Source of the DNA: a virus
IMG/VR virus record: IMGVR_UViG_3300025115_000007
Location: 2,708 to 66,707 of that record
DNA: 64,000 nucleotides
Direction: 5' to 3' (one strand)
Of the stretch, positions 1 to 64,000 are shown piece after piece (position 1 is the stretch's first letter; each line of letters starts with the position of its first letter). The notes under the pieces are model-generated. The model searched no databases. It saw only the letters and a list, made by a program, of their open reading frames with translations, and was not told the origin of the DNA. The translations under genes and the position numbers were made by a program.

Positions 1-14
1 CTGTTTGTCAAGGG

Positions 15-773
15 TCAATCCATCATTTCCATCAGTTCATCATAGGAGATGATCTTGGTGCCATACTTCCTGGCCTTTTGAAGCTTGGAGCTGTTGCCAC
101 CAACATCCTCACAGGCAAGATAATCAGTATCCTTGGATACAGATTTCACGGAGCCACCTCTATCCTCAATCATCTCTGTCAACTCTTTCCGGCCAAGAGG
201 CCCGGCACCTGTCATCGCAAACACTTTACCGCTAATCATACTTTTTTTCTCCTCCGTAAATTTCAGGCCCTTAGCAACCAGGTAGTGATATGTATCTTCA
301 AATGTACAAATGTTATCCACAAAGCTTTTGGAAATTGTTGGTCCAAGACCCAAATCATCGGATTCCGTTAGGTGGAACAGTTGGTCAAACGCATACCTGG
401 ATGTGATGGCCTTTGAGGCCGTTCTGCCAACCAACGGCATACCAAATGCTGCCAACAGCTTGTGAGGCCTTGTGGTTAGTGATTTGGTTAATTGGTCCAT
501 AATCTCCGATGCCCGTTTATAACCAAACCCCTCGGTGTCCATAATTATATCTTCTGTCAGGTCATAAAGGTCCTCAATGGTCCGGACGTTAAGTTTCAGT
601 AAAGTTGTGGCCGATATGGTCTCAATTTCCATGGTTCTGATAAAGTGTTCCACATGGTAGGTCTGCTTGGCAACACAGGCCGGATTGGCACATACAAGGT
701 GAACACCTTGCCATACGATGGGTTTATAACAGGAGGGGCAAGTGTCAGGTACATATTTTACTGTATTTTTCAT
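15..773 (-). CDS. ligA: NAD-dependent DNA ligase, C-terminal part (Zn finger, HhH, BRCT)
   Basis: CPSC..C.NPAC Zn finger, HhH repeats (GFGYKRA, GMPLVG), BRCT (FAMTGAG..SVSKDTDYL..SSKLQKARKYGTKII); own RBS and promoter. Confidence 0.9.
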   Translation of the reverse strand: MKNTVKYVPDTCPSCYKPIVWQGVHLVCANPACVAKQTYHVEHFIRTMEIETISATTLLKLNVRTIEDLYDLTEDIIMDTEGFGYKRASEIMDQLTKSLTTRPHKLLAAFGMPLVGRTASKAITSRYAFDQLFHLTESDDLGLGPTISKSFVDNICTFEDTYHYLVAKGLKFTEEKKSMISGKVFAMTGAGPLGRKELTEMIEDRGGSVKSVSKDTDYLACEDVGGNSSKLQKARKYGTKIISYDELMEMMD

Positions 774-792
774 ATATCCTCACTTTTATGGT

Positions 793-821
793 AGTATATC
801 ACATGGAAAACAAATTGTCAA
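793..821 (-). promoter_or_regulatory. sigma70-type early promoter for ligase C-part
   Basis: TTGACA-17-TATACT on minus strand. Confidence 0.8.
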
Positions 822-857
822 GGCTTATTTTGATAGGTTGACATATGAGCGCACTTA

Positions 858-954
858 TATAAATAGGTATGAGAAGGTAATCCGGGTGATGGAGTCACAC
901 CGGAAACAGTAGGAGAACCTTACCGCTGTCCCTTCCACATATCACTTATTTATA
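858..954 (+). ncRNA. conserved structured leader motif, copy 1
   Basis: TATAAATA..GAAGGTAATCCGG..CCGGAAACAG..CTGTCCCTTC..TATTTATA; repeated at 42852 and 50365. Confidence 0.7.
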
Positions 955-968
955 AGGAGAACATCAAT

Positions 969-1829
969 ATGTCAACCAAACTAACCTATGATTTTATAAA
1001 ACAATATATCGAGTCTTTTGGCTATAAATTATTGAGTAATGAGTATCCAAATTCAGGGATAAAATTACAAATACAATGTTTGGAAGGACACGTATACAAG
1101 GCAGCGTGGAATACTTTTCAAGCAGGTCATAGATGCAAAAAATGTAAGTATATCAAACACGCCATAAATGAGAGACTTCCATATAATGATGTGAAAAACT
1201 ATATCGAAAATACTGGCTACAAATTACTAGATGATACATATAGTGGAGTAGGTATAAAACTAAAAATGATGTGTCAAAACAACCATATATGTCACATTTC
1301 ATATGATAACTATAAACATGGAAGAAGATGTGGACAATGTTACCAGAAAAAACAATATACATACATTGATGCCAAAAATTATATAGAGTCTAGTGGTTAT
1401 AAAAAATGTCAATTCCTCTCTAAAGGTCAAATGTCCAAAAGGCCATGTTTACAACACCAGACTTAGTAATTTCCAAAGGGGTAAAAGATGCCAAATATGT
1501 TGGGAATGCCAAACATACTCAAAACCAGAAAAAGAAATACTTGAATATGTTAAAAAAATATATACCGGTATAGTGAAACCCAATGATAAAAAAAACAAAT
1601 TACTAATCCATTAACCAAACGAAAGCTTGAACTAGACATATGGTTACCGGATACTAATAAAGCTATTGAATATAATGGCTCTTATTGGCATAGCTTACCG
1701 GAAAGACAATCTTGTGATATGGTAAAACAAGAACAATGTCGAATAAAAGGCATTGATCTATTGGTTATTCATGAGGATCAATGGTTACAAAACAAAGATT
1801 GGTCACTCATTGATAATTTTCTACGATAA
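969..1829 (+). pseudogene. homing endonuclease-like gene (Cys/His repeats + Vsr/PD-(D/E)XK domain), two frameshifts
   Basis: Three frames join into a paralog of 42952..43815; last piece reads ELDIWLPDTNKAIEYNGSYWH..FLR*; shifts near A-runs at ~1400 and ~1590. Confidence 0.75.
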
Positions 1830-2861
1830 TATATCCACTATATGGGGTATAACTTCTCCCGCACGAATTATGGTCACTATGGTGTCTTGTTGAATTTTAT
1901 TTTCCTTAATAAATAAGGCGTTAAACCCCGTTGCTTTTGAAATGGTTACGCCACCAATATCTATTGGTTCGAGTAATACAGTTGGTATAACTCTACCTAA
2001 CCGGCTGGTATTCCATTCAACACTAACAACCTTTGCCTCTATAGCTTCGGTGTTGCATTTGAACGCAACTTTATTTTCTGGAATCATGATGTTTTCGCGT
2101 AATGAATTATATACCACAATAACTAAGCCATCTATATCGTACTCCTCATCGGTTTTCCATTCAACCAATTTATCCACAAGAAATTCTGACATATTACCGG
2201 CGTTCTCAAATACCCGAGACTTTGGTGTAGATAAACCAATGGTTTGCAAAATTTTATCAGCCTCATATGCTGTAATTGACTTTCCATTGCGTACTATAAC
2301 TTCATAAAATACAGGACTAATTAATTCGACGTGTTCTAACCCCTTCCGGTTGGTAATACCAACCACACCATTACGTCGGTTCTTATAGCCAAGCTTCGTT
2401 ATATCAACGTCCTTCTTTAATACCAACTCACCACGGAATATAATTTTATCATTTGTGTTGATTTCCGGACAAATCACTTTTAGTTTATCACTAATATCTT
2501 GACCATATGAGCCATCACCTCTAGTGGCTCCGCGGACAACAACACCATTATTGTATTCTATATAAAATGATATTCCATCAAGTTTAGACATGACCTGGAA
2601 TGGACCCTTGTGGGAATCAAGCCAGGCCTTGACTGTATCAACCTTTACCTTATCCAATGAGCCAAGCACATATGGCAACTTGACCTTCTCACCGGCCGTG
2701 CTGGAACCAACTGTCTGGAAGTATGGATGGTCGGGCCAGAGAGTTTTGGCTTCGGTTTTTAGCCTGTCATATTGAGTATCAGATACCGAAGTCTTACCAA
2801 GGGTATGGTATTGTTTATCCCACTGTTTCAGTTGGCGTATTGTGGTGTCTTTGTTCATCAT
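1821..2861 (-). CDS. ligA: NAD-dependent DNA ligase, N-terminal part (adenylation + OB domains)
   Basis: SD..YD, SLDKV, KLDG, ATRGDG, RGE, DGLVI, AFK, RAGEVIP motifs. Confidence 0.92.
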   Translation of the reverse strand: MMNKDTTIRQLKQWDKQYHTLGKTSVSDTQYDRLKTEAKTLWPDHPYFQTVGSSTAGEKVKLPYVLGSLDKVKVDTVKAWLDSHKGPFQVMSKLDGISFYIEYNNGVVVRGATRGDGSYGQDISDKLKVICPEINTNDKIIFRGELVLKKDVDITKLGYKNRRNGVVGITNRKGLEHVELISPVFYEVIVRNGKSITAYEADKILQTIGLSTPKSRVFENAGNMSEFLVDKLVEWKTDEEYDIDGLVIVVYNSLRENIMIPENKVAFKCNTEAIEAKVVSVEWNTSRLGRVIPTVLLEPIDIGGVTISKATGFNALFIKENKIQQDTIVTIIRAGEVIPHIVDILS

Positions 2862-3169
2862 TTGACCTCTTTAATGAGTATAATCCGTTTGTCTGCCGGA
2901 ATCATTTCTATGATTTCCTGAAACGTCGGTGCTGGTCCACCTTCATTTACTTCACGTCGTAATCCATCCGCATTTACACCAAACTCATGTGTCCACACAG
3001 GCCGACCGATTGTTTTTTCAACCGCTTCGTGGAACACAGAAAATGGCATACAGAGCAATTTCTGGTTGATTTGGAACCGAGCTATGTCTTTCTGGCTCAT
3101 CTTCTCCCAAAATTTTGACTCGGCCAATGCAACAGCTTGTTCTTTGGTCAATATGTTATTTCCTTTCAC
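2858..3169 (-). CDS. conserved hypothetical phage protein
   Basis: ORF overlapping ligase start, downstream of TTGACA-17-TATAAT promoter. Confidence 0.7.
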   Translation of the reverse strand: MKGNNILTKEQAVALAESKFWEKMSQKDIARFQINQKLLCMPFSVFHEAVEKTIGRPVWTHEFGVNADGLRREVNEGGPAPTFQEIIEMIPADKRIILIKEVK

Positions 3170-3275
3170 ACCAAATATAGATATATTTTACCCATTTTTA
3201 GATATTTCTTGGTTGTATTATACCACAATCACAATGTTTTGTCAAATAAAATGTTCATCAATAGTATCATATACT

Positions 3276-3352
3276 TGGCGAGCCGGCAAGGATTTGAACC
3301 CTGATCTTACCGCTTTGGAGGCGGATATGCTATACCGTTGCACCACCGACTC
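3276..3352 (-). tRNA. tRNA-Trp(CCA)
   Basis: cloverleaf, loop CT-CCA-AA, encoded CCA end. Confidence 0.9.
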
Positions 3353-3355
3353 GTA

Positions 3356-3541
3356 TTAGTGAAGGGTTTCATCCCTTGGCATCAGTTCTCTCATGTACCG
3401 GATCTGATCCTTGAACGCCTCTATCAGCTTGTCCTTCTCATATACAGACCAGGCTAGCTCCTTGTTGGCATCTATCAAGGTTTTCACGTCCTGCTCAAGA
3501 CAGGATATGCGATACAGCAGGTTGTGGGTTTCTTGGTCCAT
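3356..3541 (-). CDS. hypothetical coiled-coil protein
   Basis: RBS GAGGAGG, packed operon. Confidence 0.6.
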   Translation of the reverse strand: MDQETHNLLYRISCLEQDVKTLIDANKELAWSVYEKDKLIEAFKDQIRYMRELMPRDETLH

Positions 3542-3544
3542 GGG

Positions 3545-3904
3545 TTAAAGGGCCTCCTCATAGGCTTTATAGGCCACAAGTACATCGGTGAGTTCTTCGG
3601 AAAGGACAATGAGTACTTTCCAGCTATATTTACCATACATATTCTCAATGGCCTGGATGACCTCTCTTGGATCCCTTGGAGGTTCAACGGCGGTACCTAT
3701 TTCCAAGATAACTGGTGGATTCTTCCGGTAAGCGTAGACAGTGGCACCGGAAACTTCCACGCCTTGTGTGAGTGCCGCAGCAACCACTTCATTGGCGGTA
3801 CTCTTCGGCATTTTTCTAATAAGTCCACAAACAATGACCTTATCCTCGTAAGTAAGACGTTCACCCTTTCTACTAGGGGCTGATGTTACCGACTGTTCAT
3901 TCAT
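3545..3904 (-). CDS. hypothetical protein, possible HTH
   Basis: overlapping stop/start with upstream gene; VSGATVYAYRK helix. Confidence 0.6.
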   Translation of the reverse strand: MNEQSVTSAPSRKGERLTYEDKVIVCGLIRKMPKSTANEVVAAALTQGVEVSGATVYAYRKNPPVILEIGTAVEPPRDPREVIQAIENMYGKYSWKVLIVLSEELTDVLVAYKAYEEAL

Positions 3905-4503
3905 CTTTTGGTCCTTTCTTTGAGTTGGGTTAATAGATCCTTGCTTATCCGGTCTTTATAGGTATCAATATCCTCATTAAGGAAGAGGATGGTAAAATCG
4001 GTACACTCGGCAAACCTCATCCAACAGATACAGACAGAGCCACAGTCTCTATCCTTCAACAATTTCTCCAAGTCTTCCAGGATGAATCCATATGGCACCT
4101 CAAAGGCAAAAATCAGCTCGGCATCAATGAATCCACATACTATTAGGCGCGCCTTTTCGCCAAGGTCTCTAATACCGCCGAGTATCTTTAGTGAAAGATG
4201 ACTCCACGAACACTTTCCAGCTAAGTTTCCTGTGTATTGACCCTTGATCTCAAAAAACACATCATCGAGTTTGCCATCGAATGAGTCGGACTTGAGCCAC
4301 ATTATACCCCTTATAGCACATATCTCACGTTCCACATCTTTAGGGTTACACATTTTCAACCGGCGGATGCAGTGGGCTAAGCCCAGAGCATAGTCTGGTA
4401 GATAAGGAAACTTTTCAGTGAGATAGGCATCAAAGGCCTTAACTGTATGAAAGTGGCCATAAGCATTATCTATGGTATCAAGGACAATCTTACTTGGATA
4501 CAT
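3901..4503 (-). CDS. hypothetical protein, possible PD-(D/E)XK nuclease
   Basis: FDG....FFEIK motif; RBS GGAG, sigma70-like promoter at ~4531-4559. Confidence 0.5.
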   Translation of the reverse strand: MYPSKIVLDTIDNAYGHFHTVKAFDAYLTEKFPYLPDYALGLAHCIRRLKMCNPKDVEREICAIRGIMWLKSDSFDGKLDDVFFEIKGQYTGNLAGKCSWSHLSLKILGGIRDLGEKARLIVCGFIDAELIFAFEVPYGFILEDLEKLLKDRDCGSVCICWMRFAECTDFTILFLNEDIDTYKDRISKDLLTQLKERTKR

Positions 4504-4568
4504 CTTTTATCTCCACAAATTTGATAGACCATACTATCATATTACAACACGTTTGTCAAGTAAATCTT

Positions 4569-4642
4569 TGGGTAACTGCCGGGAATCGAACCCGAGTGAA
4601 CAGGGCCACAGCCTGTGGCTTTACCACTAAGCTACAGTCACC
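4569..4642 (-). tRNA. tRNA-His(GTG)
   Basis: cloverleaf with G-1 and C73, CCA. Confidence 0.9.
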
Positions 4643-4648
4643 ATAATA

Positions 4649-4745
4649 TAGTGGTGAGGAATCGAACCTCACAGTAAACAGCCTTATCCTCTGTACTTCT
4701 GGCACTGGGTTCCTTTGGATAAGTGTGCCTCTGTTTACTCCTCCA
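4649..4745 (-). ncRNA. tRNA-like RNA with T-arm and internal pseudoknot
   Basis: TGAGG-TTCGATT-CCTCA T-arm; stem GTAAACAG/CTGTTTAC enclosing crossing pairs GGCAC/GTGCC and TTATCC/GGATAA. Confidence 0.5.
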
Positions 4746-4753
4746 GGACGTTT

Positions 4754-4828
4754 TGGAGCGTCCGGCCGGAGTTCCACCGGCATCTTACACCTTGGAAGGG
4801 TGGAGCCTTAGTATTAGACCACGAACAC
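4754..4828 (-). tRNA. tRNA-Gly(TCC)
   Basis: loop CT-TCC-AA, U73, CCA; atypical T loop. Confidence 0.75.
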
Positions 4829-4836
4829 TGATGTTT

Positions 4837-4911
4837 TGGAGCGGGGCACCAGACTCAAACTGGTATCTGATTGACTGGCGGTCAACCGCTTTATCATTAA
4901 GCTAACCCCGC
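4837..4911 (-). tRNA. tRNA-Gly(GCC)
   Basis: loop CC-GCC-AG, U73, CCA. Confidence 0.75.
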
Positions 4912-4993
4912 TGTGATCCTATGTTGGCGGATGGGTTGGTAAGTCCGGAAGCTCCGGTATTCTACAACCAATCGATGCACCAACTTGTGTATT

Positions 4994-5066
4994 TGGTAGC
5001 GGCGGACAGAATCGAACTGTCTAAGATGGCGTTATGAGCGCCACTGGGCTTCCAAGCCTCGCCGCA
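4994..5066 (-). tRNA. tRNA-Met(CAT), short D-arm, 1:72 mismatch (initiator-like)
   Basis: loop CT-CAT-AA, GTTCGATT T loop, CCA. Confidence 0.7.
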
Positions 5067-5073
5067 ATAAATC

Positions 5074-5148
5074 TGGTAGAGCATCCGGATCTTGAAACCG
5101 GACCTATGGCTTGAAGGGCCATTGTACTGACCTTTATACTAATGCTCT
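5074..5148 (-). tRNA. tRNA-Glu(TTC)
   Basis: stem ATGGC/GCCAT, loop CC-TTC-AA, CCA. Confidence 0.7.
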
Positions 5149-5356
5149 ATACATCACTAACCTTAACGACTTGGTTGGGTTTCTGTAGGATTTCAAGGTC
5201 CCAACCGGTCGGTACATTCCATGTGTTTCTATAAGATATCTTTAGGGCGGTAGGTGTGAATTTGATAACCGTTCCTATGACCAGTGAACGGTATTTTGGT
5301 GCTATCATTACCACCTTATCTCCGAGGGATATTTCCTTACCAACAAAGTCTCTCAT
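5147..5356 (-). CDS. hypothetical protein (KOW/SH3-like)
   Basis: D..G.EI.LGD.V pattern; overlapping start/stop. Confidence 0.6.
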   Translation of the reverse strand: MRDFVGKEISLGDKVVMIAPKYRSLVIGTVIKFTPTALKISYRNTWNVPTGWDLEILQKPNQVVKVSDV

Positions 5357-5700
5357 ATGCTCCTCAAACTGTCTAAAAATTCATCAGTATCCATATCATT
5401 ACCGACTTTCCAATATTCTATTAAAAGCTCCTTGTTTAAGTCAATCCAGTTCAGTACTTCCGCAAACTCCTCAACTTTTATCTTTACCTTGCCTTCCATA
5501 ACCTTCTTGGTGACAATGGAAACTGTGAAACAGTCATCTGTTCTGAACTTACCATATACATTGCTCACCTTTATACGCGGAGAATGAGCCAATTCTTTAT
5601 CCCCTTGGCTATACACATGTACATGAACCTTCTTAATACCGGTGCGTCGGCTTCCAATATTAGCAAACTCATACAGGTATTTTTCCACACTACACCCCAT
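5353..5700 (-). CDS. DUF4160-like protein
   Basis: HSPRIKV ... WIDLNKELLIEYW pattern; start trimmed. Confidence 0.55.
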   Translation of the reverse strand: MGCSVEKYLYEFANIGSRRTGIKKVHVHVYSQGDKELAHSPRIKVSNVYGKFRTDDCFTVSIVTKKVMEGKVKIKVEEFAEVLNWIDLNKELLIEYWKVGNDMDTDEFLDSLRSI

Positions 5701-6013
5701 TTGCTGCAACAATCTTACTGACTTCAATAGCCTTACGGACATCCCAGTATTTATCAGTGTCCACCTCGAAGCCGCGAACGTTCAATTCCTTCAATTCACT
5801 GAAGGAAACATAGCCCCACTCAGCGTTTTGGAGGTCGTTATTGAGGATCGCAAACCCAAAGAACATGTCTTTGCCATCATATTCCGCAATATACCAGTCA
5901 CAGGCTCCAATGAAGAAGTGCAGGTAGATCATCTTGTCCTTGGCCTTGATCTTCTCCGTGGAATACAGTTTCGGAACCTTTGCCAGCATAGCCTTTGTAG
6001 GTTTAGCCCACAT
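5690..6013 (-). CDS. DUF2958-like protein
   Basis: P.LYSTE, HFF....WYIAEYD...FFG....EWGYVSFSEL; RBS AGGAGG. Confidence 0.75.
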   Translation of the reverse strand: MWAKPTKAMLAKVPKLYSTEKIKAKDKMIYLHFFIGACDWYIAEYDGKDMFFGFAILNNDLQNAEWGYVSFSELKELNVRGFEVDTDKYWDVRKAIEVSKIVAANGV

Positions 6014-6185
6014 TTTTGGCCTCCTTGATTGATATTTTATAGCATTCCAGCATCGGTCTATATTTACCATGAGCTACCGCGTTACCTTTCCTGTCCTTCA
6101 AGAACCAGACAGTGCCACCAACATGGACGCGATCAATATACCAACCTGTTTTCTCATCTCTCTTGACCGTCTTAACCGATGACAT
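6003..6185 (-). CDS. hypothetical early protein
   Basis: RBS GAGGTG and TTGACA-17-TATAAT at ~6214-6242. Confidence 0.55.
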   Translation of the reverse strand: MSSVKTVKRDEKTGWYIDRVHVGGTVWFLKDRKGNAVAHGKYRPMLECYKISIKEAKNVG

Positions 6186-6271
6186 ATCAACACCTCTCTT
6201 ATTTGTTGGAAGTATTATATCATAATATCTATACCATGTCAAGAAAAATGTTATGTAATGGATTCGATGGT

Positions 6272-6481
6272 TTACGGACGTCTTTTGAGATCGTATATTT
6301 CTTTGTTGATGACCACCGCACCAATTTTTTGAGCTTCCATCAACTTTGGTAGTATAATCAACTGTTGAGCAAAGTATGTACCACAAAGGAATCCCACCAG
6401 AAATATCGTTAGAAACCAAAAGCCTATTTTATATAACATACCTTGTTTTTCTTTAGATGGAACTAGTTTATCCAATGTCAT
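6272..6481 (-). CDS. small membrane protein
   Basis: one hydrophobic helix; coupled to SLT gene. Confidence 0.55.
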   Translation of the reverse strand: MTLDKLVPSKEKQGMLYKIGFWFLTIFLVGFLCGTYFAQQLIILPKLMEAQKIGAVVINKEIYDLKRRP

Positions 6482-6969
6482 ACGTGAGCCTCCAGTCTTT
6501 TAGATATGTGTAAAACCTTATCTGCTTGTCTCCAACCCTCCGGATGATCTGATGACCAACCTTTGTATAGAACTATTGCTTTTCTGTAATCCCCTTTAGC
6601 CAAAAATAGCTTCTCGGTAAATATACGGCTGCCTATAAGGACATTGGCATCCTCGTAATATACGGCGTGTGGAATTTGCATCAGGCCTTTATATTGCTTC
6701 TTGGAAACAGCATGAGTCTTGAATGAGGACTCGGAAAACATCAATGCCAGTATAAATGTTTCCTTTAGACCTGTTTGTTTGGATGCTATACCTATTGCAT
6801 TAAGGATTTTTTCACCAGGATCACCCAATCCGGTTTTCATCGCGGCCAGTTTTAATGGGTTTTCTTTGGTTTCTATGTTGCCATTGACGGGGTGAATCAT
6901 GGATGAAATTGATTGTACCTGATATGTCAAGGCCAATGTTAGCAAAATCGCTATTGTAGCTCGTTTCAT
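6478..6969 (-). CDS. lytic transglycosylase (SLT domain)
   Basis: ESSF..AVS....GLMQ..N...G..Y motifs, signal peptide. Confidence 0.85.
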   Translation of the reverse strand: MKRATIAILLTLALTYQVQSISSMIHPVNGNIETKENPLKLAAMKTGLGDPGEKILNAIGIASKQTGLKETFILALMFSESSFKTHAVSKKQYKGLMQIPHAVYYEDANVLIGSRIFTEKLFLAKGDYRKAIVLYKGWSSDHPEGWRQADKVLHISKRLEAHV

Positions 6970-7007
6970 ATGTACCTCCCTTCATACATATTGCACGGTT
7001 GCAATGG

Positions 7008-7283
7008 TTATTTGCCCTTGGACTTTTTGGACGCCTTCAAGGGATTGATCCTTTTCTTCTCCTCCTCTTTTACGACACGGTTGGTATTTAGAGGGCATCC
7101 TCCGAGCAGCGACCAACGTGCTTTTGGGCTAATATATACATTGCAATAACCCATTGGGTCTACATGTTTACATGTATCACATTTATCCACTACTGGTAAA
7201 CAAGTTAGTGGATACAATGTACACATGGACTTACCCATCAGGAAACACTCTTTTCCTGGTCTTGTGGTTATACATTTGGTCAT
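7008..7283 (-). CDS. PxxKW-family cysteine-rich protein
   Basis: multiple Cys, PKARW..GCPL.T, INPLKASKK C-terminus. Confidence 0.8.
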   Translation of the reverse strand: MTKCITTRPGKECFLMGKSMCTLYPLTCLPVVDKCDTCKHVDPMGYCNVYISPKARWSLLGGCPLNTNRVVKEEEKKRINPLKASKKSKGK

Positions 7284-7774
7284 CGTTTTGTCCTCAAGCT
7301 TATGAGATAGTTAAGGAAATCATTGAGTTTTTTGCTTTCCGACTCTGTAAGGTCATGTACTATAAAGTCGGCCACTCCTTCGATGTCATCCTCGGTCTGT
7401 TTGGTCGGCTTCCAGCCATTACCAAATAGCTTCTTTTCAAAAGCGGTGGGTGTAACATTGTACTGGGACTTGAAATCCGGTTGTATTCCTTCGTCGTTGA
7501 GAAGTAGGTAAAGTGTTTCGGTTTTCTCCCGGTAAATAATATTCCCGGAGGACTCTTTGTATTCCAAGGCCAAGTTAGCTCGGTTAATGGCCACACTTCG
7601 TCCGTAGACCTTTACCGGCGTTTCTTCAAACGAGCACATGGCCAATCCTCTATGGTAGAGGCCCTCCGAGTCTCTGAGCACGGCCACAGATATTCTTGGA
7701 GAACGGTGATCTCTACCAGATTTATCTCTCCATTCATACATGATGTAATAATTTTTCACAACTTCCGGTATCAT
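7280..7774 (-). CDS. hypothetical protein
   Basis: RBS GAGGAGG, operon packing. Confidence 0.65.
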   Translation of the reverse strand: MIPEVVKNYYIMYEWRDKSGRDHRSPRISVAVLRDSEGLYHRGLAMCSFEETPVKVYGRSVAINRANLALEYKESSGNIIYREKTETLYLLLNDEGIQPDFKSQYNVTPTAFEKKLFGNGWKPTKQTEDDIEGVADFIVHDLTESESKKLNDFLNYLISLRTKR

Positions 7775-7775
7775 T

Positions 7776-8069
7776 TTATTTTTCCTCCTCGTTTGGCTTA
7801 AAGATCATCCAATGGCTTATTTCATCCCTCCGGATCATCGTTTCAGCTTTTGATGTCCTAAAGATATACCACGGCTTACCATTTTTACCAAAATACCATT
7901 TGTAGAATGACTTCCATGGCAACCATATCTTTTTGGTAGGATTATAGGGCGCTGACATATCTATGGAATCTTGCCGACCTTTGATCCAAAGGTAAAACCT
8001 GACCTTTGGTGCGGGTTTAACTGGCACTATAACCTCCTTCACCAAACAGCCAATTTCTCCAAAATACAA
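7776..8069 (-). CDS. hypothetical protein
   Basis: RBS GGAGG, sigma70 promoter at ~8094-8122. Confidence 0.55.
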   Translation of the reverse strand: MYFGEIGCLVKEVIVPVKPAPKVRFYLWIKGRQDSIDMSAPYNPTKKIWLPWKSFYKWYFGKNGKPWYIFRTSKAETMIRRDEISHWMIFKPNEEEK

Positions 8070-8151
8070 ACATAGTTTACCTCCACATTACTCAGTATAT
8101 CATATGATGGATGATTTGTCAAGCAAAATGTTTATGAATGATAACAGGTAG

Positions 8152-8487
8152 TTAGAGTTGGACTACTATATTGACGGTGTTGATGTTTCTCTCTTCCTCG
8201 GCCTTGAATTTCAGCCTAAGGGTGTCAAGTATATCCACAAGCTTTTCAGTAAAATCATATAATTCCATGTTATAGGAAAAGGTTAATACACCATTGTTGC
8301 GTAATGACACATTAACCTCTCTGTCATCTTCGCCTAACTCTTGGCTAAATGAGCGTAACACGAATTTGATGTTTCTCGGTTTTTCAAGAACCGAGTAGAT
8401 CATCTTCGTGTCTTGTTTATCCAGCTTAGACTCAGTTACCATAGGATTGGTTGTAGGGGACTGTAGGTAATCACGTAGCTTTATCAT
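8152..8487 (-). CDS. late hypothetical protein (possible internal head protein)
   Basis: TATAAATA at 8529-8536, N-terminus MIKLRDYLQ. Confidence 0.6.
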   Translation of the reverse strand: MIKLRDYLQSPTTNPMVTESKLDKQDTKMIYSVLEKPRNIKFVLRSFSQELGEDDREVNVSLRNNGVLTFSYNMELYDFTEKLVDILDTLRLKFKAEEERNINTVNIVVQL

Positions 8488-8550
8488 ATACTCTCCTTAT
8501 AGGTCAAGGGGTATTAGCCCTCCTGACTTATTTATATAAAGAGTTCAATA

Positions 8551-9288
8551 CTAAGTTTCTTTTTTTGACATAAGGTAATAATTCTCACTGCCACTCTTGT
8601 TGGATGTGCGAACCATACCCAAACCTCGTTCCTTGACATAGTAGAATTCCATGGTAAAGTCATCCGATTCTATGATGGACATGAGGTTCACGATGTTTTT
8701 GTAATCAAGGCATATCGATACATCGGAATACTTTACCTGGCTGAGATCCACCCGGAAGCTGTTAGAAAACTTATTGGTCTTGTCACTGGTCTCAATATAG
8801 AATGAGCCTTTATCCACCCCAAAGTAGACCTTACCAAACTTGGATCCGATCTTCTTGATCTTCTCAAAAGTGTCATTGAATGACTTATCCACTTTGACCT
8901 GGTGAAACACCGGGAAACTGGCCTTCGGTTCAGTATGGCCAAAAACACTTACAATTTGAGGCGAGCAAAAGAAAACATGGGATGACTGATGGCCTGTGAG
9001 AAGGGTGATCTTCTCCTCACTAACCTTGATGACCGTTTCAGCCTCATCTATCAGGTTGAGGTAAGGCAAAAGGTTCTGAGCCGGATCAGCAAAGGAGAAG
9101 GACATATCGGTTTTTAGCTCCGGAAGCACATCATTCTCGGTCTTTAGTATGGCAATAACATCGCTTGCGGAGGAGATCATCTTGGACTCCACCAACCCCT
9201 TCTCAAAATTAAGCTGTACGGACTCAATGGAGTAGTTGACCGTAGCTTTACGCAGCAATTCCTTAAATTTTTCGATGTTGATAATCAT
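8551..9288 (-). CDS. gp45: sliding clamp (gp45-like)
   Basis: size, beta-rich composition, adjacent to clamp loader genes. Confidence 0.7.
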   Translation of the reverse strand: MIINIEKFKELLRKATVNYSIESVQLNFEKGLVESKMISSASDVIAILKTENDVLPELKTDMSFSFADPAQNLLPYLNLIDEAETVIKVSEEKITLLTGHQSSHVFFCSPQIVSVFGHTEPKASFPVFHQVKVDKSFNDTFEKIKKIGSKFGKVYFGVDKGSFYIETSDKTNKFSNSFRVDLSQVKYSDVSICLDYKNIVNLMSIIESDDFTMEFYYVKERGLGMVRTSNKSGSENYYLMSKKET

Positions 9289-9339
9289 AGGGTCTCCTTA
9301 GTTTTATTGAATTGTAACACACAGACAAGTTTTTGTAAA

Positions 9340-9675
9340 TCACATCAACTCTTTATACCATCTATATTCTATTCGACTGATCCCAAGTTCCTTCCTGGTG
9401 TCGATTTCATTCTCATCGGCTTTATCTTTTTTGATCCATTTAAGGAACCTTCTGCCTTTTGGAACCATGTGGTAATAATACTTTTGGATGAGTCGGTCAT
9501 CGATCAGGAAGTGAATGTCGTTAATGTCATTAATCAATTCTAAGAGATCGTTGGAGTGTGACAACCAGAGTGACATCAAATAGGCCGGCATCACTCTGGG
9601 ATCATATGGCTCCTGCTTCTTATAGAAGATGTTGTTCAGCGGAGCAAAAAACTCATTGAAGGATTGCTTTTTCAA
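9340..9675 (-). CDS. gp62: clamp loader small subunit (gp62-like)
   Basis: YL...WLS....VPKGRRFLKWIKK pattern next to gp44. Confidence 0.75.
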   Translation of the reverse strand: MKKQSFNEFFAPLNNIFYKKQEPYDPRVMPAYLMSLWLSHSNDLLELINDINDIHFLIDDRLIQKYYYHMVPKGRRFLKWIKKDKADENEIDTRKELGISRIEYRWYKELM

Positions 9676-10568
9676 ATCACACCATCCCTCATCATCCGCG
9701 CAACCATAGCCAAAAAGTTGATTTCCTGTATGGCCACGATACTGCTTCGGTACAATGCGTTACCGATCTCAATGATGGCATCACCAGGCGACTTGAACTG
9801 ATCCACATTGTCAAACAAATGCTGGTACAAATCTGGGTACATAATCATGTTGCTCCGCAGTATCTTCCTGATTGTATCCAGGTCATGTTCCAACATGGCT
9901 TTCAGTATTTCATCATATATGGTGTTGGCTTTGTCTAAGGTGACATGACTTATCTTACCATTCACTGTATTGAGCTGGAGTGTATTGATCATCCGGCGAA
10001 TATCCGGATAATAGCTTTTGATCAAGGCCACAAGGTCCTCTTTGGACTCTAAGACCACCTTCTCTTTTTTGAGGATACCCTGTAGGAACATATAGATGTC
10101 CTTTGGTGGCGGGCTATTAAGGCTAACACATTGACATCTGGATATGATCTCCGGTATGATCTTCTGCTCATAGTTACACATATAGATAAACCTGGTGATT
10201 GATTGGACAGACTCCTGTAAATCCCTTATGGCCCATTGCGCATTTACGGAAAGTGCGTCCATTTCGTTAAGTATGACATATTTCTTGGTGGCCGCAAAGC
10301 CCAGTGCTGTGGCGAAGGCCTTGATTTTTGTCCGGACTGTATCCACATTGTTTTCATCTGATGCATTGATCTTAATATAATCAACACCAGTGGTTCGTAG
10401 GAAAATATTGGTGAAAGTTCCTTTACCAATACCAGGGGGTCCCGATAGCATAAGGTTAGGCATTTCAACCAAGGCCTTCTCAAGCTTGGCTTTTATAGAT
10501 GGGTCTAAGCACATCTCTTGGAGAGATTGGGGCTCGTTGGAAAAGGTCCAAAGCGTTGTTTTATCCAT
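9672..10568 (-). CDS. gp44: clamp loader AAA+ subunit (gp44/RFC-like)
   Basis: GPPGIGKGT, INASD, NEMD, CNY, SRC motifs. Confidence 0.92.
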   Translation of the reverse strand: MDKTTLWTFSNEPQSLQEMCLDPSIKAKLEKALVEMPNLMLSGPPGIGKGTFTNIFLRTTGVDYIKINASDENNVDTVRTKIKAFATALGFAATKKYVILNEMDALSVNAQWAIRDLQESVQSITRFIYMCNYEQKIIPEIISRCQCVSLNSPPPKDIYMFLQGILKKEKVVLESKEDLVALIKSYYPDIRRMINTLQLNTVNGKISHVTLDKANTIYDEILKAMLEHDLDTIRKILRSNMIMYPDLYQHLFDNVDQFKSPGDAIIEIGNALYRSSIVAIQEINFLAMVARMMRDGVI

Positions 10569-10681
10569 AATGGTCTCCTATGGGATTAGTATAGCATGGT
10601 TGGTACAAAAAGTAAACGCTGGATGGTTAAGATCCAGCGTTCACTCTGTACTGGTACAACATCACACCTTGGTTGCTCTGG

Positions 10682-10954
10682 TTACTGTACGGCTGTTTTC
10701 AGCTCACCAGAGGGCTTGAACTTGATCACCCGGCGCGCCTCTACATCCACCGTTTCACCTGTTTTGGGGTTTCTTGCCGTGCGTGCCGGTTTGTCTTTGA
10801 CCTTGAATGAGCCAAAACCAACAATACCGACTTCACCGTCCTCGATTAAACCTGATCGAAGACCTTCGACCACCGCCGCCACAACCATACCGGCATCCCG
10901 CTTGCTAATATTGGTGGTACCCGCCACAAATTCTACCAAATCTTTCTTACGCAT
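10682..10954 (-). CDS. hup: HU/IHF-family DNA-binding protein
   Basis: GFGSF....ARTARNPKTGE....FKPS. Confidence 0.95.
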   Translation of the reverse strand: MRKKDLVEFVAGTTNISKRDAGMVVAAVVEGLRSGLIEDGEVGIVGFGSFKVKDKPARTARNPKTGETVDVEARRVIKFKPSGELKTAVQ

Positions 10955-11025
10955 AAAATGTACAACCTCCAATTTTTATTGTTACCGCTATTTTATCAGG
11001 CTAAGGCCTGATTGTAAACATGTGC

Positions 11026-11976
11026 CTATAAAATATTTTTCACATTGGTGATGATAAACTCATCCCAGAAATGTCGGTCCACTTTATCCGGCAAGGTGGA
11101 TTTGTTACACAGCTCCTCTACCTCCTGGATCAAACCATCCAACATTGGGGACACCACGGTCTCAAAGCCCAGCTTACCCAGCTTGATGTTCATCAGTAAT
11201 TCCCGCGCTTTCAGTGGGAACGTGATAGTACCATCCTTGTATAGCTCTTTTAGCTGGAGACAGGCCCGGACAGCATGGGTGATCGCTTTCCAGTCGTGGC
11301 CATCCAAGGACAACCTGGCCCTGTTGCCATATTTCTCCATGATCCGGAACACAATATCCAATGCACCGGAAACGGTAAGAGTCTTTTCGATCTTACGGCC
11401 ACACACTTCATAGAAAATCTTTGGGCCATATGGCGTTTCGGTATTGACAAATTGGACATTTTGGTCAGTCGGTAGCATAGACCAAATCTCATCCATACGG
11501 AAATAATCATTTGCAATATCAGTATTGACACTGGTCAAAAAATTATGTACCATGGTGGCGGACCTTAGCCTATCACCCTTGTTACCGTACTTGTGGCACT
11601 GAGTCCGGGCGTATCCAAGGTAGGACTTCAGCTTGGTGGTGTAGAACCTGGACCTATTGGCCACAATTTCATCCCATAAAGAACTGGTTTGGATCAACAT
11701 GTTGTTAGGTGCATGGAGCATATCCAACGCAATGGTATTACCCTCACAGGCCATATTAATGAAATGGTGTAGGGAGAAAAACTCGATATCCGTGTCCTCC
11801 GGACCATTACGGTCACTGAGGGACTTCTTGATGCTTGTATTCAGGCTCCTTGGAATCCTACCAAGCAAGATGGACCTCATGTCCGGAAGGAAAACACCCC
11901 GGTAATCCTGGTCACTTTCCGGAGTGGCCAGACCGTAGAGTTGACTGCCATAATGCATTTCCACGATGGTTTTCAT
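11026..11976 (-). CDS. nucleotidyltransferase (T4 NrdC.11-like)
   Basis: GSQLYGLATPESDQDYRGVFLP, DWKA.THA.R. Confidence 0.85.
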   Translation of the reverse strand: MKTIVEMHYGSQLYGLATPESDQDYRGVFLPDMRSILLGRIPRSLNTSIKKSLSDRNGPEDTDIEFFSLHHFINMACEGNTIALDMLHAPNNMLIQTSSLWDEIVANRSRFYTTKLKSYLGYARTQCHKYGNKGDRLRSATMVHNFLTSVNTDIANDYFRMDEIWSMLPTDQNVQFVNTETPYGPKIFYEVCGRKIEKTLTVSGALDIVFRIMEKYGNRARLSLDGHDWKAITHAVRACLQLKELYKDGTITFPLKARELLMNIKLGKLGFETVVSPMLDGLIQEVEELCNKSTLPDKVDRHFWDEFIITNVKNIL

Positions 11977-11994
11977 ATCACACCTTTCATATAT

Positions 11995-12068
11995 TGGTGG
12001 GATCGGTTGGACTTGAACCAACAGTCAAAGCCTTATAAGGACTACGCTTTACATTAAGCTACGACCCC
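11995..12068 (-). tRNA. tRNA-Ile(TAT)
   Basis: loop CT-TAT-AA, A73, CCA. Confidence 0.85.
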
Positions 12069-12077
12069 ATTTTTATT

Positions 12078-12818
12078 TGGTAGGACCGGCAGGATTTGCG
12101 CCTGCGACCTATCGGTTATCAACACCGTGTTGACTCCAAGGTTCCAGTTTTCCGGATGGTAAACATCGTCGTATATTATTGATACTATCGATACCATACA
12201 TTTTTACCAATCTTTTTTTGACCGTTGCGCCACTTACACCTAACATATCACCTGTTCCAACAAAGCTTTTGGTTTGTTTGAGTAATTCAACCAAATCTAT
12301 TCCATCCCAATCGATTTTTTGAGTGGCCTTCGCGGCGCAGGCCCGTGAACATGTGTGCAGCTTTTTATACTTCTCATTTCCACAAATAGGACAAACGTCA
12401 AAAAGTTGACCATGTTTATAATCCTCGAAAGTCTCATCAAACATTTGAACATTGTTTGGTATTTCTAACAACCCATCATGGACTTCACCATGACAATTCG
12501 CGCACAACAAAACACACTTTCGTAGCTCCACAACAATCTTTGCCCAGGATTTAGCATTACCAAGAATAAAATCTTTTATGTTTCCATCTGTATGGTGGAA
12601 ACATAATGAGCGGTGTGTTTTGTTGTAACCGCAAATACCACATTTTCCTCCAAAAGCGTCGATCATTCTTTGTTTTGTCCGACTTCTCCATCGTTTTACT
12701 TCCTCATAGCTCATATAAACCCTCCAGCACTTTCTTATCATGTATTTATAAGAAACTCACTGAAGGTACACATAAACCATTTTTGAGATGCCGGCTCTAC
12801 TAACTGAGCTACAGTCCT
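12078..12818 (-). tRNA. tRNA-Ile(GAT)-like gene interrupted by ~670 nt containing HNH ORF
   Basis: 5' half AGGACTG..GAGC (12818-12794) pairs with 3' half ..CGGTCCT-A-CCA; loop TT-GAT-AA on the 3' side. Confidence 0.6.
12109..12714 (-). CDS. HNH endonuclease
   Basis: CGICGY....L.FHH....KCVLLCANCHGEVH; late promoter 12743-12750. Confidence 0.85.
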   Translation of the reverse strand: MSYEEVKRWRSRTKQRMIDAFGGKCGICGYNKTHRSLCFHHTDGNIKDFILGNAKSWAKIVVELRKCVLLCANCHGEVHDGLLEIPNNVQMFDETFEDYKHGQLFDVCPICGNEKYKKLHTCSRACAAKATQKIDWDGIDLVELLKQTKSFVGTGDMLGVSGATVKKRLVKMYGIDSINNIRRCLPSGKLEPWSQHGVDNR

Positions 12819-12830
12819 CCAAGTTCAAAT

Positions 12831-12871
12831 TTAGCAATTAGGGGCTTTAGCCGGACTAAGCTACGCAACCA
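12831..12871 (-). pseudogene. truncated tRNA 5' half
   Basis: GGTTGCG-TA-GCTTAGTCCGGCTAAAGC D-arm, no T-arm or acceptor partner. Confidence 0.5.
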
Positions 12872-12923
12872 AATTTTACACATCCTAACACAACCGGCTC
12901 CATTTGTCAAGTATTATTTTAGC

Positions 12924-13457
12924 CTAAACGATGTCGAACATGATATTGTAATGGTCCCATAGACTTGTGATCAATTCCTGCTCCTTTTCACCTTTCAAGG
13001 ATGCTTTGATCTTGCCTTCCTTGGAGGTGTCAATAAACAGTAGGGACACAAACTCATAATGGGTGGAAAACACTATTGCCTGGCCTATGCCCTCACGTAA
13101 CTCTGGTCCAGACTCACCTTTCTTGATCTCTACAGCCACCTTTGTACCTGGATTGAATTTGAACACAAAGTCCGGTCTATGATTGGTACCAAACAGCTGG
13201 ATATGGTTGATAGTAGTAGCAACATTTGACTCCCACAGCAGGTTTTTCTTGCTCTTTTTGGCAGCAAGACGGGGATTACATCCAACAAGGCATTTATAAA
13301 TTTCCTCCACCTCTTTTAGGAGGAAAGGATGGATGTATTGCTTGATTTCCTTTTCGTCCTGCCGCTTATAGGGAATTGTGCCATATACCTCACTACACTT
13401 TAGACCCTTCATCAACCGGTTCATCATTTGAACTCTGATTATGCTCTTTTTTGACAT
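12924..13457 (-). CDS. PD-(D/E)XK nuclease-like protein
   Basis: RPDFV....VAVEIK....GIGQA. Confidence 0.6.
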   Translation of the reverse strand: MSKKSIIRVQMMNRLMKGLKCSEVYGTIPYKRQDEKEIKQYIHPFLLKEVEEIYKCLVGCNPRLAAKKSKKNLLWESNVATTINHIQLFGTNHRPDFVFKFNPGTKVAVEIKKGESGPELREGIGQAIVFSTHYEFVSLLFIDTSKEGKIKASLKGEKEQELITSLWDHYNIMFDIV

Positions 13458-14421
13458 TTTCAGCCTCCACAGTTTTATTTGGTACCATAGCACATAGATT
13501 TCCGTTTGTCAAGAAGGTGGTATCCTTCCCTTCAACCATACTATAATCCATGATGTGAAATCCCTCCCGGATAAAATACCGGAGCCTGGTATCACCGTGC
13601 TTATTTAGGAACTTGACCAGGTCAATAATATCATATATATGCGCTCCGCCTATCTTGTCGGCATGTATCCTAAGAGCCCTGCCTACGGACTGTAACACTC
13701 TAACATTGCTCTTGAAAGGGCTTGCCAATATAATATAGGCGAGACTAGGTACATTAACACCCATGCTGAATATTGGGTAAGTGGCAATCAAGATGATATT
13801 TTTACGCTTCTCCAATTCAGCCCGCCAATGATCCCTTTCACTAGTTTTGGTATCACCCCATATAAAAACGACTTCCTTACCCATATCATTGTTAGCGTCC
13901 AAGTATTCCTTGAGCAAATGGCCCTCTTTTTCTATTTTCCCCACCAGGACCAATATATTAGAATCACATTGGCTCAAGATGTCCTTGATTAGCCTAAGCC
14001 GGTACTCATTTTGGAACACAGCATCCTTGATCTCGTTATATTCGCCAGTGATCCTGGATGCGTATTTTACCGAAATTGAATGGACAGTACAGTGGGACAC
14101 ATAGCCAAGCTTAGCCAAGTCGGAAGCCGTGTATTCCTTCAGCACTGGGCCAAGATAGCCCTGTATTTGCCACATTTCAAGTTTTGGTATAGGCAATGTA
14201 CCGGTGAAACCAAGCCGGACCGACGCATTGGTTGACTTGGAGAGGATCTTTTGTAATGATCTTGCCCTGGAGACATGTGCTTCATCCACCAATACACAAT
14301 CCATGGAACTCAATAATGATGTGTTTTGTGGAAGATCAGCATATATAGACTGCCATGTTGATATTACTATTGGACTCTCATGTTTTACAATTTCGATGTT
14401 TTTGATTTTTTTGAAATGCAT
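13393..14421 (-). CDS. uvsW: UvsW-like SF2 helicase, C-terminal part
   Basis: ISTWQS, DEAH, GFTGT, QSVGRALR. Confidence 0.9.
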   Translation of the reverse strand: MHFKKIKNIEIVKHESPIVISTWQSIYADLPQNTSLLSSMDCVLVDEAHVSRARSLQKILSKSTNASVRLGFTGTLPIPKLEMWQIQGYLGPVLKEYTASDLAKLGYVSHCTVHSISVKYASRITGEYNEIKDAVFQNEYRLRLIKDILSQCDSNILVLVGKIEKEGHLLKEYLDANNDMGKEVVFIWGDTKTSERDHWRAELEKRKNIILIATYPIFSMGVNVPSLAYIILASPFKSNVRVLQSVGRALRIHADKIGGAHIYDIIDLVKFLNKHGDTRLRYFIREGFHIMDYSMVEGKDTTFLTNGNLCAMVPNKTVEAENVKKEHNQSSNDEPVDEGSKV

Positions 14422-15313
14422 TATACGCTCCTGTCAATAACCTTCTCACATGGGGTTCAAAATTTTCAAATATGTTTGTATCTACGTTACCAAATAATTC
14501 GTTTTCCGTGATGAGTACGTATGTGTAACCGTTCTTTTTACACCATTTTATTGATTCCCTTAGCTTTGTGGTGATCTTTTTCCTATTACACTCCGGCTTA
14601 ATTTCATAGATTATGTTATTTGTTGGGTCCAAGAAGTCTGTAATATGCACCTTTGGCTTACCAGAATCCTTATATGGTATCCTAACCTTTTCATACAAAA
14701 AGTCTGGGTGAAGAAACGCAAATAACACTTCCCAACTCGACCGGTATTTTTTGCCATTGAACTCTAAATTCTTACGTGTCAAGGAATTATGAACTGGTGG
14801 CGTAAAGAGACCCTCCAAAATAAGATGTTTCATGTGGTTCGATTTTTGTTCTTTCAGCTCATCGGACACTGGTTTACCAAAGGCGGGGTTTTTGTCACCT
14901 AACCTACCTTGTGAGAAATGTTTTAGCACCCGGTCATCTATCTCTTTTGTCAGACCTTTATTCCAAATATTCACCATACCAACGGTTCCCTTATTCCATG
15001 GTATACCGGTATTCATATTTTTTCTCAATTCTGGATATAGCCTTTGTGCTGCAAGCCCTCCTTGTCTGCATCCCAAACTTTTTATTCGCTTTCGCGCGGA
15101 CGTGGAGATACTGGTATCAGTGCTGTATATTTCATCAATTAGTGTTGGATGTTTGGATAAACGTCTCCGAAAGCTTTGTATTTCAAGCTTTCCTGATAGA
15201 ATAACACCATTACTCAGTTTTATAACTTGACCATCATATGATAAAACAGTGAGATCGCTATTATAGCTATTCAATACAGTGTTCCAGTAAGGTACCATTT
15301 CATTACGTGTCAT
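14378..15313 (-). CDS. homing endonuclease-like protein (NUMOD3-like repeats + PD-(D/E)XK)
   Basis: PWNKG repeats, G.KNPAFGK, YRSSWE..YE..I.Y..ITDF....EIKP. Confidence 0.75.
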   Translation of the reverse strand: MTRNEMVPYWNTVLNSYNSDLTVLSYDGQVIKLSNGVILSGKLEIQSFRRRLSKHPTLIDEIYSTDTSISTSARKRIKSLGCRQGGLAAQRLYPELRKNMNTGIPWNKGTVGMVNIWNKGLTKEIDDRVLKHFSQGRLGDKNPAFGKPVSDELKEQKSNHMKHLILEGLFTPPVHNSLTRKNLEFNGKKYRSSWEVLFAFLHPDFLYEKVRIPYKDSGKPKVHITDFLDPTNNIIYEIKPECNRKKITTKLRESIKWCKKNGYTYVLITENELFGNVDTNIFENFEPHVRRLLTGAYNAFQKNQKHRNCKT

Positions 15314-15349
15314 ATTTCTTACCTCTTTGTTGTGTGTGTTTGGAATTAT

Positions 15350-16045
15350 TTATAGAATCTCATCCGTGGAGGTTAACTCCTTGGCAAGGATTTTGCCACG
15401 CTTTGATTCCACAACATCATTCCTATTATAGAGTTTTTTTGAGCCATCACCAAATGTAACACACACCTTAGAAGATGTTTCCGACCCCGAATATATTACA
15501 TCCACTGGTAACCCCAGTCCATACTCTATAAAATCCGATTCAAGCTGCACGCATAGATTTGTAGTAGGCACGATAATGAGAGCTTTTTTGATCTTTTTAG
15601 CGTGGAATAGCTCACTGAGTATGTATGCCATGATAAGGCTCTTGCCGGATGCAACGGAGGACTTGATCAGACCACGGCCGTAGCGTAAAGCTGTGGTTAT
15701 GCAATCAAGCTGATAAGGACGTGGCGTAAGGGCCAGCTCCGCGGTAATCTTGGGATCTTCTATGCATTTGAACAGGGAGGCTATGTCCGGTGAGATACCC
15801 AGTTCTTCCAGCGGATATTCTTTTTTCATATACCTGAGGAAATCTGTTAGGAGACCATATGGTAGTGTTCTGGACCCACTATTGAACATGCAGACCTTAC
15901 CATCCCATCCTCCTATTCCATACTGTGGCATGAACCTGGCGCCAGGCACCATCGCACTAAAGTGTTCCTTCAGGCCCATCAGTATGGACCTGTCTTCCGT
16001 GTCTATCCTGATGTGAAGTGGGTCGTGTAGCTCAAGCCGGATCAC
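15350..16045 (-). CDS. uvsW: UvsW-like SF2 helicase, N-terminal part
   Basis: WDGK, PRPYQ, ASGKSLI, IIVPT..L..Q...DF.EYG; start trimmed to GTG overlapping uvsY stop. Confidence 0.88.
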   Translation of the reverse strand: MIRLELHDPLHIRIDTEDRSILMGLKEHFSAMVPGARFMPQYGIGGWDGKVCMFNSGSRTLPYGLLTDFLRYMKKEYPLEELGISPDIASLFKCIEDPKITAELALTPRPYQLDCITTALRYGRGLIKSSVASGKSLIMAYILSELFHAKKIKKALIIVPTTNLCVQLESDFIEYGLGLPVDVIYSGSETSSKVCVTFGDGSKKLYNRNDVVESKRGKILAKELTSTDEIL

Positions 16046-16500
16046 AAGGCACCTCTTGCCGTCTTGATGAAATCCTTGATTCCCCAAGACATTTTATCCA
16101 GGGCCTTCAGGCATCCTTCCATATATTCCACCGTGATCCTTTGGCGCCTGATAATCTTATCCATGGATTGTATTGAGGGGTGACGTGGTATATAGTATTC
16201 CTTGATCTCATACTTGTCCAGTTTCTCATTGGCAGAGAACCGATAGTGTTCATAAAGCTGTCCGGCTATATCTACCCGTTGATCCTCTAAGGCTTCCAGC
16301 ATGGCCTTTTCTTTGATATGGTATTCCTGGTATTCAACTATCTTCATGGGAAGTATGCTGAGCCTGTCTTGGAGGTTAAATTCATCATAGGAGACGAAAT
16401 CGGTGATGGGGTACTTGGCTTTTAGCTCAGCCAATAGAGACCCTTGTTCATTGGCAGTGTCTTTTATGTCTTTGATAAGCTTCTTGGTATCGATTTCCAA
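16042..16500 (-). CDS. uvsY: UvsY-like recombination mediator
   Basis: helical, ends ..SWGIKDFI; adjacent to uvsW. Confidence 0.7.
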   Translation of the reverse strand: MEIDTKKLIKDIKDTANEQGSLLAELKAKYPITDFVSYDEFNLQDRLSILPMKIVEYQEYHIKEKAMLEALEDQRVDIAGQLYEHYRFSANEKLDKYEIKEYYIPRHPSIQSMDKIIRRQRITVEYMEGCLKALDKMSWGIKDFIKTARGAL

Positions 16501-16598
16501 AGGGTGGCTCCTGGAGTAATAATTGTCATTTTAGCATATTTGATGGGACATGTAAATAGGGTATGACAACCTCATGAAATATTTATGAAATATTTTTC

Positions 16599-16627
16599 TT
16601 GACAAAGCTGGTTTGGTGTGATATACT
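16599..16627 (+). promoter_or_regulatory. sigma70-type early promoter for ncRNA/tRNA cluster
   Basis: TTGACA-17-TATACT with TG extension; same type at 17456, 20810, 22110, 25860, 26538, 49766, 52043, 56314 (approx.). Confidence 0.8.
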
Positions 16628-16764
16628 GTGTTCACGAAATGAGAAAAACATGATTACTCAGGAAGGCCGGACAAACATCCGAGCATGGGGTAACCGGTAA
16701 TGCATTGAGGACAGAGACCTGGCTTTTCATGGTAGGATCAAAATCCAGGAGCTTTGAAAATATG

Positions 16765-16845
16765 ACGGCGGTCGTTTATGTAGTAAGACACCTTAGTTGC
16801 CGTATGGCCGAGGAGAACCTGGTGCAAGTCCGGGACGCCCCACCA
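16765..16845 (+). ncRNA. degenerate tRNA-like RNA with 13-nt anticodon loop
   Basis: D stem GTTT/AGAC, T arm CCTGG-TGCAAGT-CCGGG, ACCA end, mismatched acceptor. Confidence 0.45.
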
Positions 16846-16852
16846 AAGATAT

Positions 16853-16982
16853 GGGATGTTATACAGGTTATAGTCCCTTGATGCTGGAAGTCATTCTTAC
16901 CGCGCGGAAGTCAATGACAGGCATATGAGAGGGCTGTAAAAATCTCTATAGACCGAAGCCTGTTAGGGTAGATCATCCCGCC
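16853..16982 (+). ncRNA. rod-shaped ncRNA, possibly 6S-like
   Basis: nested stems GGGATG/CATCCC, ACAGGTT/AGCCTGT, TATAG/CTATA, CCCTT/GAGGG, ATGC/GCAT, GTCATT/AATGAC. Confidence 0.5.
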
Positions 16983-16988
16983 GAATAT

Positions 16989-17067
16989 GGTCCGTTAGCT
17001 TAGTCCGGCTTAAAGCACTGGCTTGTCACGCCAGAGATCGTGAGTCCGAATCTCACACGGATCGCCA
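16989..17067 (+). tRNA. tRNA-Asp(GTC)
   Basis: loop TT-GTC-AC, G73, CCA. Confidence 0.9.
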
Positions 17068-17072
17068 AACAT

Positions 17073-17144
17073 TGGGCTACATGATAGGAGACGTAGCAGG
17101 CGGAGAGTTTCCGTCAGACAGCAGTTAGCCTATCGTGTGGCCCA
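17073..17144 (+). ncRNA. long hairpin RNA of unknown function
   Basis: 16-bp stem TGGGCTACATGATAGG/CCTATCGTGTGGCCCA with G-U pairs, inner stem GGCGGA/TCCGTC. Confidence 0.45.
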
Positions 17145-17156
17145 TAAGGAGTCATT

Positions 17157-17426
17157 ATGTGGTTGAACACCAAAGACCTTACCAAATCGGAAGAGATGGT
17201 ACTCAGAGCGTCCCGACAAACAGATTATGGTGACTGCCTGGCTGAAGGCCAATGGTCATTTGCCGTCTGTGAAGCAGCCAAGATGAATGAAAAACAGTAT
17301 AGGGGTGTTGTGTCCTCATTGATCAAGAAGGGTTATATAACCATATGGGATAATGAGGATAAAGGTCGTTTCAGGGACATGGTTTTCTCATACACGGAGG
17401 CAGGTAGAAAGCTGTGGGTTGTCTAA
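17157..17426 (+). CDS. winged-helix-like protein
   Basis: GVVSSLIKKGYI....YTEAG. Confidence 0.6.
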   Translation: MWLNTKDLTKSEEMVLRASRQTDYGDCLAEGQWSFAVCEAAKMNEKQYRGVVSSLIKKGYITIWDNEDKGRFRDMVFSYTEAGRKLWVV

Positions 17427-17512
17427 CCACCTAATATGGTTATGAAACATTTTTCTTGACATGTTTACATTTTTATGGTATAATATATCATCAAAATGAG
17501 AAAGGTAGTGAC

Positions 17513-17731
17513 ATGACGATCAAAAAGAAGAAAAATAGCGGCCGGATAGAAATTGACCTTACGGGGCCTGCCGGGAATGCCTTCAACCTGTTAGGTGTGG
17601 CGGGCCGTTTGGCCAAGCAGTTGGACCTTGACAAGGAGGCCATTATAGACGAAATGACCTCCGGTGACTATGAGAACCTGGTTGCCGTGTTTGATCGCTA
17701 TTTCGGCGAATTTGTAATATTATACAGATGA
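17513..17731 (+). CDS. conserved hypothetical phage protein
   Basis: IDLTGPAGNAF.L....EM.SGDYE.L...FD..FG. Confidence 0.75.
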   Translation: MTIKKKKNSGRIEIDLTGPAGNAFNLLGVAGRLAKQLDLDKEAIIDEMTSGDYENLVAVFDRYFGEFVILYR

Positions 17732-17741
17732 GGAGTGTGGA

Positions 17742-17933
17742 ATGCAGACGGAACGTGAAATTTATGCAGATGCAAATTCGGCCATTGCTCGGCTGAGGAA
17801 CAATGGTGTGATCGTGGACACAGAGGCCAAACTGATTGAGGTTGGCCCGAAGACCGGGATCAAGTTGTGGGGTGCAATCGATTACCTACAGAACCATGTG
17901 AAAGGTTACACCTGGTTCAGAAAGGCCTATTAA
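17742..17933 (+). CDS. hypothetical protein
   Basis: RBS GAGGAG. Confidence 0.6.
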   Translation: MQTEREIYADANSAIARLRNNGVIVDTEAKLIEVGPKTGIKLWGAIDYLQNHVKGYTWFRKAY

Positions 17934-17936
17934 GCC

Positions 17937-19379
17937 ATGATACAAGGTACAGTACAGTGTCCGGCCAGTTATTTCCGCAAAATGGCAAGCCTGGATTACA
18001 CAAGCTGGAAAACTGCTTTACCGAGGGAATTTTTCCAGAACAGTATTGATGCAAGGGCCAAGACCATACATGTCACCTTTGATGGTAACACCGTGACCGT
18101 GGTGGATGATGGTACCGGAATGACCCTGGACGTCATCCAAAATAAGCTGCTGGTGCTTGGCGCCTCCGGAAAAGATGCTGGCGGAGCTGTCGGCGCCTTT
18201 GGTAAGGCCAAGGAGCTACTGTACTTCTCATGGCCACAGTGGTCAATCAAGACAGGCGACTTATTGGTAGAAGGATCGGGTCCGGAATATACAATCAACC
18301 GAACCTCTAGCTACACTATCGGCACTGTATCCAAGATCACCATTGACGATGATTCCATTGGCGCTATGTCCTCATATTTCTATGAGGTGGCTCAGAAGAT
18401 GGACACAAGGACCAAAATTTATATCAATGGAGACCTTGTGGAATCAAAAAGCCGGAAGGGCCGACACATAAAGTCGTTACCATTTGGTGAACTGTACCTC
18501 AATAAGTCTATCAATTCAAGCTACATGGAGGTCAAAGTCCAGGGTATCTGGATGTTCAGTCATTACCTCGGGACAAGCTGTGGCCAGTTCGTCCTGGAGT
18601 TATCTAAGTCATCTATTGACTGTTTGACGTCCAATCGGGATGACTTGAAATGGGAATACAGGTCCCAGCTCATGGCCTTTGTTCGGGATGTGATTGCCAA
18701 TGAAAAGACCGTGACCACTTCAAAGAAAGATATGGTGGAAAGGGTCATAACCGGCGCTGGCAAGGTACGTGTTAGACCTGAAATGATGTATGAGGTGTTT
18801 CATAATCTCAATACAACCACCGCTAAGATAAACTTTGAGGCTGCCTTGACCAAGCTTGGCTATAATGCTGAAATACTCAAGCTTCGCCTTGGGAACGAGC
18901 ACCAAATAGACCAGGAAAGGTGGTCGTTCATTGGCTACAAGCCGGACTTTGAGCTGATGTATACAAAGCGCCAGGCCAATGCGGTCCGCCGGTTCATGAA
19001 ACAGCGAAAGGCGCTAACCTTGGCTAACGTGTGGACAGAGATATGCAAGCAGGTCATCTTGGACAATAGTTCCGGCTACATGGAGTTCACTGCTGGGTTT
19101 ACGTTTGACAAGGATACCGCGGCGTGCTTGAAGAAGGAAGGAAGCAACGTCTCCATCCATATTAACCCCACCTTGATTGGTAAAGAAGGTGGCTGGGATA
19201 AGAAGGTGTTGTCCAATCGGTTCCTTCTGGCCGAGGAGCTTCGGGACAAGGCGATCCATGAGGTGGCCCATATCAAATATAGTGACCATAACGAAAACTT
19301 TGTGGCCGCTATGCATGTGATCCGGGCCAAGACGGCCTTGAATTTCAAAGTGTATGAGAAGATAGGGAGGATGAGATGA
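17937..19379 (+). CDS. GHKL ATPase with C-terminal HExxH motif
   Basis: RE..QNSIDA, DDGTGM, G.FG; AIHEVAH. Confidence 0.8.
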   Translation: MIQGTVQCPASYFRKMASLDYTSWKTALPREFFQNSIDARAKTIHVTFDGNTVTVVDDGTGMTLDVIQNKLLVLGASGKDAGGAVGAFGKAKELLYFSWPQWSIKTGDLLVEGSGPEYTINRTSSYTIGTVSKITIDDDSIGAMSSYFYEVAQKMDTRTKIYINGDLVESKSRKGRHIKSLPFGELYLNKSINSSYMEVKVQGIWMFSHYLGTSCGQFVLELSKSSIDCLTSNRDDLKWEYRSQLMAFVRDVIANEKTVTTSKKDMVERVITGAGKVRVRPEMMYEVFHNLNTTTAKINFEAALTKLGYNAEILKLRLGNEHQIDQERWSFIGYKPDFELMYTKRQANAVRRFMKQRKALTLANVWTEICKQVILDNSSGYMEFTAGFTFDKDTAACLKKEGSNVSIHINPTLIGKEGGWDKKVLSNRFLLAEELRDKAIHEVAHIKYSDHNENFVAAMHVIRAKTALNFKVYEKIGRMR

Positions 19380-19561
19380 AAGCTTTAATAGCTGTAATCA
19401 TATGGGTATTGATAAATGTATGGGTTGATATATACATACTCTTTACAATGGTGAACTACCGAGAGTGGTACGCTCTACCTTTGATTATCACCATGGCGGT
19501 GGTGGCTTGGGTATCTACCGCTGCTATCGGTACATATGTGGATAAGAGGTGGCCATCATGA
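19376..19561 (+). CDS. small two-TM membrane protein
   Basis: hydrophobic, overlapping start/stop. Confidence 0.5.
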   Translation: MKALIAVIIWVLINVWVDIYILFTMVNYREWYALPLIITMAVVAWVSTAAIGTYVDKRWPS

Positions 19562-19953
19562 GAAAGGAACTCCAAGATACACTGGTTAAAGACTTCCCGG
19601 CTCTATACGGCCAGATCGGCCTACCACCTAGCCAGACTTGCATGTGCTGGGGATTTGAATGTGGATCAGGCTGGTTCGACATTATATACAACCTGAGCCA
19701 AAAGATCACCGAGCTGGATCCTGAGTGCCAGGCCGTCCAGGTCAAGGAGAAGTTCGGCGGCCTAAGGTTCTATATCAATGGTACCAGGTCTGACATGGTG
19801 TATCCTCTCATTAGTAACGCGGAGGATGAGTCCTATAACACATGTGAGAGCTGTGGAACCAAGGAGAATGTTAGCCAGAATGAGTATGGGTGGATACATA
19901 CTCTGTGTGATACTTGTCGGACTAAGATAAGAGCTGGAGGTAAGATGGAATAG
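19549..19953 (+). CDS. conserved hypothetical phage protein
   Basis: GFECG.GW, QVKEKFGGLRFY, CE.CG, TLC..C. Confidence 0.8.
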   Translation: MAIMRKELQDTLVKDFPALYGQIGLPPSQTCMCWGFECGSGWFDIIYNLSQKITELDPECQAVQVKEKFGGLRFYINGTRSDMVYPLISNAEDESYNTCESCGTKENVSQNEYGWIHTLCDTCRTKIRAGGKME

Positions 19954-19955
19954 AT

Positions 19956-20204
19956 ATGGATGGTGAACTAAGTGAGATGAAATTGAGTAACGCACTATCA
20001 TTACAAGTTCAACGGCTACGGGAAGAGAATAATCATCTCCGGCGATTACTGTGGATAAGACATGGCTGTACCACACTGTATGGTGATGATGGCGAAATGC
20101 AATGCTCCACCTGCCAAATAGATTTCCTCCGAGACAAACCACAAGACATTGAGAAGTGGTGGTTTGATATGGCTATGGATCAATTCCTAAAGGATCACAG
20201 ATGA
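19956..20204 (+). CDS. hypothetical protein
   Basis: LYGDDGEMQC..C..DF. Confidence 0.6.
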   Translation: MDGELSEMKLSNALSLQVQRLREENNHLRRLLWIRHGCTTLYGDDGEMQCSTCQIDFLRDKPQDIEKWWFDMAMDQFLKDHR

Positions 20205-20800
20205 AAGAACATGAAATGATAGATCATATGTTCGCCCTTCAAGAGGAGCTGAACATCAGGATCAAGGGGCCCCATTGGCGCGATTTGAACCTGGACTGGT
20301 TGAGGGCGGTCTGGGTGGAATGCGGGGAGGCCATGGGATATATGAATTGGAAGTGGTGGGCCAATAAACCCATGGACCTATTGAACCTCCAAATTGAGTT
20401 GGTGGATATTTTCCACTTTGGCATGAGCTGGTACCTACAGCGGAACATAACACCACATATCAATGATTGCGCCTGGCCTGGAAAAACGGATGTGGAAGTC
20501 CTGGAATTCATTGCTTCACAGGCCATTACCAGGTGTGGATTTCCCATCGACACATTCTTAATGTTATGTGAGCGCATGGGTATGGATGTACCTGACCTGT
20601 ATAAACTGTACATTGGCAAGCAGGTCCTGAATAGGTTCCGCCAGGACCATGGATACAAGAAAGGTACCTACCAGAAAATTTGGACCATTGAGACCTGTAA
20701 AGATGAGGACAATGTTCATATGTATCAGTTGGTTAAAGAGCTACCTGTGAAACATATGAACCTGCTTTATGACAAGCTGGATAAAATGTATCATGGGTGA
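20201..20800 (+). CDS. dut: dimeric (all-alpha) dUTPase
   Basis: E..E....WKWW....ELVD.FHF....K..LN.FRQDHGYK.G.Y.K.W....EDN. Confidence 0.9.
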   Translation: MKEHEMIDHMFALQEELNIRIKGPHWRDLNLDWLRAVWVECGEAMGYMNWKWWANKPMDLLNLQIELVDIFHFGMSWYLQRNITPHINDCAWPGKTDVEVLEFIASQAITRCGFPIDTFLMLCERMGMDVPDLYKLYIGKQVLNRFRQDHGYKKGTYQKIWTIETCKDEDNVHMYQLVKELPVKHMNLLYDKLDKMYHG

Positions 20801-20837
20801 AAATAAAGCTTGACAAATGACATGAGATGTGATATAA

Positions 20838-22044
20838 CTGACGTATCCACTTGATTAGGTGGACTCTTTTTTATTGGCTGCGCCCCAGCCAACATTCAGC
20901 TTGGTCAATGCAAAGGTCACTATGTTGCTAGCTGCCAGGATATCCCTGTCATGGGTTGCATCACAGGCGGAGCAGGTCCATAATCTATCCCCTAATTCCA
21001 ATTCTTGGTTCACTAACCCACAGACACAGGTCTTGGAGGAAGCATCAAATCGGCCGATGGTAATCACTTGTTTACCGGCTTCCTTGGTCTTATATTCCAG
21101 TATTTGCCGAAAAGTGTACCAGGATGTATCCCCTATTGACCTGGACATATAGGTCTGACCATTCTGCATCATTGACCTAATGGAGAGGTCCTCAATGGCA
21201 AACGAGCCGTGGCCTTGGTTCTCAACCAGGCTGTTTACCAGCTTATGTAGGAAGTCCTTTCTTCTGTTATTGACCTTTTTATATATCCGAGCCACTTTGG
21301 TTCTTTGTTTATTGTAGTTCTTACTGGCCTTAGTCCTCCGACTAAGGTTCTGTTGAGCCACCGCCAGGTGTTTGAGTGATTTGGCTAAGTTCCTTGGATT
21401 GTCTATTTTGGTACCGTTAGAAAGGGTTGCATAGTGGGTAAGGCCTAGGTCAATACCTACCATGGTTTCACTGGAAACCGGTTTTGGTTCTGGTTCAACC
21501 AATCCATTTTCATATAGGATGCAGGCGTAGTATTTACCAGTGGAAGACCTTGATATGGTTGCATTCCGAAGGTCATAATGTTCCTGGAATTTGAACCGGT
21601 CCTTGAACCGAACCTTACCCAATTTTGGCAGGGTAAGAGTTTTACCAACCACATCAATACTCTGTGGACATCGAAAGGTCCGTTTAGCTTGCTTTTTGGA
21701 TTTGAACTTGGGGAAACCATTGTTCTTCCGGAAGAAATGGCTAAAGGCTGATTCCAGGTCAACCAACACCTGCTGGAGACATTGGGCATTGACTTCCTTA
21801 AGCCATTCCTTTTCCTTCTTATGTTCAGTGAGCATTGAGGAAATAGTAACCCGACTTAACCCCCTTTTATGTTCGGTGTAGTAGGCTATCTTCTTCTCCA
21901 AGGCCCAATTATAGATGTATCGGCAACAATCAAATGTATGGTCAAGTGAACTGGCCTGTGTTTTGGTCGGATATAACCTTATCTTTATCGCTCGGAGCAT
22001 AACCTATCCAAAATAGTAAATTTGTGTAGACACTCCTATTTATA
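20838..22044 (-). mobile_element. solo tnpB (IS1341-like) element 1
   Basis: tnpB without tnpA; 3' hairpins GGCTG/CAGCC and TCCAC/GTGGA ending TACGTCAG; left end not resolved. Confidence 0.65.
20855..22000 (-). CDS. tnpB: TnpB RNA-guided nuclease
   Basis: K.RLYPT, GIDLG, IEDL, SSKTC..CG, DRD..AA.NI; RuvC D/E/D intact. Confidence 0.95.
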   Translation of the reverse strand: MLRAIKIRLYPTKTQASSLDHTFDCCRYIYNWALEKKIAYYTEHKRGLSRVTISSMLTEHKKEKEWLKEVNAQCLQQVLVDLESAFSHFFRKNNGFPKFKSKKQAKRTFRCPQSIDVVGKTLTLPKLGKVRFKDRFKFQEHYDLRNATISRSSTGKYYACILYENGLVEPEPKPVSSETMVGIDLGLTHYATLSNGTKIDNPRNLAKSLKHLAVAQQNLSRRTKASKNYNKQRTKVARIYKKVNNRRKDFLHKLVNSLVENQGHGSFAIEDLSIRSMMQNGQTYMSRSIGDTSWYTFRQILEYKTKEAGKQVITIGRFDASSKTCVCGLVNQELELGDRLWTCSACDATHDRDILAASNIVTFALTKLNVGWGAANKKEST

Positions 22045-22097
22045 AGAGACTGATGCTTCCGGAGACACTTTTAGCTAAAATAGTGAAAATATTTTTG

Positions 22098-22138
22098 TAT
22101 AAATAAAGGTTGACAGATTTATTGCAATATGCTACAAT
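22098..22138 (+). promoter_or_regulatory. tandem late (TATAAATA) and sigma70 promoters for tmRNA/tRNA operon
   Basis: TATAAATA 22098-22105; TTGACA-17-TACAAT 22110-22138. Confidence 0.75.
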
Positions 22139-22214
22139 TAGCTAAAATGAAGGAGACAGTATATGAGCGCAGGAGGCATCCATGACATAAATTAACCTTA
22201 GGGGGTGATATGTT

Positions 22215-22379
22215 ATGAGTAAAGCAGCCAGTGGTGGCGGCAAAAAAATTGGCCGTCACAAAACACATTGTGCTCAGTACCGAGCCTCTGGACGACGGGA
22301 GAAGAACAAAGCCCGTGTGGCCCGTAAGATTGCAAAGATGCTGGCCAAAAAAAGCAAAAAGAAAGGGGGCGTGAATTAG
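22215..22379 (+). CDS. small basic protein (54 aa)
   Basis: MSKAASGGGKKIGRHKTHCAQYRASGRREKNKARVARKIAKMLAKKSKKKGGVN; RBS GGGGTGA; not in ORF track. Confidence 0.6.
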   Translation: MSKAASGGGKKIGRHKTHCAQYRASGRREKNKARVARKIAKMLAKKSKKKGGVN

Positions 22380-22725
22380 TTTCGACGGAGATAACTGAAA
22401 TTACAGGTGCATGTCGAGGTGTCTACTAGGCCTCGTAAAACCAGTAGAAAACCATAATCGCAGATAACTACGATTACGCTTACGCTGCCTAGACGGCGTA
22501 CATCATTATCGAGACTTTCTTACCGGGCTCTTTAATGGTGTCATTAAGGTAAGATAGCTTTAGTACCAGACCTTAGTGGGACTAAGGCGAAACAACATAA
22601 GGATGTTACTGGAAAATCTTAGCCTTTGAGAGTTTCCAGGTAACGAGAACAAAGCAAAGGAGAAGCATGTGGAAACTGTAATGACGTATTTACGGACGCC
22701 GGGGCAGAACCGGCCACGTCCACCA
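22367..22725 (+). ncRNA. ssrA: tmRNA, tag ADNYDYAYAA
   Basis: acceptor GGGCGTG/CACGTCC with G3-U70, ACCA end, TTCGAC 5' motif, tag frame 22460-22492. Confidence 0.93.
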
Positions 22726-22736
22726 AGGAAAGGAAT

Positions 22737-22811
22737 ATGATTATGAGAACGAACCTCACTACATTGCAACGCTATAACTGCCTGCCCACGTTTGGGAGAT
22801 GGAGGATATAG
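22737..22811 (+). CDS. putative attenuator leader peptide MIMRTNLTTLQRYNCLPTFGRWRI
   Basis: RBS AAGGAAAGGA, stop inside antiterminator strand. Confidence 0.75.
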   Translation: MIMRTNLTTLQRYNCLPTFGRWRI

Positions 22812-22837
22812 AGGTTCGTTCACAATCAGGTACATGG

Positions 22838-22877
22838 AACCCCTAAGTCCTCCAACGAGGCTTAGGGGTTTTGTTTT
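22838..22877 (+). terminator. intrinsic terminator of attenuator
   Basis: AACCCCTAAGT/GCTTAGGGGTT stem plus TTTTGTTTT. Confidence 0.85.
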
Positions 22878-22964
22878 GGCTGAGTGGCGTAATTTGGCAG
22901 ATGCGCTCGCCTCAAGAGCGAGTGGCCTATGGCCGTGAGAGTTCGAGTCTCTCCTCAGCTACCA
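22878..22964 (+). tRNA. tRNA-Leu(CAA)
   Basis: type II cloverleaf, CCA. Confidence 0.92.
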
Positions 22965-22973
22965 GGATAACAT

Positions 22974-23059
22974 GGGAGACTGGCGTAACTGGCAGCCGCG
23001 CTGGTCTTAGGAACCAGTGGTTTAGCACCGTCAGGGTTCAACTCCCTGGTCTCCCACCA
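22974..23059 (+). tRNA. tRNA-Leu(TAG)
   Basis: type II cloverleaf, CCA. Confidence 0.92.
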
Positions 23060-23068
23060 AAAATAAAT

Positions 23069-23153
23069 GGAAGTGTTGAGCAGGTGGTGGGCTCCGCTGA
23101 CTGTAAATCAGCCGTCTATGACCGTCATGGTTCGATTCCATGCACTTCCACCA
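23069..23153 (+). tRNA. tRNA-Tyr(GTA)
   Basis: loop CT-GTA-AA, variable arm, CCA. Confidence 0.9.
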
Positions 23154-23160
23154 AACATAA

Positions 23161-23250
23161 GAGGTGAGTTCTCCGTGGCCGGCTGCAACCCGGCTGTCAT
23201 AAAATAAGCGGAGTGGCCGACGAGTGGTCCAAATCCACCTCATCTCTCCA
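23161..23250 (+). tRNA. non-canonical tRNA-Cys(GCA), 8/4 fold, no D-arm
   Basis: 8-bp acceptor, 4-bp T stem, U73-CCA, GCCGG-CTGCAAC-CCGGC. Confidence 0.6.
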
Positions 23251-23258
23251 GAACATAA

Positions 23259-23333
23259 TGCGTTGTGGCCGAAAGGACAGGCACCATACTGTTAATATGG
23301 GATAAGCAGGATCGTTACCTGCCAACGCAGCCA
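23259..23333 (+). tRNA. tRNA-Asn(GTT)
   Basis: loop CT-GTT-AA, G73, CCA. Confidence 0.88.
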
Positions 23334-23343
23334 ATAAGCATAT

Positions 23344-23417
23344 CGGAAATTGGTGTAGGGGTTGCATCCGTGGCCTGGGACCATGTGGAGATTGTTCGAC
23401 TCAATCATTTCCGACCA
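23344..23417 (+). tRNA. tRNA-Pro(TGG)
   Basis: C1-G72, loop CC-TGG-GA, CCA. Confidence 0.8.
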
Positions 23418-23422
23418 GATAC

Positions 23423-23498
23423 GCCGTGTGAGCAAGTCCAGTGATTGCGCCGGTCTGAAGAACCGGATAACTCCGTGCAACTCGGAAACACGGCACCA
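23423..23498 (+). tRNA. tRNA-Phe(GAA)
   Basis: loop CT-GAA-GA, CCA. Confidence 0.85.
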
Positions 23499-23503
23499 GA
23501 TAT

Positions 23504-23581
23504 GGGCCTGTAGTTCAAATGGATGAACGTCCGGCTACGGACCGGAATGATATGTGGGTTCGAGTCCCATCGGGCCTTCCA
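23504..23581 (+). tRNA. tRNA-Arg(ACG)
   Basis: loop CT-ACG-GA, CCA. Confidence 0.88.
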
Positions 23582-23583
23582 TT

Positions 23584-23659
23584 GCCAGGGTAGTTTAACC
23601 GGTAAAACACGGTCCCCGTAAGACCGGTGATGAAAGTTCAAACCTTTCTCCTGGCTCCA
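23584..23659 (+). tRNA. tRNA-Thr(CGT)
   Basis: loop CC-CGT-AA, CCA. Confidence 0.82.
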
Positions 23660-23660
23660 A

Positions 23661-23737
23661 GCTGGCGTAGCTCAAGTAGGTAGAGCAAGGCCCCTGTAAG
23701 GCCGAGGTTGGGGGATCATGGCCCTCCGCCAGCTCCA
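23661..23737 (+). tRNA. tRNA-Thr(TGT)
   Basis: loop CC-TGT-AA, CCA. Confidence 0.8.
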
Positions 23738-23745
23738 GAACACAC

Positions 23746-23819
23746 GCTCTGTTAGTTCAGTGGTAGAACGCATCCTTGGTAAGGATGAAACGCTGGCTCG
23801 CTTCCAGCACGGAGCTCCA
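23746..23819 (+). tRNA. tRNA-Thr(GGT)
   Basis: loop TT-GGT-AA, CCA. Confidence 0.85.
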
Positions 23820-23825
23820 GTATAT

Positions 23826-23899
23826 TTAGGCGTAGGAGAATTGGTAAATCCGCCGGACTTTGAATCCGGAGACTGCTGGTTCGAGACCAGCCGCCTAAG
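23826..23899 (+). tRNA. tRNA-Gln(TTG)
   Basis: loop CT-TTG-AA, G73, CCA not encoded. Confidence 0.88.
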
Positions 23900-24018
23900 C
23901 ATGTTTCACATATGACACATCCCATATTGAATATGGTCATATGTTTCATATATAGAACATGACGTTTACAACAGTCTCAGGACACTGTAAATAGGTAAAA
24001 CTGTGTTAGGAGACTGTT

Positions 24019-24558
24019 ATGGCAAACGGAAAGGCAAAAGGTTCGTCCTGGGAGAGGGACATCGCCAGGTTATTCACCAAATGGATCACAGGGGTAGAGA
24101 AGCCCTACCTGTTCTGGCGCTCCCCGGCGAGCGGGGGACTCGGGACCATCAAAACCGCGGAAAATGTGTCTGGGGACATTATAGCCATTAAGCCGGAAGG
24201 TGAGTTCCTGACCAGGTTGTTTTCCATTGAGGCCAAGACCGGCTATCCCCATGCCTGTCTATTCAAGCACCTCCGGCCTGTAAAAAATGATGAGGTGGAA
24301 CAGTTCTGGAATCAATGTATTACAGGAGCCCGTGAGGACAATAAGTCCGGTATGCTCATCTTCAAGAAGAAAGGTAACCAGCCAATCATCGGGATTGAAC
24401 GTTCTGTATATGATCAATTGGTGGACTTAACCAGAGAGATGCCTAAGTGCATTTTGCTCAATTATACCAATGGCTTACCTGACCTGGTGCTCATGGACCT
24501 GGCTGAATTCCTGGTCAAGGTCACACCGGACATCATAAAGCGCCTAACCATCTACTGA
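24019..24558 (+). CDS. Holliday junction resolvase-like nuclease
   Basis: K.KGSSWER..A....RSP.SGG....GDI....IE.K....W.Q. Confidence 0.8.
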   Translation: MANGKAKGSSWERDIARLFTKWITGVEKPYLFWRSPASGGLGTIKTAENVSGDIIAIKPEGEFLTRLFSIEAKTGYPHACLFKHLRPVKNDEVEQFWNQCITGAREDNKSGMLIFKKKGNQPIIGIERSVYDQLVDLTREMPKCILLNYTNGLPDLVLMDLAEFLVKVTPDIIKRLTIY

Positions 24559-25759
24559 CGTATCACCCTTAGGTGGACTCTTTTTTATTGGCTGCGCCCC
24601 AGCCATTAGCTAGTTTGGTCAATGCGAAGGTCACTATATTCCGAGCTGCCAGTGTATCCCGGTCATGGGTTGTACCACAGGCAGAACAGGTCCATACCCT
24701 ATCCCCTAACCCCAACTCCTGGTTAACCACCCCACAGGTACAGGTCTTGGAGGAAGCATCAAACCGGCCCATGGTAACCACCTGCTTGCCGGCTTCTTTG
24801 GCCTTATATTCCAATATTTGACGGAATGTATACCAGGAAGCATCCCCTATTGCCCTAGACATATGGGTTTGACCTTTTTGCATCAACGTCTTAATGGAGA
24901 GGTCCTCTATGGCGAAGCTGCCGTAGTCTTGGTTCTCGACCAGGTTGTTCACCAGCTTGTGTAGGAAGTCCTTCCTCCGATTATTGACCTTTTCATATAT
25001 CCGAGCTACTTTAGCCCGTTGCTTATTGTAGTTCTTACTGGCCTTAGTCCTCCGGCTAAGGTTTTGTTGGGCCTTAGCTAGGTAATCAAGCGACTTTGCC
25101 AAGTTCCTTGGATTGTCTATTTTGGTGCTGTTAGAAAGGGTTGCATAGTGGATAAGGCCTAGGTCAATACCTATCATGGTTTCACTGGAAACCGGTTTTG
25201 GGGCTGGTTCAATCAACCCATTCTCATATAAAATGGAGGCATAATATTTACCGGCCGATCTTGATACTGTTGCGTTCCGGAGGTCATAATGATCCTGGAA
25301 TTTGAACCGGTCCTTGAATTTAACCTTACCAAGTTTTGGTAGTGTGAGAGTTTTACCTTCCACTCTAATCCTACTCACTATCCGGTAACTGTTTTTACAC
25401 GACCTCTTGGACTTGAACTTGGGAAATTTGTTGTTCTTCCGAAAGAAGTGGCTAAAAGCCGATTCGAGGTCGATAATGGCCTGTTGAAGGGCTATATTAC
25501 TAACCTCACCGAGCCATTCCTTCTCTTTCTTATGTTTGGTAAGCAGAGCGGAAATAGCTACCCAACCTAGACCCTTCTTGTGATCGGTATAATAGGCTAT
25601 CTTTTTCTCCAGAGCCCAGTTATAGACATACCGGCAGCATCCAAAATGCTTATCCATCAGTTCGGCCTGGTCTTTAGTTGGATATAACCTTACCTTTATA
25701 GCACGGAGCATAGTGTACCACCCTGTTGACGTAAAACTAAACTTCTACATCTATTTATA
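24555..25759 (-). mobile_element. solo tnpB element 2
   Basis: same 3' end motif as element 1 (..GATACGTCAG), overlapping resolvase stop; late promoter 25752-25759. Confidence 0.65.
24569..25711 (-). CDS. tnpB: TnpB RNA-guided nuclease
   Basis: close paralog of 20855..22000, catalytic residues intact. Confidence 0.95.
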   Translation of the reverse strand: MLRAIKVRLYPTKDQAELMDKHFGCCRYVYNWALEKKIAYYTDHKKGLGWVAISALLTKHKKEKEWLGEVSNIALQQAIIDLESAFSHFFRKNNKFPKFKSKRSCKNSYRIVSRIRVEGKTLTLPKLGKVKFKDRFKFQDHYDLRNATVSRSAGKYYASILYENGLIEPAPKPVSSETMIGIDLGLIHYATLSNSTKIDNPRNLAKSLDYLAKAQQNLSRRTKASKNYNKQRAKVARIYEKVNNRRKDFLHKLVNNLVENQDYGSFAIEDLSIKTLMQKGQTHMSRAIGDASWYTFRQILEYKAKEAGKQVVTMGRFDASSKTCTCGVVNQELGLGDRVWTCSACGTTHDRDTLAARNIVTFALTKLANGWGAANKKEST

Positions 25760-25934
25760 TGAGTGTACCAGGAGAGTAAAAATGATGTATCCTAATATAG
25801 GACATATGAGCCGGATTTGATTAGACGCAAGCCCATAATCTCATTACCAATCTTTTTGCTTGACATGGTCTGTGTTATGTGATACAATGCCTTTGAAACT
25901 GAGGGTACATGTATTGGCGTAAGGAGGTGTTACC

Positions 25935-26129
25935 ATGTTAGTCAAATTCGTAGGTTGTTTACCTGACCAGAAAAGGTTTGGGGCCAATACAGGTGATCCA
26001 AGTAAGCTGGTTATAGGCCAGGTGTACAAGGTTGAACTGGAAGACGTTCACGCTTGGCACACCAAATATTGGCTGGCGGATCATATCGGATCGTTCAATT
26101 CTGTATGTTTTGAGGACGTTAAGGGGTGA
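25935..26129 (+). CDS. conserved hypothetical phage protein
   Basis: VH.WHTK..L....G.FNSVCFE; early promoter and RBS. Confidence 0.7.
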   Translation: MLVKFVGCLPDQKRFGANTGDPSKLVIGQVYKVELEDVHAWHTKYWLADHIGSFNSVCFEDVKG

Positions 26130-26219
26130 TATATGCGAGTTATGGCGGAACAGGCTGATCTGGTTGACATTGTTACGAAACTGACGCCGTTGGCGGTCAT
26201 AAAGGGTTAGGAGGCCCAT

Positions 26220-26507
26220 ATGGAACTGAAAATTTTGGAAGCGAGTTTTCACAGAAACGGTGTTGGTGGGGCTGGGTTCTATGCAATCATTTTTGAGGAC
26301 AAGGATGAAGGTAGGATGGTCGCCTCGCTGTTTGATGAACCAGGTTACTGTGCGGTGTATAATATTGACGAACTGAACCGTGGTAACATTGCCTTTGCAG
26401 GTGGTAATTCGTGGCGAGGTGATAGGTATGAAGAAATCCTTAGACCAATGCTGAAAAGCTTCATGGAAAACAACGGCACCAACAGAATTGGACCATTTTC
26501 AGTATAA
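26220..26507 (+). CDS. hypothetical protein
   Basis: HRNGV.G, NSWRGD; RBS AGGAGG. Confidence 0.7.
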   Translation: MELKILEASFHRNGVGGAGFYAIIFEDKDEGRMVASLFDEPGYCAVYNIDELNRGNIAFAGGNSWRGDRYEEILRPMLKSFMENNGTNRIGPFSV

Positions 26508-26592
26508 CCACTTGATGCTATTACATATCATTTCACTTGACAAAGGATGTTGGTTGTGATAGAATGGTGCCATTGAAGAAAGGAATAGTTCC

Positions 26593-27558
26593 ATGTTGTT
26601 AGAGGACATAGGGTTTTATACGCTTACCGAGGAAAGGGTTAGGACAGCGTCCCATAGGACACCCCTGTCCAGATGTGAGCTGATACTCACCTCCAAGTGT
26701 AACTTCAGGTGCCCTTACTGCCGATCCATTGGCGGTGAGGACATGGATTTTACTCAAGCATCTGATATTGTTCACATGTGGGCTAAGCATGGCTTGAAGG
26801 CCATAAGGTTCTCTGGTGGTGAGCCTACGTTATGGCCGGGACTAAGGGATTTATGTTTTGAAGCCAAAACGGTAGGCATCAACCGGATAGCGATCTCTAC
26901 CAACGGGTCAGCTGATACCAAGGTGTATGATTTCCTGCTCCAGCACTGTGGGGTCAATGATTTCTCGGTCTCACTGGATGCGTGTTGTGCTGGCGATGGG
27001 GACAGAATGGCAGGTGGTATTACGGGAGCCTGGTACCGTGTAGCGAAGAATATTGAATGGCTGGCTAGTCGGACATATGTTACCGTCGGTATCGTTTTGA
27101 CGGAACATAATATCGACGGAGCAGCGGAAACAATAAGATTCGCAGCCAGCTTGGGAGTAAGTGATATCCGAGTGATTCCAGCGGTCCAGTTCTCCAATAG
27201 GCTTCGGAACATTGATATTGGTATGGGCCTTCTGGAAAAGTATCCCATCTTGCGTTACAGGATCAATAACATCAAGGAAGGATTACCTGTACGCGGATTG
27301 ATGGCTAATGATTCCGCTAAGTGTGGATTGGTGCTGGATGACATGGCAGTAAACCATGGCAAGCATTATCCATGTATTATCTATATGCGTGAGGGCGGTA
27401 AGGCCATAGGTCTGGTTGGAGCTAATATGAGAGACCAGAGGTTCAAGTGGTACAAGAGGCATAAGACACATGAGGATCCAATATGCCGGAATCAATGCTT
27501 GGATGTGTGCCGGGAATATTCCAACAAATATGAGGCTTACCGTGGAACACCTGAATGA
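26593..27558 (+). CDS. radical SAM protein (MoaA-like fold)
   Basis: CNFRCPYC, SGGEP, STNG, C-terminal Cys cluster. Confidence 0.9.
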   Translation: MLLEDIGFYTLTEERVRTASHRTPLSRCELILTSKCNFRCPYCRSIGGEDMDFTQASDIVHMWAKHGLKAIRFSGGEPTLWPGLRDLCFEAKTVGINRIAISTNGSADTKVYDFLLQHCGVNDFSVSLDACCAGDGDRMAGGITGAWYRVAKNIEWLASRTYVTVGIVLTEHNIDGAAETIRFAASLGVSDIRVIPAVQFSNRLRNIDIGMGLLEKYPILRYRINNIKEGLPVRGLMANDSAKCGLVLDDMAVNHGKHYPCIIYMREGGKAIGLVGANMRDQRFKWYKRHKTHEDPICRNQCLDVCREYSNKYEAYRGTPE

Positions 27559-27826
27559 GGCGAGCTTTGATTGGCTTAACTGGCGCAATGGTTCGGTGTT
27601 AGAAATTTTTGATATACGTCACCGGTACGAGCCAATCTATAGGAACCGGGATCTGGTACGCCAATATGCAGTAGGGTACTGTAAGGCAGACAATATCCCA
27701 TGTAGACCAAAACCCGGCTCCATGGCGGTAATGTTCGATACAGGTAGAGAAAACTGGAACCCTTGGTGGACACATTTCACCGTGAGGGAATTTACAGCAT
27801 GTTTTCCGGAGGAAGAGGTATGGTAG
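27530..27826 (+). CDS. hypothetical protein
   Basis: operon packing. Confidence 0.55.
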   Translation: MRLTVEHLNEASFDWLNWRNGSVLEIFDIRHRYEPIYRNRDLVRQYAVGYCKADNIPCRPKPGSMAVMFDTGRENWNPWWTHFTVREFTACFPEEEVW

Positions 27827-27990
27827 AACAGTTTTTCCTATGGTGGTTTGAGGAGCACTACATCTGGTCTACGCTGCTCACGCCGTTTTTGGTCATGTTA
27901 TGGACCATCTTCAAAGGGGAGTTCATCTGGAGGGGTGTGGTGGCGTGCTTGGTATGGCTAGGGGTGTGGTGGCGTGCTTGGTATGACTAA
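27820..27990 (+). CDS. small membrane protein
   Basis: hydrophobic, Trp-rich. Confidence 0.45.
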   Translation: MVEQFFLWWFEEHYIWSTLLTPFLVMLWTIFKGEFIWRGVVACLVWLGVWWRAWYD

Positions 27991-28260
27991 TGTTCACTAG
28001 ATACTCACATAAGTAGGAGGACATTATATACAGACGGATTTATTAGGGGACCGCATATGAAGGTATGAAAATGTAACCAGGAACTACCTTACACCAAAGG
28101 TTCCTGTGTTAGTCCGTGTTGTCTGGAAACCAGGTTATAAGGAAGCAAGTAATTCCGGCTATGAAACGTTTCATAACTGCGGCTATGACACCATGCACCG
28201 GACATGTCAAACATGTGGGTATTCATGGTATGAGAGACCACTTGACTATAAGGAAACAAA

Positions 28261-29424
28261 ATGAACAAAGAATCAGCAGCGGAGCTATTTGGGGTATCAC
28301 CGTCCAATGTGTCCAAATTTGAGCGGTTAGACCCGTTTAACGGGTTTACACTAACCGGGTACATAGTGGCCTCGGAGCATAACTATGGCTCCATGGTGAT
28401 CACCAAGATAGACAATTACCTCACGGAACAAGTGGTGTACTCAACACCAAAGCTCAAATACCCATTTGACCGGAATGGCGTATACAAGTTCCCCGAAGCC
28501 AAGCGGATCAATGTATATACCAAGCTGGATGGCACGGCTATCATTTGTTTTTTCTATACCCTAAAAGGCACCAAATACCTGGCTTACAAGACCCGGCTTA
28601 CTCCATTCCTACAGGAATCCAAGTGGGGCTCATTTGTTGACATGTGGGCCAAAGTTCTATCTGAGCATCCTGGCCTACAGGACTACATCAAGGACCACGT
28701 ATTCAACAAAAACGTGAACCTGGTGTTTGAGCTATACGGGTACCTCAATGAACATCTGATCCGGTATGATGTTCCTCTTGACACCAGGTTGTTATTTGGT
28801 GTGAAACAAACCAATGGTGCTGTGGTGGACCCAGTGGATCTACATTTCCCGATGGTAAATGTTTGTCAAGAAGTCTCCATCACCAACTGCCATGACCTGT
28901 ATTCATGGTACCAGAAGTTTAAGAATGAGCAGGAGTTGAAAAATGTTGCGTTGGAAGATGGGTCCATAGAGGGTTCGGAAGGTTTTGTCTGGTACCTGCA
29001 CGGGGTGGATGGGGTGGTTCACCAGTTCAAATTGAAACCACCGTCGGTTGAGGAAATACACTTCCATATGGCAGATGGCTCACGTATTCATAAGAACACT
29101 ATACGGACAACGATCCAGAACGCCTACGAACATTCTTCTGATGTATCCTATGAGATCGTGCGTGATCTGTTGATGGAGGAATATGACGCCCGGGTGATCG
29201 AGGCCTACAAGGCAACCATCATCCAATGTATCCAGGTGATACAGGCCAATATTGACTTTAGGGAAAAAGTGCTTCAGTTGTATAAGGAACATGGGCTGGA
29301 TGTGATCGCTGATAAAATTGGAACCATGAGGACCTTGTCTGGACACTTTACCGGTAAAGACATGAAGAAGGTCTATACCGTGTTGAAGAACCATATAGAA
29401 GCACGGCATGGAACAACCGGGTAA
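28261..29424 (+). CDS. RNA ligase-like nucleotidyltransferase
   Basis: KLDGT motif I, FELYG, EGFV, FKLK. Confidence 0.75.
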   Translation: MNKESAAELFGVSPSNVSKFERLDPFNGFTLTGYIVASEHNYGSMVITKIDNYLTEQVVYSTPKLKYPFDRNGVYKFPEAKRINVYTKLDGTAIICFFYTLKGTKYLAYKTRLTPFLQESKWGSFVDMWAKVLSEHPGLQDYIKDHVFNKNVNLVFELYGYLNEHLIRYDVPLDTRLLFGVKQTNGAVVDPVDLHFPMVNVCQEVSITNCHDLYSWYQKFKNEQELKNVALEDGSIEGSEGFVWYLHGVDGVVHQFKLKPPSVEEIHFHMADGSRIHKNTIRTTIQNAYEHSSDVSYEIVRDLLMEEYDARVIEAYKATIIQCIQVIQANIDFREKVLQLYKEHGLDVIADKIGTMRTLSGHFTGKDMKKVYTVLKNHIEARHGTTG

Positions 29425-29550
29425 AGCAAGAGTATTATCAGAGGCGGAAGCGATGCATTTCGTTGGCTCTACGCTTACATGTGATACAAGAGATGATAAA
29501 GGATCCTTGGAAATACTTCAAGGAGGAATATGAAAGGTGGGTAAAAGGAA

Positions 29551-30519
29551 ATGAACTGGAACGAAATTAGGAAAATCCACACCTGGTTACCCAATACCGG
29601 TGAGGGTTGGCACCAACACCCAAATGGGGAAGGTTGGGTACAGGATACTGCCAGGGTGGAAAATACCGCTTATGTGGGTCCGGAGGCCCTGGTCTCTGGT
29701 GAAGCCTGGGTCTATGATGAAGCCCGGATCTCTGGTAAAGCCTGGGTCTATGATAAAGCTGAGGTTTCTGATGAAGCCCTGGTCTCTGGTAAAGCCCGGG
29801 TCTCACATGAAGCCCGGGTCTATGGTAAAGCCCGGGTCTCTGGTGAAGCCTGGGTTTCACGTGAAGTCCGGATCTATGGTGAAGCCTGGGTCTATGGTAA
29901 AGCTGAGGTTTCTGATGAAGCCCTGGTCTCTGGTAAAGCCCGGGTCTCACATGAAGCCCGGGTCTATGGTAAAGCCCGGGTCTCACATGAAGCCTGGGTT
30001 TCACGTGAAGCCCGGGTCTATGGTAAAGCCCGGGTCTATGGTCAAGCCCAGGTCTATGGTCAAGCCCGGGTCTATGGTGAGGCCGAGGTCTATGGTAAAG
30101 CCCGGGTCTATGGTCAAGCCCAGGTCTATGGTCAAGCCCGGGTCTATGGTAAAGCCCGGGTCTCACATGAAGCCTGGGTCTATGGTCAAGCCCAAGTCTA
30201 TGGTCAAGCCCGAGTCTATGGTGAGGCCGAGGTCTATGGTGAAGCCTGGGTCTCTGATGAAGCCCAGGTCTATGGTCAAGCCCGGGTCTCTGGTGAAGCT
30301 CGTATATCTAAAACTTCCGATTATATCACCATTGGGCCTATTGGAAGTAGATCAGCCATACTAACAGCGTTCCGGTCTACATCCGGCATAACTCTGGTGA
30401 CTGGTTGCTTTATAGGTGACCTGGCTGGTTTCCGGAAAGCGTTGGAAGGTGAGACCGGTAAGCACTATGAGGTGGATTATCCCATTTTCCTGGATGCCAT
30501 TGAAAAATATTTCCAATAA
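29551..30519 (+). CDS. hexapeptide-repeat (left-handed beta-helix) protein
   Basis: tandem (A.V(Y/S)G.) repeats; C-terminal TGCF.G. Confidence 0.85.
29684..30306 (+). repeat. 18-bp tandem coding repeats
   Basis: units like GGTAAAGCCCGGGTCTAT with higher-order duplication. Confidence 0.9.
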
Positions 30520-30554
30520 TTTACTAACCTAACCGAACATGATATACTTAACCC

Positions 30555-31940
30555 ATGATTGATCCCACTCTACTTGAAAAGCTAATCATCAAGGGCTGTT
30601 ATGAGTCAGAGCAGTACCTTGCCTTAGTGTCCACTATCTTCCAAGACAGATACTTCGATGATGCTGTAGTTGGAAGGATGTTTGGCCAGATTTCCACTCA
30701 TTTCAAGCAATATGGCAAAGTGATACCAGAGTCAAGCCTAGCTAGCGATCCCGATGCTAAATCTGTGTTCGACGAAATTCGGTCCACCGACTTTGATATT
30801 GCCAAGAATTATGACTATCTGTATCAGGAGACCGAGACCTATCTAAGGGAGAAAGCTATCAAGGCCGCCATCTTGGATTCCGTGGATGTGGTAAATGCCA
30901 AAAAAGACATGGGTAGCATCCGGGCCCTGCTTGAGGATGCTATGTGTAAGAGCCTAAAGGTTGACCTGGGGCTTGAGTATTGGAAGAACATTGGGGACCG
31001 GTTACGCCGGGCCTTCATGTCTGATGTGGGCCGCATTCCCTCTTACTACCCCCAGTTGGATGAATACATAAATGGTGGATTTCCGCCATATACATTGAAT
31101 GTTTTCCTAAGCAGGGTCCATGGGTTTAAAAGTGCTTTTATGGCCAATGTAAGTGCCAGACAGGTTCTCCGAGGCCATAATGTGGTAATTATGAGTCTGG
31201 AGATGTCCCAAGATATGTATGCCCAGAGGTATGATGGTATTTATTCTGGGCTCAATATCAATAGGATGTATTTGGACAAAGAATTAAAACTGGCCTTAAT
31301 GAAAGCTTTAACCAAAAAGGCCGTGGAGAATAAGGGTAAACTTTATATCAAGGAGTTTGCTACAGGTAAGGCCTCGGTAAACGATTTCCGGATTTACCTT
31401 AGAGAATTACAGATGAGGCAGATCAAGCCAGGTGTATTGTATTGTGATTACCTTAACCTTATGAAAAAAAGTTCCGGACCTAAAAAGGATATGTACAGTG
31501 ATGTAAAAGAGATAGCGGAGGAGCTTAGGGCTCTGGGCCTGGAGTTTAATTGTCCGGTTGTCTCCGTGAGTCAGTTGAACAGAGAAGGGTCGGATGATAT
31601 ACCCCTATCATCACTGGACATCGTTCATATATCAGAAAGTCTTGGTCTCGCAGCCACTATTGACTGTGGTATTATATTCGGCAACGAGGCCGACATCCGG
31701 ACATATGAACAGGAGCTACATTACAAAATCCTCAAGAACCGGTTAGGCGGCCGAGTGGGTGAGATCAATAAGTTCTATTATGACGCTGCCAGCCTCACCA
31801 TCTATGATTCCTCCGAACTGGACGCCTGGAGAACAGCATCCTTAACATCCGGTGACAACCGGCGGCTGAAGGACAAAAAGGTGGATATGCCAAAAGGTTT
31901 AGGTAAGCGAAGCAGGAAACGAAGGGAGGACGAAGAATGA
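30555..31940 (+). CDS. gp41: replicative DnaB-like helicase (gp41)
   Basis: Walker-like HGFKS, SLEMS, DYLNLM, SQLNR, ISES, KNR. Confidence 0.9.
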   Translation: MIDPTLLEKLIIKGCYESEQYLALVSTIFQDRYFDDAVVGRMFGQISTHFKQYGKVIPESSLASDPDAKSVFDEIRSTDFDIAKNYDYLYQETETYLREKAIKAAILDSVDVVNAKKDMGSIRALLEDAMCKSLKVDLGLEYWKNIGDRLRRAFMSDVGRIPSYYPQLDEYINGGFPPYTLNVFLSRVHGFKSAFMANVSARQVLRGHNVVIMSLEMSQDMYAQRYDGIYSGLNINRMYLDKELKLALMKALTKKAVENKGKLYIKEFATGKASVNDFRIYLRELQMRQIKPGVLYCDYLNLMKKSSGPKKDMYSDVKEIAEELRALGLEFNCPVVSVSQLNREGSDDIPLSSLDIVHISESLGLAATIDCGIIFGNEADIRTYEQELHYKILKNRLGGRVGEINKFYYDAASLTIYDSSELDAWRTASLTSGDNRRLKDKKVDMPKGLGKRSRKRREDEE

Positions 31941-32092
31941 TAAAATTATGTGATGCGCGATTATTCATAGACTGTGAATGGGTGTACGACAATAGGCAGC
32001 AGATAACGGGCCCGTATGTGTGTTCTGTGTGTGGTTCCCAATACACTTATTATCTGGTAAAATTTTTAGACCGGAAGGAGGCCAAAAATTGA
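31937..32092 (+). CDS. small Zn-ribbon-like protein
   Basis: DCEWVY....CSVCGS; overlaps gp41 stop; not in track. Confidence 0.5.
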   Translation: MIKLCDARLFIDCEWVYDNRQQITGPYVCSVCGSQYTYYLVKFLDRKEAKN

Positions 32093-32274
32093 CTATAGGC
32101 TGCTGGGTACCACAAACAATTATGCTACTTAGTGTGATATTCAACCTGACAAGCAAACACACAGTACTCAAAACCGGAGTCGATGGAGTGGCCTATATTC
32201 TTGGCTTACTATTAATGTACTGGGGTGGATTTTTCGATTGTCTCCTCACACAATTAAAGCTCTGGCTAAGTTAG
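32089..32274 (+). CDS. small membrane protein
   Basis: RBS GGAGG before TTG; WVPQ....LLMYWGGFF. Confidence 0.5.
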   Translation: MTIGCWVPQTIMLLSVIFNLTSKHTVLKTGVDGVAYILGLLLMYWGGFFDCLLTQLKLWLS

Positions 32275-32810
32275 ACCAGCTCATACAGGCCTGTGCGCGG
32301 TGTTCCTTGCATGAGGGCGGTAGGGCCAAGCCTTATTGGACGCTGGAATCTAAGTACCTCATCATAGGGGAAGCGCCCGGCAGGGATGAGGTGAAGGCTA
32401 ATAGCCCGTTTGTGGGACCGGCAGGTTCGGCCCTATGGAACCAACTGGCTCCTCATGGATTGAGTCGGAAAGACTTTGCCATAGTGAACTCTGTGAATTG
32501 TAGGCCAATAGTACTTAGAAAGAACGGCAAACCAACAGATGAACAAATCCGGGCGTGCTTCCATTGGGTCGGTAAGTATATCCTGCTGATCCAGCCCAAG
32601 AAAATTCTGCTCCTGGGAAGTTATGCTCATAAGTCCCTGTTTGGTAAAGACATCCAAGTGATAAAAAATAATGGCAAGGTCTATGTTGACAAGTATGGTA
32701 CACCCGTGATACAATCCGTCCATCCTGCTTACACTATCTATAATGAGGAGCAAGGAATAAGATTATTGACTGAGGCGATTGAAGCCTTCTTACGAAAGGA
32801 GTCACTATGA
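32238..32810 (+). CDS. uracil-DNA glycosylase, family 4
   Basis: C..C.L, IGEAPG..E....PFVG.AG, N.V.CRP, HPA. Confidence 0.92.
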   Translation: MSPHTIKALAKLDQLIQACARCSLHEGGRAKPYWTLESKYLIIGEAPGRDEVKANSPFVGPAGSALWNQLAPHGLSRKDFAIVNSVNCRPIVLRKNGKPTDEQIRACFHWVGKYILLIQPKKILLLGSYAHKSLFGKDIQVIKNNGKVYVDKYGTPVIQSVHPAYTIYNEEQGIRLLTEAIEAFLRKESL

Positions 32811-33142
32811 CAGTAGACCTTTACAGAGTTACCGAAGCATTGGAAGGTAGTGAGTATAGAACCTACCTTGATACCACCGAGCATCGGAAAGTTCTTGGAG
32901 CCATATTCAACACATGGATGCCACGGATGTATGCAATGCCAGTTGATGCCATCAAGGACAACATTATCACCAGTATCAACTTGGCGATGGAAACAATTGA
33001 GTGGAAGAAGAATGCCACACTGAGCACCCGATGCAGGAACATACTTGACTACCTTTCCAAGGGTAAATATACGAAGCGGAGCCTTATGACAGTGGTATGT
33101 AATACCATATTAAGTTCGGATGGATTAGGGTTAAAGGTATGA
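32807..33142 (+). CDS. hypothetical protein
   Basis: overlapping start/stop. Confidence 0.6.
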   Translation: MTVDLYRVTEALEGSEYRTYLDTTEHRKVLGAIFNTWMPRMYAMPVDAIKDNIITSINLAMETIEWKKNATLSTRCRNILDYLSKGKYTKRSLMTVVCNTILSSDGLGLKV

Positions 33143-34272
33143 TAGCTAAAGACCTCACCTTGATAGACGGTGCCAAAAAGATTGTCCTACTAGACCCGGC
33201 CAATGTCCGGAAGTATATGCCTCTTGGCCTGGCCAAGATTTCCACCTACGTGAAAGCCAGGGGTGGCGAGGTTGTGTTCCAGAAGAAATATGTACCATGT
33301 GGTGAAGACCTTGTCTGCATTACCTCACTTTTTACCTGGTATGCCCATAAGGTACATGCGGCTATAGATCAGGTTCTATCAGCCAACACTTTATTCAATC
33401 CAGACCTGAAGATATTGGTTGGAGGCACCTATGCCACATTGATGCCTAAGCACTTGGAGAAGCTATATCCACAGGTCCACATCTTCAAAGGCTGTTCCAG
33501 GATATTGGATGAATGTGCTCCAGACTATACGTTGGACTTCAATCTGGAAGACAAGTGGAACGACATCTCCTATATCTATACCTCACGGGGTTGCCCCAAC
33601 AAATGCCAATACTGTAGTGCATGGCGGATCGAGCCGGAACAGTATATCATAGAGCATTGGAGGGAACATATCCATCCAAATCGAAGCCAGGTAATGATCA
33701 ATGATAACAATTTGTCGTCCCAATCCATTGACCACATTAGGTCCATATTCGATTATGTCCGGGAGACCGGCAAAAAGATCAACCTCAAGAACGGGTTTGA
33801 TTGCAAATACATTACGGACGAGTTGGCCGGTATGCTCGGCAAGATGAAATTTGCCAGTCGGGGCATGAGGCTATCATTTGACAGGATAGAGGAGGATGGT
33901 GTGTTCCAAGGTGCTGTCCAAAAGCTACTCAAGGCCGGTGTGTCACGCCATAACATTATGGTTTACGTGCTGTTCAACTTCAATGAACGGGTAAGTGAAG
34001 CGGTATATAGGGCCAATGAGTGTGTAAAGCTGGGTATAGCCCCATGGCCCCAGGAATATACCACCATGAACAAGCTGGACATACATGATAAGTATCTTGG
34101 GAAGCACTGGACGCCTAACCTCCGGGCGGCCTTCAAGCTTTTCTACCTATTCGCCGGCTACTATCATAATATGACCTTTTTAGAATGGTGCATGAGCCCA
34201 GGTAAGAATAACAACATATACAATTTTACCGAAGATGAGATTGGACGAGTGAAAGGCGAGGACATATGCTAA
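33139..34272 (+). CDS. radical SAM protein with B12-binding-like N-terminus
   Basis: PLGL.KI, VGG.YAT, TSRGCPNKCQYC, DNN. Confidence 0.85.
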   Translation: MIAKDLTLIDGAKKIVLLDPANVRKYMPLGLAKISTYVKARGGEVVFQKKYVPCGEDLVCITSLFTWYAHKVHAAIDQVLSANTLFNPDLKILVGGTYATLMPKHLEKLYPQVHIFKGCSRILDECAPDYTLDFNLEDKWNDISYIYTSRGCPNKCQYCSAWRIEPEQYIIEHWREHIHPNRSQVMINDNNLSSQSIDHIRSIFDYVRETGKKINLKNGFDCKYITDELAGMLGKMKFASRGMRLSFDRIEEDGVFQGAVQKLLKAGVSRHNIMVYVLFNFNERVSEAVYRANECVKLGIAPWPQEYTTMNKLDIHDKYLGKHWTPNLRAAFKLFYLFAGYYHNMTFLEWCMSPGKNNNIYNFTEDEIGRVKGEDIC

Positions 34273-35507
34273 GTGTTGATGACCAATACAAAGAGTGGCT
34301 TGAGTCCCAGAAGTTTGATAATCCACCAGACGAAGCCCATGTGAAGGAAACCTTGGTCAAAGAGCTGGAGTTCTTGTCCAAGATGGACGCCAAGACTTAT
34401 ATCCTTTACAGGAAATGGAACGAGATCCAGGAAAAATATCCGGCTCGCTCTGGTGTTGAGTCTACCAGCTTCTTTTTTGGGGAATCACAGGAACAGTATC
34501 CGGAGCTACGCCGATACAAGGCCAACATATGGATACCGGAAAAGCCGGAAGATTACTTGGACCTTGAGCCGGTAATGGTTAGGAGCACAGAGGACACTGT
34601 GGTTGAGTGGAATGAGCTTCGGGTATTCATGTCCAGTATGTTGAACAATAGCAATATTGGCCGGCAGATGTTCTATACCGTGGTGGACAATAAGACCGGT
34701 AAGTATTTGGGCCTGGTGTGCGTCTCCGGAGATTTTCTTGACCTGGCGCCAAGAGACAATTACATAGGTTGGTCAAGATCCCAAAAAACACATAGCGGGA
34801 AGCTCAATAACTGTGCTATCGGAAGCACGATAGTTCCGGTTCAGTCGTTTGGGTATAATTACGTTGGTGGCAAGCTTATCGCACTGCTTACAATGAGTGA
34901 TGTAGTGGAGCGAGACTGGTATGAGTCCTATGGTGATAAACTCGTTATGGTTGATACCACCTCATTATTTGGATCCTTTAGCATTTATCAGAACCTTTCA
35001 TATTGGAATCATAGGGGCCATACAGCCGGTTCGATAAAATATGAACCATCAAAACCAACAATATCGTTGATTCGTGAATGGTTGAAGTACAACCACACGC
35101 GCCGATACTTTGAGTGGTACTATGGTAAACAGGTAACCTCCAAAGGTACCGAAATGACCTTGAAACGAGACCACAAACAACGATCCTTAACATTTACCTA
35201 CGTGAAATTGGGTATACCAAAGGAAATGTATGAAGCTGGACATCAAAGGGGTGTTTACACCTGTCACCTATTCAACAATACCAATGAATATCTCAGAGGT
35301 GAGATTGACGAGTCCAAGCTAACCAAGAGGTTTGATAATAGCGTTCCGGTACTCGTGGACATATGGAAGACCAAGTATGCCTCCAAAAGGCTCAAATCCG
35401 TATTAGACAGCGGAAAATATAGCCATGGTATACTGTTTTACGACGACCTTATAGGAAAAAGTTGGGCTCAAGCCCAGGAGATGTACCTACATGACGTTGG
35501 GCGATAG
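34266..35507 (+). CDS. DUF4338/DruA-like protein
   Basis: IGR....D..TGKYLG....RD.YIGW....IVP.Q.FGYNYVGGKL.AL. Confidence 0.75.
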   Translation: MLSVDDQYKEWLESQKFDNPPDEAHVKETLVKELEFLSKMDAKTYILYRKWNEIQEKYPARSGVESTSFFFGESQEQYPELRRYKANIWIPEKPEDYLDLEPVMVRSTEDTVVEWNELRVFMSSMLNNSNIGRQMFYTVVDNKTGKYLGLVCVSGDFLDLAPRDNYIGWSRSQKTHSGKLNNCAIGSTIVPVQSFGYNYVGGKLIALLTMSDVVERDWYESYGDKLVMVDTTSLFGSFSIYQNLSYWNHRGHTAGSIKYEPSKPTISLIREWLKYNHTRRYFEWYYGKQVTSKGTEMTLKRDHKQRSLTFTYVKLGIPKEMYEAGHQRGVYTCHLFNNTNEYLRGEIDESKLTKRFDNSVPVLVDIWKTKYASKRLKSVLDSGKYSHGILFYDDLIGKSWAQAQEMYLHDVGR

Positions 35508-35569
35508 AAAACTCTCTATTATCTATTTTTACCAGGTTAGACAATGTAACATTTGTGGAGAGGTGGTAG

Positions 35570-35794
35570 ATGGGAGATATATCTGAAACCATAACCCAAA
35601 TGCGAGCCAGGCATGAACAGGAGCTGAATGATTTACAAACCAACTGTAGCCATGTAACCTTGTCCAACTGGATGCCTTATCAATGGGCACCAGGCCATAC
35701 GCTTGGTGAGGTCAAGGTATGCGCCACATGTGGTAAGATAATGCAAAGGAGCTATGATGCAATCACTTCAACCATCACGACAGCAGGAAGTTGA
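35570..35794 (+). CDS. small Zn-binding protein
   Basis: C.H....C..CG; RBS. Confidence 0.55.
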   Translation: MGDISETITQMRARHEQELNDLQTNCSHVTLSNWMPYQWAPGHTLGEVKVCATCGKIMQRSYDAITSTITTAGS

Positions 35795-36053
35795 TTACTG
35801 GAAGTCCAGGTTTGGCCTATTATACAATTGGACCATACGCTATGTGGATAATGGTGAAGCCTATTGCACAACTAGGTACAACATCCCCGAAAAACGCGCC
35901 AATATATACTCATGTGATATAGACCTGGAAGAGACCTATATCCTCCACGAGGTACTCAAGTTAGCGTATATAGAGGCCAGGCTTAGCCCCGGGAACGCCG
36001 ACCAATTCCTGGAGGACCTTACCACCTTGATTACAGACAGGAGCCTTAGGTAG
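35754..36053 (+). CDS. hypothetical protein (degenerate metallopeptidase-like)
   Basis: ILHEVLKL; operon packing. Confidence 0.5.
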   Translation: MMQSLQPSRQQEVDYWKSRFGLLYNWTIRYVDNGEAYCTTRYNIPEKRANIYSCDIDLEETYILHEVLKLAYIEARLSPGNADQFLEDLTTLITDRSLR

Positions 36054-36057
36054 GCCT

Positions 36058-38697
36058 ATGTTCCGTAACATATATCACGACTCTAAGACCTCCACCATCC
36101 ACCTCTGGGAACAAGTGGCCGGAGAGAATCTCTACACAGACATCCGGTGGGTACCATATCTATTCGAGCACTCAGACCACGGCACTGTAAAGACCATCCA
36201 TGGCAAGATGGCCAGGAAACTCACGTTCCATACATATCAACAGTACTACCAGTACCAACAGTCATCCAACAATGTATTGGAAAATGCCGTAAGGCCGGAA
36301 ATCCAGTTCCTTGCGGAACGCTATTATGACATATCAGACACCGATATAGTACCACCAAGGCTTCGTGTATATTATTTGGACATAGAGGTCCAGGGTGAAT
36401 CCCAAAAGTTTCCAGACATCACCAAGGCTGATGATCCCATTAGTCTCATATCAGTGTATGACAATGTAACCAATAGTACCATGTCATTTGGGATCAAGCC
36501 ATACACAGGTAAGTATGCTAAAGAGCCCTGGCTAACCTATGTCCACTGTGAGACGGACAGAGACATCCTGAAAAAATTCTTCCAATGGATACATGATAGT
36601 CCGCCCGATATTATCAGCGGTTGGAATGTCCATGATTTTGATATCCTCTATATCCTGAATAGAGCCACGGCTGTGTTTGGAGAGGATAACAGTTGGTCAG
36701 AGTTTCTCAGCCCAATAAACCGGGTAAGGACCTGGGAGTCCAAGACAAGCAAAGAGACCAATATTGATATTGCCGGTATTACAATCTTAGACCTAATGGA
36801 TCTGTATAAATGGTACAGCCCCAAGAACCTGGAACGCTACAGTCTGGACTATGTTTGCAAGACTGAGCTGGAGAAGGGTAAGGTGGATTACAGCGAATAC
36901 AAGGACCTGTATACATTGTACCGGGACAACTGGGACCTCTATGTGGAATACAACATCATAGACTGTTACCGGGTACACCAGCTGGAAGAGCTACTCGGGT
37001 ATATCAAGCTGGTTCAGTCATTGTCTATGTTATGCAAGTGTCCAATGAAATACTACCACACCATGACCAACCTGATAGAGGGGATGCTTATCACCTATTA
37101 CAGGCGCAACAATATGTGCGCGCCACGGTTGTATGGTGGTAGCCAAGAAAGCTATGAAGCAGCCTATGTCAAGGAGCCAAAGCCTGGTAAATTCAGTTGG
37201 GTTGTAGACCTGGATATAAGTTCCAGCTATCCTCATCAAATCGTCGCGCTGAACATGTCCCCGGAAACCTATTATGGGCGAATCAGGAATCTTACAGAGG
37301 ATGAAGTGATCAGCTATGTTAGGGAGAAGGCCTTCCCGCCATTTGACATGATGACACCCAACGGCCTGGTTCACTTTGATGAGCGGAAGCTGGAGACATT
37401 TCACAAGGCTCTCTCCAAGCACATGGTGGCTATATCTCCGTGTGGGTCGGTGTTTGTCACCTCACCGGTAGGTGTGGTACCGGCCATGGAGAAGTATGTG
37501 TTCAACAAGCGTTCCGAGGTTAGGGCCGATGCGAAACACATGAATAAATCATTACCAGAGCTACGTGGTGATGACCTAACGGGAACAGAAGAAAAGATCA
37601 AGCGGTATGAGTCACTCCAGTTAGCCCTCAAGGTCATCCTAAATGCGGCATATGGGGTAACCGCGGTACCATATTCCAGGTATTTCAACACCAACATCGC
37701 AGAGGCGGTCTGTTCCTGTGGCCGGCTGTCTGTCAAATCAGGTGAGAGGTTCACCAACAAGCTGCTTGATCATCCTAATCGAGACCTAATGAGCATCATA
37801 GACAAGTTTGGTCAATATGACCATAAGCTAAAGGATGAGGATTATGTCCTGGCTATGGATACCGACTCCCTATTCATCAACCTGGGTCAGTTCTTGGATG
37901 ATAACATTGGTACGTCTTGGAGAGCACAACCCGATGATATTGTGAAACCACTGATCCGCAATGTGTCTGGTGTCATTGAAGCTTACGTGAATGAACAGGT
38001 ATATCGTGAAGTGCAGCGCAAGACATTCAACTCCAATGAGGAAGAGTTCCGGATAAGGTTCAAGCAGGAGATGATAGCCAAAGCGGCCCTGTTTGTCAAA
38101 AAGAAGAAATATGCCGTGTGGGTAGTAGACGAGGATGGTGTTCCAAAGGATGAGATAAAAACCACAGGCCTTGAGATTGTTAGGTCTGATACCCCAGAGA
38201 TTGTTAGGCCTATGTTACAGGCTGTACTGGACATGATACTCAAGGGCCATAGTGATGTAGACATTCAGGCCAATGTGTCAGAGTTTAAGGATCAGTTGGC
38301 AAAAACAAGCCCCGCTGAGATTGCCGTGAATATCGGTGTCCATAACATAAACAAATATGTGGATGACCAGAACCTGGCTGTCAAGGGCACACCGTTCCAT
38401 GTCAAGGGGGTAATGAACTACCGAGCAATGTTGAAAAGGTTAAGCCTGGGATCAAAATATGAGGACCTGAATGATGAGTCCAAGATCAAAGTGGTCTACC
38501 TCAAGAAGAACCAGTACAGTATGGAAACCATGTCCTTTATAGTCTGGCCTAAGGAGTTTGACAAGGTGCTACAAATCGATCATGAGCGCATGGTGGAAAA
38601 ATTCTTCGTTCAGAAAGTGACGATGTTGTTGGAGCCGATGGGTAAACAAGACCTACTCAGTGCTTCCGCAAAAGAATCGGTGAACTTGTTCTTCTAA
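36058..38697 (+). CDS. gp43: family B DNA polymerase (gp43)
   Basis: DIE, GWN..FD, D.SSSYP, K..LNA.YG, DTDS, KKKY. Confidence 0.97.
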   Translation: MFRNIYHDSKTSTIHLWEQVAGENLYTDIRWVPYLFEHSDHGTVKTIHGKMARKLTFHTYQQYYQYQQSSNNVLENAVRPEIQFLAERYYDISDTDIVPPRLRVYYLDIEVQGESQKFPDITKADDPISLISVYDNVTNSTMSFGIKPYTGKYAKEPWLTYVHCETDRDILKKFFQWIHDSPPDIISGWNVHDFDILYILNRATAVFGEDNSWSEFLSPINRVRTWESKTSKETNIDIAGITILDLMDLYKWYSPKNLERYSLDYVCKTELEKGKVDYSEYKDLYTLYRDNWDLYVEYNIIDCYRVHQLEELLGYIKLVQSLSMLCKCPMKYYHTMTNLIEGMLITYYRRNNMCAPRLYGGSQESYEAAYVKEPKPGKFSWVVDLDISSSYPHQIVALNMSPETYYGRIRNLTEDEVISYVREKAFPPFDMMTPNGLVHFDERKLETFHKALSKHMVAISPCGSVFVTSPVGVVPAMEKYVFNKRSEVRADAKHMNKSLPELRGDDLTGTEEKIKRYESLQLALKVILNAAYGVTAVPYSRYFNTNIAEAVCSCGRLSVKSGERFTNKLLDHPNRDLMSIIDKFGQYDHKLKDEDYVLAMDTDSLFINLGQFLDDNIGTSWRAQPDDIVKPLIRNVSGVIEAYVNEQVYREVQRKTFNSNEEEFRIRFKQEMIAKAALFVKKKKYAVWVVDEDGVPKDEIKTTGLEIVRSDTPEIVRPMLQAVLDMILKGHSDVDIQANVSEFKDQLAKTSPAEIAVNIGVHNINKYVDDQNLAVKGTPFHVKGVMNYRAMLKRLSLGSKYEDLNDESKIKVVYLKKNQYSMETMSFIVWPKEFDKVLQIDHERMVEKFFVQKVTMLLEPMGKQDLLSASAKESVNLFF

Positions 38698-38698
38698 C

Positions 38699-39256
38699 CT
38701 AGTGGAGGATTTCCAGCTTACATTCAACTTGGTCTGAGTTCCGGATTGCTACTGGTGTGAGAACGGATTGGCCTAATATACACTGATAGTCATTGGCAAA
38801 GATGTTATCATAGCACACTGACACTATCTCCGTGCAGTAATATTTTTTGTTACCAGGTAGGAAGTCATAGTCATAAGGAGCACCCACGAGCTTCTTGATC
38901 TTCCGGACCGCTTTTCTCTTATCACCATTTCTTATACATAGGACACAGATGGAGTCTGATCTACAGAAGTCTAGTATATCCTCCTCTATAACACCATCAG
39001 CCATGGCATGTACGACAGTGTTATTACCAACATACATTCCAGCATGGCTATAATTGCCGCCGGTCAAGATGGCATTGAGATATCCACGCCACTTCCTAAG
39101 TAATATGTCACCTGGCTCCAACACATATAGTATGGACCGGATTTCATCCCCTTTGACTAGGTGTAACATAGGCTTATAGACCAAGAACATGGGTCGTTTG
39201 GTAAGATAAATATCACCGGTAAGTTTAACCAACCAGTTCGGGAAACTAAGTTTCAT
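38699..39256 (-). CDS. permuted papain-like (YiiX/YebB NlpC/P60) enzyme
   Basis: PGDILL, YSHAG, PYDYDF, YCTE. Confidence 0.85.
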   Translation of the reverse strand: MKLSFPNWLVKLTGDIYLTKRPMFLVYKPMLHLVKGDEIRSILYVLEPGDILLRKWRGYLNAILTGGNYSHAGMYVGNNTVVHAMADGVIEEDILDFCRSDSICVLCIRNGDKRKAVRKIKKLVGAPYDYDFLPGNKKYYCTEIVSVCYDNIFANDYQCILGQSVLTPVAIRNSDQVECKLEILH

Positions 39257-39257
39257 A

Positions 39258-41396
39258 TCAGTCATCCACCCCAGACTCCATAATGACTCCAGAGCGTAGA
39301 AATGTACCAAGTGGACTCTTTGATTCATCAAGGCTTGCAGGTGGTGGAAAACCATGTTGCTTGCATAGATCACCCAAACCCTCTCTCATCCGGCGCTTAT
39401 GTTCCTCACCCTTGATACCGTCCTTGGTAAGCCTGGATTTGAGTTTTTTCAGCTCAGATTTGATCTTTTTGAAGCCAGGTCCCTCATAGGATGCATTGGA
39501 CATGGCCTTCTCATCATCGAACCGGTGACCAATCTTCCAGTTATCCATATCCGCGGAGCCCTTCTCTATAATCATAGCCATTGTGCCGCCAGGCATGATA
39601 AACATGTGGTTAAACTCCACCTTATCAAATCCACCATTGGATGCCACACTATGCTGGAAGCCAAGGCAGGTAGCAAGGGCCCGTGGGTCCTTCATTACCG
39701 CAGAAGCATTACTCTTGCCAACAATCGCCGCCACTTCTTCCTCATCGATGCGTTCCTTCAGTTTCTTGGCATACTTCTTATTCAGGTCATCGATCTTAGC
39801 CTTGGTCTTTGAGTCTGGCCGTGTAGTCACATTGAGCTTTTTATATTCCTCACGGTAGTCCTTTAGGAATGTCTGAATGGTATCGCTTTTAGCTCCCAAC
39901 TTCTTACCCACCGTACCTTTCCACTTGTCATCCTTATCTAGGATATCATCATGGATACCCACTGTATGCTTACCGGACCTAAGGTGGCCAACAATATCCG
40001 GGTCTTTTTTCGATAGCCTGGTAAACTGGTTTACATTGGAACCAAACCCGAGGCCGTCCTCGCCGGACTTTATGGATATTGACTCCACCTTCTCTATGGT
40101 CACTTTGCCATCCTGGCCCTTAGCCTTACGAGTGATCCTGAGCTTATCACCTATGGGGAAGTTACCGGATACAGGCAGGTAAACCTCTTTCTTGTTAGCC
40201 ACCTCGCTCTCATAGGCACATGTTTCCGCAAGCTGCTTCATAACAGCCAAGCCTACCTTACGGTCCTTGTCATATATGTCATCTATGGCCTTGGCATATG
40301 AGCTTTGGATACGCTTTGCCAGCTTTGATTGGCCGTGTTCATCCTTATCCCAGAGGTCATTTTTCCTCACATCACTAGCAATGGCGGCCATCCTATCCTT
40401 ATGCTTTGACAGTATATCCGACAACCCCTCATCTATATCCCCATCAGTTTCCAACTCTTTCAGCTTGTTGATAGTTCTATCCAACGACACATTTTTTGTA
40501 ATGCTGTCCTGGAGATACTGCCTGTGATTCTCCGAGTCGTTCTGTATGAATATACCATCGGAGTTGGTAATGCCATATATGTTGTGGAACTTTTTATCCA
40601 GATCACCCAGGTCTTTACTGGTCAACATGTCCGATACGTCGGAGAAGGAGGAGCTATGTAATGCGGTTAGCCCAAGTTCCGGTTTGGCGGCAGCTGTTAT
40701 CTCACTGGCCGCTTTGCCTCCAGAGCTGGGTATCTGGACAGCACCTTTACCAAAGTGGTCGAAATAGTCTTTGAGATCCTTGGACGCCGGCGCCATGGCC
40801 TTGATGCCATCTTTGTCTCCAATAGACATTATCCTCACGTCACCTTTCTTGTTTACCGTGAGGTTGAAGTCCCGGATCAGTTTTTCCAGGTAATCTTTTT
40901 GGCCTAATTCGTCCTTATCATTGATACCATTGAGCTTCTTTGCTAGATCCGGTACAACCTTATCCAGGCACTCTTTGGCCTGACCGGCAGAAACAGCCAC
41001 GGAATCATAAGACTGGATTAGGCTATGACTGGTACTGAATGACTGGTAAGCATCAGGGTCAGAAGGGCTGGGAACCTTGGTTTTCAGGAACATGGCGGAT
41101 TTTTGTTCTTTGCCGGATGCGGCCATGGAAGGATTTGGTGGGGCCTGCGATGCTTGAGATCCAGATGGAGATTGTGATCCAGAGGAGGATTCCGATGGTA
41201 GCTCTGATGCACTTGGAGCGGGCCCTTCTTTTTTATCTAACCATTTGAATTTACCACCGGTTGTTGTGGCCACTACATTACCAGTCTCATCCTCCCAATT
41301 ACCAAAACTACCATGTTTAAGTTTATGAGACCTAGCTACATCAGCCGGTGAAACACCACCTTTAGCGGCTTCCTCTAACCATAACCTAAAGCTCAT
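39258..41396 (-). CDS. large late protein, probable internal virion protein
   Basis: N-terminus MSFRLWLEEA, low-complexity linker, charged. Confidence 0.65.
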   Translation of the reverse strand: MSFRLWLEEAAKGGVSPADVARSHKLKHGSFGNWEDETGNVVATTTGGKFKWLDKKEGPAPSASELPSESSSGSQSPSGSQASQAPPNPSMAASGKEQKSAMFLKTKVPSPSDPDAYQSFSTSHSLIQSYDSVAVSAGQAKECLDKVVPDLAKKLNGINDKDELGQKDYLEKLIRDFNLTVNKKGDVRIMSIGDKDGIKAMAPASKDLKDYFDHFGKGAVQIPSSGGKAASEITAAAKPELGLTALHSSSFSDVSDMLTSKDLGDLDKKFHNIYGITNSDGIFIQNDSENHRQYLQDSITKNVSLDRTINKLKELETDGDIDEGLSDILSKHKDRMAAIASDVRKNDLWDKDEHGQSKLAKRIQSSYAKAIDDIYDKDRKVGLAVMKQLAETCAYESEVANKKEVYLPVSGNFPIGDKLRITRKAKGQDGKVTIEKVESISIKSGEDGLGFGSNVNQFTRLSKKDPDIVGHLRSGKHTVGIHDDILDKDDKWKGTVGKKLGAKSDTIQTFLKDYREEYKKLNVTTRPDSKTKAKIDDLNKKYAKKLKERIDEEEVAAIVGKSNASAVMKDPRALATCLGFQHSVASNGGFDKVEFNHMFIMPGGTMAMIIEKGSADMDNWKIGHRFDDEKAMSNASYEGPGFKKIKSELKKLKSRLTKDGIKGEEHKRRMREGLGDLCKQHGFPPPASLDESKSPLGTFLRSGVIMESGVDD

Positions 41397-42817
41397 TCCA
41401 ACACTCTCCTAATCACGCTTTCCTTGATCTCTTCCTTGGCCTTCTCTCCACCTTTAACTGTTATGGCGTACCGTTTGGCCGGGTTCACCGAAAGGTTGGC
41501 CAGCTTGATAAACCCACGACTCATGAGTACCGGTGTGGTCATATTCTCCCGGTTACTCAGGGTAAACTTTACGTCCTTGTATGTAGTGCCATTGAACACC
41601 ACATTGAGTTCCACCACGGGACGTTCCTCATACTCAGACCTCACCCCACCAATCTTCACCCGCTTATTTTCTATAAACTTGTGTTCATATTCTTTGCCGT
41701 TATGGGTCCAAGTAACATATCCATCTTTAACCTCCCACTCATTGGCATGTATGACACTGTATGACCCGTTGCCTGTGTCCATCTTAGCCACCATCTCACC
41801 AAGAACCTCGATGTTTATCATTTCAAGGTACCCACATTCAATGGGTTTCAGCTGCCAGTTTTTCTTATTGAGCGCATAGTCAAGGACCATCTTAACTACC
41901 GACTTACCGGTGGCCTTTTCTATACCTTCTGTACCAGGTGAGGTGTTGACTTCTATTATATATGACTTACCGGATTTGTCAACCATCATATCCACACCGG
42001 CCCATGTAGCCCCTACTGCTTTGGCTGAGAGCAATGCGATTTTCTCCTGCTCCTCGGTCAGTTTAACCTCGGAGACTTTACCGCCCAGGCTGAAGTTGGA
42101 CCTGAAGTCCCTCTTGATCTTAAAGCGTTTCATGGCGGCAATGACTTTGTTCCCAAGCACATGAATCCTGAGGTCATGATTGGCCTCTATATACTCCTGA
42201 AACAACACCTCTGTATTGGGATTGATCTTCCAGATGGCCTGAAGGGTGGATTTCAGTGATTCTATCCTATCGACAATGAATACCCCTAGACCTTTGGAGC
42301 CCGCAAGGGTCTTGACTATGATGGGAAACTTGGAGCCTACCTTCTTGATGCCGGCATCTATAGCTTCCTCACCAGGCACAACGGCCGTAAGGGGTACCGG
42401 TATACCTGAGTCAGCCAGACGCATGATGGTCCTATATTTATCCTCAGCTATCTCCATCGACTCTCGTGTGTTGATGGTAAACATATCCTGATGTTCTATT
42501 TGAGAAAGAAGATCACTGGATGCTTTTTTTCTAATGACTGAGTTTCGGACTATGAAGGCGGTATCGTTCTTGTCTATCTCAAAGCCGGCCTTACCGGTCT
42601 CATTGTATATCCTAGTTCTACCTTGGTCATCTTTCTCCAAGAAGGCCTGTTCGGCAAAGGCCACGAAGCATTTTATGCCCCTTTGGTCACACATAGACTT
42701 TATCTTACCAGCTGTGACAAAGTAGCCTGATGAATTTTCAGAACTCTTACCAGATAAAACAACGATCCTGATTGCTTTATCCATCTTAGCCTCATCAATA
42801 AAATCATCAAAACGCAT
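41393..42817 (-). CDS. rimK: RimK-like ATP-grasp ligase fused to RimB-like (DTG) protease
   Basis: DKY, P.IVK..GSKG.GV, QEYI, D.R, FRSN, GVD, EVN.SPG; C-terminal AKMDTG..R..M..PVL. Confidence 0.88.
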   Translation of the reverse strand: MRFDDFIDEAKMDKAIRIVVLSGKSSENSSGYFVTAGKIKSMCDQRGIKCFVAFAEQAFLEKDDQGRTRIYNETGKAGFEIDKNDTAFIVRNSVIRKKASSDLLSQIEHQDMFTINTRESMEIAEDKYRTIMRLADSGIPVPLTAVVPGEEAIDAGIKKVGSKFPIIVKTLAGSKGLGVFIVDRIESLKSTLQAIWKINPNTEVLFQEYIEANHDLRIHVLGNKVIAAMKRFKIKRDFRSNFSLGGKVSEVKLTEEQEKIALLSAKAVGATWAGVDMMVDKSGKSYIIEVNTSPGTEGIEKATGKSVVKMVLDYALNKKNWQLKPIECGYLEMINIEVLGEMVAKMDTGNGSYSVIHANEWEVKDGYVTWTHNGKEYEHKFIENKRVKIGGVRSEYEERPVVELNVVFNGTTYKDVKFTLSNRENMTTPVLMSRGFIKLANLSVNPAKRYAITVKGGEKAKEEIKESVIRRVLE

Positions 42818-42851
42818 TCCAAGTCTCCATTGGCACCATGTTAGACATATT

Positions 42852-42941
42852 TATAAATAATCATGTGAAGGTAATCCAGGCGCTAGTACGCACTGGAAAC
42901 AGCGAGAGTTAGCTGCTGTCCCTTCATATCAACTATTTATG
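42852..42941 (+). ncRNA. conserved structured leader motif, copy 2
   Basis: compensatory changes relative to copies 1 and 3. Confidence 0.7.
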
Positions 42942-42951
42942 AGAGGTCACC

Positions 42952-43815
42952 ATGTCAAAAAAATTACAATACCAATATGTAAAGGAGTTCATAGAATCCG
43001 TTGAAGGATATGAACTTATAAGTAAAACCTATAAAAGCCTTCAAGAACATATATCAATAAAATGTCAAAATGGTCATGTATACCAAACAAGTTTTTGCAT
43101 TTTTAGGTGTGGCTGTAGATGTCCAAAATGTAAAGGTGTTGCTAGATATACGTATGAACAAATAAGGCAATCAATACATGATATTGGATATGAACTTATA
43201 AGCGAAACCTATAAAAATGTTTATGAAAAACTTGACATAAGGTGTGATGTTGGTCATATATTCCAAATGTGTTACCATGATATAGACAATAAACATAAAT
43301 GTCCAAAGTGTTTTGGTAAATTTCGTCATACCATTGAATACATAAAGGAGTATATTAGTGGTATTGATGGTTATAAAGCACTACTAACAAAATATATAAA
43401 CAATTCCACAAAAATTCCTATAGAATGTCCCAAAAAACATGTTTTTGAGATGAGTTTTAACAATTTTCAACGTGGACATCGATGTCCTAAATGCGCTAAG
43501 CTATTAAAAAGATCGAAAGGTGAGATTGAAATATTTGAATATGTAAAAACGATCTATGATGGTTCTATAATACCTAATGATACTCACACCATTTTCAATC
43601 CCAAAACAGGAAGGTATGTCGAGTTAGATATATATTGTAAAGATATTAGTAAGGCCATTGAGTTTGGCTATAAATATTATCATACAAATAATTATAAAGA
43701 TAGGTTAAAAGTCAATGAATGTAAAAGGTTGGGTATAAATTTGTTGGTTATTGACTATAACGATTGGGTGAAAAATAAAGACCTTGGGATTATTCATAAA
43801 TTCATCCTAGGTTAA
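42952..43815 (+). CDS. homing endonuclease-like protein (Cys/His repeats + Vsr-like domain)
   Basis: three C..GH/CPKC repeats, SKGE, ELDIY...KAIEF..YYH. Confidence 0.8.
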   Translation: MSKKLQYQYVKEFIESVEGYELISKTYKSLQEHISIKCQNGHVYQTSFCIFRCGCRCPKCKGVARYTYEQIRQSIHDIGYELISETYKNVYEKLDIRCDVGHIFQMCYHDIDNKHKCPKCFGKFRHTIEYIKEYISGIDGYKALLTKYINNSTKIPIECPKKHVFEMSFNNFQRGHRCPKCAKLLKRSKGEIEIFEYVKTIYDGSIIPNDTHTIFNPKTGRYVELDIYCKDISKAIEFGYKYYHTNNYKDRLKVNECKRLGINLLVIDYNDWVKNKDLGIIHKFILG

Positions 43816-43964
43816 TCAGGCTCAACATCCGTAGAATGACATTTGGGACACTTAACCTCTCCCCTCAAAGCGGACATGAACTTCTTACCACATTCCATAC
43901 AGGTCACTTTGACCTTTTGGCCCGCCTCATTCAGATACCGATCAATCCGGTCTAATATGTTCAT
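43812..43964 (-). CDS. small Zn-ribbon late protein
   Basis: MNILDRIDRYLNEA..CMECG..CPKC; not in track. Confidence 0.6.
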   Translation of the reverse strand: MNILDRIDRYLNEAGQKVKVTCMECGKKFMSALRGEVKCPKCHSTDVEPD

Positions 43965-44536
43965 CGTTTGTCCTCCATAACTATATGGTCATTGTATGTA
44001 TACTTAGGCTCACCCTGGATAATCATGGCAAAGTGTTCCAGCTTGGTACCATCGACCTTAATATCATGCCACCGGAGGTTTAGTTCATTGAACATAATGG
44101 TGGCGCGAACTACCGAAGATGGGTCCTCAAAATATATCTTTTCATGGTCATACCCAATGGCTATGACCCAGTGGCCCTCATCCCATAAGGTTGAATAGTC
44201 CATTGGTTCATCAGACCAGGCTTGAATTGGCATAAGAACTGGGTACCCTTGTTCGATGTAACCAATGACATCATTGATAGTCAGGCCAGACTTCTGGATC
44301 ACATTGAGGCCATATGACTTGGCAACCTTTTCTATACCCTCTATAGGGGTACCATACTCATCTGTCGTTCCGGCTAACCGCATGATCTTATCTTCACGGA
44401 CATTATAGCCATAGTAGATCAGGATAGATTGTAGAGCGGAGGCTCCACAATCATAATGAAACGTTTGGCGTAGCTCCGGGAACTCAAGAATGGTAAGATC
44501 GGCTTTATAAAGATACCTACTTAACCTCATCCTCAT
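43961..44536 (-). CDS. C39-family peptidase
   Basis: Q....DCG, GHWV..IGYD, DP. Confidence 0.88.
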   Translation of the reverse strand: MRMRLSRYLYKADLTILEFPELRQTFHYDCGASALQSILIYYGYNVREDKIMRLAGTTDEYGTPIEGIEKVAKSYGLNVIQKSGLTINDVIGYIEQGYPVLMPIQAWSDEPMDYSTLWDEGHWVIAIGYDHEKIYFEDPSSVVRATIMFNELNLRWHDIKVDGTKLEHFAMIIQGEPKYTYNDHIVMEDKR

Positions 44537-44666
44537 CCTCCTTACGCTTCTTGTGCCTACGGGTCAGAAATGACAGCTTTGGCTCATATTTGGCTATATT
44601 GGTTGTAACAGTAGCCCCGCTGGTTGTGGCTTCGCCTTCCTCTTGTAGATATTTTAGCAATCTCAT
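44517..44666 (-). CDS. small late protein
   Basis: MRLLKYLQEE..; overlaps neighbours; not in track. Confidence 0.5.
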   Translation of the reverse strand: MRLLKYLQEEGEATTSGATVTTNIAKYEPKLSFLTRRHKKRKEDEDEVK

Positions 44667-45169
44667 TTGTCACCTTTTGGCTGAATTCCACAGTCTATAA
44701 CCTCAAACTCCTCACTCCATGCAGACACAGTTATATCTTTTGTTGGAAAATCACTCACTTTGTTGGTGAATGTTCTATACGCAAAGTATTTACCCAGCTC
44801 AACATTATGTCCAATAGGTATTTGCACAGTAACAACCTTTCGACCTGGTTCTCTATTGGAAACAAATGGTGCCAAAGCATAAGTATACCTGTTTACCAAT
44901 GTAGTATGTATAATAGTTGGCACATTCATGGTTTTTTCCGTATCCGCTTGTACACAAAGATCATCACCACGACAAACCTTCTTTCCCTCATTGAGTACCG
45001 TTAGCTTGGGACTATGTATAATAAATGGCTTATATGGATAAAAAATTACCCAACCTATTCGGAACCACACAAACAATAGCAACGAGGCTAGTACCCATGC
45101 TATAATATCTATGCATGATAGTCTTTTTTTAATGGGGTCATCATAGCTACGTTTGTTTTGGTTCGTCAT
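44663..45169 (-). CDS. membrane-anchored protein
   Basis: N-terminal TM, beta-rich soluble domain. Confidence 0.6.
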   Translation of the reverse strand: MTNQNKRSYDDPIKKRLSCIDIIAWVLASLLLFVWFRIGWVIFYPYKPFIIHSPKLTVLNEGKKVCRGDDLCVQADTEKTMNVPTIIHTTLVNRYTYALAPFVSNREPGRKVVTVQIPIGHNVELGKYFAYRTFTNKVSDFPTKDITVSAWSEEFEVIDCGIQPKGDK

Positions 45170-45414
45170 GGTAAAATCACCTCTCCTGTACCGGCGTGTT
45201 TATGTTTCCATAATTTATCACAACTTATTTCCAGCTTACTATTCCGCTCATCACATAGTATTTTATCAAGTTTTCCTTCGAGCTTGGCCTCCATCTTTTC
45301 AAGGTCTCTGGCCAGGCGGTTGATCCATATCTTTACAAAATAGACAGCTACGGCTGCACTGGTGGTACAAGCCGCCCATAAAATAGGTCCGTTTTCGATC
45401 ATGATAGTCTCCAT
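45166..45414 (-). CDS. holin-like TM/coiled-coil protein
   Basis: TM plus coiled coil, late promoter 45435-45442. Confidence 0.45.
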   Translation of the reverse strand: METIMIENGPILWAACTTSAAVAVYFVKIWINRLARDLEKMEAKLEGKLDKILCDERNSKLEISCDKLWKHKHAGTGEVILP

Positions 45415-45434
45415 AGTGTTATTCTGTCTCGACC

Positions 45435-45463
45435 TATTTATAAGAGGCTCGCCTGTATAAATA
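45435..45463. promoter_or_regulatory. divergent T4-type late promoters
   Basis: TATTTATA 45435-45442 and TATAAATA 45456-45463. Confidence 0.75.
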
Positions 45464-45481
45464 GATCATATGAGGTGATAT

Positions 45482-45838
45482 ATGCGTTTTGGTAATTTCA
45501 TTAGTGAGGATAAATCGGAGTTTTATAATACAGTCTCCAGGTTGAGTGGGTACGATGATACCCGCCTGAAAAATGTCCTATTGGCTTCATGGCTCAAGTT
45601 GCGCGAATCCTTGACCCACAAAGATCAGGAAACCTTGATCCATGTAATCAATGAGACATTGGGTACGGATTATGAGAATGTATATTTCGTTCCAACACAG
45701 ATAGGGTCCATACCAAGTAACTGGAAAGACAAGGTCAAGGTTGTTGGTAACACCTGGATACAGTTGCATGAGTCATTGGACAACAATGTAGAATTAAGCT
45801 GCGGCCTTATGTGGGTAAGGCTTGTATCGGAGGTATAA
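45482..45838 (+). CDS. late hypothetical protein
   Basis: MRFGNFISED N-terminus. Confidence 0.6.
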   Translation: MRFGNFISEDKSEFYNTVSRLSGYDDTRLKNVLLASWLKLRESLTHKDQETLIHVINETLGTDYENVYFVPTQIGSIPSNWKDKVKVVGNTWIQLHESLDNNVELSCGLMWVRLVSEV

Positions 45839-45839
45839 C

Positions 45840-46328
45840 ATGGATAGCATAGTGGATAGAATATCGTTCCTGCTTGGTGACGATCAAAGGTCTTGGAGGA
45901 GTAGGTACACCGAACCAATTACACAAGCACCTATGGGAAAGCCTGTCAGAAGCCCTAGCAGGTATGAAAATAACATTGGAACAGCTGATCCATCTAATAA
46001 CTCCACAGATATTACTTCATCTGGTCCTATTAGCCAGGACTTACTAGCTTTAAAGGCCAAACAGCGCCACCGGCTCAATAGGTATACAGGTGAGGGGCTA
46101 CAGCCGTGGATGTTTGAAAGTGTGGAATTTTTTATAGATGAGTATATGAAGCCGGAACCCAACAAGGACCCTGATCCTGATGAGCTGAAAATGGGTATTG
46201 AGATTGAGATGGAACACACCACCGATGAAAAATTAGCGGAACGTATAGCCAGACATCATCTCCAAGAGATTTCTGATTATTACACCAGGTTAAAGAAAAT
46301 GGAAAATGAGGCTGGTATAACCGATTGA
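45840..46328 (+). CDS. DUF5661-like protein
   Basis: ELKMGIEIEMEHT....A..IA..HL.E..DYYTRL. Confidence 0.75.
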   Translation: MDSIVDRISFLLGDDQRSWRSRYTEPITQAPMGKPVRSPSRYENNIGTADPSNNSTDITSSGPISQDLLALKAKQRHRLNRYTGEGLQPWMFESVEFFIDEYMKPEPNKDPDPDELKMGIEIEMEHTTDEKLAERIARHHLQEISDYYTRLKKMENEAGITD

Positions 46329-46546
46329 TGAAATACCTCATATACCTATTAACCACATTACTGTTACTGCTGGGTTGCTCGACAAAGCAAATCATACCAC
46401 CTGAGCCAAATTATAAACCAATTCATGCTTTGGAATTCAGTAATGGTATATGTTTTGACACTGAAAATGCTAAGAACCTTATGGAGAACATAAAAGCCCT
46501 AAAGGCTTACCAGGAAGAATTAGTAAGATTGTTAAAGGAGAAGTAA
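46325..46546 (+). CDS. small lipoprotein (spanin-like)
   Basis: lipobox LLGC. Confidence 0.55.
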   Translation: MMKYLIYLLTTLLLLLGCSTKQIIPPEPNYKPIHALEFSNGICFDTENAKNLMENIKALKAYQEELVRLLKEK

Positions 46547-46547
46547 T

Positions 46548-46778
46548 ATGGATATAGTAAGGAAGATAGAAAACATTCTCGGCGAGTCCAAGACTGACAG
46601 CTACAAGCACCTTGGGTACGCTAATGCCTGGCACGCACCTATAAATGAACCCGTTCCAGAGATATACAAAAAGTGTAAGGCCAAGAACCACAAGCTAAGC
46701 CATCATTATGTTGGAAGAGACAGTGAGTATTACTGTGATATATGCAAGTTCAAGTTCAATGTGGATAGCTCAGATTGA
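46548..46778 (+). CDS. small Zn-binding late protein
   Basis: MDIVRKIENILGES; C..H..CDIC..DSSD. Confidence 0.6.
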   Translation: MDIVRKIENILGESKTDSYKHLGYANAWHAPINEPVPEIYKKCKAKNHKLSHHYVGRDSEYYCDICKFKFNVDSSD

Positions 46779-47248
46779 ACCTAATGAACTTGGTATTTGA
46801 TCCGAAAAAGCATAGCATCTTCACCCCGATCAATAAGGACAAATACAGGGGTGATGTTTTTCCGGTGGTAAGATCATCATGGGAGGACAAATTTTACAAG
46901 TGGTGTGATATGAATCCACACATCACATCATGGGTAGTTGAGGGCCTGGCTATAGAATATTTCGACCCTGTGAAAAAGAAGAACCGGAGGTACTATCCGG
47001 ATGTGCTTATGGCTGTTAAGACCAATGAAGCTAAAGATAAGATATTTTTGGTAGAGATCAAACCATATAAGGAAATAGTGCCTCCAATTGTATCCCCTAA
47101 GAAAAAGGAGAAAACAATGCTTCGGGAATCGGTGACCTATAGGACCAACATGGCTAAATGGAAAGCAGCGGAGCTATACTGCCGGAAGCGAAATTGGGAA
47201 TTTAAGATACTTAGTGAAAAGGACCTGTTCAAGGATGGAAAAGCATGA
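46775..47248 (+). CDS. gp4: head completion nuclease (gp4-like)
   Basis: P.N..KY.GD...RSSWE....RYYPD....EIKP....N.AKW.AA. Confidence 0.88.
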   Translation: MNLMNLVFDPKKHSIFTPINKDKYRGDVFPVVRSSWEDKFYKWCDMNPHITSWVVEGLAIEYFDPVKKKNRRYYPDVLMAVKTNEAKDKIFLVEIKPYKEIVPPIVSPKKKEKTMLRESVTYRTNMAKWKAAELYCRKRNWEFKILSEKDLFKDGKA

Positions 47249-47793
47249 TTACCGTCTATGACCATGTGAGAATAGGCACTGTTCATTTCAGGTCTGGCAG
47301 ATTTTATACATACCTGTACACAAATTATTCCAATGATCCAGGTCCTGTGGGTGTTATGGTAAACTACGTACATGGCATCCACCCAGTTACCGGTAATATG
47401 CATCAGTACCTGCAAATGATCAATTTGAATTATGTCCCGAGACAGTTCCGCCGGCTCTTTGTGGAACAATGGCGGGCCCATCTCAAGGCCAATAAAGGCC
47501 AAGTACTACTAACCTGGAGAAAGGTGAGGTCAAAGTTCCCATTCCTCCAATTTGCATTACGACGTTACCATGTCAATAGGGGCTTCATAAAATATCAAAG
47601 GCTGATCCCAGATGAGGACCTTGAGAAGGTGGTTATATCTTCCTTTAGCCGGGACTTCTCCATTACAGCATGGAAGCAGGCCATAAAGCTAAGAGGTGGT
47701 AAAAAGGGCGGACCCGGTAGAGCCACTTTGTCCAATAAACCTCTCAGCGGTAACACATGGTTTATGAAAAGGGTTTTCAGTCCGCCTATATAA
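47245..47793 (+). CDS. gp2: DNA end protector (gp2-like)
   Basis: G.FY.Y.Y, INLNY.P..R, RRY; adjacent to gp4. Confidence 0.6.
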   Translation: MITVYDHVRIGTVHFRSGRFYTYLYTNYSNDPGPVGVMVNYVHGIHPVTGNMHQYLQMINLNYVPRQFRRLFVEQWRAHLKANKGQVLLTWRKVRSKFPFLQFALRRYHVNRGFIKYQRLIPDEDLEKVVISSFSRDFSITAWKQAIKLRGGKKGGPGRATLSNKPLSGNTWFMKRVFSPPI

Positions 47794-47803
47794 GGGGTAT
47801 TCA

Positions 47804-48097
47804 ATGGCAGAAGATTTGTATCCAAGTCCAGGTTTATACGGTGTACCTATTGCAACGAAGCCGGCAACCAAGGCCAACTATGCTAACTATATGCTAAATA
47901 TGGTATTAACCCCATCTACCTATAAGTGGAAAATAGAAGGTATCGATGTTCGTTGGCGGGAAAGCTATGAAGGTAAAAGGTTACCGAGAGATTATTACAC
48001 CATGACCTATTCTAATAACCCACCAGAAATCATCGGTACACTAGAGTATTATTTAGACTCCGACGTTATTATAAACGTGGTATGTGAGGAAATATAA
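47804..48097 (+). CDS. hypothetical virion protein
   Basis: late operon. Confidence 0.55.
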   Translation: MAEDLYPSPGLYGVPIATKPATKANYANYMLNMVLTPSTYKWKIEGIDVRWRESYEGKRLPRDYYTMTYSNNPPEIIGTLEYYLDSDVIINVVCEEI

Positions 48098-48387
48098 TGA
48101 AAACCTATACAACCTTATACAATGGTGAGACCAGAGCATTGGGTATCTATGTTAGAGATCAGAACGATGATGACTTTGTTGCCACCAGTGCCAGCACTTA
48201 TATCAAAAACTCATCCGATACCATTCTGGTGAACGAACTTACGGCCATGATCTCCGGTTCATCTGTATATGCTTTGGTGGATGAAACTATAACCAGTGCA
48301 TCCGGTGATTATGAGGTGGTATGGAAACTCATTAGGTCTGGATACATTTATAAACATGTAACAGGTGTGAAGGTAGTTGATGTATGA
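48097..48387 (+). CDS. hypothetical virion protein (Ig-like)
   Basis: beta-rich, G.Y.V.W. Confidence 0.55.
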   Translation: MKTYTTLYNGETRALGIYVRDQNDDDFVATSASTYIKNSSDTILVNELTAMISGSSVYALVDETITSASGDYEVVWKLIRSGYIYKHVTGVKVVDV

Positions 48388-48560
48388 TGAATGTAGACGA
48401 TATAACCACAAGGCTTAGTTTCACCGACCTATCACCACTTATCAATGTGGTTGGTGTTGCGACCAGGCCTAACTACTTTTTGGAGGCATATGACAGCACC
48501 TGGATATATTGGAGGATTGTAGTGGACTTCTTTGACCAGCTTGCAGGAGATATATACTAA
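48384..48560 (+). CDS. small hypothetical protein
   Basis: 58 codons filling gap with overlapping stops/starts. Confidence 0.45.
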   Translation: MMNVDDITTRLSFTDLSPLINVVGVATRPNYFLEAYDSTWIYWRIVVDFFDQLAGDIY

Positions 48561-49066
48561 TGGCTAATCCTCAGACAAACATACTGGATAGAATGACTGG
48601 TATATATCAGCCATTAGAGACTCCAAAGGCCATACTGACAATGATTTTCGTGGTGGCTAGCGATGATGATAGGAACAATATGACTCCAATAGCACTATCC
48701 GCCTCGGACTTGTTTGAGTTGGATGAATATGGTGATTACCAACCATTATCCTATACATCACCAGTAAGTTCTAGTACCTATTATGAGCTGGACTATAGCA
48801 ATAATATAATGCCAAAAGCCGTCTCCTTCAACTTCAATATAAAGACATATGAGCAGTATTACGCGTTCAAAACGAGTGTGGAGTTGACTATGGGGGTTCA
48901 CACTATTGCTTTTAGGGAAACAACGGCATGGCAGTATAGGGTGGATAATGGAACCTGGACTAATTTTCCAGGTAACACTCGCTTAGATATAGATCCATCA
49001 GCTGCTCCGGAGGATGTGGTGTTCGATTTGCAACGAGATATGAGTATATATATTATAACACTATGA
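48560..49066 (+). CDS. hypothetical virion protein
   Basis: late operon, RBS. Confidence 0.6.
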   Translation: MANPQTNILDRMTGIYQPLETPKAILTMIFVVASDDDRNNMTPIALSASDLFELDEYGDYQPLSYTSPVSSSTYYELDYSNNIMPKAVSFNFNIKTYEQYYAFKTSVELTMGVHTIAFRETTAWQYRVDNGTWTNFPGNTRLDIDPSAAPEDVVFDLQRDMSIYIITL

Positions 49067-49076
49067 GGACTCATCC

Positions 49077-49385
49077 ATGAGGCATCTTTTTTCTGGTAGA
49101 GCACGGGACACGTATGGTAAAATTCAAGCCGGTATACCTGTAACCATATACTTCGCCAATACTGTATCCGCGGCTCCTGTGTACACAACCTATTCAGCAG
49201 TAACCGCGAGTACAGTAGCCCCGCAGGTTTCGGCTGATGCCGCCGGATACTTTGAGTTCTATGTAGATGATACTGAGATAATACCTACCAACATCTTTGA
49301 TATAGTGTGCCAAAGTGTGACCTATGAAAACATTGACATATTCAAAGGTGCTTGGTTCAACCCAAGAAAATACTTTGTGCTATAG
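49077..49385 (+). CDS. tail fibre/spike attachment-like domain protein
   Basis: D..G....G..VTIY.A.T...A.VY....DA.G.FEFYVD. Confidence 0.6.
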   Translation: MRHLFSGRARDTYGKIQAGIPVTIYFANTVSAAPVYTTYSAVTASTVAPQVSADAAGYFEFYVDDTEIIPTNIFDIVCQSVTYENIDIFKGAWFNPRKYFVL

Positions 49386-49394
49386 GAGATCAAT

Positions 49395-49748
49395 ATGGCC
49401 TTCGATTATAATAGAATACTAGAGATAACATCGTTAGGAGTGTCAGCTGGATCCAACACCTTAGTAACCAATGGTACCGGCAGAAAATACATCCGGAACG
49501 TTATCCTACATAACACCCATACGGCTGATGTGGTGGTTAAACTATTCAATGTGCCTAATAATGGCGCCGCGGTCGGATCGTCCTCATCGGCTAATCAGTT
49601 CCTACAGAGTTCCTTAGTAGCTGGTGATACATTGATGATAGAGATACCGGCGCCGGGGATTATGTTGGTGGATCAATATGATAGCATCCAAGGCTATGCG
49701 GACATAGCTTCTAAGGTGACAATACAGATATATGGCGGCACGGAATAA
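49395..49748 (+). CDS. hypothetical virion protein
   Basis: beta-sandwich pattern ending G.E. Confidence 0.6.
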   Translation: MAFDYNRILEITSLGVSAGSNTLVTNGTGRKYIRNVILHNTHTADVVVKLFNVPNNGAAVGSSSSANQFLQSSLVAGDTLMIEIPAPGIMLVDQYDSIQGYADIASKVTIQIYGGTE

Positions 49749-49947
49749 TTTCACTTGACATGAGTATGGGAGTGTGATATAATGCGTCTGATAGGTTGGC
49801 TGAATGAATCATCTGTGGTAAATGGAAAAAGAAAATCCTGCCAAGGATATAAGGTTGTCAAATGTTTATAAATACATTATGGACCTATCCAGGGGTATAA
49901 CTCCGGGCTGATAGCCTATTATACACTGAGTTTAGGAGGATGTAAAC

Positions 49948-50247
49948 ATGAAGCTGGAAAAATACTTACAGGAAGGTAGTGTGGATATTACCAAATGGGA
50001 GGTATACAACCTCATTGATGAGCTAATGGAAGATCCAAGGACCTCAAAGTTTATGAACCCGGCCGCCCGCTATGCTGACCAGTATCATATAGGTAAAGGG
50101 ATACCTGTAAAGATAGCCGCCAAGATGTTGGGTGTTACGGTAGCCCAATTACCAAAAGTTATAGAAAAGATCAATGGTAACACAGGCAGGTATGACGGTT
50201 TAGCTGAAATTTATGATGATTATCTACATGTATATGGTGGTGATTAG
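49948..50247 (+). CDS. late hypothetical protein
   Basis: TATAAATA 49867, MKLEKYLQEG. Confidence 0.65.
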   Translation: MKLEKYLQEGSVDITKWEVYNLIDELMEDPRTSKFMNPAARYADQYHIGKGIPVKIAAKMLGVTVAQLPKVIEKINGNTGRYDGLAEIYDDYLHVYGGD

Positions 50248-50364
50248 TACCAGCTCAAATTCTATACAAAAGGATGGTGATCAACGTGGGTGACAAGAAA
50301 AAGGGTAAGAAAGCCAAGGGTGGTAAGAAACCTAAGAAGGAGGCCAAAGGGTAGGTGAAGCTCT

Positions 50365-50457
50365 TATAAATAGATATGAGAAGGTAATCCGGGTGAGGGT
50401 ATCACACCGGAAACAGTAGGAGAACCTTACCGCTGTCCCTTCCATCGTCTATTTATA
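50365..50457 (+). ncRNA. conserved structured leader motif, copy 3
   Basis: core identical to copy 1 except one hairpin loop. Confidence 0.7.
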
Positions 50458-50470
50458 GGAGAACGGTCAC

Positions 50471-51362
50471 ATGGAAATCATCGGAAATCCTTATGGAATC
50501 ATTTACCTCATCACATGTATAGTGAATATGAAGAAATATGTTGGTCTTACCACCAAAACATTACAAGAAAGGTGGAAAAACACATTTGAAGGCATCAAGG
50601 AATAAGAAACGTATTAGTTATTTCCACAAAGCCATTTGCAAATACGGTAAGGAAAATTTCACCATGAAAGTCATTTGCGTCTGTGATGCAAAGGAAATAT
50701 TATGCTTGATGGAAACATTTCAAATTATGGTAAATCATAGCCACATAAGCGAAGGCGGTTATAACCTAACATGGGGTGGTGAGGATTTTGATACTTTCAC
50801 CCACAATCCTAATAAGGAAGAAATAAAGAACAAGCAAAGGTTAGCTAGTACAGGTAAGAAACATACACAGGAAACAAAGGAAAAATGTAGACTAATCAAC
50901 TTAGGTAAAAAGTTTTCCGAGCAGCATAAGAAAAACCTAAGCATATATGCTAAAAATAGAACAGAGGAACATAGAAAACATATAGGTAACTCTAATAGAG
51001 GAAAGCACCATAGTGATGATGCTAAAAAATTGATGAGTGATAGTCATAAAGGTAAAAGTTTTACAGATGAACATAAAAGGAAGATAAGTGAGTCTCTAAT
51101 CGGTAAAGTAAGAAGTGAGGAACATTGTAAAAATTTAGGCCTAACTAATAGGGGTAGAAAACATACCGAGGAAGCTAAAAGGAACATGAGCGCCGGGCAA
51201 ATAGGTAGAAAACATACCGAGGAGTTCAAAAAATTTATACGAGAAGTGAATAAGGGTAGAAAAATGACACCGGACCAAATTGAAAGGGGAGTAAATGGTA
51301 GAAGGCTGTCCAAACAACTAAAAAACATGTATAGCGTTATGGAGTATAGCCTATGCGCCTAA
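50471..51362 (+). pseudogene. GIY-YIG endonuclease with NUMOD3 repeats, frameshifted at ~50578
   Basis: ATG 50471 gives GIIY..KKYVG.T....RW; continues in another frame with GYN.T.GG and GKKHT.E repeats. Confidence 0.8.
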
Positions 51363-51745
51363 CATTATCCGGTACACAATTTTGTCATTTGGTAACATGT
51401 CTTTTATACGACCAACTTCATCATCCGGAAGATTCGGCCGCCGCTAAATTGGATCCTGATTGGAAAAACTTTCTTGAAGTATTGGAACGAAAGGGCCTAA
51501 AAGCGGTACTTCTACAACGATACCTTTCAATGGACCCACAGCTCCGCATTAGGTATAATATGATAAAAAAGACATTTGTTGATAACAAGTCGTCTGGGTC
51601 CTCATATATAGAGATCAGGAACGAGCATGTGCCGGTGGACAAAAAGCCAGGTGTTATAAATAAAGTTGGTAACATAATAAAGAAGGCCGTAAGGTATGGT
51701 GTTGCTGGTACGGTCGGTTTAATGGAGGACAAAGATGTCAGGTGA
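51353..51745 (+). CDS. hypothetical protein
   Basis: operon packing. Confidence 0.55.
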   Translation: MRLTLSGTQFCHLVTCLLYDQLHHPEDSAAAKLDPDWKNFLEVLERKGLKAVLLQRYLSMDPQLRIRYNMIKKTFVDNKSSGSSYIEIRNEHVPVDKKPGVINKVGNIIKKAVRYGVAGTVGLMEDKDVR

Positions 51746-52040
51746 ATTTACAAGTGGTGAGACCCATGATGCGACCAATGCAGTGTTAGCCCATGGCACA
51801 GTGGGTAATGAGCCAAATAAGGTACCAACAGATGTGGAAAATGTGTTCGCGGATGCAACTAAGGATGGTATGCCGGTTTTTGATGTTCCGGAAACCGACT
51901 TTTTTAATAATATGCGCCAAGAACGTAAGCGGTTGAGGTTTACCAAAGACTCCGCGGCAGCTCAGTACCATAGATCATCCAAATACAATAGGCCATTCTG
52001 GCTCCGGCATGAAGGTTACCTCAGAAAAGTTGATCGATAG
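51735..52040 (+). CDS. hypothetical protein
   Basis: RBS GGAGG. Confidence 0.6.
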   Translation: MSGEFTSGETHDATNAVLAHGTVGNEPNKVPTDVENVFADATKDGMPVFDVPETDFFNNMRQERKRLRFTKDSAAAQYHRSSKYNRPFWLRHEGYLRKVDR

Positions 52041-52101
52041 ACTTGACAATTCCCAAATAGTATGATATGATGTTGTCCTTCTAAGAAAGGAACAGTGTGA
52101 T

Positions 52102-52980
52102 ATGCGGATTACCACCTTACTGGATGCCAACAATCTGGCTACCAGAGTTCTCTTTACAGGCCCCATAGGCGCTACCACCGATAAACCAGATTACGATATG
52201 TTCAAGTATATAGTGGTGGACTCAATTTATCGGACAATGCTCAAGACCCGATGTTCCGAGATTATACTGGCAGTTGATTCCATCAATGTCTGGAGAAAGG
52301 ATATATTCCCACGGTATAAAGAGTCTCGGAAGCTCAAGAGGGCAAAAGGTCTACAAGTAGATTGGACTAGGTTCTACAAGGAATTTGATGATCTCTTGAG
52401 TAACATCAGGAAGTATCTACCATTCAAGGTCCTCAAGGTACCAAGAGCTGAGGCCGATGATATTATTGGCTCCTTCACCCTACATTACACTGACAGGGAC
52501 ATCGTGATAATCAGCACCGATGAGGACTATAAGCAGCTCATTAGCCCCAAAGTCAGGCTGTACCAGCCAATCAAGCATAAATGGGTGGAATGCAGTAACC
52601 CCAAAGCCTTCCTGGTCTTAAAATGTGTTATAGGCCAGCCGAAGGATGATATTTTCAACGTTCTCACACCGGAAGACTGGCCAGCCGGCAAACGTAAGCC
52701 TGGAGTGGGTGAGGATAATATCCTCCACCTAATGCACAGTGGGAACCTATCAGATTGGCTCATACAAGAAGGAGCCCTAAAGAGGTTCGATCAAAACCAA
52801 AGGTTGATTGACTTCCGGCACATCCCAAAATATATAGTCCAATCGGTGATCTCTCAGTATGAGGGTTACACCATGCCGAGCCTGGACAATGCTTACACCT
52901 TCTTTGACCTATATAACTTCCGGAGCTATAAGGACAATTTCCATCAGGTTGAGGGTAATCTCACTCGATTATATTCATAA
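52102..52980 (+). CDS. rnh: T4 RNase H-like 5'-3' exonuclease
   Basis: D....WRK..FP.YK..R, EADD.I, S.D.D..QL. Confidence 0.9.
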   Translation: MRITTLLDANNLATRVLFTGPIGATTDKPDYDMFKYIVVDSIYRTMLKTRCSEIILAVDSINVWRKDIFPRYKESRKLKRAKGLQVDWTRFYKEFDDLLSNIRKYLPFKVLKVPRAEADDIIGSFTLHYTDRDIVIISTDEDYKQLISPKVRLYQPIKHKWVECSNPKAFLVLKCVIGQPKDDIFNVLTPEDWPAGKRKPGVGEDNILHLMHSGNLSDWLIQEGALKRFDQNQRLIDFRHIPKYIVQSVISQYEGYTMPSLDNAYTFFDLYNFRSYKDNFHQVEGNLTRLYS

Positions 52981-52995
52981 GGAGACCTAGTACCC

Positions 52996-55900
52996 ATGTC
53001 GCTTTCCGAAAACGCTATAAAAATCTTCAAAACACTGTATTGCCTTCCTGGGGAAGAAATAGATGATACATTCCGGCGTGTGGCCAATGAGTTTGGTAAC
53101 ACTAAGGAGGAGAAGGAATATGTCTTTGGGTTATTAAAGGAGAAAAAGTGGCGCCCGAATTCCCCCGTTTTCTTTAATGCTGGTACCACCCATAAAATAT
53201 TCAGTGCTTGTTTTGTGGTTGGTATACAGGATAGCATGGAAAGCATATATGATATAGCCAATGTGGCCAGGAAGATATTCCAGTATGGTGCCGGTATAGG
53301 CATACCAATTGGTAACCTAAGGGAAAAGAACGCGGACATCTATGAGGGTGATAAATCCAAAGCGCCGGTTGGTAAAAGCTCTGGTCCCATTAGCTTCATG
53401 CAGCTCTATAATGCGGTAGGCGAGACCACAAAGAGTGGTGGTCGCAATAGGAGAGCAGCTATCCTTATGGCCATGCCGGTCTGGCACCCTGACATAGAGG
53501 AGTTCATCAAGTGTAAGGAGGTTGACGGGTCGCTCAAGAATATGAACATCTCCGTCAACATCACCGATGAGTTCATGCAGGCCTTCAAAGACAACACACC
53601 GTTTTCCCTAAGGACCCCAGCTACAGGTGAAGTGGTTAGTGAGGTCCAGGCCCGGGCACTTTGGGACACTATTGTGGATTCAGCCCATAAGACAGCCGAC
53701 CCCGGCGTGTTGTTCATAGACACAATCAACCGGTATAATGTGCTCCGGAGCAAGTACCTGATAGAATGCCTCAACCCCTCGTTGATTGCCGGAACAAAGG
53801 TGATTACAAAAACCGGTATATACCCCATTGAACAATTAGAAAACAAGAGCTTTGATGTTATAAATCAACATGGTAGCTATTCTCCGGCTGAATGTTTCCA
53901 ATCAGGTAAAAACAAACAGCTTTATGAGGTTTGGTTGGAAGGTGGTAAAAAGTATTATGCTACTTCCGAACATAAATGGCCGTTATATACAAGAGATGGT
54001 TATGTAAAAACAAAAACATCAAAATTAAAAGCTGGAGACTTTTTGCCAGTACGTCAAATCGACACACTAGGATATGGTGACCTTGGTACCTATAATGATG
54101 GATTGGCGACTGGCTGGAACCTAGGCGATGGCTGGATTACTGATAGGGGTGATAATGGTAAAAGACAATATGGGTTCTTTTTTGCCAAAGAAGATATTGA
54201 AAACGGCATAGTCAATGAGGTAAAGAGTTGGTTGTCAAGTGTTACCGGTAACATGTATGATGGTAATACGGTGAGAAATGGATGTATGGAAATAAATGTT
54301 ATATCCAGGATATTGGATGATAAGTTCAGAAGCCTTGGGGTGGTCAAAAAGTCCGAGGGGTTACCATCATTGATTTGGACACGTTTATCTGAAGATTTTC
54401 GCCGCGGACTCATCGACGGATTGTTCTCATCAGATGGATGTATCCATAAAGACGGAAGGATTAGTCTGAACACCGCACATGAAAAATTAGCCTATGACCT
54501 ATCCGATCTACTAGGATTCTATGGTATAAAGGTACGTATATATCGGAGCAAAAAGACCGTTGCCAAATTTCCTAATGGTAAGAACTATAACAAAACATAT
54601 GTATGTTACGGTATATCATTTTCCGGTGTATCCGTAGAGCATTTCCGAAAGGTTTTCAAACTCACCCATAAAAGGAAAAACGAGCTTATGCAAAACATAC
54701 CATCAGTGAATCCTAAGCTCGATTCCACTCATATAAGAATCAAGAAAGTTCGGAAAACCTATATGAGGCGGGATGTATGGGATATACGAGTATATGATGA
54801 TACCCACACGTTCAAGCTCTCTCATGTCATTACGGGTAATTGCTCCGAAATTACTATACCACCATTCGGTTCCTGCACATTATCTGCCATAAACCTTCAT
54901 AAATTCTGTGGTCCAGAAGGCTTTGACTTTGAAGCCTTTTACCATACAGCATATAAGGCCATGAGGCTCATGGATAACCTGATCGATGTCATGGAGACAC
55001 CGGACCCACGCTTCAAGGAGATGGCGTCCAAATATCGTCAAATAGGTATAGGGCCAATGGGCTTGGCTGATACATTATACGAATTAAACTTGCCATATGA
55101 TTCCCCCGAAGGCAGGACCATGGTTGCAAAGATTATTAAGACAATGACCACAGCGTGTATTGAAGCCTCCGCTGATATGGCCAAAGAAAAAGGTAAGTTC
55201 CATGGCTATAAGGAATGTTCTGCGGATGTCCTGGAAATTGTGCCTAAATGGATTGATGATCCAGCTGTATTGGAGAAGGTCAAGAAACATGGACTTAGGA
55301 ACGCCTTGATGACCACCTGTATGCCAACAGGCACCGTGGCTATATCATGTGATACCTCATATGGCATAGAGCCATGCTTCGGCCTGGTTGTGACCAAGAC
55401 GTTAAGTGAGACAGGTGAGAAGATGAATATGGTCAACCCTGTGTTCCAGCGCAAATATGAGAATGAGGCCTGGTTCACACCCGACCTATTAGAAAAGATC
55501 GGCCAGAACAAGGGGTCATTGAAGAACCTACGAGGTATACCAAAGGAGGTCCGGGATGTATATGTTGTGGCCCATGACATTAAGGCCAAAGACCGGATCG
55601 ACATGCAGGCCTGTATTCAGACTCATATTACCGCTGCCATATCATCCACTGTGAATTTACCGGAGACAGCCACACGGGATGAAGTATCGGAGATATACCG
55701 GTACGCATACACCAAGGGACTCAAGGGGATAACCATATACAGAGATGGATCCAAAAAGTCTCAACCAATCACTTTCTCTAAGGAAACACAGCAGGTGCGT
55801 AGCAATTTTGTGAGGCCATCGAAATTACAAGCCAATGTGCATGTAGTGGAAACAGGGAATGGGAAAATGTACTGTACCATAAGCACCCATGCTAACAAGC

Positions 55901-56274
55901 CGGTTGAGATTTTTATTTCCATGGGTAAAGGTGGTAACCTATTGAATACCTTCTGCGAAGCACTTGGCCGAACAACCTCCATTGCACTCCAGCATGGGGT
56001 TCCAATCGATGTGGTCATAAAGACCATGATTGGTATTAACTCGGACAGACCAGTCTGGACTAGATTGGATGAGAATGACAAGAAACCGGAGCAAATCCTT
56101 AGTATTCCTGATGCGTTGGCCAAATTGCTCAGGAAGTATTATAGCAATGATGGTGGTAAAGAAAATTTCTCAACCGGTGACGGTGACTTTTGCTCGAAAT
56201 GTGGAACCTGGTCGATACAGTTCATTGAAGGATGCAGCATATGTACCAATTGCTCTGAAAGTAAGTGTTCCTAG
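52996..56274 (+). CDS. nrdJ: class II ribonucleotide reductase with intein and TSCPD domain
   Basis: PNSP, SACFV, GAGIG, RRAA, HPDI, NP|C.E, PTGT, GIEP, SSTVN, KGITIYRDGS. Confidence 0.93.
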   Translation: MSLSENAIKIFKTLYCLPGEEIDDTFRRVANEFGNTKEEKEYVFGLLKEKKWRPNSPVFFNAGTTHKIFSACFVVGIQDSMESIYDIANVARKIFQYGAGIGIPIGNLREKNADIYEGDKSKAPVGKSSGPISFMQLYNAVGETTKSGGRNRRAAILMAMPVWHPDIEEFIKCKEVDGSLKNMNISVNITDEFMQAFKDNTPFSLRTPATGEVVSEVQARALWDTIVDSAHKTADPGVLFIDTINRYNVLRSKYLIECLNPSLIAGTKVITKTGIYPIEQLENKSFDVINQHGSYSPAECFQSGKNKQLYEVWLEGGKKYYATSEHKWPLYTRDGYVKTKTSKLKAGDFLPVRQIDTLGYGDLGTYNDGLATGWNLGDGWITDRGDNGKRQYGFFFAKEDIENGIVNEVKSWLSSVTGNMYDGNTVRNGCMEINVISRILDDKFRSLGVVKKSEGLPSLIWTRLSEDFRRGLIDGLFSSDGCIHKDGRISLNTAHEKLAYDLSDLLGFYGIKVRIYRSKKTVAKFPNGKNYNKTYVCYGISFSGVSVEHFRKVFKLTHKRKNELMQNIPSVNPKLDSTHIRIKKVRKTYMRRDVWDIRVYDDTHTFKLSHVITGNCSEITIPPFGSCTLSAINLHKFCGPEGFDFEAFYHTAYKAMRLMDNLIDVMETPDPRFKEMASKYRQIGIGPMGLADTLYELNLPYDSPEGRTMVAKIIKTMTTACIEASADMAKEKGKFHGYKECSADVLEIVPKWIDDPAVLEKVKKHGLRNALMTTCMPTGTVAISCDTSYGIEPCFGLVVTKTLSETGEKMNMVNPVFQRKYENEAWFTPDLLEKIGQNKGSLKNLRGIPKEVRDVYVVAHDIKAKDRIDMQACIQTHITAAISSTVNLPETATRDEVSEIYRYAYTKGLKGITIYRDGSKKSQPITFSKETQQVRSNFVRPSKLQANVHVVETGNGKMYCTISTHANKPVEIFISMGKGGNLLNTFCEALGRTTSIALQHGVPIDVVIKTMIGINSDRPVWTRLDENDKKPEQILSIPDALAKLLRKYYSNDGGKENFSTGDGDFCSKCGTWSIQFIEGCSICTNCSESKCS
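53779..54840 (+). mobile_element. intein with LAGLIDADG endonuclease
   Basis: SLIAGTKV..AT.EHKW..GWNLGDG..GLIDGLFSSDG..VWDI.V..H.F....TGN|C. Confidence 0.9.
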
Positions 56275-56377
56275 TATGTCCTATATAGAAAAATCATCAA
56301 CCAAACATTTTTCTTGACAAACGGTATTCACTTGTGCTATAATCCCTCAAAAATGAACAGGAAAGGAGTATTGGTCT

Positions 56378-56581
56378 ATGTTGGTAAGGTATAAACCAAT
56401 TCTTGGAGCATTAGTTGGAATGGGTATTACGGTGATAGTTTTTGCCATAGCCGTTGATCTATTAGCCCTTCTATTTGGCGCAAAGGAGCTATTGCTATAC
56501 CTGCTTATTGCCTTGGTTGTGCTTTTGTTGGGATGTGCAATAATGAAATGCTTTGGAAAGGTATACGATGAGAACGTTTAA
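56378..56581 (+). CDS. small membrane protein
   Basis: two TM helices after early promoter. Confidence 0.55.
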   Translation: MLVRYKPILGALVGMGITVIVFAIAVDLLALLFGAKELLLYLLIALVVLLLGCAIMKCFGKVYDENV

Positions 56582-56897
56582 GGACTATGATGATGGGGCT
56601 GAAATTGCGCGAGAACTTGGTATCAGCCGCCAAGCGGTGTCAAACACGCTGAAACGGGCCATGAAGAAGGTGTATATAAGTACACAGGAATTGAATACTG
56701 GTATAAGGCCCTTTGAGGCTGCCGTACTAATGATGAAAATGTTCGAGGTGACAGATTCCAACGAGGTCAATAAGTTTTTCCATCTCTTTCCACCAAACGT
56801 CCGTGATGAGATACGGAACGATGTTATCGAATCCAGGAGGCACAAAAAACATGAAACCAACGATGACGATGTGCAGCCAGTGTTGTCACTACAGTGA
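56568..56897 (+). CDS. sigma70 region-4-like HTH protein
   Basis: AEIARELGISRQAVS.TLKRAMKK. Confidence 0.75.
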   Translation: MRTFKDYDDGAEIARELGISRQAVSNTLKRAMKKVYISTQELNTGIRPFEAAVLMMKMFEVTDSNEVNKFFHLFPPNVRDEIRNDVIESRRHKKHETNDDDVQPVLSLQ

Positions 56898-57005
56898 AGC
56901 GTCTGGTAAGGCCACATGTGACAAGGTGGAGTTTGTGATGCCGATAGGTGAAGGTAGGATCTCAGTTCCATATGACTGGGAGTGTGGGTCCTATGAGGTT
57001 CGTAA

Positions 57006-58010
57006 ATGATACCATATGACTTTGTTCAGAATTTCCTCATGGAACACTTTACCAATGTGACATCCAAGGGTATGGATTTTGTGGCCAGGTGTTCCCTCTG
57101 TGGTGATAGCGCGAAAAACCCCAGGAAGCGTAGATTCAACCTAAAGTACAAATCCGACGGAACGGCCGGAACATATCACTGTTTTAATTGTGGCGCCTCT
57201 GGTACCTTTGTTCAGCTATATGCCCAGGTCAAAGGCCTCACCAAATCGGAGGCTTACGGGCAGATTAGGCGGTCCGCGTTCAAGAATATCAAGGCGTCCC
57301 TGAGTAAACCCAAGAAAACCGTGCCGGAACAACTGGTTATCCCAGACAATTTCAATGCCATGCGTAAGGACTGGTTAGGCCTCGGTGACACACCCAAAGG
57401 TGCGGTACAAACCGAGTTTCAGGCCAGGCTCAAGTCATTCCTATACAAAAGATGCTTACCGGAGTCTTATCCCTTCTACATTGGAATAGGGGGTCCAACA
57501 AAAGGTCGGATAATTGTACCGATCTTCGATAGGAACGATGATATTTTATATTATCAGGCTAGATCACTAGATAGCTCCGCAACCCAAAAATACATGAATC
57601 CAACGCTCACCACCAAAAAAGCCATCATCCTGAACGAACACAGGTTTGCCAGGGACAAATATATTGTGGTGGTAGAAGGGCCAATTGACGCCATATGTGT
57701 TGGTGACCAGGGGACTTGTGTGTTTGGCGCTTCGGTAGATGATGTGGTGTTAGGTCGCCTAAGGTCACTAACGGATAAAGGTGTGGTGATTGCATTGGAT
57801 AGTGACTCTGATGGGTTGCGAGGTACCAAGAAGATCATGGATAAGAGCCGATACGCTAAGTCCCTGTTCTACTTCACGATGCCTTATACGGATGTCAAGG
57901 ATATTAATCAGTGGCTTATGGAGTATCGACGCACAACAGATGTGTACACGTTTGTGCTCCAGAACAGCCGGAACTATTTGGAGCATAGGGTCCGGCTGGG
58001 TTTGGTTTAG
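57006..58010 (+). CDS. gp61: DNA primase (gp61-like)
   Basis: C.LCGDS....HCFNCG, RIIVP, YQAR, VEGPIDA, D.D.DG, KDIN. Confidence 0.92.
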   Translation: MIPYDFVQNFLMEHFTNVTSKGMDFVARCSLCGDSAKNPRKRRFNLKYKSDGTAGTYHCFNCGASGTFVQLYAQVKGLTKSEAYGQIRRSAFKNIKASLSKPKKTVPEQLVIPDNFNAMRKDWLGLGDTPKGAVQTEFQARLKSFLYKRCLPESYPFYIGIGGPTKGRIIVPIFDRNDDILYYQARSLDSSATQKYMNPTLTTKKAIILNEHRFARDKYIVVVEGPIDAICVGDQGTCVFGASVDDVVLGRLRSLTDKGVVIALDSDSDGLRGTKKIMDKSRYAKSLFYFTMPYTDVKDINQWLMEYRRTTDVYTFVLQNSRNYLEHRVRLGLV

Positions 58011-58720
58011 ATGCTATGACCACCAACATTGTCATACCAGTTGGAAGCAAGCTGTTTGATGAAGGCCTGGTCGTATATCCCATCAGTTAGGTACTTCCAG
58101 CCCTGTTCCATCATTTTATCCACGTTATCCTGGCCTTTGGGACTCAGTGGGCTATTGAAGAACCCAGTGGCTTTTTTGAATGCCGCCAGGATCACCTCAT
58201 CGGTTAGCTCCCCATCGTTGTTGTCGATCTCCAGGTAGAAATCAAACGCCGACTTGTATACCGGCTTGACCTTGGACATGGATTCATGGGATTTCCTGAC
58301 GATTTCCGGAGGTACCACTCTACCCATCCTTTCCCCACGTTCCTTTGCCCGCTGGAGTGAGGTTTCCAGAGAACAGTCTACGAAGATCATACCAGTCTTA
58401 TATCCCACTGTCTCCAAAATGGCCTTACGCTTCAAGGTGGTTGAACTGTTGGTGGAAGTTCCATCCACCACCAAAGGTAGCATGGAATCAATGAACATCT
58501 CAAGCTGGCTAACGGTCAGGATCTTTGATTTTGCCACATCGGAATTCCCGAAAAACTCGTAGAATTTATCAGTATTTGCAACCCTGGCATCAATATTTCC
58601 AGACCTGATCTTGGACATGGTATAACTCTTACCGGCCCCACTGTTACCTGCCAGGAACAAGGCTCGTAGGATCCCCTTATCATTTATTCCTTCAACCAGG
58701 TATGATTCCAAACGTGACAT
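58007..58720 (-). CDS. P-loop kinase (zeta toxin/AAA_33-like)
   Basis: LAGNSGAGKS, N.D, VDGT, R..R.VP. Confidence 0.8.
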   Translation of the reverse strand: MSRLESYLVEGINDKGILRALFLAGNSGAGKSYTMSKIRSGNIDARVANTDKFYEFFGNSDVAKSKILTVSQLEMFIDSMLPLVVDGTSTNSSTTLKRKAILETVGYKTGMIFVDCSLETSLQRAKERGERMGRVVPPEIVRKSHESMSKVKPVYKSAFDFYLEIDNNDGELTDEVILAAFKKATGFFNSPLSPKGQDNVDKMMEQGWKYLTDGIYDQAFIKQLASNWYDNVGGHSI

Positions 58721-58731
58721 ATCATAACTCC

Positions 58732-59388
58732 TTAGAATATTGATGGCTTTAGATGGCCTACCCTGACTTCCGGGTCAACATGGATCGTGAAGCCGGCCTT
58801 CTTAGCCCCTATACAGAAGCCAACATCCTCCATGGAAAAGTCCCGGCACTCCCCAATCTCGTACCACTCTGGCCTGAACCAAGGATATTCCATCGCCTCA
58901 TACACACCCCTCTTGATTAGGACAAGACCGAAGCCAGTGTAGTCCACATCCAGCAATCCGTTCTCCAACCTAGTCAGCGATTTGATGTCCTCTGCCGTAT
59001 ACTGCTGCATCGCTTTGTGCTCTGCAAAGTAAGACTCATCAAGCTTACCACATGTAAAATGGGCACCATCTTCCATTGCCTGCAACCCGGCAACAATATC
59101 AACATTGTGGTTCAACAGCCTCTGGATCATAGCAGGAGTATAAAGAGAATCATTGTCAATCCAACAAGTATAATCATAATCAATTTGGCCATTGAATGGT
59201 TTCTGTAACCTCCCTCTTTCCACACTTGCACCCAAGCACATGTTCCTGACATAGTAAATGTTATTGGACTGCTTCCGGCTAATGAAACACTGTATGCCGG
59301 AACGTATGCAGTAAAACAATGTTTCACTCCACAAATCCAAAAAATGTCCGCTGAACTGTTCTCCAGGTAAACAAAATACGATCCTCAC
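58732..59388 (-). CDS. glycosyltransferase (GT-A fold)
   Basis: WIDND, TGFG.VLIKRGVYE, ED..FC, VGH. Confidence 0.8.
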   Translation of the reverse strand: MRIVFCLPGEQFSGHFLDLWSETLFYCIRSGIQCFISRKQSNNIYYVRNMCLGASVERGRLQKPFNGQIDYDYTCWIDNDSLYTPAMIQRLLNHNVDIVAGLQAMEDGAHFTCGKLDESYFAEHKAMQQYTAEDIKSLTRLENGLLDVDYTGFGLVLIKRGVYEAMEYPWFRPEWYEIGECRDFSMEDVGFCIGAKKAGFTIHVDPEVRVGHLKPSIF

Positions 59389-59444
59389 AATATTACCCTC
59401 CTAATGTTGATTGGCAGACATAAATAACACAGCCATGCATTATT

Positions 59445-59590
59445 TGAACTTACCTCTATTTAGAAGTTTTGGGTTAAGGCACCCTGGGCTAGATTCAAGA
59501 TAGCCCATCCACAACCGAAAGATTGTGAATGTTCCTGGCCGCATTGATGTCGGCATTAAGCCTTACCCCACATGAGGAACACTCATATAC
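59445..59590 (-). ncRNA. orphan TnpB omegaRNA-like remnant
   Basis: minus strand reads YECSSCGVRLNADINAARNI (TnpB C-terminus), then hairpins and TTCA end. Confidence 0.6.
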
Positions 59591-59619
59591 CTATTTATAG
59601 AAATCTCATAGGAGGCCCC

Positions 59620-60084
59620 ATGAAATTTACTCTCTCCGGACGTGATGTGATCTCACTCACCGATGAAACTTTGAAAGATTGCAAAATTCCATCTGACCAG
59701 AAAATCCATTTGATCAAAATTGATATAACCTCACCAAGCCCTAAGGCCATTGAAGCCATAACGATGATGTTCCCAAATACCAATAGGTACATCATTTCAG
59801 CCAACTCAAATATCAAGGTGTTCAATGACACCTTCAAACGACTCACCAAGAAGTATTATGTGGAGAACGAAACTAACTCAAGACTGGTCTCGTTCCTACG
59901 CAAAAACAATAAGGTGCTGCTGAATGTGGCCAAGCTATCACCCCATGACTATACCTTTGTGGATAATGAGTCGGTCCTGGTAGACCTACTCTGGAACGTA
60001 GAGGTGATGAGTGTTCCAATCAAGTTTTATGAGTCCTGGAAGCCCCTATTCACCAACTGGCCTGGGAACCTTATATTATCATGA
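59620..60084 (+). CDS. hypothetical protein
   Basis: RBS AGGAGG. Confidence 0.6.
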   Translation: MKFTLSGRDVISLTDETLKDCKIPSDQKIHLIKIDITSPSPKAIEAITMMFPNTNRYIISANSNIKVFNDTFKRLTKKYYVENETNSRLVSFLRKNNKVLLNVAKLSPHDYTFVDNESVLVDLLWNVEVMSVPIKFYESWKPLFTNWPGNLILS

Positions 60085-60890
60085 GCACTGCCATAGCAAT
60101 AGGCCCCTATGTTGGGGATTTCACCTCCGAGATTATATTTTTCAGGCCCTATGTCACCTGGCTCATATCTGCCCTGAAGCCAAGCTCCGTCTATATCTCC
60201 AGCCATAAAAACAGACGCTTCTTGTACCCAGACAACATAAATTTCATACCTATCTATGAGGACCTTACCAGGTCTGAGTTTGAACAGGTTGGTGCCATCC
60301 ATGAGAAGGTTAGCGGCCGCGATTACAACAACATTATTATGAAGAAGTTCAAGCTGGAAGTTCAGGCCCACCTAGGCTCCAAAGAGGTATTCTATTACAG
60401 CATACCATATACCAGGTATACCTGGGTGCCGGAATATAAGAGGGTGTTTACGAGGCTGGTTAATGGGTCCACACGCGGAACCGAGGTCTTATTTATCCCA
60501 TGTGATAATGTGCCGGAGGAGTCATTGGCTTATGTACATAATAAGCTCTCGGAAGCGCGGCCGGGGTTGATTACCCTGGGTGATATGCACACCTGGCTAC
60601 CAGAACATAACATCATGCTCCGGGATCCTGGCTATTATGCCAATGCGTACCAAAACCTGGTGACACGTATTTGTGGAGCCGCGGCCGTAATATGCCCCTC
60701 CAGCGTGTGGACAACATTGTGTGACCTGCATGGGGTGAGATGTTTCTCTTGGGGTAGATATACATTACCCATAGCAAATGAGCGAAACATAAATATACTA
60801 AATAGTGATGAACTGGAGCCACGGGTTGTGGTTGACAGGGTGTTGGATTGGTTATCAAAATGTGAGAGGAGGGCTTATGCCAATCTTTAG
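60081..60890 (+). CDS. possible GT-B glycosyltransferase-like protein
   Basis: GP.VG.F..E, A..VI.P.S....L. Confidence 0.45.
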   Translation: MSTAIAIGPYVGDFTSEIIFFRPYVTWLISALKPSSVYISSHKNRRFLYPDNINFIPIYEDLTRSEFEQVGAIHEKVSGRDYNNIIMKKFKLEVQAHLGSKEVFYYSIPYTRYTWVPEYKRVFTRLVNGSTRGTEVLFIPCDNVPEESLAYVHNKLSEARPGLITLGDMHTWLPEHNIMLRDPGYYANAYQNLVTRICGAAAVICPSSVWTTLCDLHGVRCFSWGRYTLPIANERNINILNSDELEPRVVVDRVLDWLSKCERRAYANL

Positions 60891-61155
60891 TTACCAATGC
60901 GTGTGTTGTGGGTTAGAGTCGGAAAGTATTGTGAGGTCATACAAGGTGAAAAGTATTATGTGTCCACGGTGTGGATGCGTAGCGGAAAAGATGTTTCCTA
61001 ACACGATGCGCTTTGAGCTTCGGTACGATCCGAAAAAGGACCTTATATCATGGGGGAACGAGGGGTATCAGAGAACCCGGAGGTATGAGGAGCAGGATAA
61101 GATGGCCAAGAAAAATATATTTGATCGGGCGGTGGCAAATGGAAATAGTGGGTAA
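60877..61155 (+). CDS. FmdB-like zinc ribbon protein
   Basis: MPIFSYQC..CG....CP.CG. Confidence 0.75.
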   Translation: MPIFSYQCVCCGLESESIVRSYKVKSIMCPRCGCVAEKMFPNTMRFELRYDPKKDLISWGNEGYQRTRRYEEQDKMAKKNIFDRAVANGNSG

Positions 61156-62980
61156 TCTAAGCATATCGGGATCAGCACTGGTAGATCATGTCTATGAGGT
61201 TAGCTCTGGGCATGGGGTATCATTGGATGGTGTGACCCTAAAGGATGGCGGAGCATTGGCCATTACTGGCGGAACGAACACCTTCAACCTAACCAACGGG
61301 ACGGCTGTGCTGGATGTAGCGGCTGGATCAGCCGTAAATGTTGATGCAAATTTAACCGTCGAATCTGCATCCTTTATCAATCAGGACTTGACCACCGACG
61401 CAGGCCCCACCTTCGACCACCTGCATACAGCTTCCATCATTGCCCCTGCTGCGGCATTTGTGGTTAAGCCCACCACGGACGGAACCACAGCCCTCCAGCT
61501 ATCTGACAAGGACGGCAACGCTATCCTGAATGTGGACACGACGAATGATAGGGTCGGCATCGGGACGACGGGGCCGGGGGCGGCTTTGCATGTTCGGAGA
61601 AGTTCAGGAGAAAGTAAAATAGAAGTTCAGACAACGGATGCTTCGAATCGTGCGTTTTTGCAAGTTAGAAACGATCAGAATGATGTCTGGGAATTTAATG
61701 CTTGGGGGAGTACAAAAACAGGGACGCTTTTTGGTATAAACAGGGCTCGGTTGGCTGAATTGGTAACAAACACAGATGTTATAATTGGAACTAGTGGCTC
61801 TAAGTTTCTTGCGTTTGGGACGGATAGCCTGGAAAGGGTTAGAATTACAAACACCGGCAACGTCGGCATCGGGACGACGGGGCCAAGCTCAAAACTGGAT
61901 GTCACCACTGCTTCCTTGGGAACCACGCAGACGACTTCTTCGGGATTGGCTCTAGTCAACACCACTGCCGCGGCCGCAGGAGCTCAGCAGATATCTCCCG
62001 CCATTCGCTGGTCTGGGTTTGGCTGGAAAACTGACGCCACGGCCGCAAGCCAGGCCGTGGGCTTCCAAAGCTTCGTTGTGCCGGTGCAAGGCGCGGCCAA
62101 TCCCACGGGCTACCTAACCTTCCAATCCTCGGTCAATGCTGCGGCATATGGGGACAGGATGGTGATAACATCCGGCGGCGACGTCGGCATCGGGACGACG
62201 ACGCCGGATACCAGATTGCAGATAAAGCAAGTGGCCAACGATGTGGGTTCGGCTGCGTTTTCGGTGTTGAGTGCTGATGGCGCGAGCAGTAAAGGCATCA
62301 TCTACACCAATGGGTCTTCGATGATTCTGCGGGAAGGCGGGGTCGATACTCTGTTCGTTGACGGCGGCAACGTCGGCATCGGGACGACCACCTTCGGCAC
62401 CTCCGCAGCCAAAGTCCTCGGTATCGGTTCCGGCACTGCTCCTTCCTCAAGCCCTGCCGATATGGCTCAGATGTGGGTTGAGGATGTGGGGGGTGCAGGG
62501 CAGGCAGAACTCCGGGTCAGAGATGAACTCGGCAACGTAACCACCCTCTCACCGCATAACTTCACTCTGTTCCAGCCCGATGTGTCATACACCTTGCCGT
62601 GGAGCTACTACTCTAAAAACTCCTTCATCGGGAAAGAGATCAACGTCGATATGTACGGGGCGATTGCAGAGATCGAAAAGGTCAGCGGGAAGAAGTTCAT
62701 CCATACTCGTGACATTCCGAAGGACAGTTGGGATGGGCATCAGGAGATTATCAGGGCGGCGAAAGACGCTGAGATACAGAAGGCAAACGACCGCATCTCC
62801 TCGCTTGAAACGACGCTCGCAGAACTGTCGGCTAAGCTGGCCCTTCTGGTTGATGAAAAAGAGAAGGCCGAGGCCGAGAAAGAGATCGAGAACAAGCGGA
62901 AGGAAAAGACGGACGTTAAGGTTCCGGTCGCCTTCAAGAAGCGGAACGCTCCGAAGTACATCGCGGATAGGATGAAGTAA
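61139..62980 (+). CDS. tail fibre-like protein
   Basis: four VGIGTT repeats, Gly/Thr/Ala-rich, C-terminal coiled coil. Confidence 0.8.
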   Translation: MEIVGNLSISGSALVDHVYEVSSGHGVSLDGVTLKDGGALAITGGTNTFNLTNGTAVLDVAAGSAVNVDANLTVESASFINQDLTTDAGPTFDHLHTASIIAPAAAFVVKPTTDGTTALQLSDKDGNAILNVDTTNDRVGIGTTGPGAALHVRRSSGESKIEVQTTDASNRAFLQVRNDQNDVWEFNAWGSTKTGTLFGINRARLAELVTNTDVIIGTSGSKFLAFGTDSLERVRITNTGNVGIGTTGPSSKLDVTTASLGTTQTTSSGLALVNTTAAAAGAQQISPAIRWSGFGWKTDATAASQAVGFQSFVVPVQGAANPTGYLTFQSSVNAAAYGDRMVITSGGDVGIGTTTPDTRLQIKQVANDVGSAAFSVLSADGASSKGIIYTNGSSMILREGGVDTLFVDGGNVGIGTTTFGTSAAKVLGIGSGTAPSSSPADMAQMWVEDVGGAGQAELRVRDELGNVTTLSPHNFTLFQPDVSYTLPWSYYSKNSFIGKEINVDMYGAIAEIEKVSGKKFIHTRDIPKDSWDGHQEIIRAAKDAEIQKANDRISSLETTLAELSAKLALLVDEKEKAEAEKEIENKRKEKTDVKVPVAFKKRNAPKYIADRMK

Positions 62981-63357
62981 TGAGCTCTCGCACCTCATAC
63001 CTTCTGACTTCGATCACCTGCCTGCTAATAGGGCTGGCGGGGCTGGCCCTGATGGCTTGCACAGCCCCGTTCACCCGTATCTCCGAGTGTCGGCACAGGG
63101 CTGTTGAGTGTGCGCTGGTTTACGGAGAGAAAGGCGCGAAGGTTGCCCTCGCTTCGGGGCCGGTAGAGGCCGATCCGAAGCAGTGGCACTCGCAGACGTA
63201 TCTATTGCCCCCGAATCAGGTTGATCTTTCAAAGCCCTGGAAGTGGCTGGTGAACGAGGGCTTTCAGTGTAGCATCGGTGATCAGGAACCGTTCATCCCT
63301 CATCGGTATGATACGGTTGCACAATATCTTGACTGGCAGTTTAGTTGGGTGGACTGA
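62980..63357 (+). CDS. lipoprotein-like hypothetical protein
   Basis: hydrophobic signal with LMAC. Confidence 0.55.
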   Translation: MSSRTSYLLTSITCLLIGLAGLALMACTAPFTRISECRHRAVECALVYGEKGAKVALASGPVEADPKQWHSQTYLLPPNQVDLSKPWKWLVNEGFQCSIGDQEPFIPHRYDTVAQYLDWQFSWVD

Positions 63358-63445
63358 GATGAAGCTATTCACCTTATGGCAGTGGATCAATGCATAGATA
63401 CAGTACACGAAATAGCAGCTCTGCTGAAAATGAAAGGAGCACAGT

Positions 63446-63661
63446 ATGGCAACAAGATCAATAGTGCCAAGGGCGAATGGCGAAGGCGGGGTTGGAACTT
63501 CGGTAAAGAACTGGCTCACATCTTATATCAGAACCATGTATGGAGATCATGTCGAGGAGATATCTTCTGGACATGGCGTTGTTTGTGACGGAGTAACGCT
63601 CAAAGATGGCGCGGTTCAAATGCTTATCAAGAGACTCGAAAAACTGGAGAAGAAACAATGA
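63446..63661 (+). CDS. short tail-fibre N-terminal module protein
   Basis: MATRSIVPRANGEGG.G; shares GHGV..DGVTLKDG with 61139 gene. Confidence 0.6.
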   Translation: MATRSIVPRANGEGGVGTSVKNWLTSYIRTMYGDHVEEISSGHGVVCDGVTLKDGAVQMLIKRLEKLEKKQ

Positions 63662-63863
63662 CACTCGACAACGAAGGTCAAAGACAAACGATTCTTTCCT
63701 TAACGAAGGTCAAAGACAAACGATTCTTTCCTTAATCAAAGCAGCCCCGATTTCAGGAAATTTTGAACAGGTGACGCAGATTGTGGCGGCACTGGCGGTT
63801 TTGAAACAGGAAGTCGAAAAGGCGGATTTGAAGGGTGAAAGTCAACAACCAGCAGTATCTTGA
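63658..63863 (+). pseudogene. small gene frameshifted by 32-bp tandem duplication
   Basis: AACGAAGGTCAAAGACAAACGATTCTTTCCTT twice (63670-63733). Confidence 0.6.
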
Positions 63864-63891
63864 CATACACACAGAAGTAAAGGAGTAACAC

Positions 63892-64000
63892 TATGGCAAC
63901 ACGATCATTTGTACCACAGGCATCCGGTGAAGGTGGCCTAGGAACCACCCTGAAACACTGGCTGCAATCTTATATTAGAACCCTGTACACCGATAACATC
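63892..64000 (+). CDS. tail-associated protein, truncated by window
   Basis: MATRSFVPQASGEGG.., paralog of 63446; RBS AAGGAG. Confidence 0.6.

Follow-up and report, generated by a model that had tools for sequence, protein, structure and literature searches.

The DNA analysed here is a window of 64,000 nucleotides of viral sequence, in which three copies of a leader element of about 63 bases each precede an endonuclease gene (Table 1). Copies 1 and 2 lie 5' of homologous Zn-ribbon nuclease genes (PHROG 559/681), the first of which sits on the + strand, with one half of a split − strand NAD-ligase gene on either side. The ORF behind copy 2 matches PHROG 559, 681 and 3339, all named endonucleases; Pfam finds Zn-ribbon repeats only, and the C-terminal domain, a candidate Vsr-like catalytic domain, gives a weak match to the 'mobile intron protein' of PDB 3r3p (E 0.094, with a profile of four sequences). 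Behind copy 3, a GIY-YIG domain (PF01541, E 1.5e-7, with an internal stop) is accompanied by NUMOD3 repeats.

Table 1. The three elements of the window, their boxes and ribosome-binding sites (RBS), and the genes that follow them.
Feature	Position	Strand	Details	Basis
Copy 1, box TATAAATA	858..865	+	late-promoter type; 5' arm of closing stem	box count, fold
Copy 1, three-way-junction core	873..935	+	P1 873-877/931-935; J UAA 878-880; P2 881-904; P3 907-925; J CUGUC 926-930	pattern, alignment, covariance model
Copy 1, RBS copy AGGAGAAC	911-918	+	in P3 loop	
Copy 1, right-hand box TATTTATA	947-954	+	within 947..962; reads TATAAATA on − strand	
Copy 1, RBS AGGAGAAC	955-962	+	ATG 969	
Copy 1, gene	969..1614	+	broken Zn-ribbon homing endonuclease; two frames, 969-1466 and 1393-1614	
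Copy 2, second box TATAAATA	42848-42855	−	divergent, facing gene 41393-42817	
Copy 2, box TATAAATA	42852..42859	+		
Copy 2, core	42867..42925	+	P1 42867-42871/42921-42925; P2 42875-42897; P3 42900-42915; J CUGUC 42916-42920	
Copy 2, TATTTAT then RBS GAGAGG	42934..42946	+	reads CATAAATA on − strand; ATG 42952	
Copy 2, gene	42952..43815	+	intact 287-aa nuclease; Zn-ribbon repeats (DUF4379/CapR)	PHROG, Pfam
Copy 3, box TATAAATA	50365..50372	+		
Copy 3, core	50380..50442	+	P1 50380-50384/50438-50442; P2 50388-50411; P3 50414-50432; J CUGUC 50433-50437	
Copy 3, RBS copy TAGGAGAAC	50417-50425	+	in P3 loop	
Copy 3, right-hand box TATTTATA	50450-50457	+	within 50450..50464; reads TATAAATA on − strand	
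Copy 3, RBS TAGGAGAAC	50456-50464	+	overlaps TATTTATA; ATG 50471	
Copy 3, gene	50471..51362	+	GIY-YIG/NUMOD3 endonuclease; two frames, 50471-50605 and 50538-51362	

The core was searched for with the pattern GAAGGTAATCC-N-GGAAACAG-N-CTGTCCCTTC, for which the chance expectation is 0 and no match arose in 100 shuffles. The pattern scan located again the three copies described in the initial annotation, all on the + strand (873-935, 42867-42925 and 50380-50442), and a full scan of the window with the covariance model, filters off, gave no fourth. Copies 1 and 3 had been said to share one core apart from a single loop, and 60 of 63 positions are indeed identical, all three differences falling in the P2 loop; from box to ATG the identity is 99 of 115 columns, and the 150 nt on each side are unrelated. 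The window contains 18 occurrences of the box TATAAATA, where 4.3 would be expected. The box is present on both strands at copy 1 (858/947) and copy 3 (50365/50450), where the flanking boxes are the inverted repeats that had been proposed, and the right-hand box of copy 2 departs from it, with CATAAATA on the − strand.

All three cores fold in the order P1-UAA-P2-AA-P3-CUGUC-P1. The closing stem predicted from the flanking boxes formed in the folds of all three full regions (z-scores −2.9 to −3.8), with the TATAAATA box paired to CTATTTAT and only 0-3 nt of the Shine-Dalgarno sequence drawn into the stem. Compensatory changes in P2 of copy 2 were upheld (TCCAG/CTGGA versus TCCGG/CCGGA; GCG/CGC versus GTGA/TCAC), and the view of the element as structured was borne out by strong covariation in sets chosen by the motif and in a set that was not. 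In the pattern-matched set, 94.2% of cells are paired against 68.2% after shuffling (0 of 500 shuffles), double changes occur in 13 of 18 pairs, and slid controls are at most 52% paired. The set free of motif choice comprises 79 loci taken solely by a tail-protein homologue; the element is present in 23 of them, with 92.0% of cells paired against 66.5% shuffled and covariation in 16 of 18 pairs. The ACAG/CTGT pairing first drawn for the window copies is not the register that the alignment supports, since family-wide covariation places P3 elsewhere, as a hairpin C...G right after GGAAA (pair variants CAGC/GCUG, CAGU/ACUG, CGCG/CGCG and CACG/CGUG), and leaves CUGU(C) unpaired. The junction is conserved as G-UAAU / (G)AAAC / GCUGUCC, most of its invariant bases having been built into the search patterns, and P1, P2 and P3 vary.

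By these comparisons, the three copies are members of a family of three-way junctions of about 55-80 nt that is spread widely among phages. The covariance model was passed by 59 of 64 pattern-matched IMG/VR contigs; no match to the element was found in INPHARED phages, nor at five distant homologues of the 42952 nuclease (0/5). Two context classes can be distinguished, class A in T4-like phages, which includes all three window copies, and class B in diverse phages. The idea that the element serves selfish endonucleases holds for the T4-like contigs, where it lies beside GIY-YIG, HNH, LAGLIDADG and Zn-ribbon/Vsr-like nuclease genes and, as had been supposed, moves independently of protein family; it fails elsewhere, the genes that follow in other phages being primases, RepA, methylase, DUF1376 and tail-chaperone-like genes. 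The family is not one known to Rfam 15, as the initial annotation had expected. That release, whose families include hammerhead, twister, pistol, hatchet, C4 and HEARO, gave nothing at the gathering threshold in the window, only unrelated fragments at E 0.46 or worse for copy 1, and no match at E up to 5 for the element in five class A/B loci. An earlier catalogue that also drew on IMG/VR (PMC10690425) lists 8,495 candidate structured RNAs, with similar element sizes and many candidates at most 25 nt upstream of genes; its main-text passages mention no endonuclease-associated motif, and it has unnamed DNAVirus_X entries. Judged by Rfam 15 and by those passages, the family is apparently uncatalogued.

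In class B, the element lies within operons and antisense to the orientation in which the motif was first described. Both neighbouring genes are on the opposite strand in 41 of 74 matches, and in all 23 tail-locus matches the element runs antisense to the tail gene. Complementarity of at least 6 nt between the P2 loop and the 5' flank is present in 35 of 45 elements, a level that other combinations of loop and flank attain in no more than 9 of 45; once the tail set is included, the complement is present in 43 of 60, and 40 of these 43 have the start of an ORF of 50 codons or more within 30 nt past the partner (at 3-13 nt in 38 of the 40). Wobble extension of this pairing numbers 15 for the mRNA-sense strand versus 4, and the structure has a U-rich tail (at least 5 of 8) behind it in 19 of 55 elements in the mRNA sense versus 7 in the other. 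Comparison thus shows the P2 loop to be suited to pair with the RBS of the next gene, in what would be a Shine-Dalgarno-sequestering pseudoknot, and indicates that the strand transcribed in most phages is the reverse complement of the motif as first annotated. Pseudoknot riboswitches of the SAM-II and preQ1-II type sequester the Shine-Dalgarno sequence in a like manner, and class B, the only class with the features of such a pseudoknot, shares with them a conserved folded core and a loop that pairs with a downstream RBS. The core here differs in being a three-way junction with no Rfam match, and the window copies differ in lacking a pseudoknot in cis.

Class A elements have a late-promoter box 5-7 nt before P1 and the complementary CTATTTAT abutting the RBS. 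The + strand box contains TAAATA in 26 of 27 elements; TATTTA follows 7-14 nt past the core in 24 of 27 and reads [T/C/A/G]ATAAATA on the − strand. The A at position 2 of the − strand box is retained in 21 of 24, including all five in which the + strand box has C, which argues that the − strand box is not kept merely for pairing. Its first T is absent from 10 of 24 boxes, compared with retention in 23 of 26 on the + strand. The P3 loop is a copy of the RBS of its own gene: 22 of 27 elements share at least 7 nt with it, and the mean match is 7.41 nt, compared with 4.58 nt for the RBSs of other elements; none of 2000 permutations reached the observed value. No complement to the RBS in cis was found on the + strand of class A elements, window copies included (4.87 versus 5.14 shuffled). 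A loop that copies the RBS on one strand would be complementary to it on the other, and the P3' loop is complementary over 8 nt in copy 1, 9 nt in copy 3 and 5 nt in copy 2, whose P3 loop has only GAGAG in common with its RBS. Strand tests within the stems are indecisive, since both the counts of G·U versus A·C (23 versus 16 overall, 6 versus 7 in class A, 6 versus 13 in the tail set) and the folding energies (+ favoured in 15 of 34, − in 18 of 34) are mixed.

Late transcription starts about 6 nt past the late-promoter box, and by this position the stem between box and CTATTTAT needs sequence 5' of the late start; the boxes at 858, 42852 and 50365 lie directly upstream of endonuclease ORFs. 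In T4-type phages, a late promoter within a hairpin at the RBS is described for I-TevI, I-TevII, I-TevIII, segB and Aeh1 mobE (PMC2988022). The leaders as described there share with ours the TATAAATA box immediately upstream of the gene, late expression, and a stem, open to longer transcripts only, whose 5' arm holds the box and whose 3' arm is at the RBS. The window copies differ in that a conserved three-way junction, found also in unrelated phages, caps the stem, which reaches only 0-3 nt into the Shine-Dalgarno sequence, with an end near the RBS that resembles the account of seg43(25) (PMC2988022), and carries a loop that duplicates the RBS and a second box that faces the first. Dassa et al. 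2009 (PMC2677866) reported TATAAATA hairpins and two conserved motifs 5' of Vsr-like and GIY-YIG genes at 'fractured gene' loci. According to that text, those loci too come from environmental T4-like phage DNA and have both of these nuclease types, a conserved 5' UTR hairpin that contains a late-promoter box, and a gene split by endonuclease insertion (DNA ligase there, NAD-ligase in the window). They contain split inteins and co-oriented endonuclease genes, whereas the window leaves no room for an intein and has the endonuclease gene on the opposite strand; going by its text, the report speaks of hairpins, with no three-way junction, pseudoknot or copy of the RBS. What is already known for T4 endonucleases is the promoter-in-hairpin logic; what appears to be new is the conserved junction, along with the pseudoknot, the copied RBS and the use of two orientations.

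The explanation that we regard as plausible, if still short of probable, is that the family acts on the RBS of the adjacent gene and that the window copies do so through an antisense RNA. The task of the element would be to hold translation of its neighbour low. Relative to most phages the window copies are inverted, and they sit within endonuclease leaders of T4 type, whose long stem between box and CTATTTAT, beside the RBS, can be closed only by longer read-through transcripts. The antisense strand has an equally spaced late-promoter-type box of its own, which is perfect in copies 1 and 3; a short RNA started there would take the same fold as in other phages, and its P3' loop would pair with the endonuclease RBS, acting as RNA-OUT of IS10 does on RNA-IN and adding a second brake to the known temporal control. 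IS10, which has opposing promoters, and the c4 of phage P1 both act through small folded RNAs, in which a loop base-pairs with the RBS of a gene that is selfish or toxic, and an antisense RNA opposite a homing-endonuclease gene has reportedly been found in cyanophage S-PM2. The RNA proposed here would differ from the IS10 and c4 RNAs in having no overlap with the RBS, which it would contact by a separate loop copy; the Rfam C4 family does not match the element. Several points count against the proposal. Such an RNA would be fully complementary to the sense leader, making a separate contact between loop and RBS partly redundant; copy 2 has a 5-nt RBS match and the CATAAATA box; the identity of P3 and RBS is equally strong where the − strand box is not canonical (loci L119, L105, L285, L081 and L142 share 7-9 nt); the − strand box often lacks its first T; there is no wobble bias among the transition mismatches that separate P3 loop from RBS (47 versus 51); and the closing stem, which takes in only 0-3 nt of the Shine-Dalgarno sequence, may not occlude the RBS. 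A putative antisense switch, proposed from sequence, is nevertheless the mechanism that we favour.

It is possible, though rather doubtful, that only the sense strand matters and that the element forms the apical portion of an endonuclease leader of the classical T4 type. Read-through transcripts of the early and middle periods would then fold the long stem of box and CTATTTAT by the RBS and be translated poorly, and late transcripts would begin at P1, with the junction as a 5'-terminal mRNA stabiliser and the P3 loop as a decoy or standby ribosome site. Promoter box, orientation and a place directly 5' of the RBS in 27 of 27 class A elements agree with this, as do the closing stem of copies 1, 2 and 3, the same logic documented for I-TevI, segB and mobE, the seg43(25) hairpin that ends just upstream of the RBS (PMC2988022), and the conserved TATAAATA-containing hairpins 5' of Vsr-like and GIY-YIG genes (PMC2677866). 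A sense-only leader leaves unexplained, however, why the loop copies gene-specific spacer bases beyond the Shine-Dalgarno core, why each copy within one genome matches its own gene, and why junction bases are invariant in an orientation opposite to the working one in other phages; a leader ORF from the conserved CUG is absent (frames relative to ATG 9, 7 and 11).

We consider it unlikely that the junction is a sensor, that is, a riboswitch aptamer or a site for a conserved host or phage protein that sets the pseudoknot, with the window copies as a derived use. About 20 junction-proximal bases are fixed while all three stems covary in contigs of 26-68% G+C, the pseudoknot takes in the RBS as in translational OFF riboswitches, and nucleases, primases, RepA and chaperone-like proteins are products needed at low dose. 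Yet no ligand, alternative fold or associated metabolic gene set was found, most of the invariant bases were set by the search patterns and the tail-locus set shows some variation (UUAU, UUAG, CAAC), and the inverted orientation of class A misfits an aptamer in cis. Still less probable is a DNA module, either a repeated cassette of promoter and stem-loop that shuffles endonuclease genes, like the PeSL cassettes of T4-type phages, or a single-stranded DNA structure, for which orientation relative to transcription would be irrelevant. The element does occur in both orientations relative to the served gene and is common to unrelated nuclease families, copies 1 and 3 form a repeat of about 105 bp with unrelated flanks, and 26 of 60 elements have a P3 that forms a perfect even palindrome of 6 nt or more; but a cassette would not explain loop-RBS relations that are gene-specific and fall exactly at the translation start, the wobble bias indicates RNA, and varying spacing speaks against recognition of duplex DNA. 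A small self-cleaving ribozyme that processes the leader, as the initial annotation had entertained, is highly improbable: despite a small conserved junction, a + strand GAAAC...GUC like half a hammerhead core and a class B place between genes of one operon, as a processing site might have, the element has UAAU as its 5' junction strand and lacks the CUGANGA that a hammerhead sets with GAAA around three stems, with a cleavage-site H after stem III; CUGU stays single-stranded in the covarying P3 register, which breaks a hammerhead-like stem III; and neither strand is matched by a ribozyme family of Rfam at E up to 5-10.

Returning to the RBS as target, we would add, as a tentative and somewhat unlikely generalisation, that the junction may be a portable RNA scaffold presenting a programmable loop to the RBS of its neighbour, by a pseudoknot in cis in most phages and by an antisense RNA in trans, from a second, facing late promoter, in T4-like phages, and that it may also sense a ligand or protein. 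If this is true, the scaffold would be a new class of riboregulator, common to phages and selfish endonucleases, that keeps harmful genes quiet.

The three-block sequence pattern of the element matched the window at three sites only, all on the + strand (copies 1 to 3 in the table), with no match in 100 shuffles. An unfiltered covariance-model scan of the window recovered the same sites and no fourth copy, and the score next in rank was 11 bits. The three copies read as described in the initial annotation. Its statement that copies 1 and 3 are identical apart from one loop also holds. Their cores agree at 60 of 63 positions. The three mismatches are confined to the loop of P2, one of three helices of which P1, made of the 5′ and 3′ strands, closes the junction. 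The repeat shared by these two copies runs from promoter box to ribosome-binding site (RBS), with 99 of 115 columns identical, and the 150 nt flanking it are unrelated. On folding of the three full regions, the box paired in each with CTATTTAT to give a closing stem, with the three-way junction atop it; fold z-scores were −2.9 to −3.8, and the two strands were about equally foldable. The window contains 18 TATAAATA boxes, against 4.3 expected.

Coordinates of the element copies, the genes next to them and other features of the window
Feature	Position	Strand	Remark
NAD-dependent DNA ligase, Zn-finger/HhH/BRCT part	15-773	-	
Copy 1 cassette	774-1823		
Sigma-70-type promoter	793-821	-	near-consensus, TTGACA-17-TATACT with TG, 11/12; then GAGGA and ATG
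Copy 1, core	873-935	+	
Endonuclease gene after copy 1	969-1614		broken by frame changes
NAD-dependent DNA ligase, adenylation and OB domains	1824-2861	-	
tRNA matches (n = 14 over all tRNA rows)	3279-5148	-	
tRNA matches	11998-12068	-	
tRNA matches	16989-17064		
tRNA matches	22878-23899		
tmRNA	22367-22725		139 bits
Back-to-back TATAAATA boxes	42848-42859	both	opposite strands, between divergent genes
Copy 2, core	42867-42925	+	
ORF after copy 2	42952-43815		intact
Back-to-back TATAAATA boxes	45435-45463	both	opposite strands, between divergent genes
Copy 3, core	50380-50442	+	
Endonuclease gene after copy 3	50471-51362		broken by frame changes

The strictest exact pattern was found in five further IMG/VR contigs and a 22-base pattern in 64, of which 59 pass R1, the covariance model of the element, at E < 1. 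Bacterial and archaeal genomes (596 billion bases) gave 62 matches to the 22-base pattern, where by our own estimate about 65 are expected by chance, and only 11 of the 62 passed R1; the element is thus viral and not general to bacteria. One class A element is present with identical flanks in an IMG/VR contig (L140) and in a genome contig from a Caulobacterales MAG (L182), the latter probably being phage DNA in the bin. In the pattern set of 74 matches (60 distinct), 94.2% of cells were paired compared with 68.2% after shuffling (0/500), both-side changes were seen in 13 of 18 pairs, and pairing was at most 52% when the partners were slid. Because these loci had been selected by motif, a second set was drawn, consisting of 80 loci fetched by the major-tail protein alone, 79 of which were searched. 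The element lay directly 3′ of the tail gene in 23 of the 79, with 92.0% of cells paired versus 66.5% after shuffling and covariation in 16 of 18 pairs. Conserved throughout these tail-locus elements are G-UAAU followed by P2, (G/A)AAAC opening P3 and GCUGUCC closing into P1, and the first P2 pairs are variable. Alignments were model-based, and MAFFT misplaced the junction when both classes were aligned together. The proposal of a structured, covarying element is borne out by both sets, and from three copies at the start the family has grown to more than 90 distinct elements. The pairing of ACAG with CTGT proposed at the outset has to be given up: the covarying register has P3 as a C-to-G hairpin and leaves CUGU(C) unpaired.

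Two further features of the helices deserve mention. In L009, L019, L014, L092, L135, L151 and L143, a subgroup of loci, the 3′ strand of P2 shares GGUUU(U)C immediately ahead of its closing pairs, and this could pair with the conserved junction GAAAC as an alternative fold. Of 60 elements, 26 have a perfect even palindrome of 6 nt or more through the apex of P3, and in 14 it measures 8 nt or more; for P2 the corresponding numbers are 8 and 2. Examples are CGCGGGCCCGCG, CATGTGCACATG and CAAGAGCTCTTG, and the class B loci L098:451-512, L134, L127, L132 and L056. RNA dimerisation or a role at the DNA level could explain them.

The family falls into two classes, one found in a T4-like context with the element sense to an endonuclease gene (class A) and one found in other phages and antisense as oriented here (class B). 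Class B comprises 45 distinct pattern-set elements and the tail set. Both genes next to the element run opposite to it in 41 of the 74 pattern matches and in all 23 tail loci. It is placed 3′ of the stop codon of one gene, by eye often that of a major tail, sheath, capsid-like or portal-like protein, and 10-40 nt upstream of the next start codon. In 35 of the 45 elements the P2 loop complements the P1a-side flank by 6 nt or more, and in 25 by 7 nt or more, whereas the seven remaining loop/flank combinations give a complement of at least 6 nt in only 3 to 9 of 45. Once the tail set is included, the complement is found in 43 of 60 elements. Read in the mRNA sense, 40 of these 43 have the start of an ORF of 50 codons or more no further than 30 nt past the partner (38 of them at 3-13 nt, mode 9), and a Shine-Dalgarno tetramer is present in 27 of the 43 partners. 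The paired words vary by phage (e.g. GTAAGGAG, TAAATAGG, TTAACGG, GGATTGG and CGGAGGG) and, being unlike one another, indicate that the pairing of P2 loop and RBS covaries. Sequence comparison has thus shown a loop-to-RBS pseudoknot by which class B elements would hide the RBS of the next gene. Stem mismatches and folding energy gave no clear preference as to strand. Wobble extension of the loop/RBS helix favours the mRNA-sense strand (15 versus 4, with 24 ties), and a U-rich tail follows the structure in 19 of 55 cases in the mRNA sense versus 7 of 55 in the other, so the working molecule of class B appears to be the reverse complement of the motif as first described.

Class A numbers 27 distinct elements after addition of a metagenome scan, the three window copies included. 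Each shares its strand with the coding sequence of the gene that follows. In 22 of 26 elements, a TAAATA-containing box has its end 8-10 nt upstream of the P1 GG, and TATTTA occurs 7-14 nt after the core in 24 of 27, directly followed by the RBS. No loop of a class A element is complementary to its flank, and no complement of the RBS was found on the + strand between −120 and +200 (4.87 versus 5.14 when shuffled). Here the RBS of the gene served recurs in the P3 loop, with a mean shared word of 7.41 nt and at least 7 nt shared in 22 of 27 elements; against the RBSs of other elements the mean is 4.58 nt and 6.4% reach 7 nt, and the observed mean was reached in none of 2000 permutations. This identity reaches on into the spacer, to about 12 nt at most, and is not the same for different copies in one genome; the window copies share AGGAGAAC (copy 1), TAGGAGAAC (copy 3) and only GAGAG (copy 2) with their RBSs. 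No wobble bias was found in the P3-to-RBS mismatches of class A, nor any frame preference for a leader ORF from the conserved CUG. In one class A locus (L105:7740-7860), TTATACTATA stands before the core and again before the RBS, a direct repeat replacing the inverted pair of TATAAATA and TATTTATA.

Identical strings are unable to pair, and the complementary partner of the RBS is therefore the antisense strand of P3. That strand bears the box (T/C/A/G)ATAAATA, as far from P1 as the sense box is. Position 2 of this box is A in 21 of 24 elements, among which are all five with C opposite in the sense box, so that pairing alone is insufficient to explain the antisense box; the first T is found in 14 of 24 antisense boxes versus 23 of 26 sense boxes. 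On sequence grounds, class A elements have thus been shown to combine a putative late-promoter box in the 5′ arm of the closing stem, a copy of the RBS in P3 and a facing box. We tentatively propose, at less than even confidence, that the window copies would use T4-type temporal control of their endonuclease genes and that a short antisense RNA begun at the facing box would carry the RBS-directed loop and act through it. Among the weightiest points against this antisense model is that the RBS copy persists in elements without a good facing box, the mean shared word being about 7.1 with a canonical box on the − strand and about 7.7 without one (own tally). A sequencing-run search listed one DNA run, perhaps that of the source sample, and no RNA run containing the sequence. 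The main rival is an explanation confined to the sense strand, in which a T4-type hairpin is joined by a 5′ structure and a decoy of the RBS; it is consistent with the promoter geometry but leaves the gene-specific identity of P3 and RBS and the inverted conservation unexplained, and we regard it as rather unlikely. It is improbable that the junction is a sensor and very improbable that the element is a DNA-level cassette, and a ribozyme is hardly credible.

Genes served by class A encode GIY-YIG nucleases of three Pfam types, with NUMOD3, HNH (L140 and L142) and LAGLIDADG (L292) nucleases, and members of the Zn-ribbon family to which ORFs 969 and 42952 belong. A zinc-finger protein was seen once, as was a protein weakly matching PHROG families that bear the names endonuclease VII and HNH endonuclease. 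Of the 20 class B proteins scanned, five have GIY-YIG or HNH nuclease domains and three have matches (NUMOD1/I-HmuI-like, DUF723, DUF7487) to domains known from homing endonucleases or to families that we take to be endonuclease-like. Two Prim-Pol primases, a DNA methylase, RepA_N and DUF1376 account for the other matches. Pfam gave nothing for seven proteins; these include one of those that are tail-chaperone-like by position and one with PHROG matches named resolvase or endonuclease. Judged by this tally, endonuclease genes appear enriched but not exclusive. The association with endonucleases made in the initial annotation thus stands for class A, with nucleases of several families, and only in part for class B, which also serves methylase, RepA_N and primase genes; that the motif is independent of protein family is supported by the variety of class A. 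The gene after copy 3 is the sole GIY-YIG gene of the source record (66.7 kb, judged 42% complete, most of it the window), and the record has no HNH gene. Pfam and single-sequence PDB searches gave no Vsr likeness for ORF 42952, and none of five loci with distant homologues of it carries the element. The frame breaks in the genes after copies 1 and 3 could be decay or assembly error.

The cassette of copy 1 splits a ligase gene between the OB fold and the Zn-finger/HhH/BRCT part, with its endonuclease gene on the strand opposite both halves; by eye, no space for split-intein pieces was seen at the ligase halves. Given the sigma-70-type promoter just upstream, the C-terminal half may be expressed on its own.

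No Rfam 15 match was found at the element on either strand, in the window and five other loci, so the description as uncatalogued stands for that release. Rfam int-alpA RNA is matched elsewhere in two class B contigs (L036:5982-6048, 51.1 bits; L038:7145-7215, 49.6 bits). Among INPHARED cultured phages there was no BLAST match to the flank, the three elements or two class B regions. A 2023 catalogue from IMG/VR is described as holding 8,495 unnamed candidate RNAs (PMC10690425), and the motif may already be within it without a name. In T4, an RBS hairpin is described as silencing early and middle transcripts of endonuclease genes, and a late promoter inside that hairpin as freeing the RBS late in infection (PMC2988022). 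Dassa et al. (2009) describe hairpins in 15 of 16 endonuclease 5′ UTRs at metagenomic 'fractured gene' loci, 10 of them containing TATAAATA, with two conserved complementary motifs, preceding Vsr-like and GIY-YIG genes (PMC2677866). DNA ligase is among the split genes of those loci, which resembles copy 1 in the split NAD-ligase, and their motifs, compared by description only, may be the outer part of the present element. A late promoter in an RBS-adjacent hairpin of a homing-endonuclease gene is hence an already known frame. The three-way junction and its occurrence far outside T4-like phages, the RBS pseudoknot, the RBS copy in P3 and the two orientations were not found in the literature searched. 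Taken together, a real, structured element is well supported, and its one truly odd feature is a conserved core used in opposite orientations, with a loop complementing or copying the neighbouring RBS.

Expression of a homing endonuclease must suffice for spread without harm to the phage, and to our knowledge the restraint of free-standing homing endonucleases outside T4 is poorly known. The family offers a testable rule, namely that the scaffold is conserved and one of its loops matches the RBS of whichever gene it serves. It also marks where endonuclease genes insert, behind those for major tail, sheath, capsid and portal proteins, and is useful for annotating uncultured phage contigs. Should the scaffold turn out to bind a ligand or protein, or to function as antisense RNA, phages would have a regulatory RNA of a new class that is also a compact, programmable translational brake.

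What the first reader, a model, noticed from the sequence alone, without database searches (positions are those of the whole stretch)
22726..23899. Codon-panel attenuator: a leader peptide samples exactly the codons served by the downstream 12-tRNA array
Seen: RBS plus a 24-codon leader (22737-22811). Protector GAACGAACCTC/GAGGTTCGTTC (22747-57/22811-21), antiterminator GGAGGATATAGAGGTTC/GAACCCCTAAGTCCTCC (22801-17/22837-53) and terminator (22838-77) are mutually exclusive, as in trp/his attenuators. The 15 codons in the stall window (22749-22793) are ACG AAC CTC ACT ACA TTG CAA CGC TAT AAC TGC CTG CCC ACG TTT. They use only the nine amino acids of the array (L,Y,C,N,P,F,R,T,Q) and include all nine, with isoacceptor matches: ACG/ACA/ACT for three Thr tRNAs, TTG/CTG for two Leu, CGC, CAA, TAT, AAC, TTT, TGC (CCC and CTC need wobble). 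Those amino acids own 30 of 61 codons, so chance is roughly 0.5^15 before requiring full coverage. Inference: loss of any of these host tRNAs (anticodon nucleases, starvation) stalls the ribosome and induces the replacement tRNAs, an OR-gate anti-defence sensor. I know of no description of this.
Basis: partly seen in the sequence, partly recalled or inferred. Interest (0 to 1): 0.95.

Follow-up and report, generated by a model that had tools for sequence, protein, structure and literature searches.

The report
Codon-matched leader attenuator before phage tRNAs
Between a phage's tmRNA gene and a row of tRNA genes sits a tiny gene, spelled in the amino acids those tRNAs carry and wired to a switchable transcription stop, so the phage probably makes these tRNAs only when ribosomes read those codons slowly.

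Summary
The 152-nt spacer between a phage tmRNA gene (22367-22725) and the first tRNA (22878) carries a Shine-Dalgarno site and a 24-codon ORF. It also carries three mutually exclusive helices of about equal strength: 1:2 at -25.2, 2:3 at -22.8 and terminator 3:4 at -24.8 kcal/mol.

Both layers beat chance. The 2:3 pairing was reached in 0.05% of shuffles. A run of 15 or more residues from the array's nine amino acids arose in 1.5e-5 of dinucleotide shuffles. It is the longest run among 574 small ORFs in the window (16 against 11).

Ribosome-masked folding puts the 3' edge of the stall-sensitive zone one codon from the end of that run. No promoter-like site lies between the terminator and the array.

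Caveats:
- ARAGORN tRNAs, and Phe only at a relaxed threshold. The Cys-like element is never called.
- Three of the 16 codons need non-standard wobble or have no array tRNA.
- No homologue of the leader was found, so there is no covariation evidence and no RNA data.
- The anti-defence "OR gate" reading is untested.

Five literature searches found no published description. This scan's earlier AI notes report the same kind of element on other phage DNA.

The parts
22098..22105 (+). TATAAATA motif. I recall this as the T4-type late-promoter consensus. It lies just upstream of the unit.
   Evidence: 18 copies in the window against 4.3 expected. This is the only + strand copy between 22098 and 42852.
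22110..22138 (+). Sigma-70-like promoter TTGACA-17-TACAAT with a TG extension. It is the likely start of the tmRNA/leader/tRNA transcript.
   Evidence: 11 of 12 matches, and the only + strand promoter-like site in 21900-24700.
22215..22379 (+). 54-aa very basic ORF of unknown function. It overlaps the 5' end of the tmRNA gene.
   Evidence: No Pfam family at E<=0.1.
22367..22725 (+). Phage-encoded tmRNA gene ending in CCA. My reading of the tag frame is ADNYDYAYAA*.
   Evidence: RF00023, 138.9 bits, model positions 1-374. Sequence. ARAGORN did not call it.
22726..22734 (+). Shine-Dalgarno-like AGGAAAGGA, directly after the tmRNA CCA.
   Evidence: sequence. It is unpaired in the MFE fold.
22737..22811 (+). 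Leader ORF of 24 codons plus TAG. The stop codon lies inside helix region 2.
22746..22793 (+). Codon panel of 16 consecutive codons (RTNLTTLQRYNCLPTF). It uses exactly the nine amino acids assigned to the downstream array.
   Evidence: Only 2 of 167,960 nine-amino-acid sets give a run of 16 or more.
22747..22757 (+). Region 1, the 5' arm of the protector helix 1:2, inside the leader ORF.
   Evidence: pair list. Shuffle P=0.0055.
22800..22821 (+). Region 2. Positions 22811-22821 pair with region 1. Positions 22800-22817 pair with region 3 as the antiterminator.
   Evidence: 2:3 alone -22.8 kcal/mol. (P=0.0005).
22834..22877 (+). Intrinsic terminator. Region 3 is 22834-22854, region 4 runs to 22874, and the run UUUUGUUUU ends at 22877, one base before the first tRNA.
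   Evidence: -24.8 kcal/mol..
22878..23900 (+). tRNA array: Leu(caa), Leu(tag), Tyr(gta), [Cys-like], Asn(gtt), Pro(tgg), Phe(gaa, near threshold), Arg(acg), Thr(cgt), Thr(tgt), Thr(ggt), Gln(ttg).
23161..23250 (+). Non-canonical tRNA-like element. It has an 8-bp acceptor stem, a UCCA end and the anticodon loop CUGCAAC (GCA, Cys).
   Evidence: Fold. Not called by ARAGORN even at -ps80 or by Rfam at E<=10.
23423..23498 (+). tRNA-Phe(gaa) with a 4-bp T stem and an atypical T loop.
   Evidence: ARAGORN at -ps95 draws a cloverleaf. Fold. Not called at default settings or by Rfam at E<=10.

Best explanation
This is a ribosome-mediated (leader-peptide) transcription attenuator that gates a phage tRNA array.

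Proposed sequence of events (all inferred from anatomy):
- Transcription starts at the promoter(s) near 22100-22138 and passes the small basic ORF and the tmRNA gene. It then enters a 152-nt leader.
- A ribosome loads at the Shine-Dalgarno site directly after the tmRNA CCA and reads a 24-codon ORF.
- If decoding is fast, the ribosome reaches the TAG inside region 2 and masks it. With no translation at all, region 1 holds region 2 instead. In both cases region 3 pairs with region 4, and RNA polymerase stops at the U run one base before tRNA-Leu.
- If the ribosome lags anywhere in codons 1-18, region 1 is covered and region 2 is free. The 16-bp antiterminator 2:3 then forms before region 4 is made, and the polymerase reads into the 12 tRNA genes.

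Sixteen consecutive codons of that zone are spelled in exactly the nine amino acids assigned to the array. The leader would therefore work as a test strip for those tRNAs. It would give demand-driven, self-limiting supply, because new phage tRNAs speed decoding and restore termination. I read it as an integrator of decoding speed over a codon panel rather than a strict OR gate.

What is shown and what is inferred:
- Shown by computation: the ORF, the helices, their balance and significance, the amino-acid match, and the lack of an internal promoter-like site.
- Inferred: translation of the leader, termination efficiency, kinetic switching, and the physiological signal.
For: 1. Anatomy is exact: Shine-Dalgarno site, ORF, and stop codon within region 2.
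2. The three mutually exclusive helices have nearly equal energies: -25.2, -22.8 and -24.8 kcal/mol. The whole leader folds with z=-3.5 against shuffles.
3. The 2:3 complementarity was reached in 1 of 2000 shuffles of the 38-nt segment, 0.35% for the whole upstream part. For 1:2 it was 0.55%.
4. Masking a ribosome footprint at each A-site codon makes the nascent RNA (to 22858) fold 15-16 bp of antiterminator for codons 22737-22788 and none from 22791 on. With no ribosome it folds 26 bp of 1:2 and no 2:3. The sensitive zone therefore ends one codon before the end of the 16-residue run (22793).
5. The amino-acid match is far beyond chance:
   - The run of 16 is the longest among 574 small ORFs in the window, the next being 11.
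   - Dinucleotide shuffles give a run of 15 or more in 1.5e-5.
   - The local-composition shuffle gives 3e-5, and the other frames give 10/16 and 7/16.
   - At phage protein composition (41% of residues in the set) 18 or more of 23 has binomial P=2.8e-4.
   - Only 2 of 167,960 nine-amino-acid sets give a run of 16 or more. tRNA sets of seven other blocks (one in this window, six in other loci) score 3-8 of 23.
6. It also holds with tool-called tRNAs only: 7 amino acids, P=0.0067 or 5e-4; 8 amino acids, P=0.0019. An unbiased pipeline using ARAGORN sets gave P<=0.002.
7. At codon level 13 of 16 are readable by array anticodons, P about 1e-3. Three different Thr codons match the three Thr isoacceptors.
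8. No + strand promoter-like site or TATAAATA motif lies between 22139 and the end of the array. The terminator's U run abuts the first tRNA.
9. In the 58-block survey only 4 blocks have a terminator-like hairpin abutting the first tRNA. The two of these that head multi-tRNA arrays of mixed isotype (this one and L131:5650) hold the two best-matching small ORFs of all 58 blocks.
Against: - No homologue of the leader was found. Searches were: phage records near and distant, exact pattern in viral contigs, a tRNA-anchored pattern, and the scan's own index. There is therefore no conservation or covariation evidence.
- The closest relative with an array (L010, 60% identity in the neighbouring PDDEXK gene) drives its array from a plain TTGACA-17-TATAAT promoter with no leader.
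- In 19 of 58 surveyed blocks the tRNAs directly follow a protein gene. This phage's own second block (5148 down to 4570, minus strand) also has no leader.
- The regulatory codons are dispersed, 1-4 per amino acid, and not in tandem runs as in classical attenuators (recalled). Sensitivity to partial shortage of one tRNA may be low.
- AGA, CTC and CCC are not read by array tRNAs under standard wobble.
- The exact nine-of-nine match depends on a Cys-like element that neither ARAGORN (down to -ps80) nor Rfam (E<=10) recognises, and on a Phe tRNA called only at a relaxed threshold.
- On the full-length RNA the terminator is the MFE in every masked state. Read-through therefore rests on untested kinetics.
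- The L131 parallel is weak: P=0.011-0.086 by dinucleotide shuffle. That array also has promoter-like repeats between its tRNAs.
- The host is unknown. There is no evidence on translation, termination or expression.
Confidence: 0.6

Rival explanations
1. The second hairpin is simply the intrinsic terminator of the tmRNA gene, and the first is a processing or stability hairpin of the tmRNA-tRNA precursor. On this reading the small ORF and its composition are coincidental. The tRNAs are made by leaky read-through.
For: A tmRNA gene ends 12 nt before the ORF. In relatives L018 and L165-L167 the tmRNA is followed at once by a similar Shine-Dalgarno site and a protein gene, so the SD/ATG here could be a remnant. 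A 24-codon open frame alone is not unusual. No homologue shows conservation.
Against: This reading does not explain several results:
- the 2:3 alternative helix (P=0.0005);
- the balanced energies;
- the stop codon sitting in region 2;
- the coincidence of the stall-sensitive zone with the run;
- the amino-acid match (1.5e-5 to 3e-5).
A constitutive terminator abutting the first tRNA with no promoter after it would silence 12 genes.
Confidence: 0.15
2. It is a real translation-coupled attenuator, but it reports general translation capacity (ribosome availability, coupling, antibiotic-like or stress-induced slowing) rather than the specific tRNAs of the array. The composition match would be secondary.
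For: The helices and geometry work for any cause of ribosome lag. A bacterial tRNA array is known to be induced when translation is impaired in general (PMC8421152, abstract read). A tmRNA, a general rescue factor, is co-transcribed.
Against: A general sensor needs no particular amino acids. Yet the run uses exactly the array's nine. Only 2 of 167,960 nine-amino-acid sets do as well, and isoacceptor-level matches are enriched (P about 1e-3).
Confidence: 0.15
3. This is the first reader's specific reading: an anti-defence OR gate. Cleavage of any one of the host tRNAs by an anticodon nuclease stalls the leader ribosome and switches on nuclease-resistant replacement tRNAs.
For: It uses the same anatomy as the main reading. 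Complete loss of one tRNA would stall even at a single codon. Phage tRNAs are reported to rescue infection from tRNA-cleaving defences (PMC10264068, PMC11464382, PMC11555353; search listing and abstract starts only).
Against: Nothing in the sequence points to nucleases rather than ordinary shortage or host shut-off. I did not test whether the array tRNAs carry anticodon-loop changes expected for nuclease evasion. The host and its defences are unknown. The phage's other tRNAs (8 elsewhere) are not gated this way.
Confidence: 0.15

Closest known systems
Leader-peptide transcription attenuators of amino-acid operons (trp, his, leu, thr, ilvGMEDA type). This is textbook knowledge recalled by me. 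The general description is in PMC1183508, of which I saw the abstract start only.
   Same: Both have a short ORF with its own Shine-Dalgarno site and 1:2 / 2:3 / 3:4 mutually exclusive helices. In both, the stop codon is placed so that a terminating ribosome masks region 2. Both have a GC-rich terminator with a U run directly before the regulated genes, and regulatory codons that relate to what the operon supplies.
   Different: The regulated genes here are tRNAs, not biosynthetic enzymes. The leader samples nine amino acids once to four times each, instead of a tandem run of one or two. It is on a phage and is co-transcribed behind a tmRNA. No Rfam family other than tRNA matched this stretch better than E=0.13; the only match over the leader itself (22782-22885) was Pseudomon-1 at E=9.2.
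Inducible supernumerary tRNA array (trn operon, L-array) of Anabaena sp. PCC 7120. PMC8421152, abstract read. PMC10272220, title and abstract start only.
   Same: An extra tRNA array is silent by default and switched on when translation is impaired.
   Different: That control is attributed to a transcriptional repressor, TrcR, by the title and abstract start of PMC10272220. It sits on a bacterial megaplasmid. I saw no mention of a leader peptide or terminator switch, but I did not read the full texts.
T-box riboswitches (recalled).
   Same: An RNA leader with a terminator/antiterminator choice reports on the tRNA pool.
   Different: T-boxes bind uncharged tRNA directly and need no translation. 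Here there is an ORF and no T-box-like match in Rfam at E<=10.
Phage tRNAs as counter-defence against tRNA-cleaving immunity: PMC10264068, PMC11464382, PMC11555353 (search listing and abstract starts only).
   Same: Phage-borne tRNAs replace host tRNAs that become limiting during infection.
   Different: From what I saw, those reports concern the tRNAs themselves and not a sensor that regulates their transcription.

Membership tests
Ribosome-mediated (leader-peptide) transcription attenuator | A short ORF with a ribosome-binding site lies in the 5' leader of the regulated genes. | tested here: met
   AGGAAAGGA at 22726-22734 and a 24-codon ORF at 22737-22811. The Shine-Dalgarno site is unpaired in the MFE fold.
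Ribosome-mediated (leader-peptide) transcription attenuator | An intrinsic terminator lies between the leader ORF and the regulated genes. | tested here: met
   Hairpin 22834-22874 at -24.8 kcal/mol, plus UUUUGUUUU ending at 22877. The first tRNA starts at 22878. The simple consensus scan did not list it; I assume the stem falls outside its stated limits (at most 20 pairs counted, loop 3-8).
Ribosome-mediated (leader-peptide) transcription attenuator | An antiterminator helix is mutually exclusive with the terminator. | tested here: met
   22800-22817 pairs with 22837-22854: 16 bp, -22.8 kcal/mol. It was reached in 0.05% of 2000 shuffles.
Ribosome-mediated (leader-peptide) transcription attenuator | An upstream helix (1:2) sequesters the antiterminator strand and overlaps the ORF, so that a stalled ribosome frees region 2. 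| tested here: met
   The core 22747-22757 / 22811-22821 is 11 bp within a -25.2 kcal/mol structure. Shuffle P=0.0055. Footprint masking switches the fold.
Ribosome-mediated (leader-peptide) transcription attenuator | The stop codon is placed so that a terminating ribosome masks region 2. | tested here: met
   TAG at 22809-22811 lies inside region 2. A masked fold at the stop gives no 2:3 pairs and 16 bp of 3:4.
Ribosome-mediated (leader-peptide) transcription attenuator | Regulatory codons are cognate to the product of the operon and usually form tandem runs. | tested here: inconclusive
   Cognate in a new sense: 16 consecutive codons use exactly the array's nine amino acids. They are not in tandem runs, and 3 of 16 codons are not read by array anticodons under standard wobble.
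Ribosome-mediated (leader-peptide) transcription attenuator | Read-through responds to translation of the leader. | not testable with these tools
   This needs reporter, Term-seq or in vitro coupled assays.
Rfam-curated RNA families (which, as I recall, include leader families such as Trp, His, Leu and Thr leaders) | A match to a covariance model over the leader. | tested here: not met
   cmscan of 22700-23950 at E<=10 listed tRNAs, mascRNA-menRNA, YrlA, tmRNA_permuted, Pseudomon-1 and Tymo_tRNA-like only. Over the leader itself there was only Pseudomon-1 at E=9.2. That leader families are in the library is my recollection, not shown by a call.
T-box riboswitch | A specifier loop and a conserved T-box antiterminator bulge that bind tRNA. 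| tested here: not met
   No T-box match in Rfam at the gathering threshold or at E<=10. An ORF is present instead.
Canonical tRNA (for the two extra array members) | A cloverleaf recognised by tRNA finders. | tested here: inconclusive
   Phe(gaa) 23423-23498 is called by ARAGORN only at -ps95. The Cys-like element 23161-23250 is never called. Rfam at E<=10 calls neither. Both fold with an acceptor stem, a 7-nt anticodon loop and a CCA end.

The most novel reading that the evidence does not exclude
Some phages gate their tRNA arrays with 'codon-panel' leader attenuators. These are tiny ORFs that sample the very codons the array serves, so that the ribosome itself measures the usable tRNA pool during infection. 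The pool could fall through host shut-off, starvation or anticodon-nuclease defence. The phage would then switch on replacement tRNAs on demand, with built-in negative feedback. In this phage the element is coupled to a phage tmRNA, making a 'translation emergency' operon. This would be a new regulatory class for tRNA genes and a natural multi-input tRNA sensor.
Probability: 0.35. Interest if true: 0.9.

Novelty: new variant of a known kind. Interest (0 to 1): 0.8.

Why it matters
As far as I could find, tRNA genes are not known to be controlled by leader-peptide attenuation. Five full-text searches gave no such report.

If this element works as its anatomy says, three things follow:
- Phages can meter their own tRNA supply by letting a ribosome test-read the relevant codons.
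- That would explain how large tRNA arrays are expressed only when useful.
- It would link phage tRNAs, tmRNA and host tRNA depletion (including tRNA-cleaving defences) in one circuit.

It would also offer a compact natural sensor of the pool of several tRNAs at once, which could be tested directly with reporters. Earlier AI notes of this scan describe the same kind of element on other phage DNA, so it may be widespread.

Tried and rejected
Searches for homologues of the leader, all blank:
- megablast and blastn against 50,697 phage records found nothing, or only single tRNAs;
- an exact 29-nt leader pattern in viral contigs;
- a tRNA-Arg-anchored pattern;
- the scan's own look-alike index.

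Other routes to relatives:
- The neighbouring PDDEXK/RusA-like protein gave no relatives as a single query. It gave 155 loci as an alignment.
- The DNA polymerase gave 9 short loci that do not reach the tRNA region.
- A tag-region pattern found 4 tmRNA loci. Three are the L018 type, with a protein gene after the tmRNA. One looks like a bacterial attachment-site tmRNA and was not relevant.

Survey of relatives' arrays:
- It covered 58 blocks in the window plus 10 loci (L010, L049, L054, L118, L128, L131, L135, L169-L171).
- These were chosen from 171 loci because ARAGORN called two or more tRNAs in them.
- L133 was left out as a partial duplicate of L128. Two L128 blocks are identical to two L135 blocks. 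Loci with a single tRNA were left out.
- The output was cut, so counts come.
- Result: no general leader-array correlation could be tested because most blocks have no leader at all.

Rejected readings:
- T-box or other Rfam element.
- An internal promoter.
- A compositional artefact: the other frames and local shuffles argue against it.

Public sequencing runs: one DNA holder was listed, and it may be the source sample. No RNA holder was listed.

Supplementary files of papers were not opened. They may hold regulatory details of the Anabaena trn operon that I did not see.
Full report
**What the window is.** The window is most of a 66.7-kb virus record. It encodes a family-B DNA polymerase, 29% identical to cyanophage gp43. 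It also encodes a DnaB-like helicase and a ribonucleotide reductase, two TnpB-like genes and 18 ARAGORN tRNAs. Rfam finds a full-length tmRNA at 22367-22725, 138.9 bits. The finding's stretch is therefore the 152-nt spacer between the tmRNA's CCA end and the first tRNA of an array, followed by the array itself (22878-23900).

**Check of the observation.** Every coordinate holds.
- AGGAAAGGA follows the tmRNA CCA directly. ATG 22737 opens a 24-codon ORF, MIMRTNLTTLQRYNCLPTFGRWRI, ending in TAG at 22809-22811.
- The MFE fold of 22726-22880 is -52.3 kcal/mol, z=-3.5 against dinucleotide shuffles. It holds the 1:2 helix (core 22747-57/22811-21) and a long terminator hairpin 22834-22874 followed by U's up to 22877.
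- Folded alone, 1:2 is -25.2 and the terminator -24.8 kcal/mol. The antiterminator (22800-22817 with 22837-22854, 16 bp) is -22.8.
- In duplex-energy shuffles the 2:3 pairing was reached in 0.05% of 2000 shuffles of the 38-nt segment, or 0.35% when the whole upstream 108 nt is shuffled. The 1:2 pairing was reached in 0.55%.

**The array.**
- ARAGORN and Rfam call ten tRNAs: Leu caa, Leu tag, Tyr, Asn, Pro, Arg acg, Thr cgt, Thr tgt, Thr ggt and Gln.
- The 86-nt gap folds as a cloverleaf with anticodon GAA and an ACCA end. ARAGORN calls it tRNA-Phe once its threshold is relaxed by 5%.
- The 105-nt gap folds with an 8-bp acceptor stem, the loop CUGCAAC and a UCCA end. ARAGORN never calls it (down to -ps80), nor does Rfam at E<=10.
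- '12 tRNAs' therefore means 10 firm, 1 near threshold and 1 non-canonical. The scan's note e1-6191136 treats the Cys-like element separately.

**The codon panel.**
- The run of residues from the nine-amino-acid set is 16 long (22746-22793, RTNLTTLQRYNCLPTF). It uses exactly nine different amino acids, which are the array's nine.
- Among 574 ORFs of 20-40 aa in all six frames of the window, the next longest run is 11.
- Dinucleotide shuffles of the ORF body give a run of 15 or more in 1.5e-5, and a run of 16 or more in 0 of 200,000. They give 18 or more of 23 residues in the set in 1.1e-3.
- Keeping even the local composition of the 48 nt, 16/16 arises in 3e-5 and all nine present in 3e-6. The other two frames give 10/16 and 7/16.
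- In 45 long ORFs of the phage the nine amino acids make up 41% of residues.
- Of all 167,960 nine-amino-acid sets, 574 cover 18 or more of the 23 residues and 2 give a run of 16 or more. The tRNA sets of seven other blocks seen here (one in this window, six in other loci) score 3-8 of 23.
- With tool-called tRNAs only, seven amino acids give 16/23 (P=0.0067) and a run of 11 (P=5e-4). Eight amino acids give 17/23 (P=0.0019).
- At codon level 13 of 16 are readable by the array's anticodons under standard wobble (P about 1e-3). ACG, ACA and ACT match the three Thr isoacceptors. AGA, CTC and CCC are not covered.

**Geometry.** I masked a ribosome footprint, 15 nt 5' to 12 nt 3' of the first A-site base, at each codon. 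I then folded the nascent RNA up to the end of region 3.
- The antiterminator (15-16 bp) forms for A-site codons 22737 through 22788 and not from 22791 onwards.
- Without a ribosome, 26 bp of 1:2 form and no 2:3.
- With the ribosome at the stop codon, 2:3 cannot form.
- The computed stall-sensitive zone thus ends within one codon of the end of the 16-residue run. The five G-rich codons after it are region 2 itself.
- On the complete RNA the terminator is the MFE in all states, so the choice would be kinetic. I recall the same being accepted for trp.

**Transcription context.**
- The only + strand sigma-70-like site in 21900-24700 is TTGACA-17-TACAAT at 22110-22138, 11 of 12 matches.
- A TATAAATA motif lies at 22098. 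That motif occurs 18 times in the window against 4.3 expected.
- Neither type occurs between the terminator and the end of the array. The 12 tRNA genes therefore appear to depend on read-through of the terminator.

**Relatives.** I found no homologue of the leader. Through the neighbouring PDDEXK/RusA-like gene I fetched 155 loci, and tRNA regions from three large related records.
- In L010, the closest relative with an array, the array follows a plain TTGACA-17-TATAAT promoter.
- In L018 and three like it, the tmRNA is followed by a similar Shine-Dalgarno site and a protein gene.
- In a survey of 58 tRNA blocks (window plus 10 loci), 19 directly follow a protein gene. Only 4 have a terminator-like hairpin abutting the first tRNA.
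- Of those four, two head multi-tRNA arrays of mixed isotype: this one and L131:5650. These two hold the two best own-array-matching small ORFs of all 58 blocks, each P<=0.002 by mononucleotide shuffle, which is the floor of the test. The next best are 0.006 and 0.018.
- The L131 case is MKKQKRYIINYEKSNAIIAGNYKGIIL before Gly, Ala, a Tyr-like element, Ile, Lys, Asn and further tRNAs. It is weaker under a dinucleotide null (P=0.011-0.086). That array also has promoter-like repeats between its tRNAs.
- This phage's other tRNA block (minus strand, 5148 down to 4570) follows a protein gene without a leader.

**Interpretation.** The anatomy meets every structural criterion of a leader-peptide attenuator, and the amino-acid match is hard to ascribe to chance. 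I therefore favour a translation-coupled attenuator that lets transcription enter the tRNA array when the leader ribosome lags on the array's own codons (confidence 0.6). Because the codons are dispersed singles, I see it as an integrator of decoding speed with negative feedback rather than a clean OR gate. The rivals are:
- a plain tmRNA terminator plus a chance ORF (0.15);
- a general translation-status attenuator (0.15);

**Literature.** Five full-text searches found no account of leader-peptide attenuation of tRNA genes. The nearest in print is the Anabaena tRNA array induced on translational stress (PMC8421152, abstract), with the repressor TrcR (PMC10272220, listing only). Phage tRNAs as counter-defence are documented (PMC10264068, PMC11464382, PMC11555353; listings only). 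The scan's own earlier AI notes describe the same kind of element in at least eight other phage genomes. These are unchecked by me and are not independent evidence, but they suggest that the element is not unique to this contig.

**Limits.**
- There is no RNA or translation evidence.
- The host is unknown.
- Paper supplements were not opened.

Noticed in passing
window 22367-22725 (+): A phage-encoded tmRNA (Rfam 138.9 bits). My reading of its tag frame is ADNYDYAYAA*. ARAGORN missed it in the window but called the related tmRNA in L018 and L165-L167 (tag ADDYNYEYAMAA).
   Followed up: partly
window 22215-22379 (+); L131 5353-5445: A very basic small ORF (54 aa, no Pfam hit) lies just upstream of and overlapping the tmRNA 5' end. 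In L131 a 30-aa basic ORF (MPKGTPKKDGSGKG...) likewise precedes the leader-like ORF.
   Followed up: partly
L131 5490-5649: A second candidate leader. It is a 27-codon ORF rich in the amino acids of the following tRNAs. It is enclosed by a 17-bp inverted repeat and followed by a terminator-like hairpin plus a U run abutting tRNA-Gly.
   Followed up: partly
L131 5724-5778 and 5853-5900; L131 5904-5992: A near-identical promoter-like repeat (TTGACA/TTAACA ... GATATTAT) occurs twice between tRNAs. After the second copy lies an uncalled tRNA-like element with the loop CUGUAAA (GUA, Tyr) and a CCA end.
   Followed up: partly
L128 about 330-479 (same sequence in L135 about 5464-5613): The order is: promoter-like site, then a long hairpin that encloses a 16-codon ORF and ends in a U run directly before tRNA-Ile(tat). 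The ORF does not match the array (5 of 12 to 15 residues).
   Followed up: partly
L170 about 6150-6251: A TTGACA-type promoter-like site is followed by a 12-codon ORF (MIYKVNNKIHFS) whose end lies in the 5' arm of a -28 kcal/mol hairpin abutting two tRNA-Ser genes.
   Followed up: no
window 20855-22000 (-) and 24569-25711 (-): Two intact TnpB-like genes (OrfB_IS605 plus Cas12f-like TNB domains in the one I scanned) flank the tmRNA/leader/tRNA/PDDEXK island. Each has a minus-strand TATAAATA motif about 40 nt upstream of its start codon (22037-22044 and 25752-25759).
   Followed up: partly
window, whole: TATAAATA occurs 18 times against 4.3 expected, several copies in convergent pairs (858/947, 42848/42852, 50365/50450). 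I recall this motif as the T4-type late promoter.
   Followed up: no
window 4520-5148 (-): The second tRNA block (Glu, Met, Gly, Gly, a 97-nt uncalled element, His) starts at the stop codon of a protein gene. After tRNA-His comes a TTGACA-17-TAGTAT promoter-like site for the next gene.
   Followed up: no
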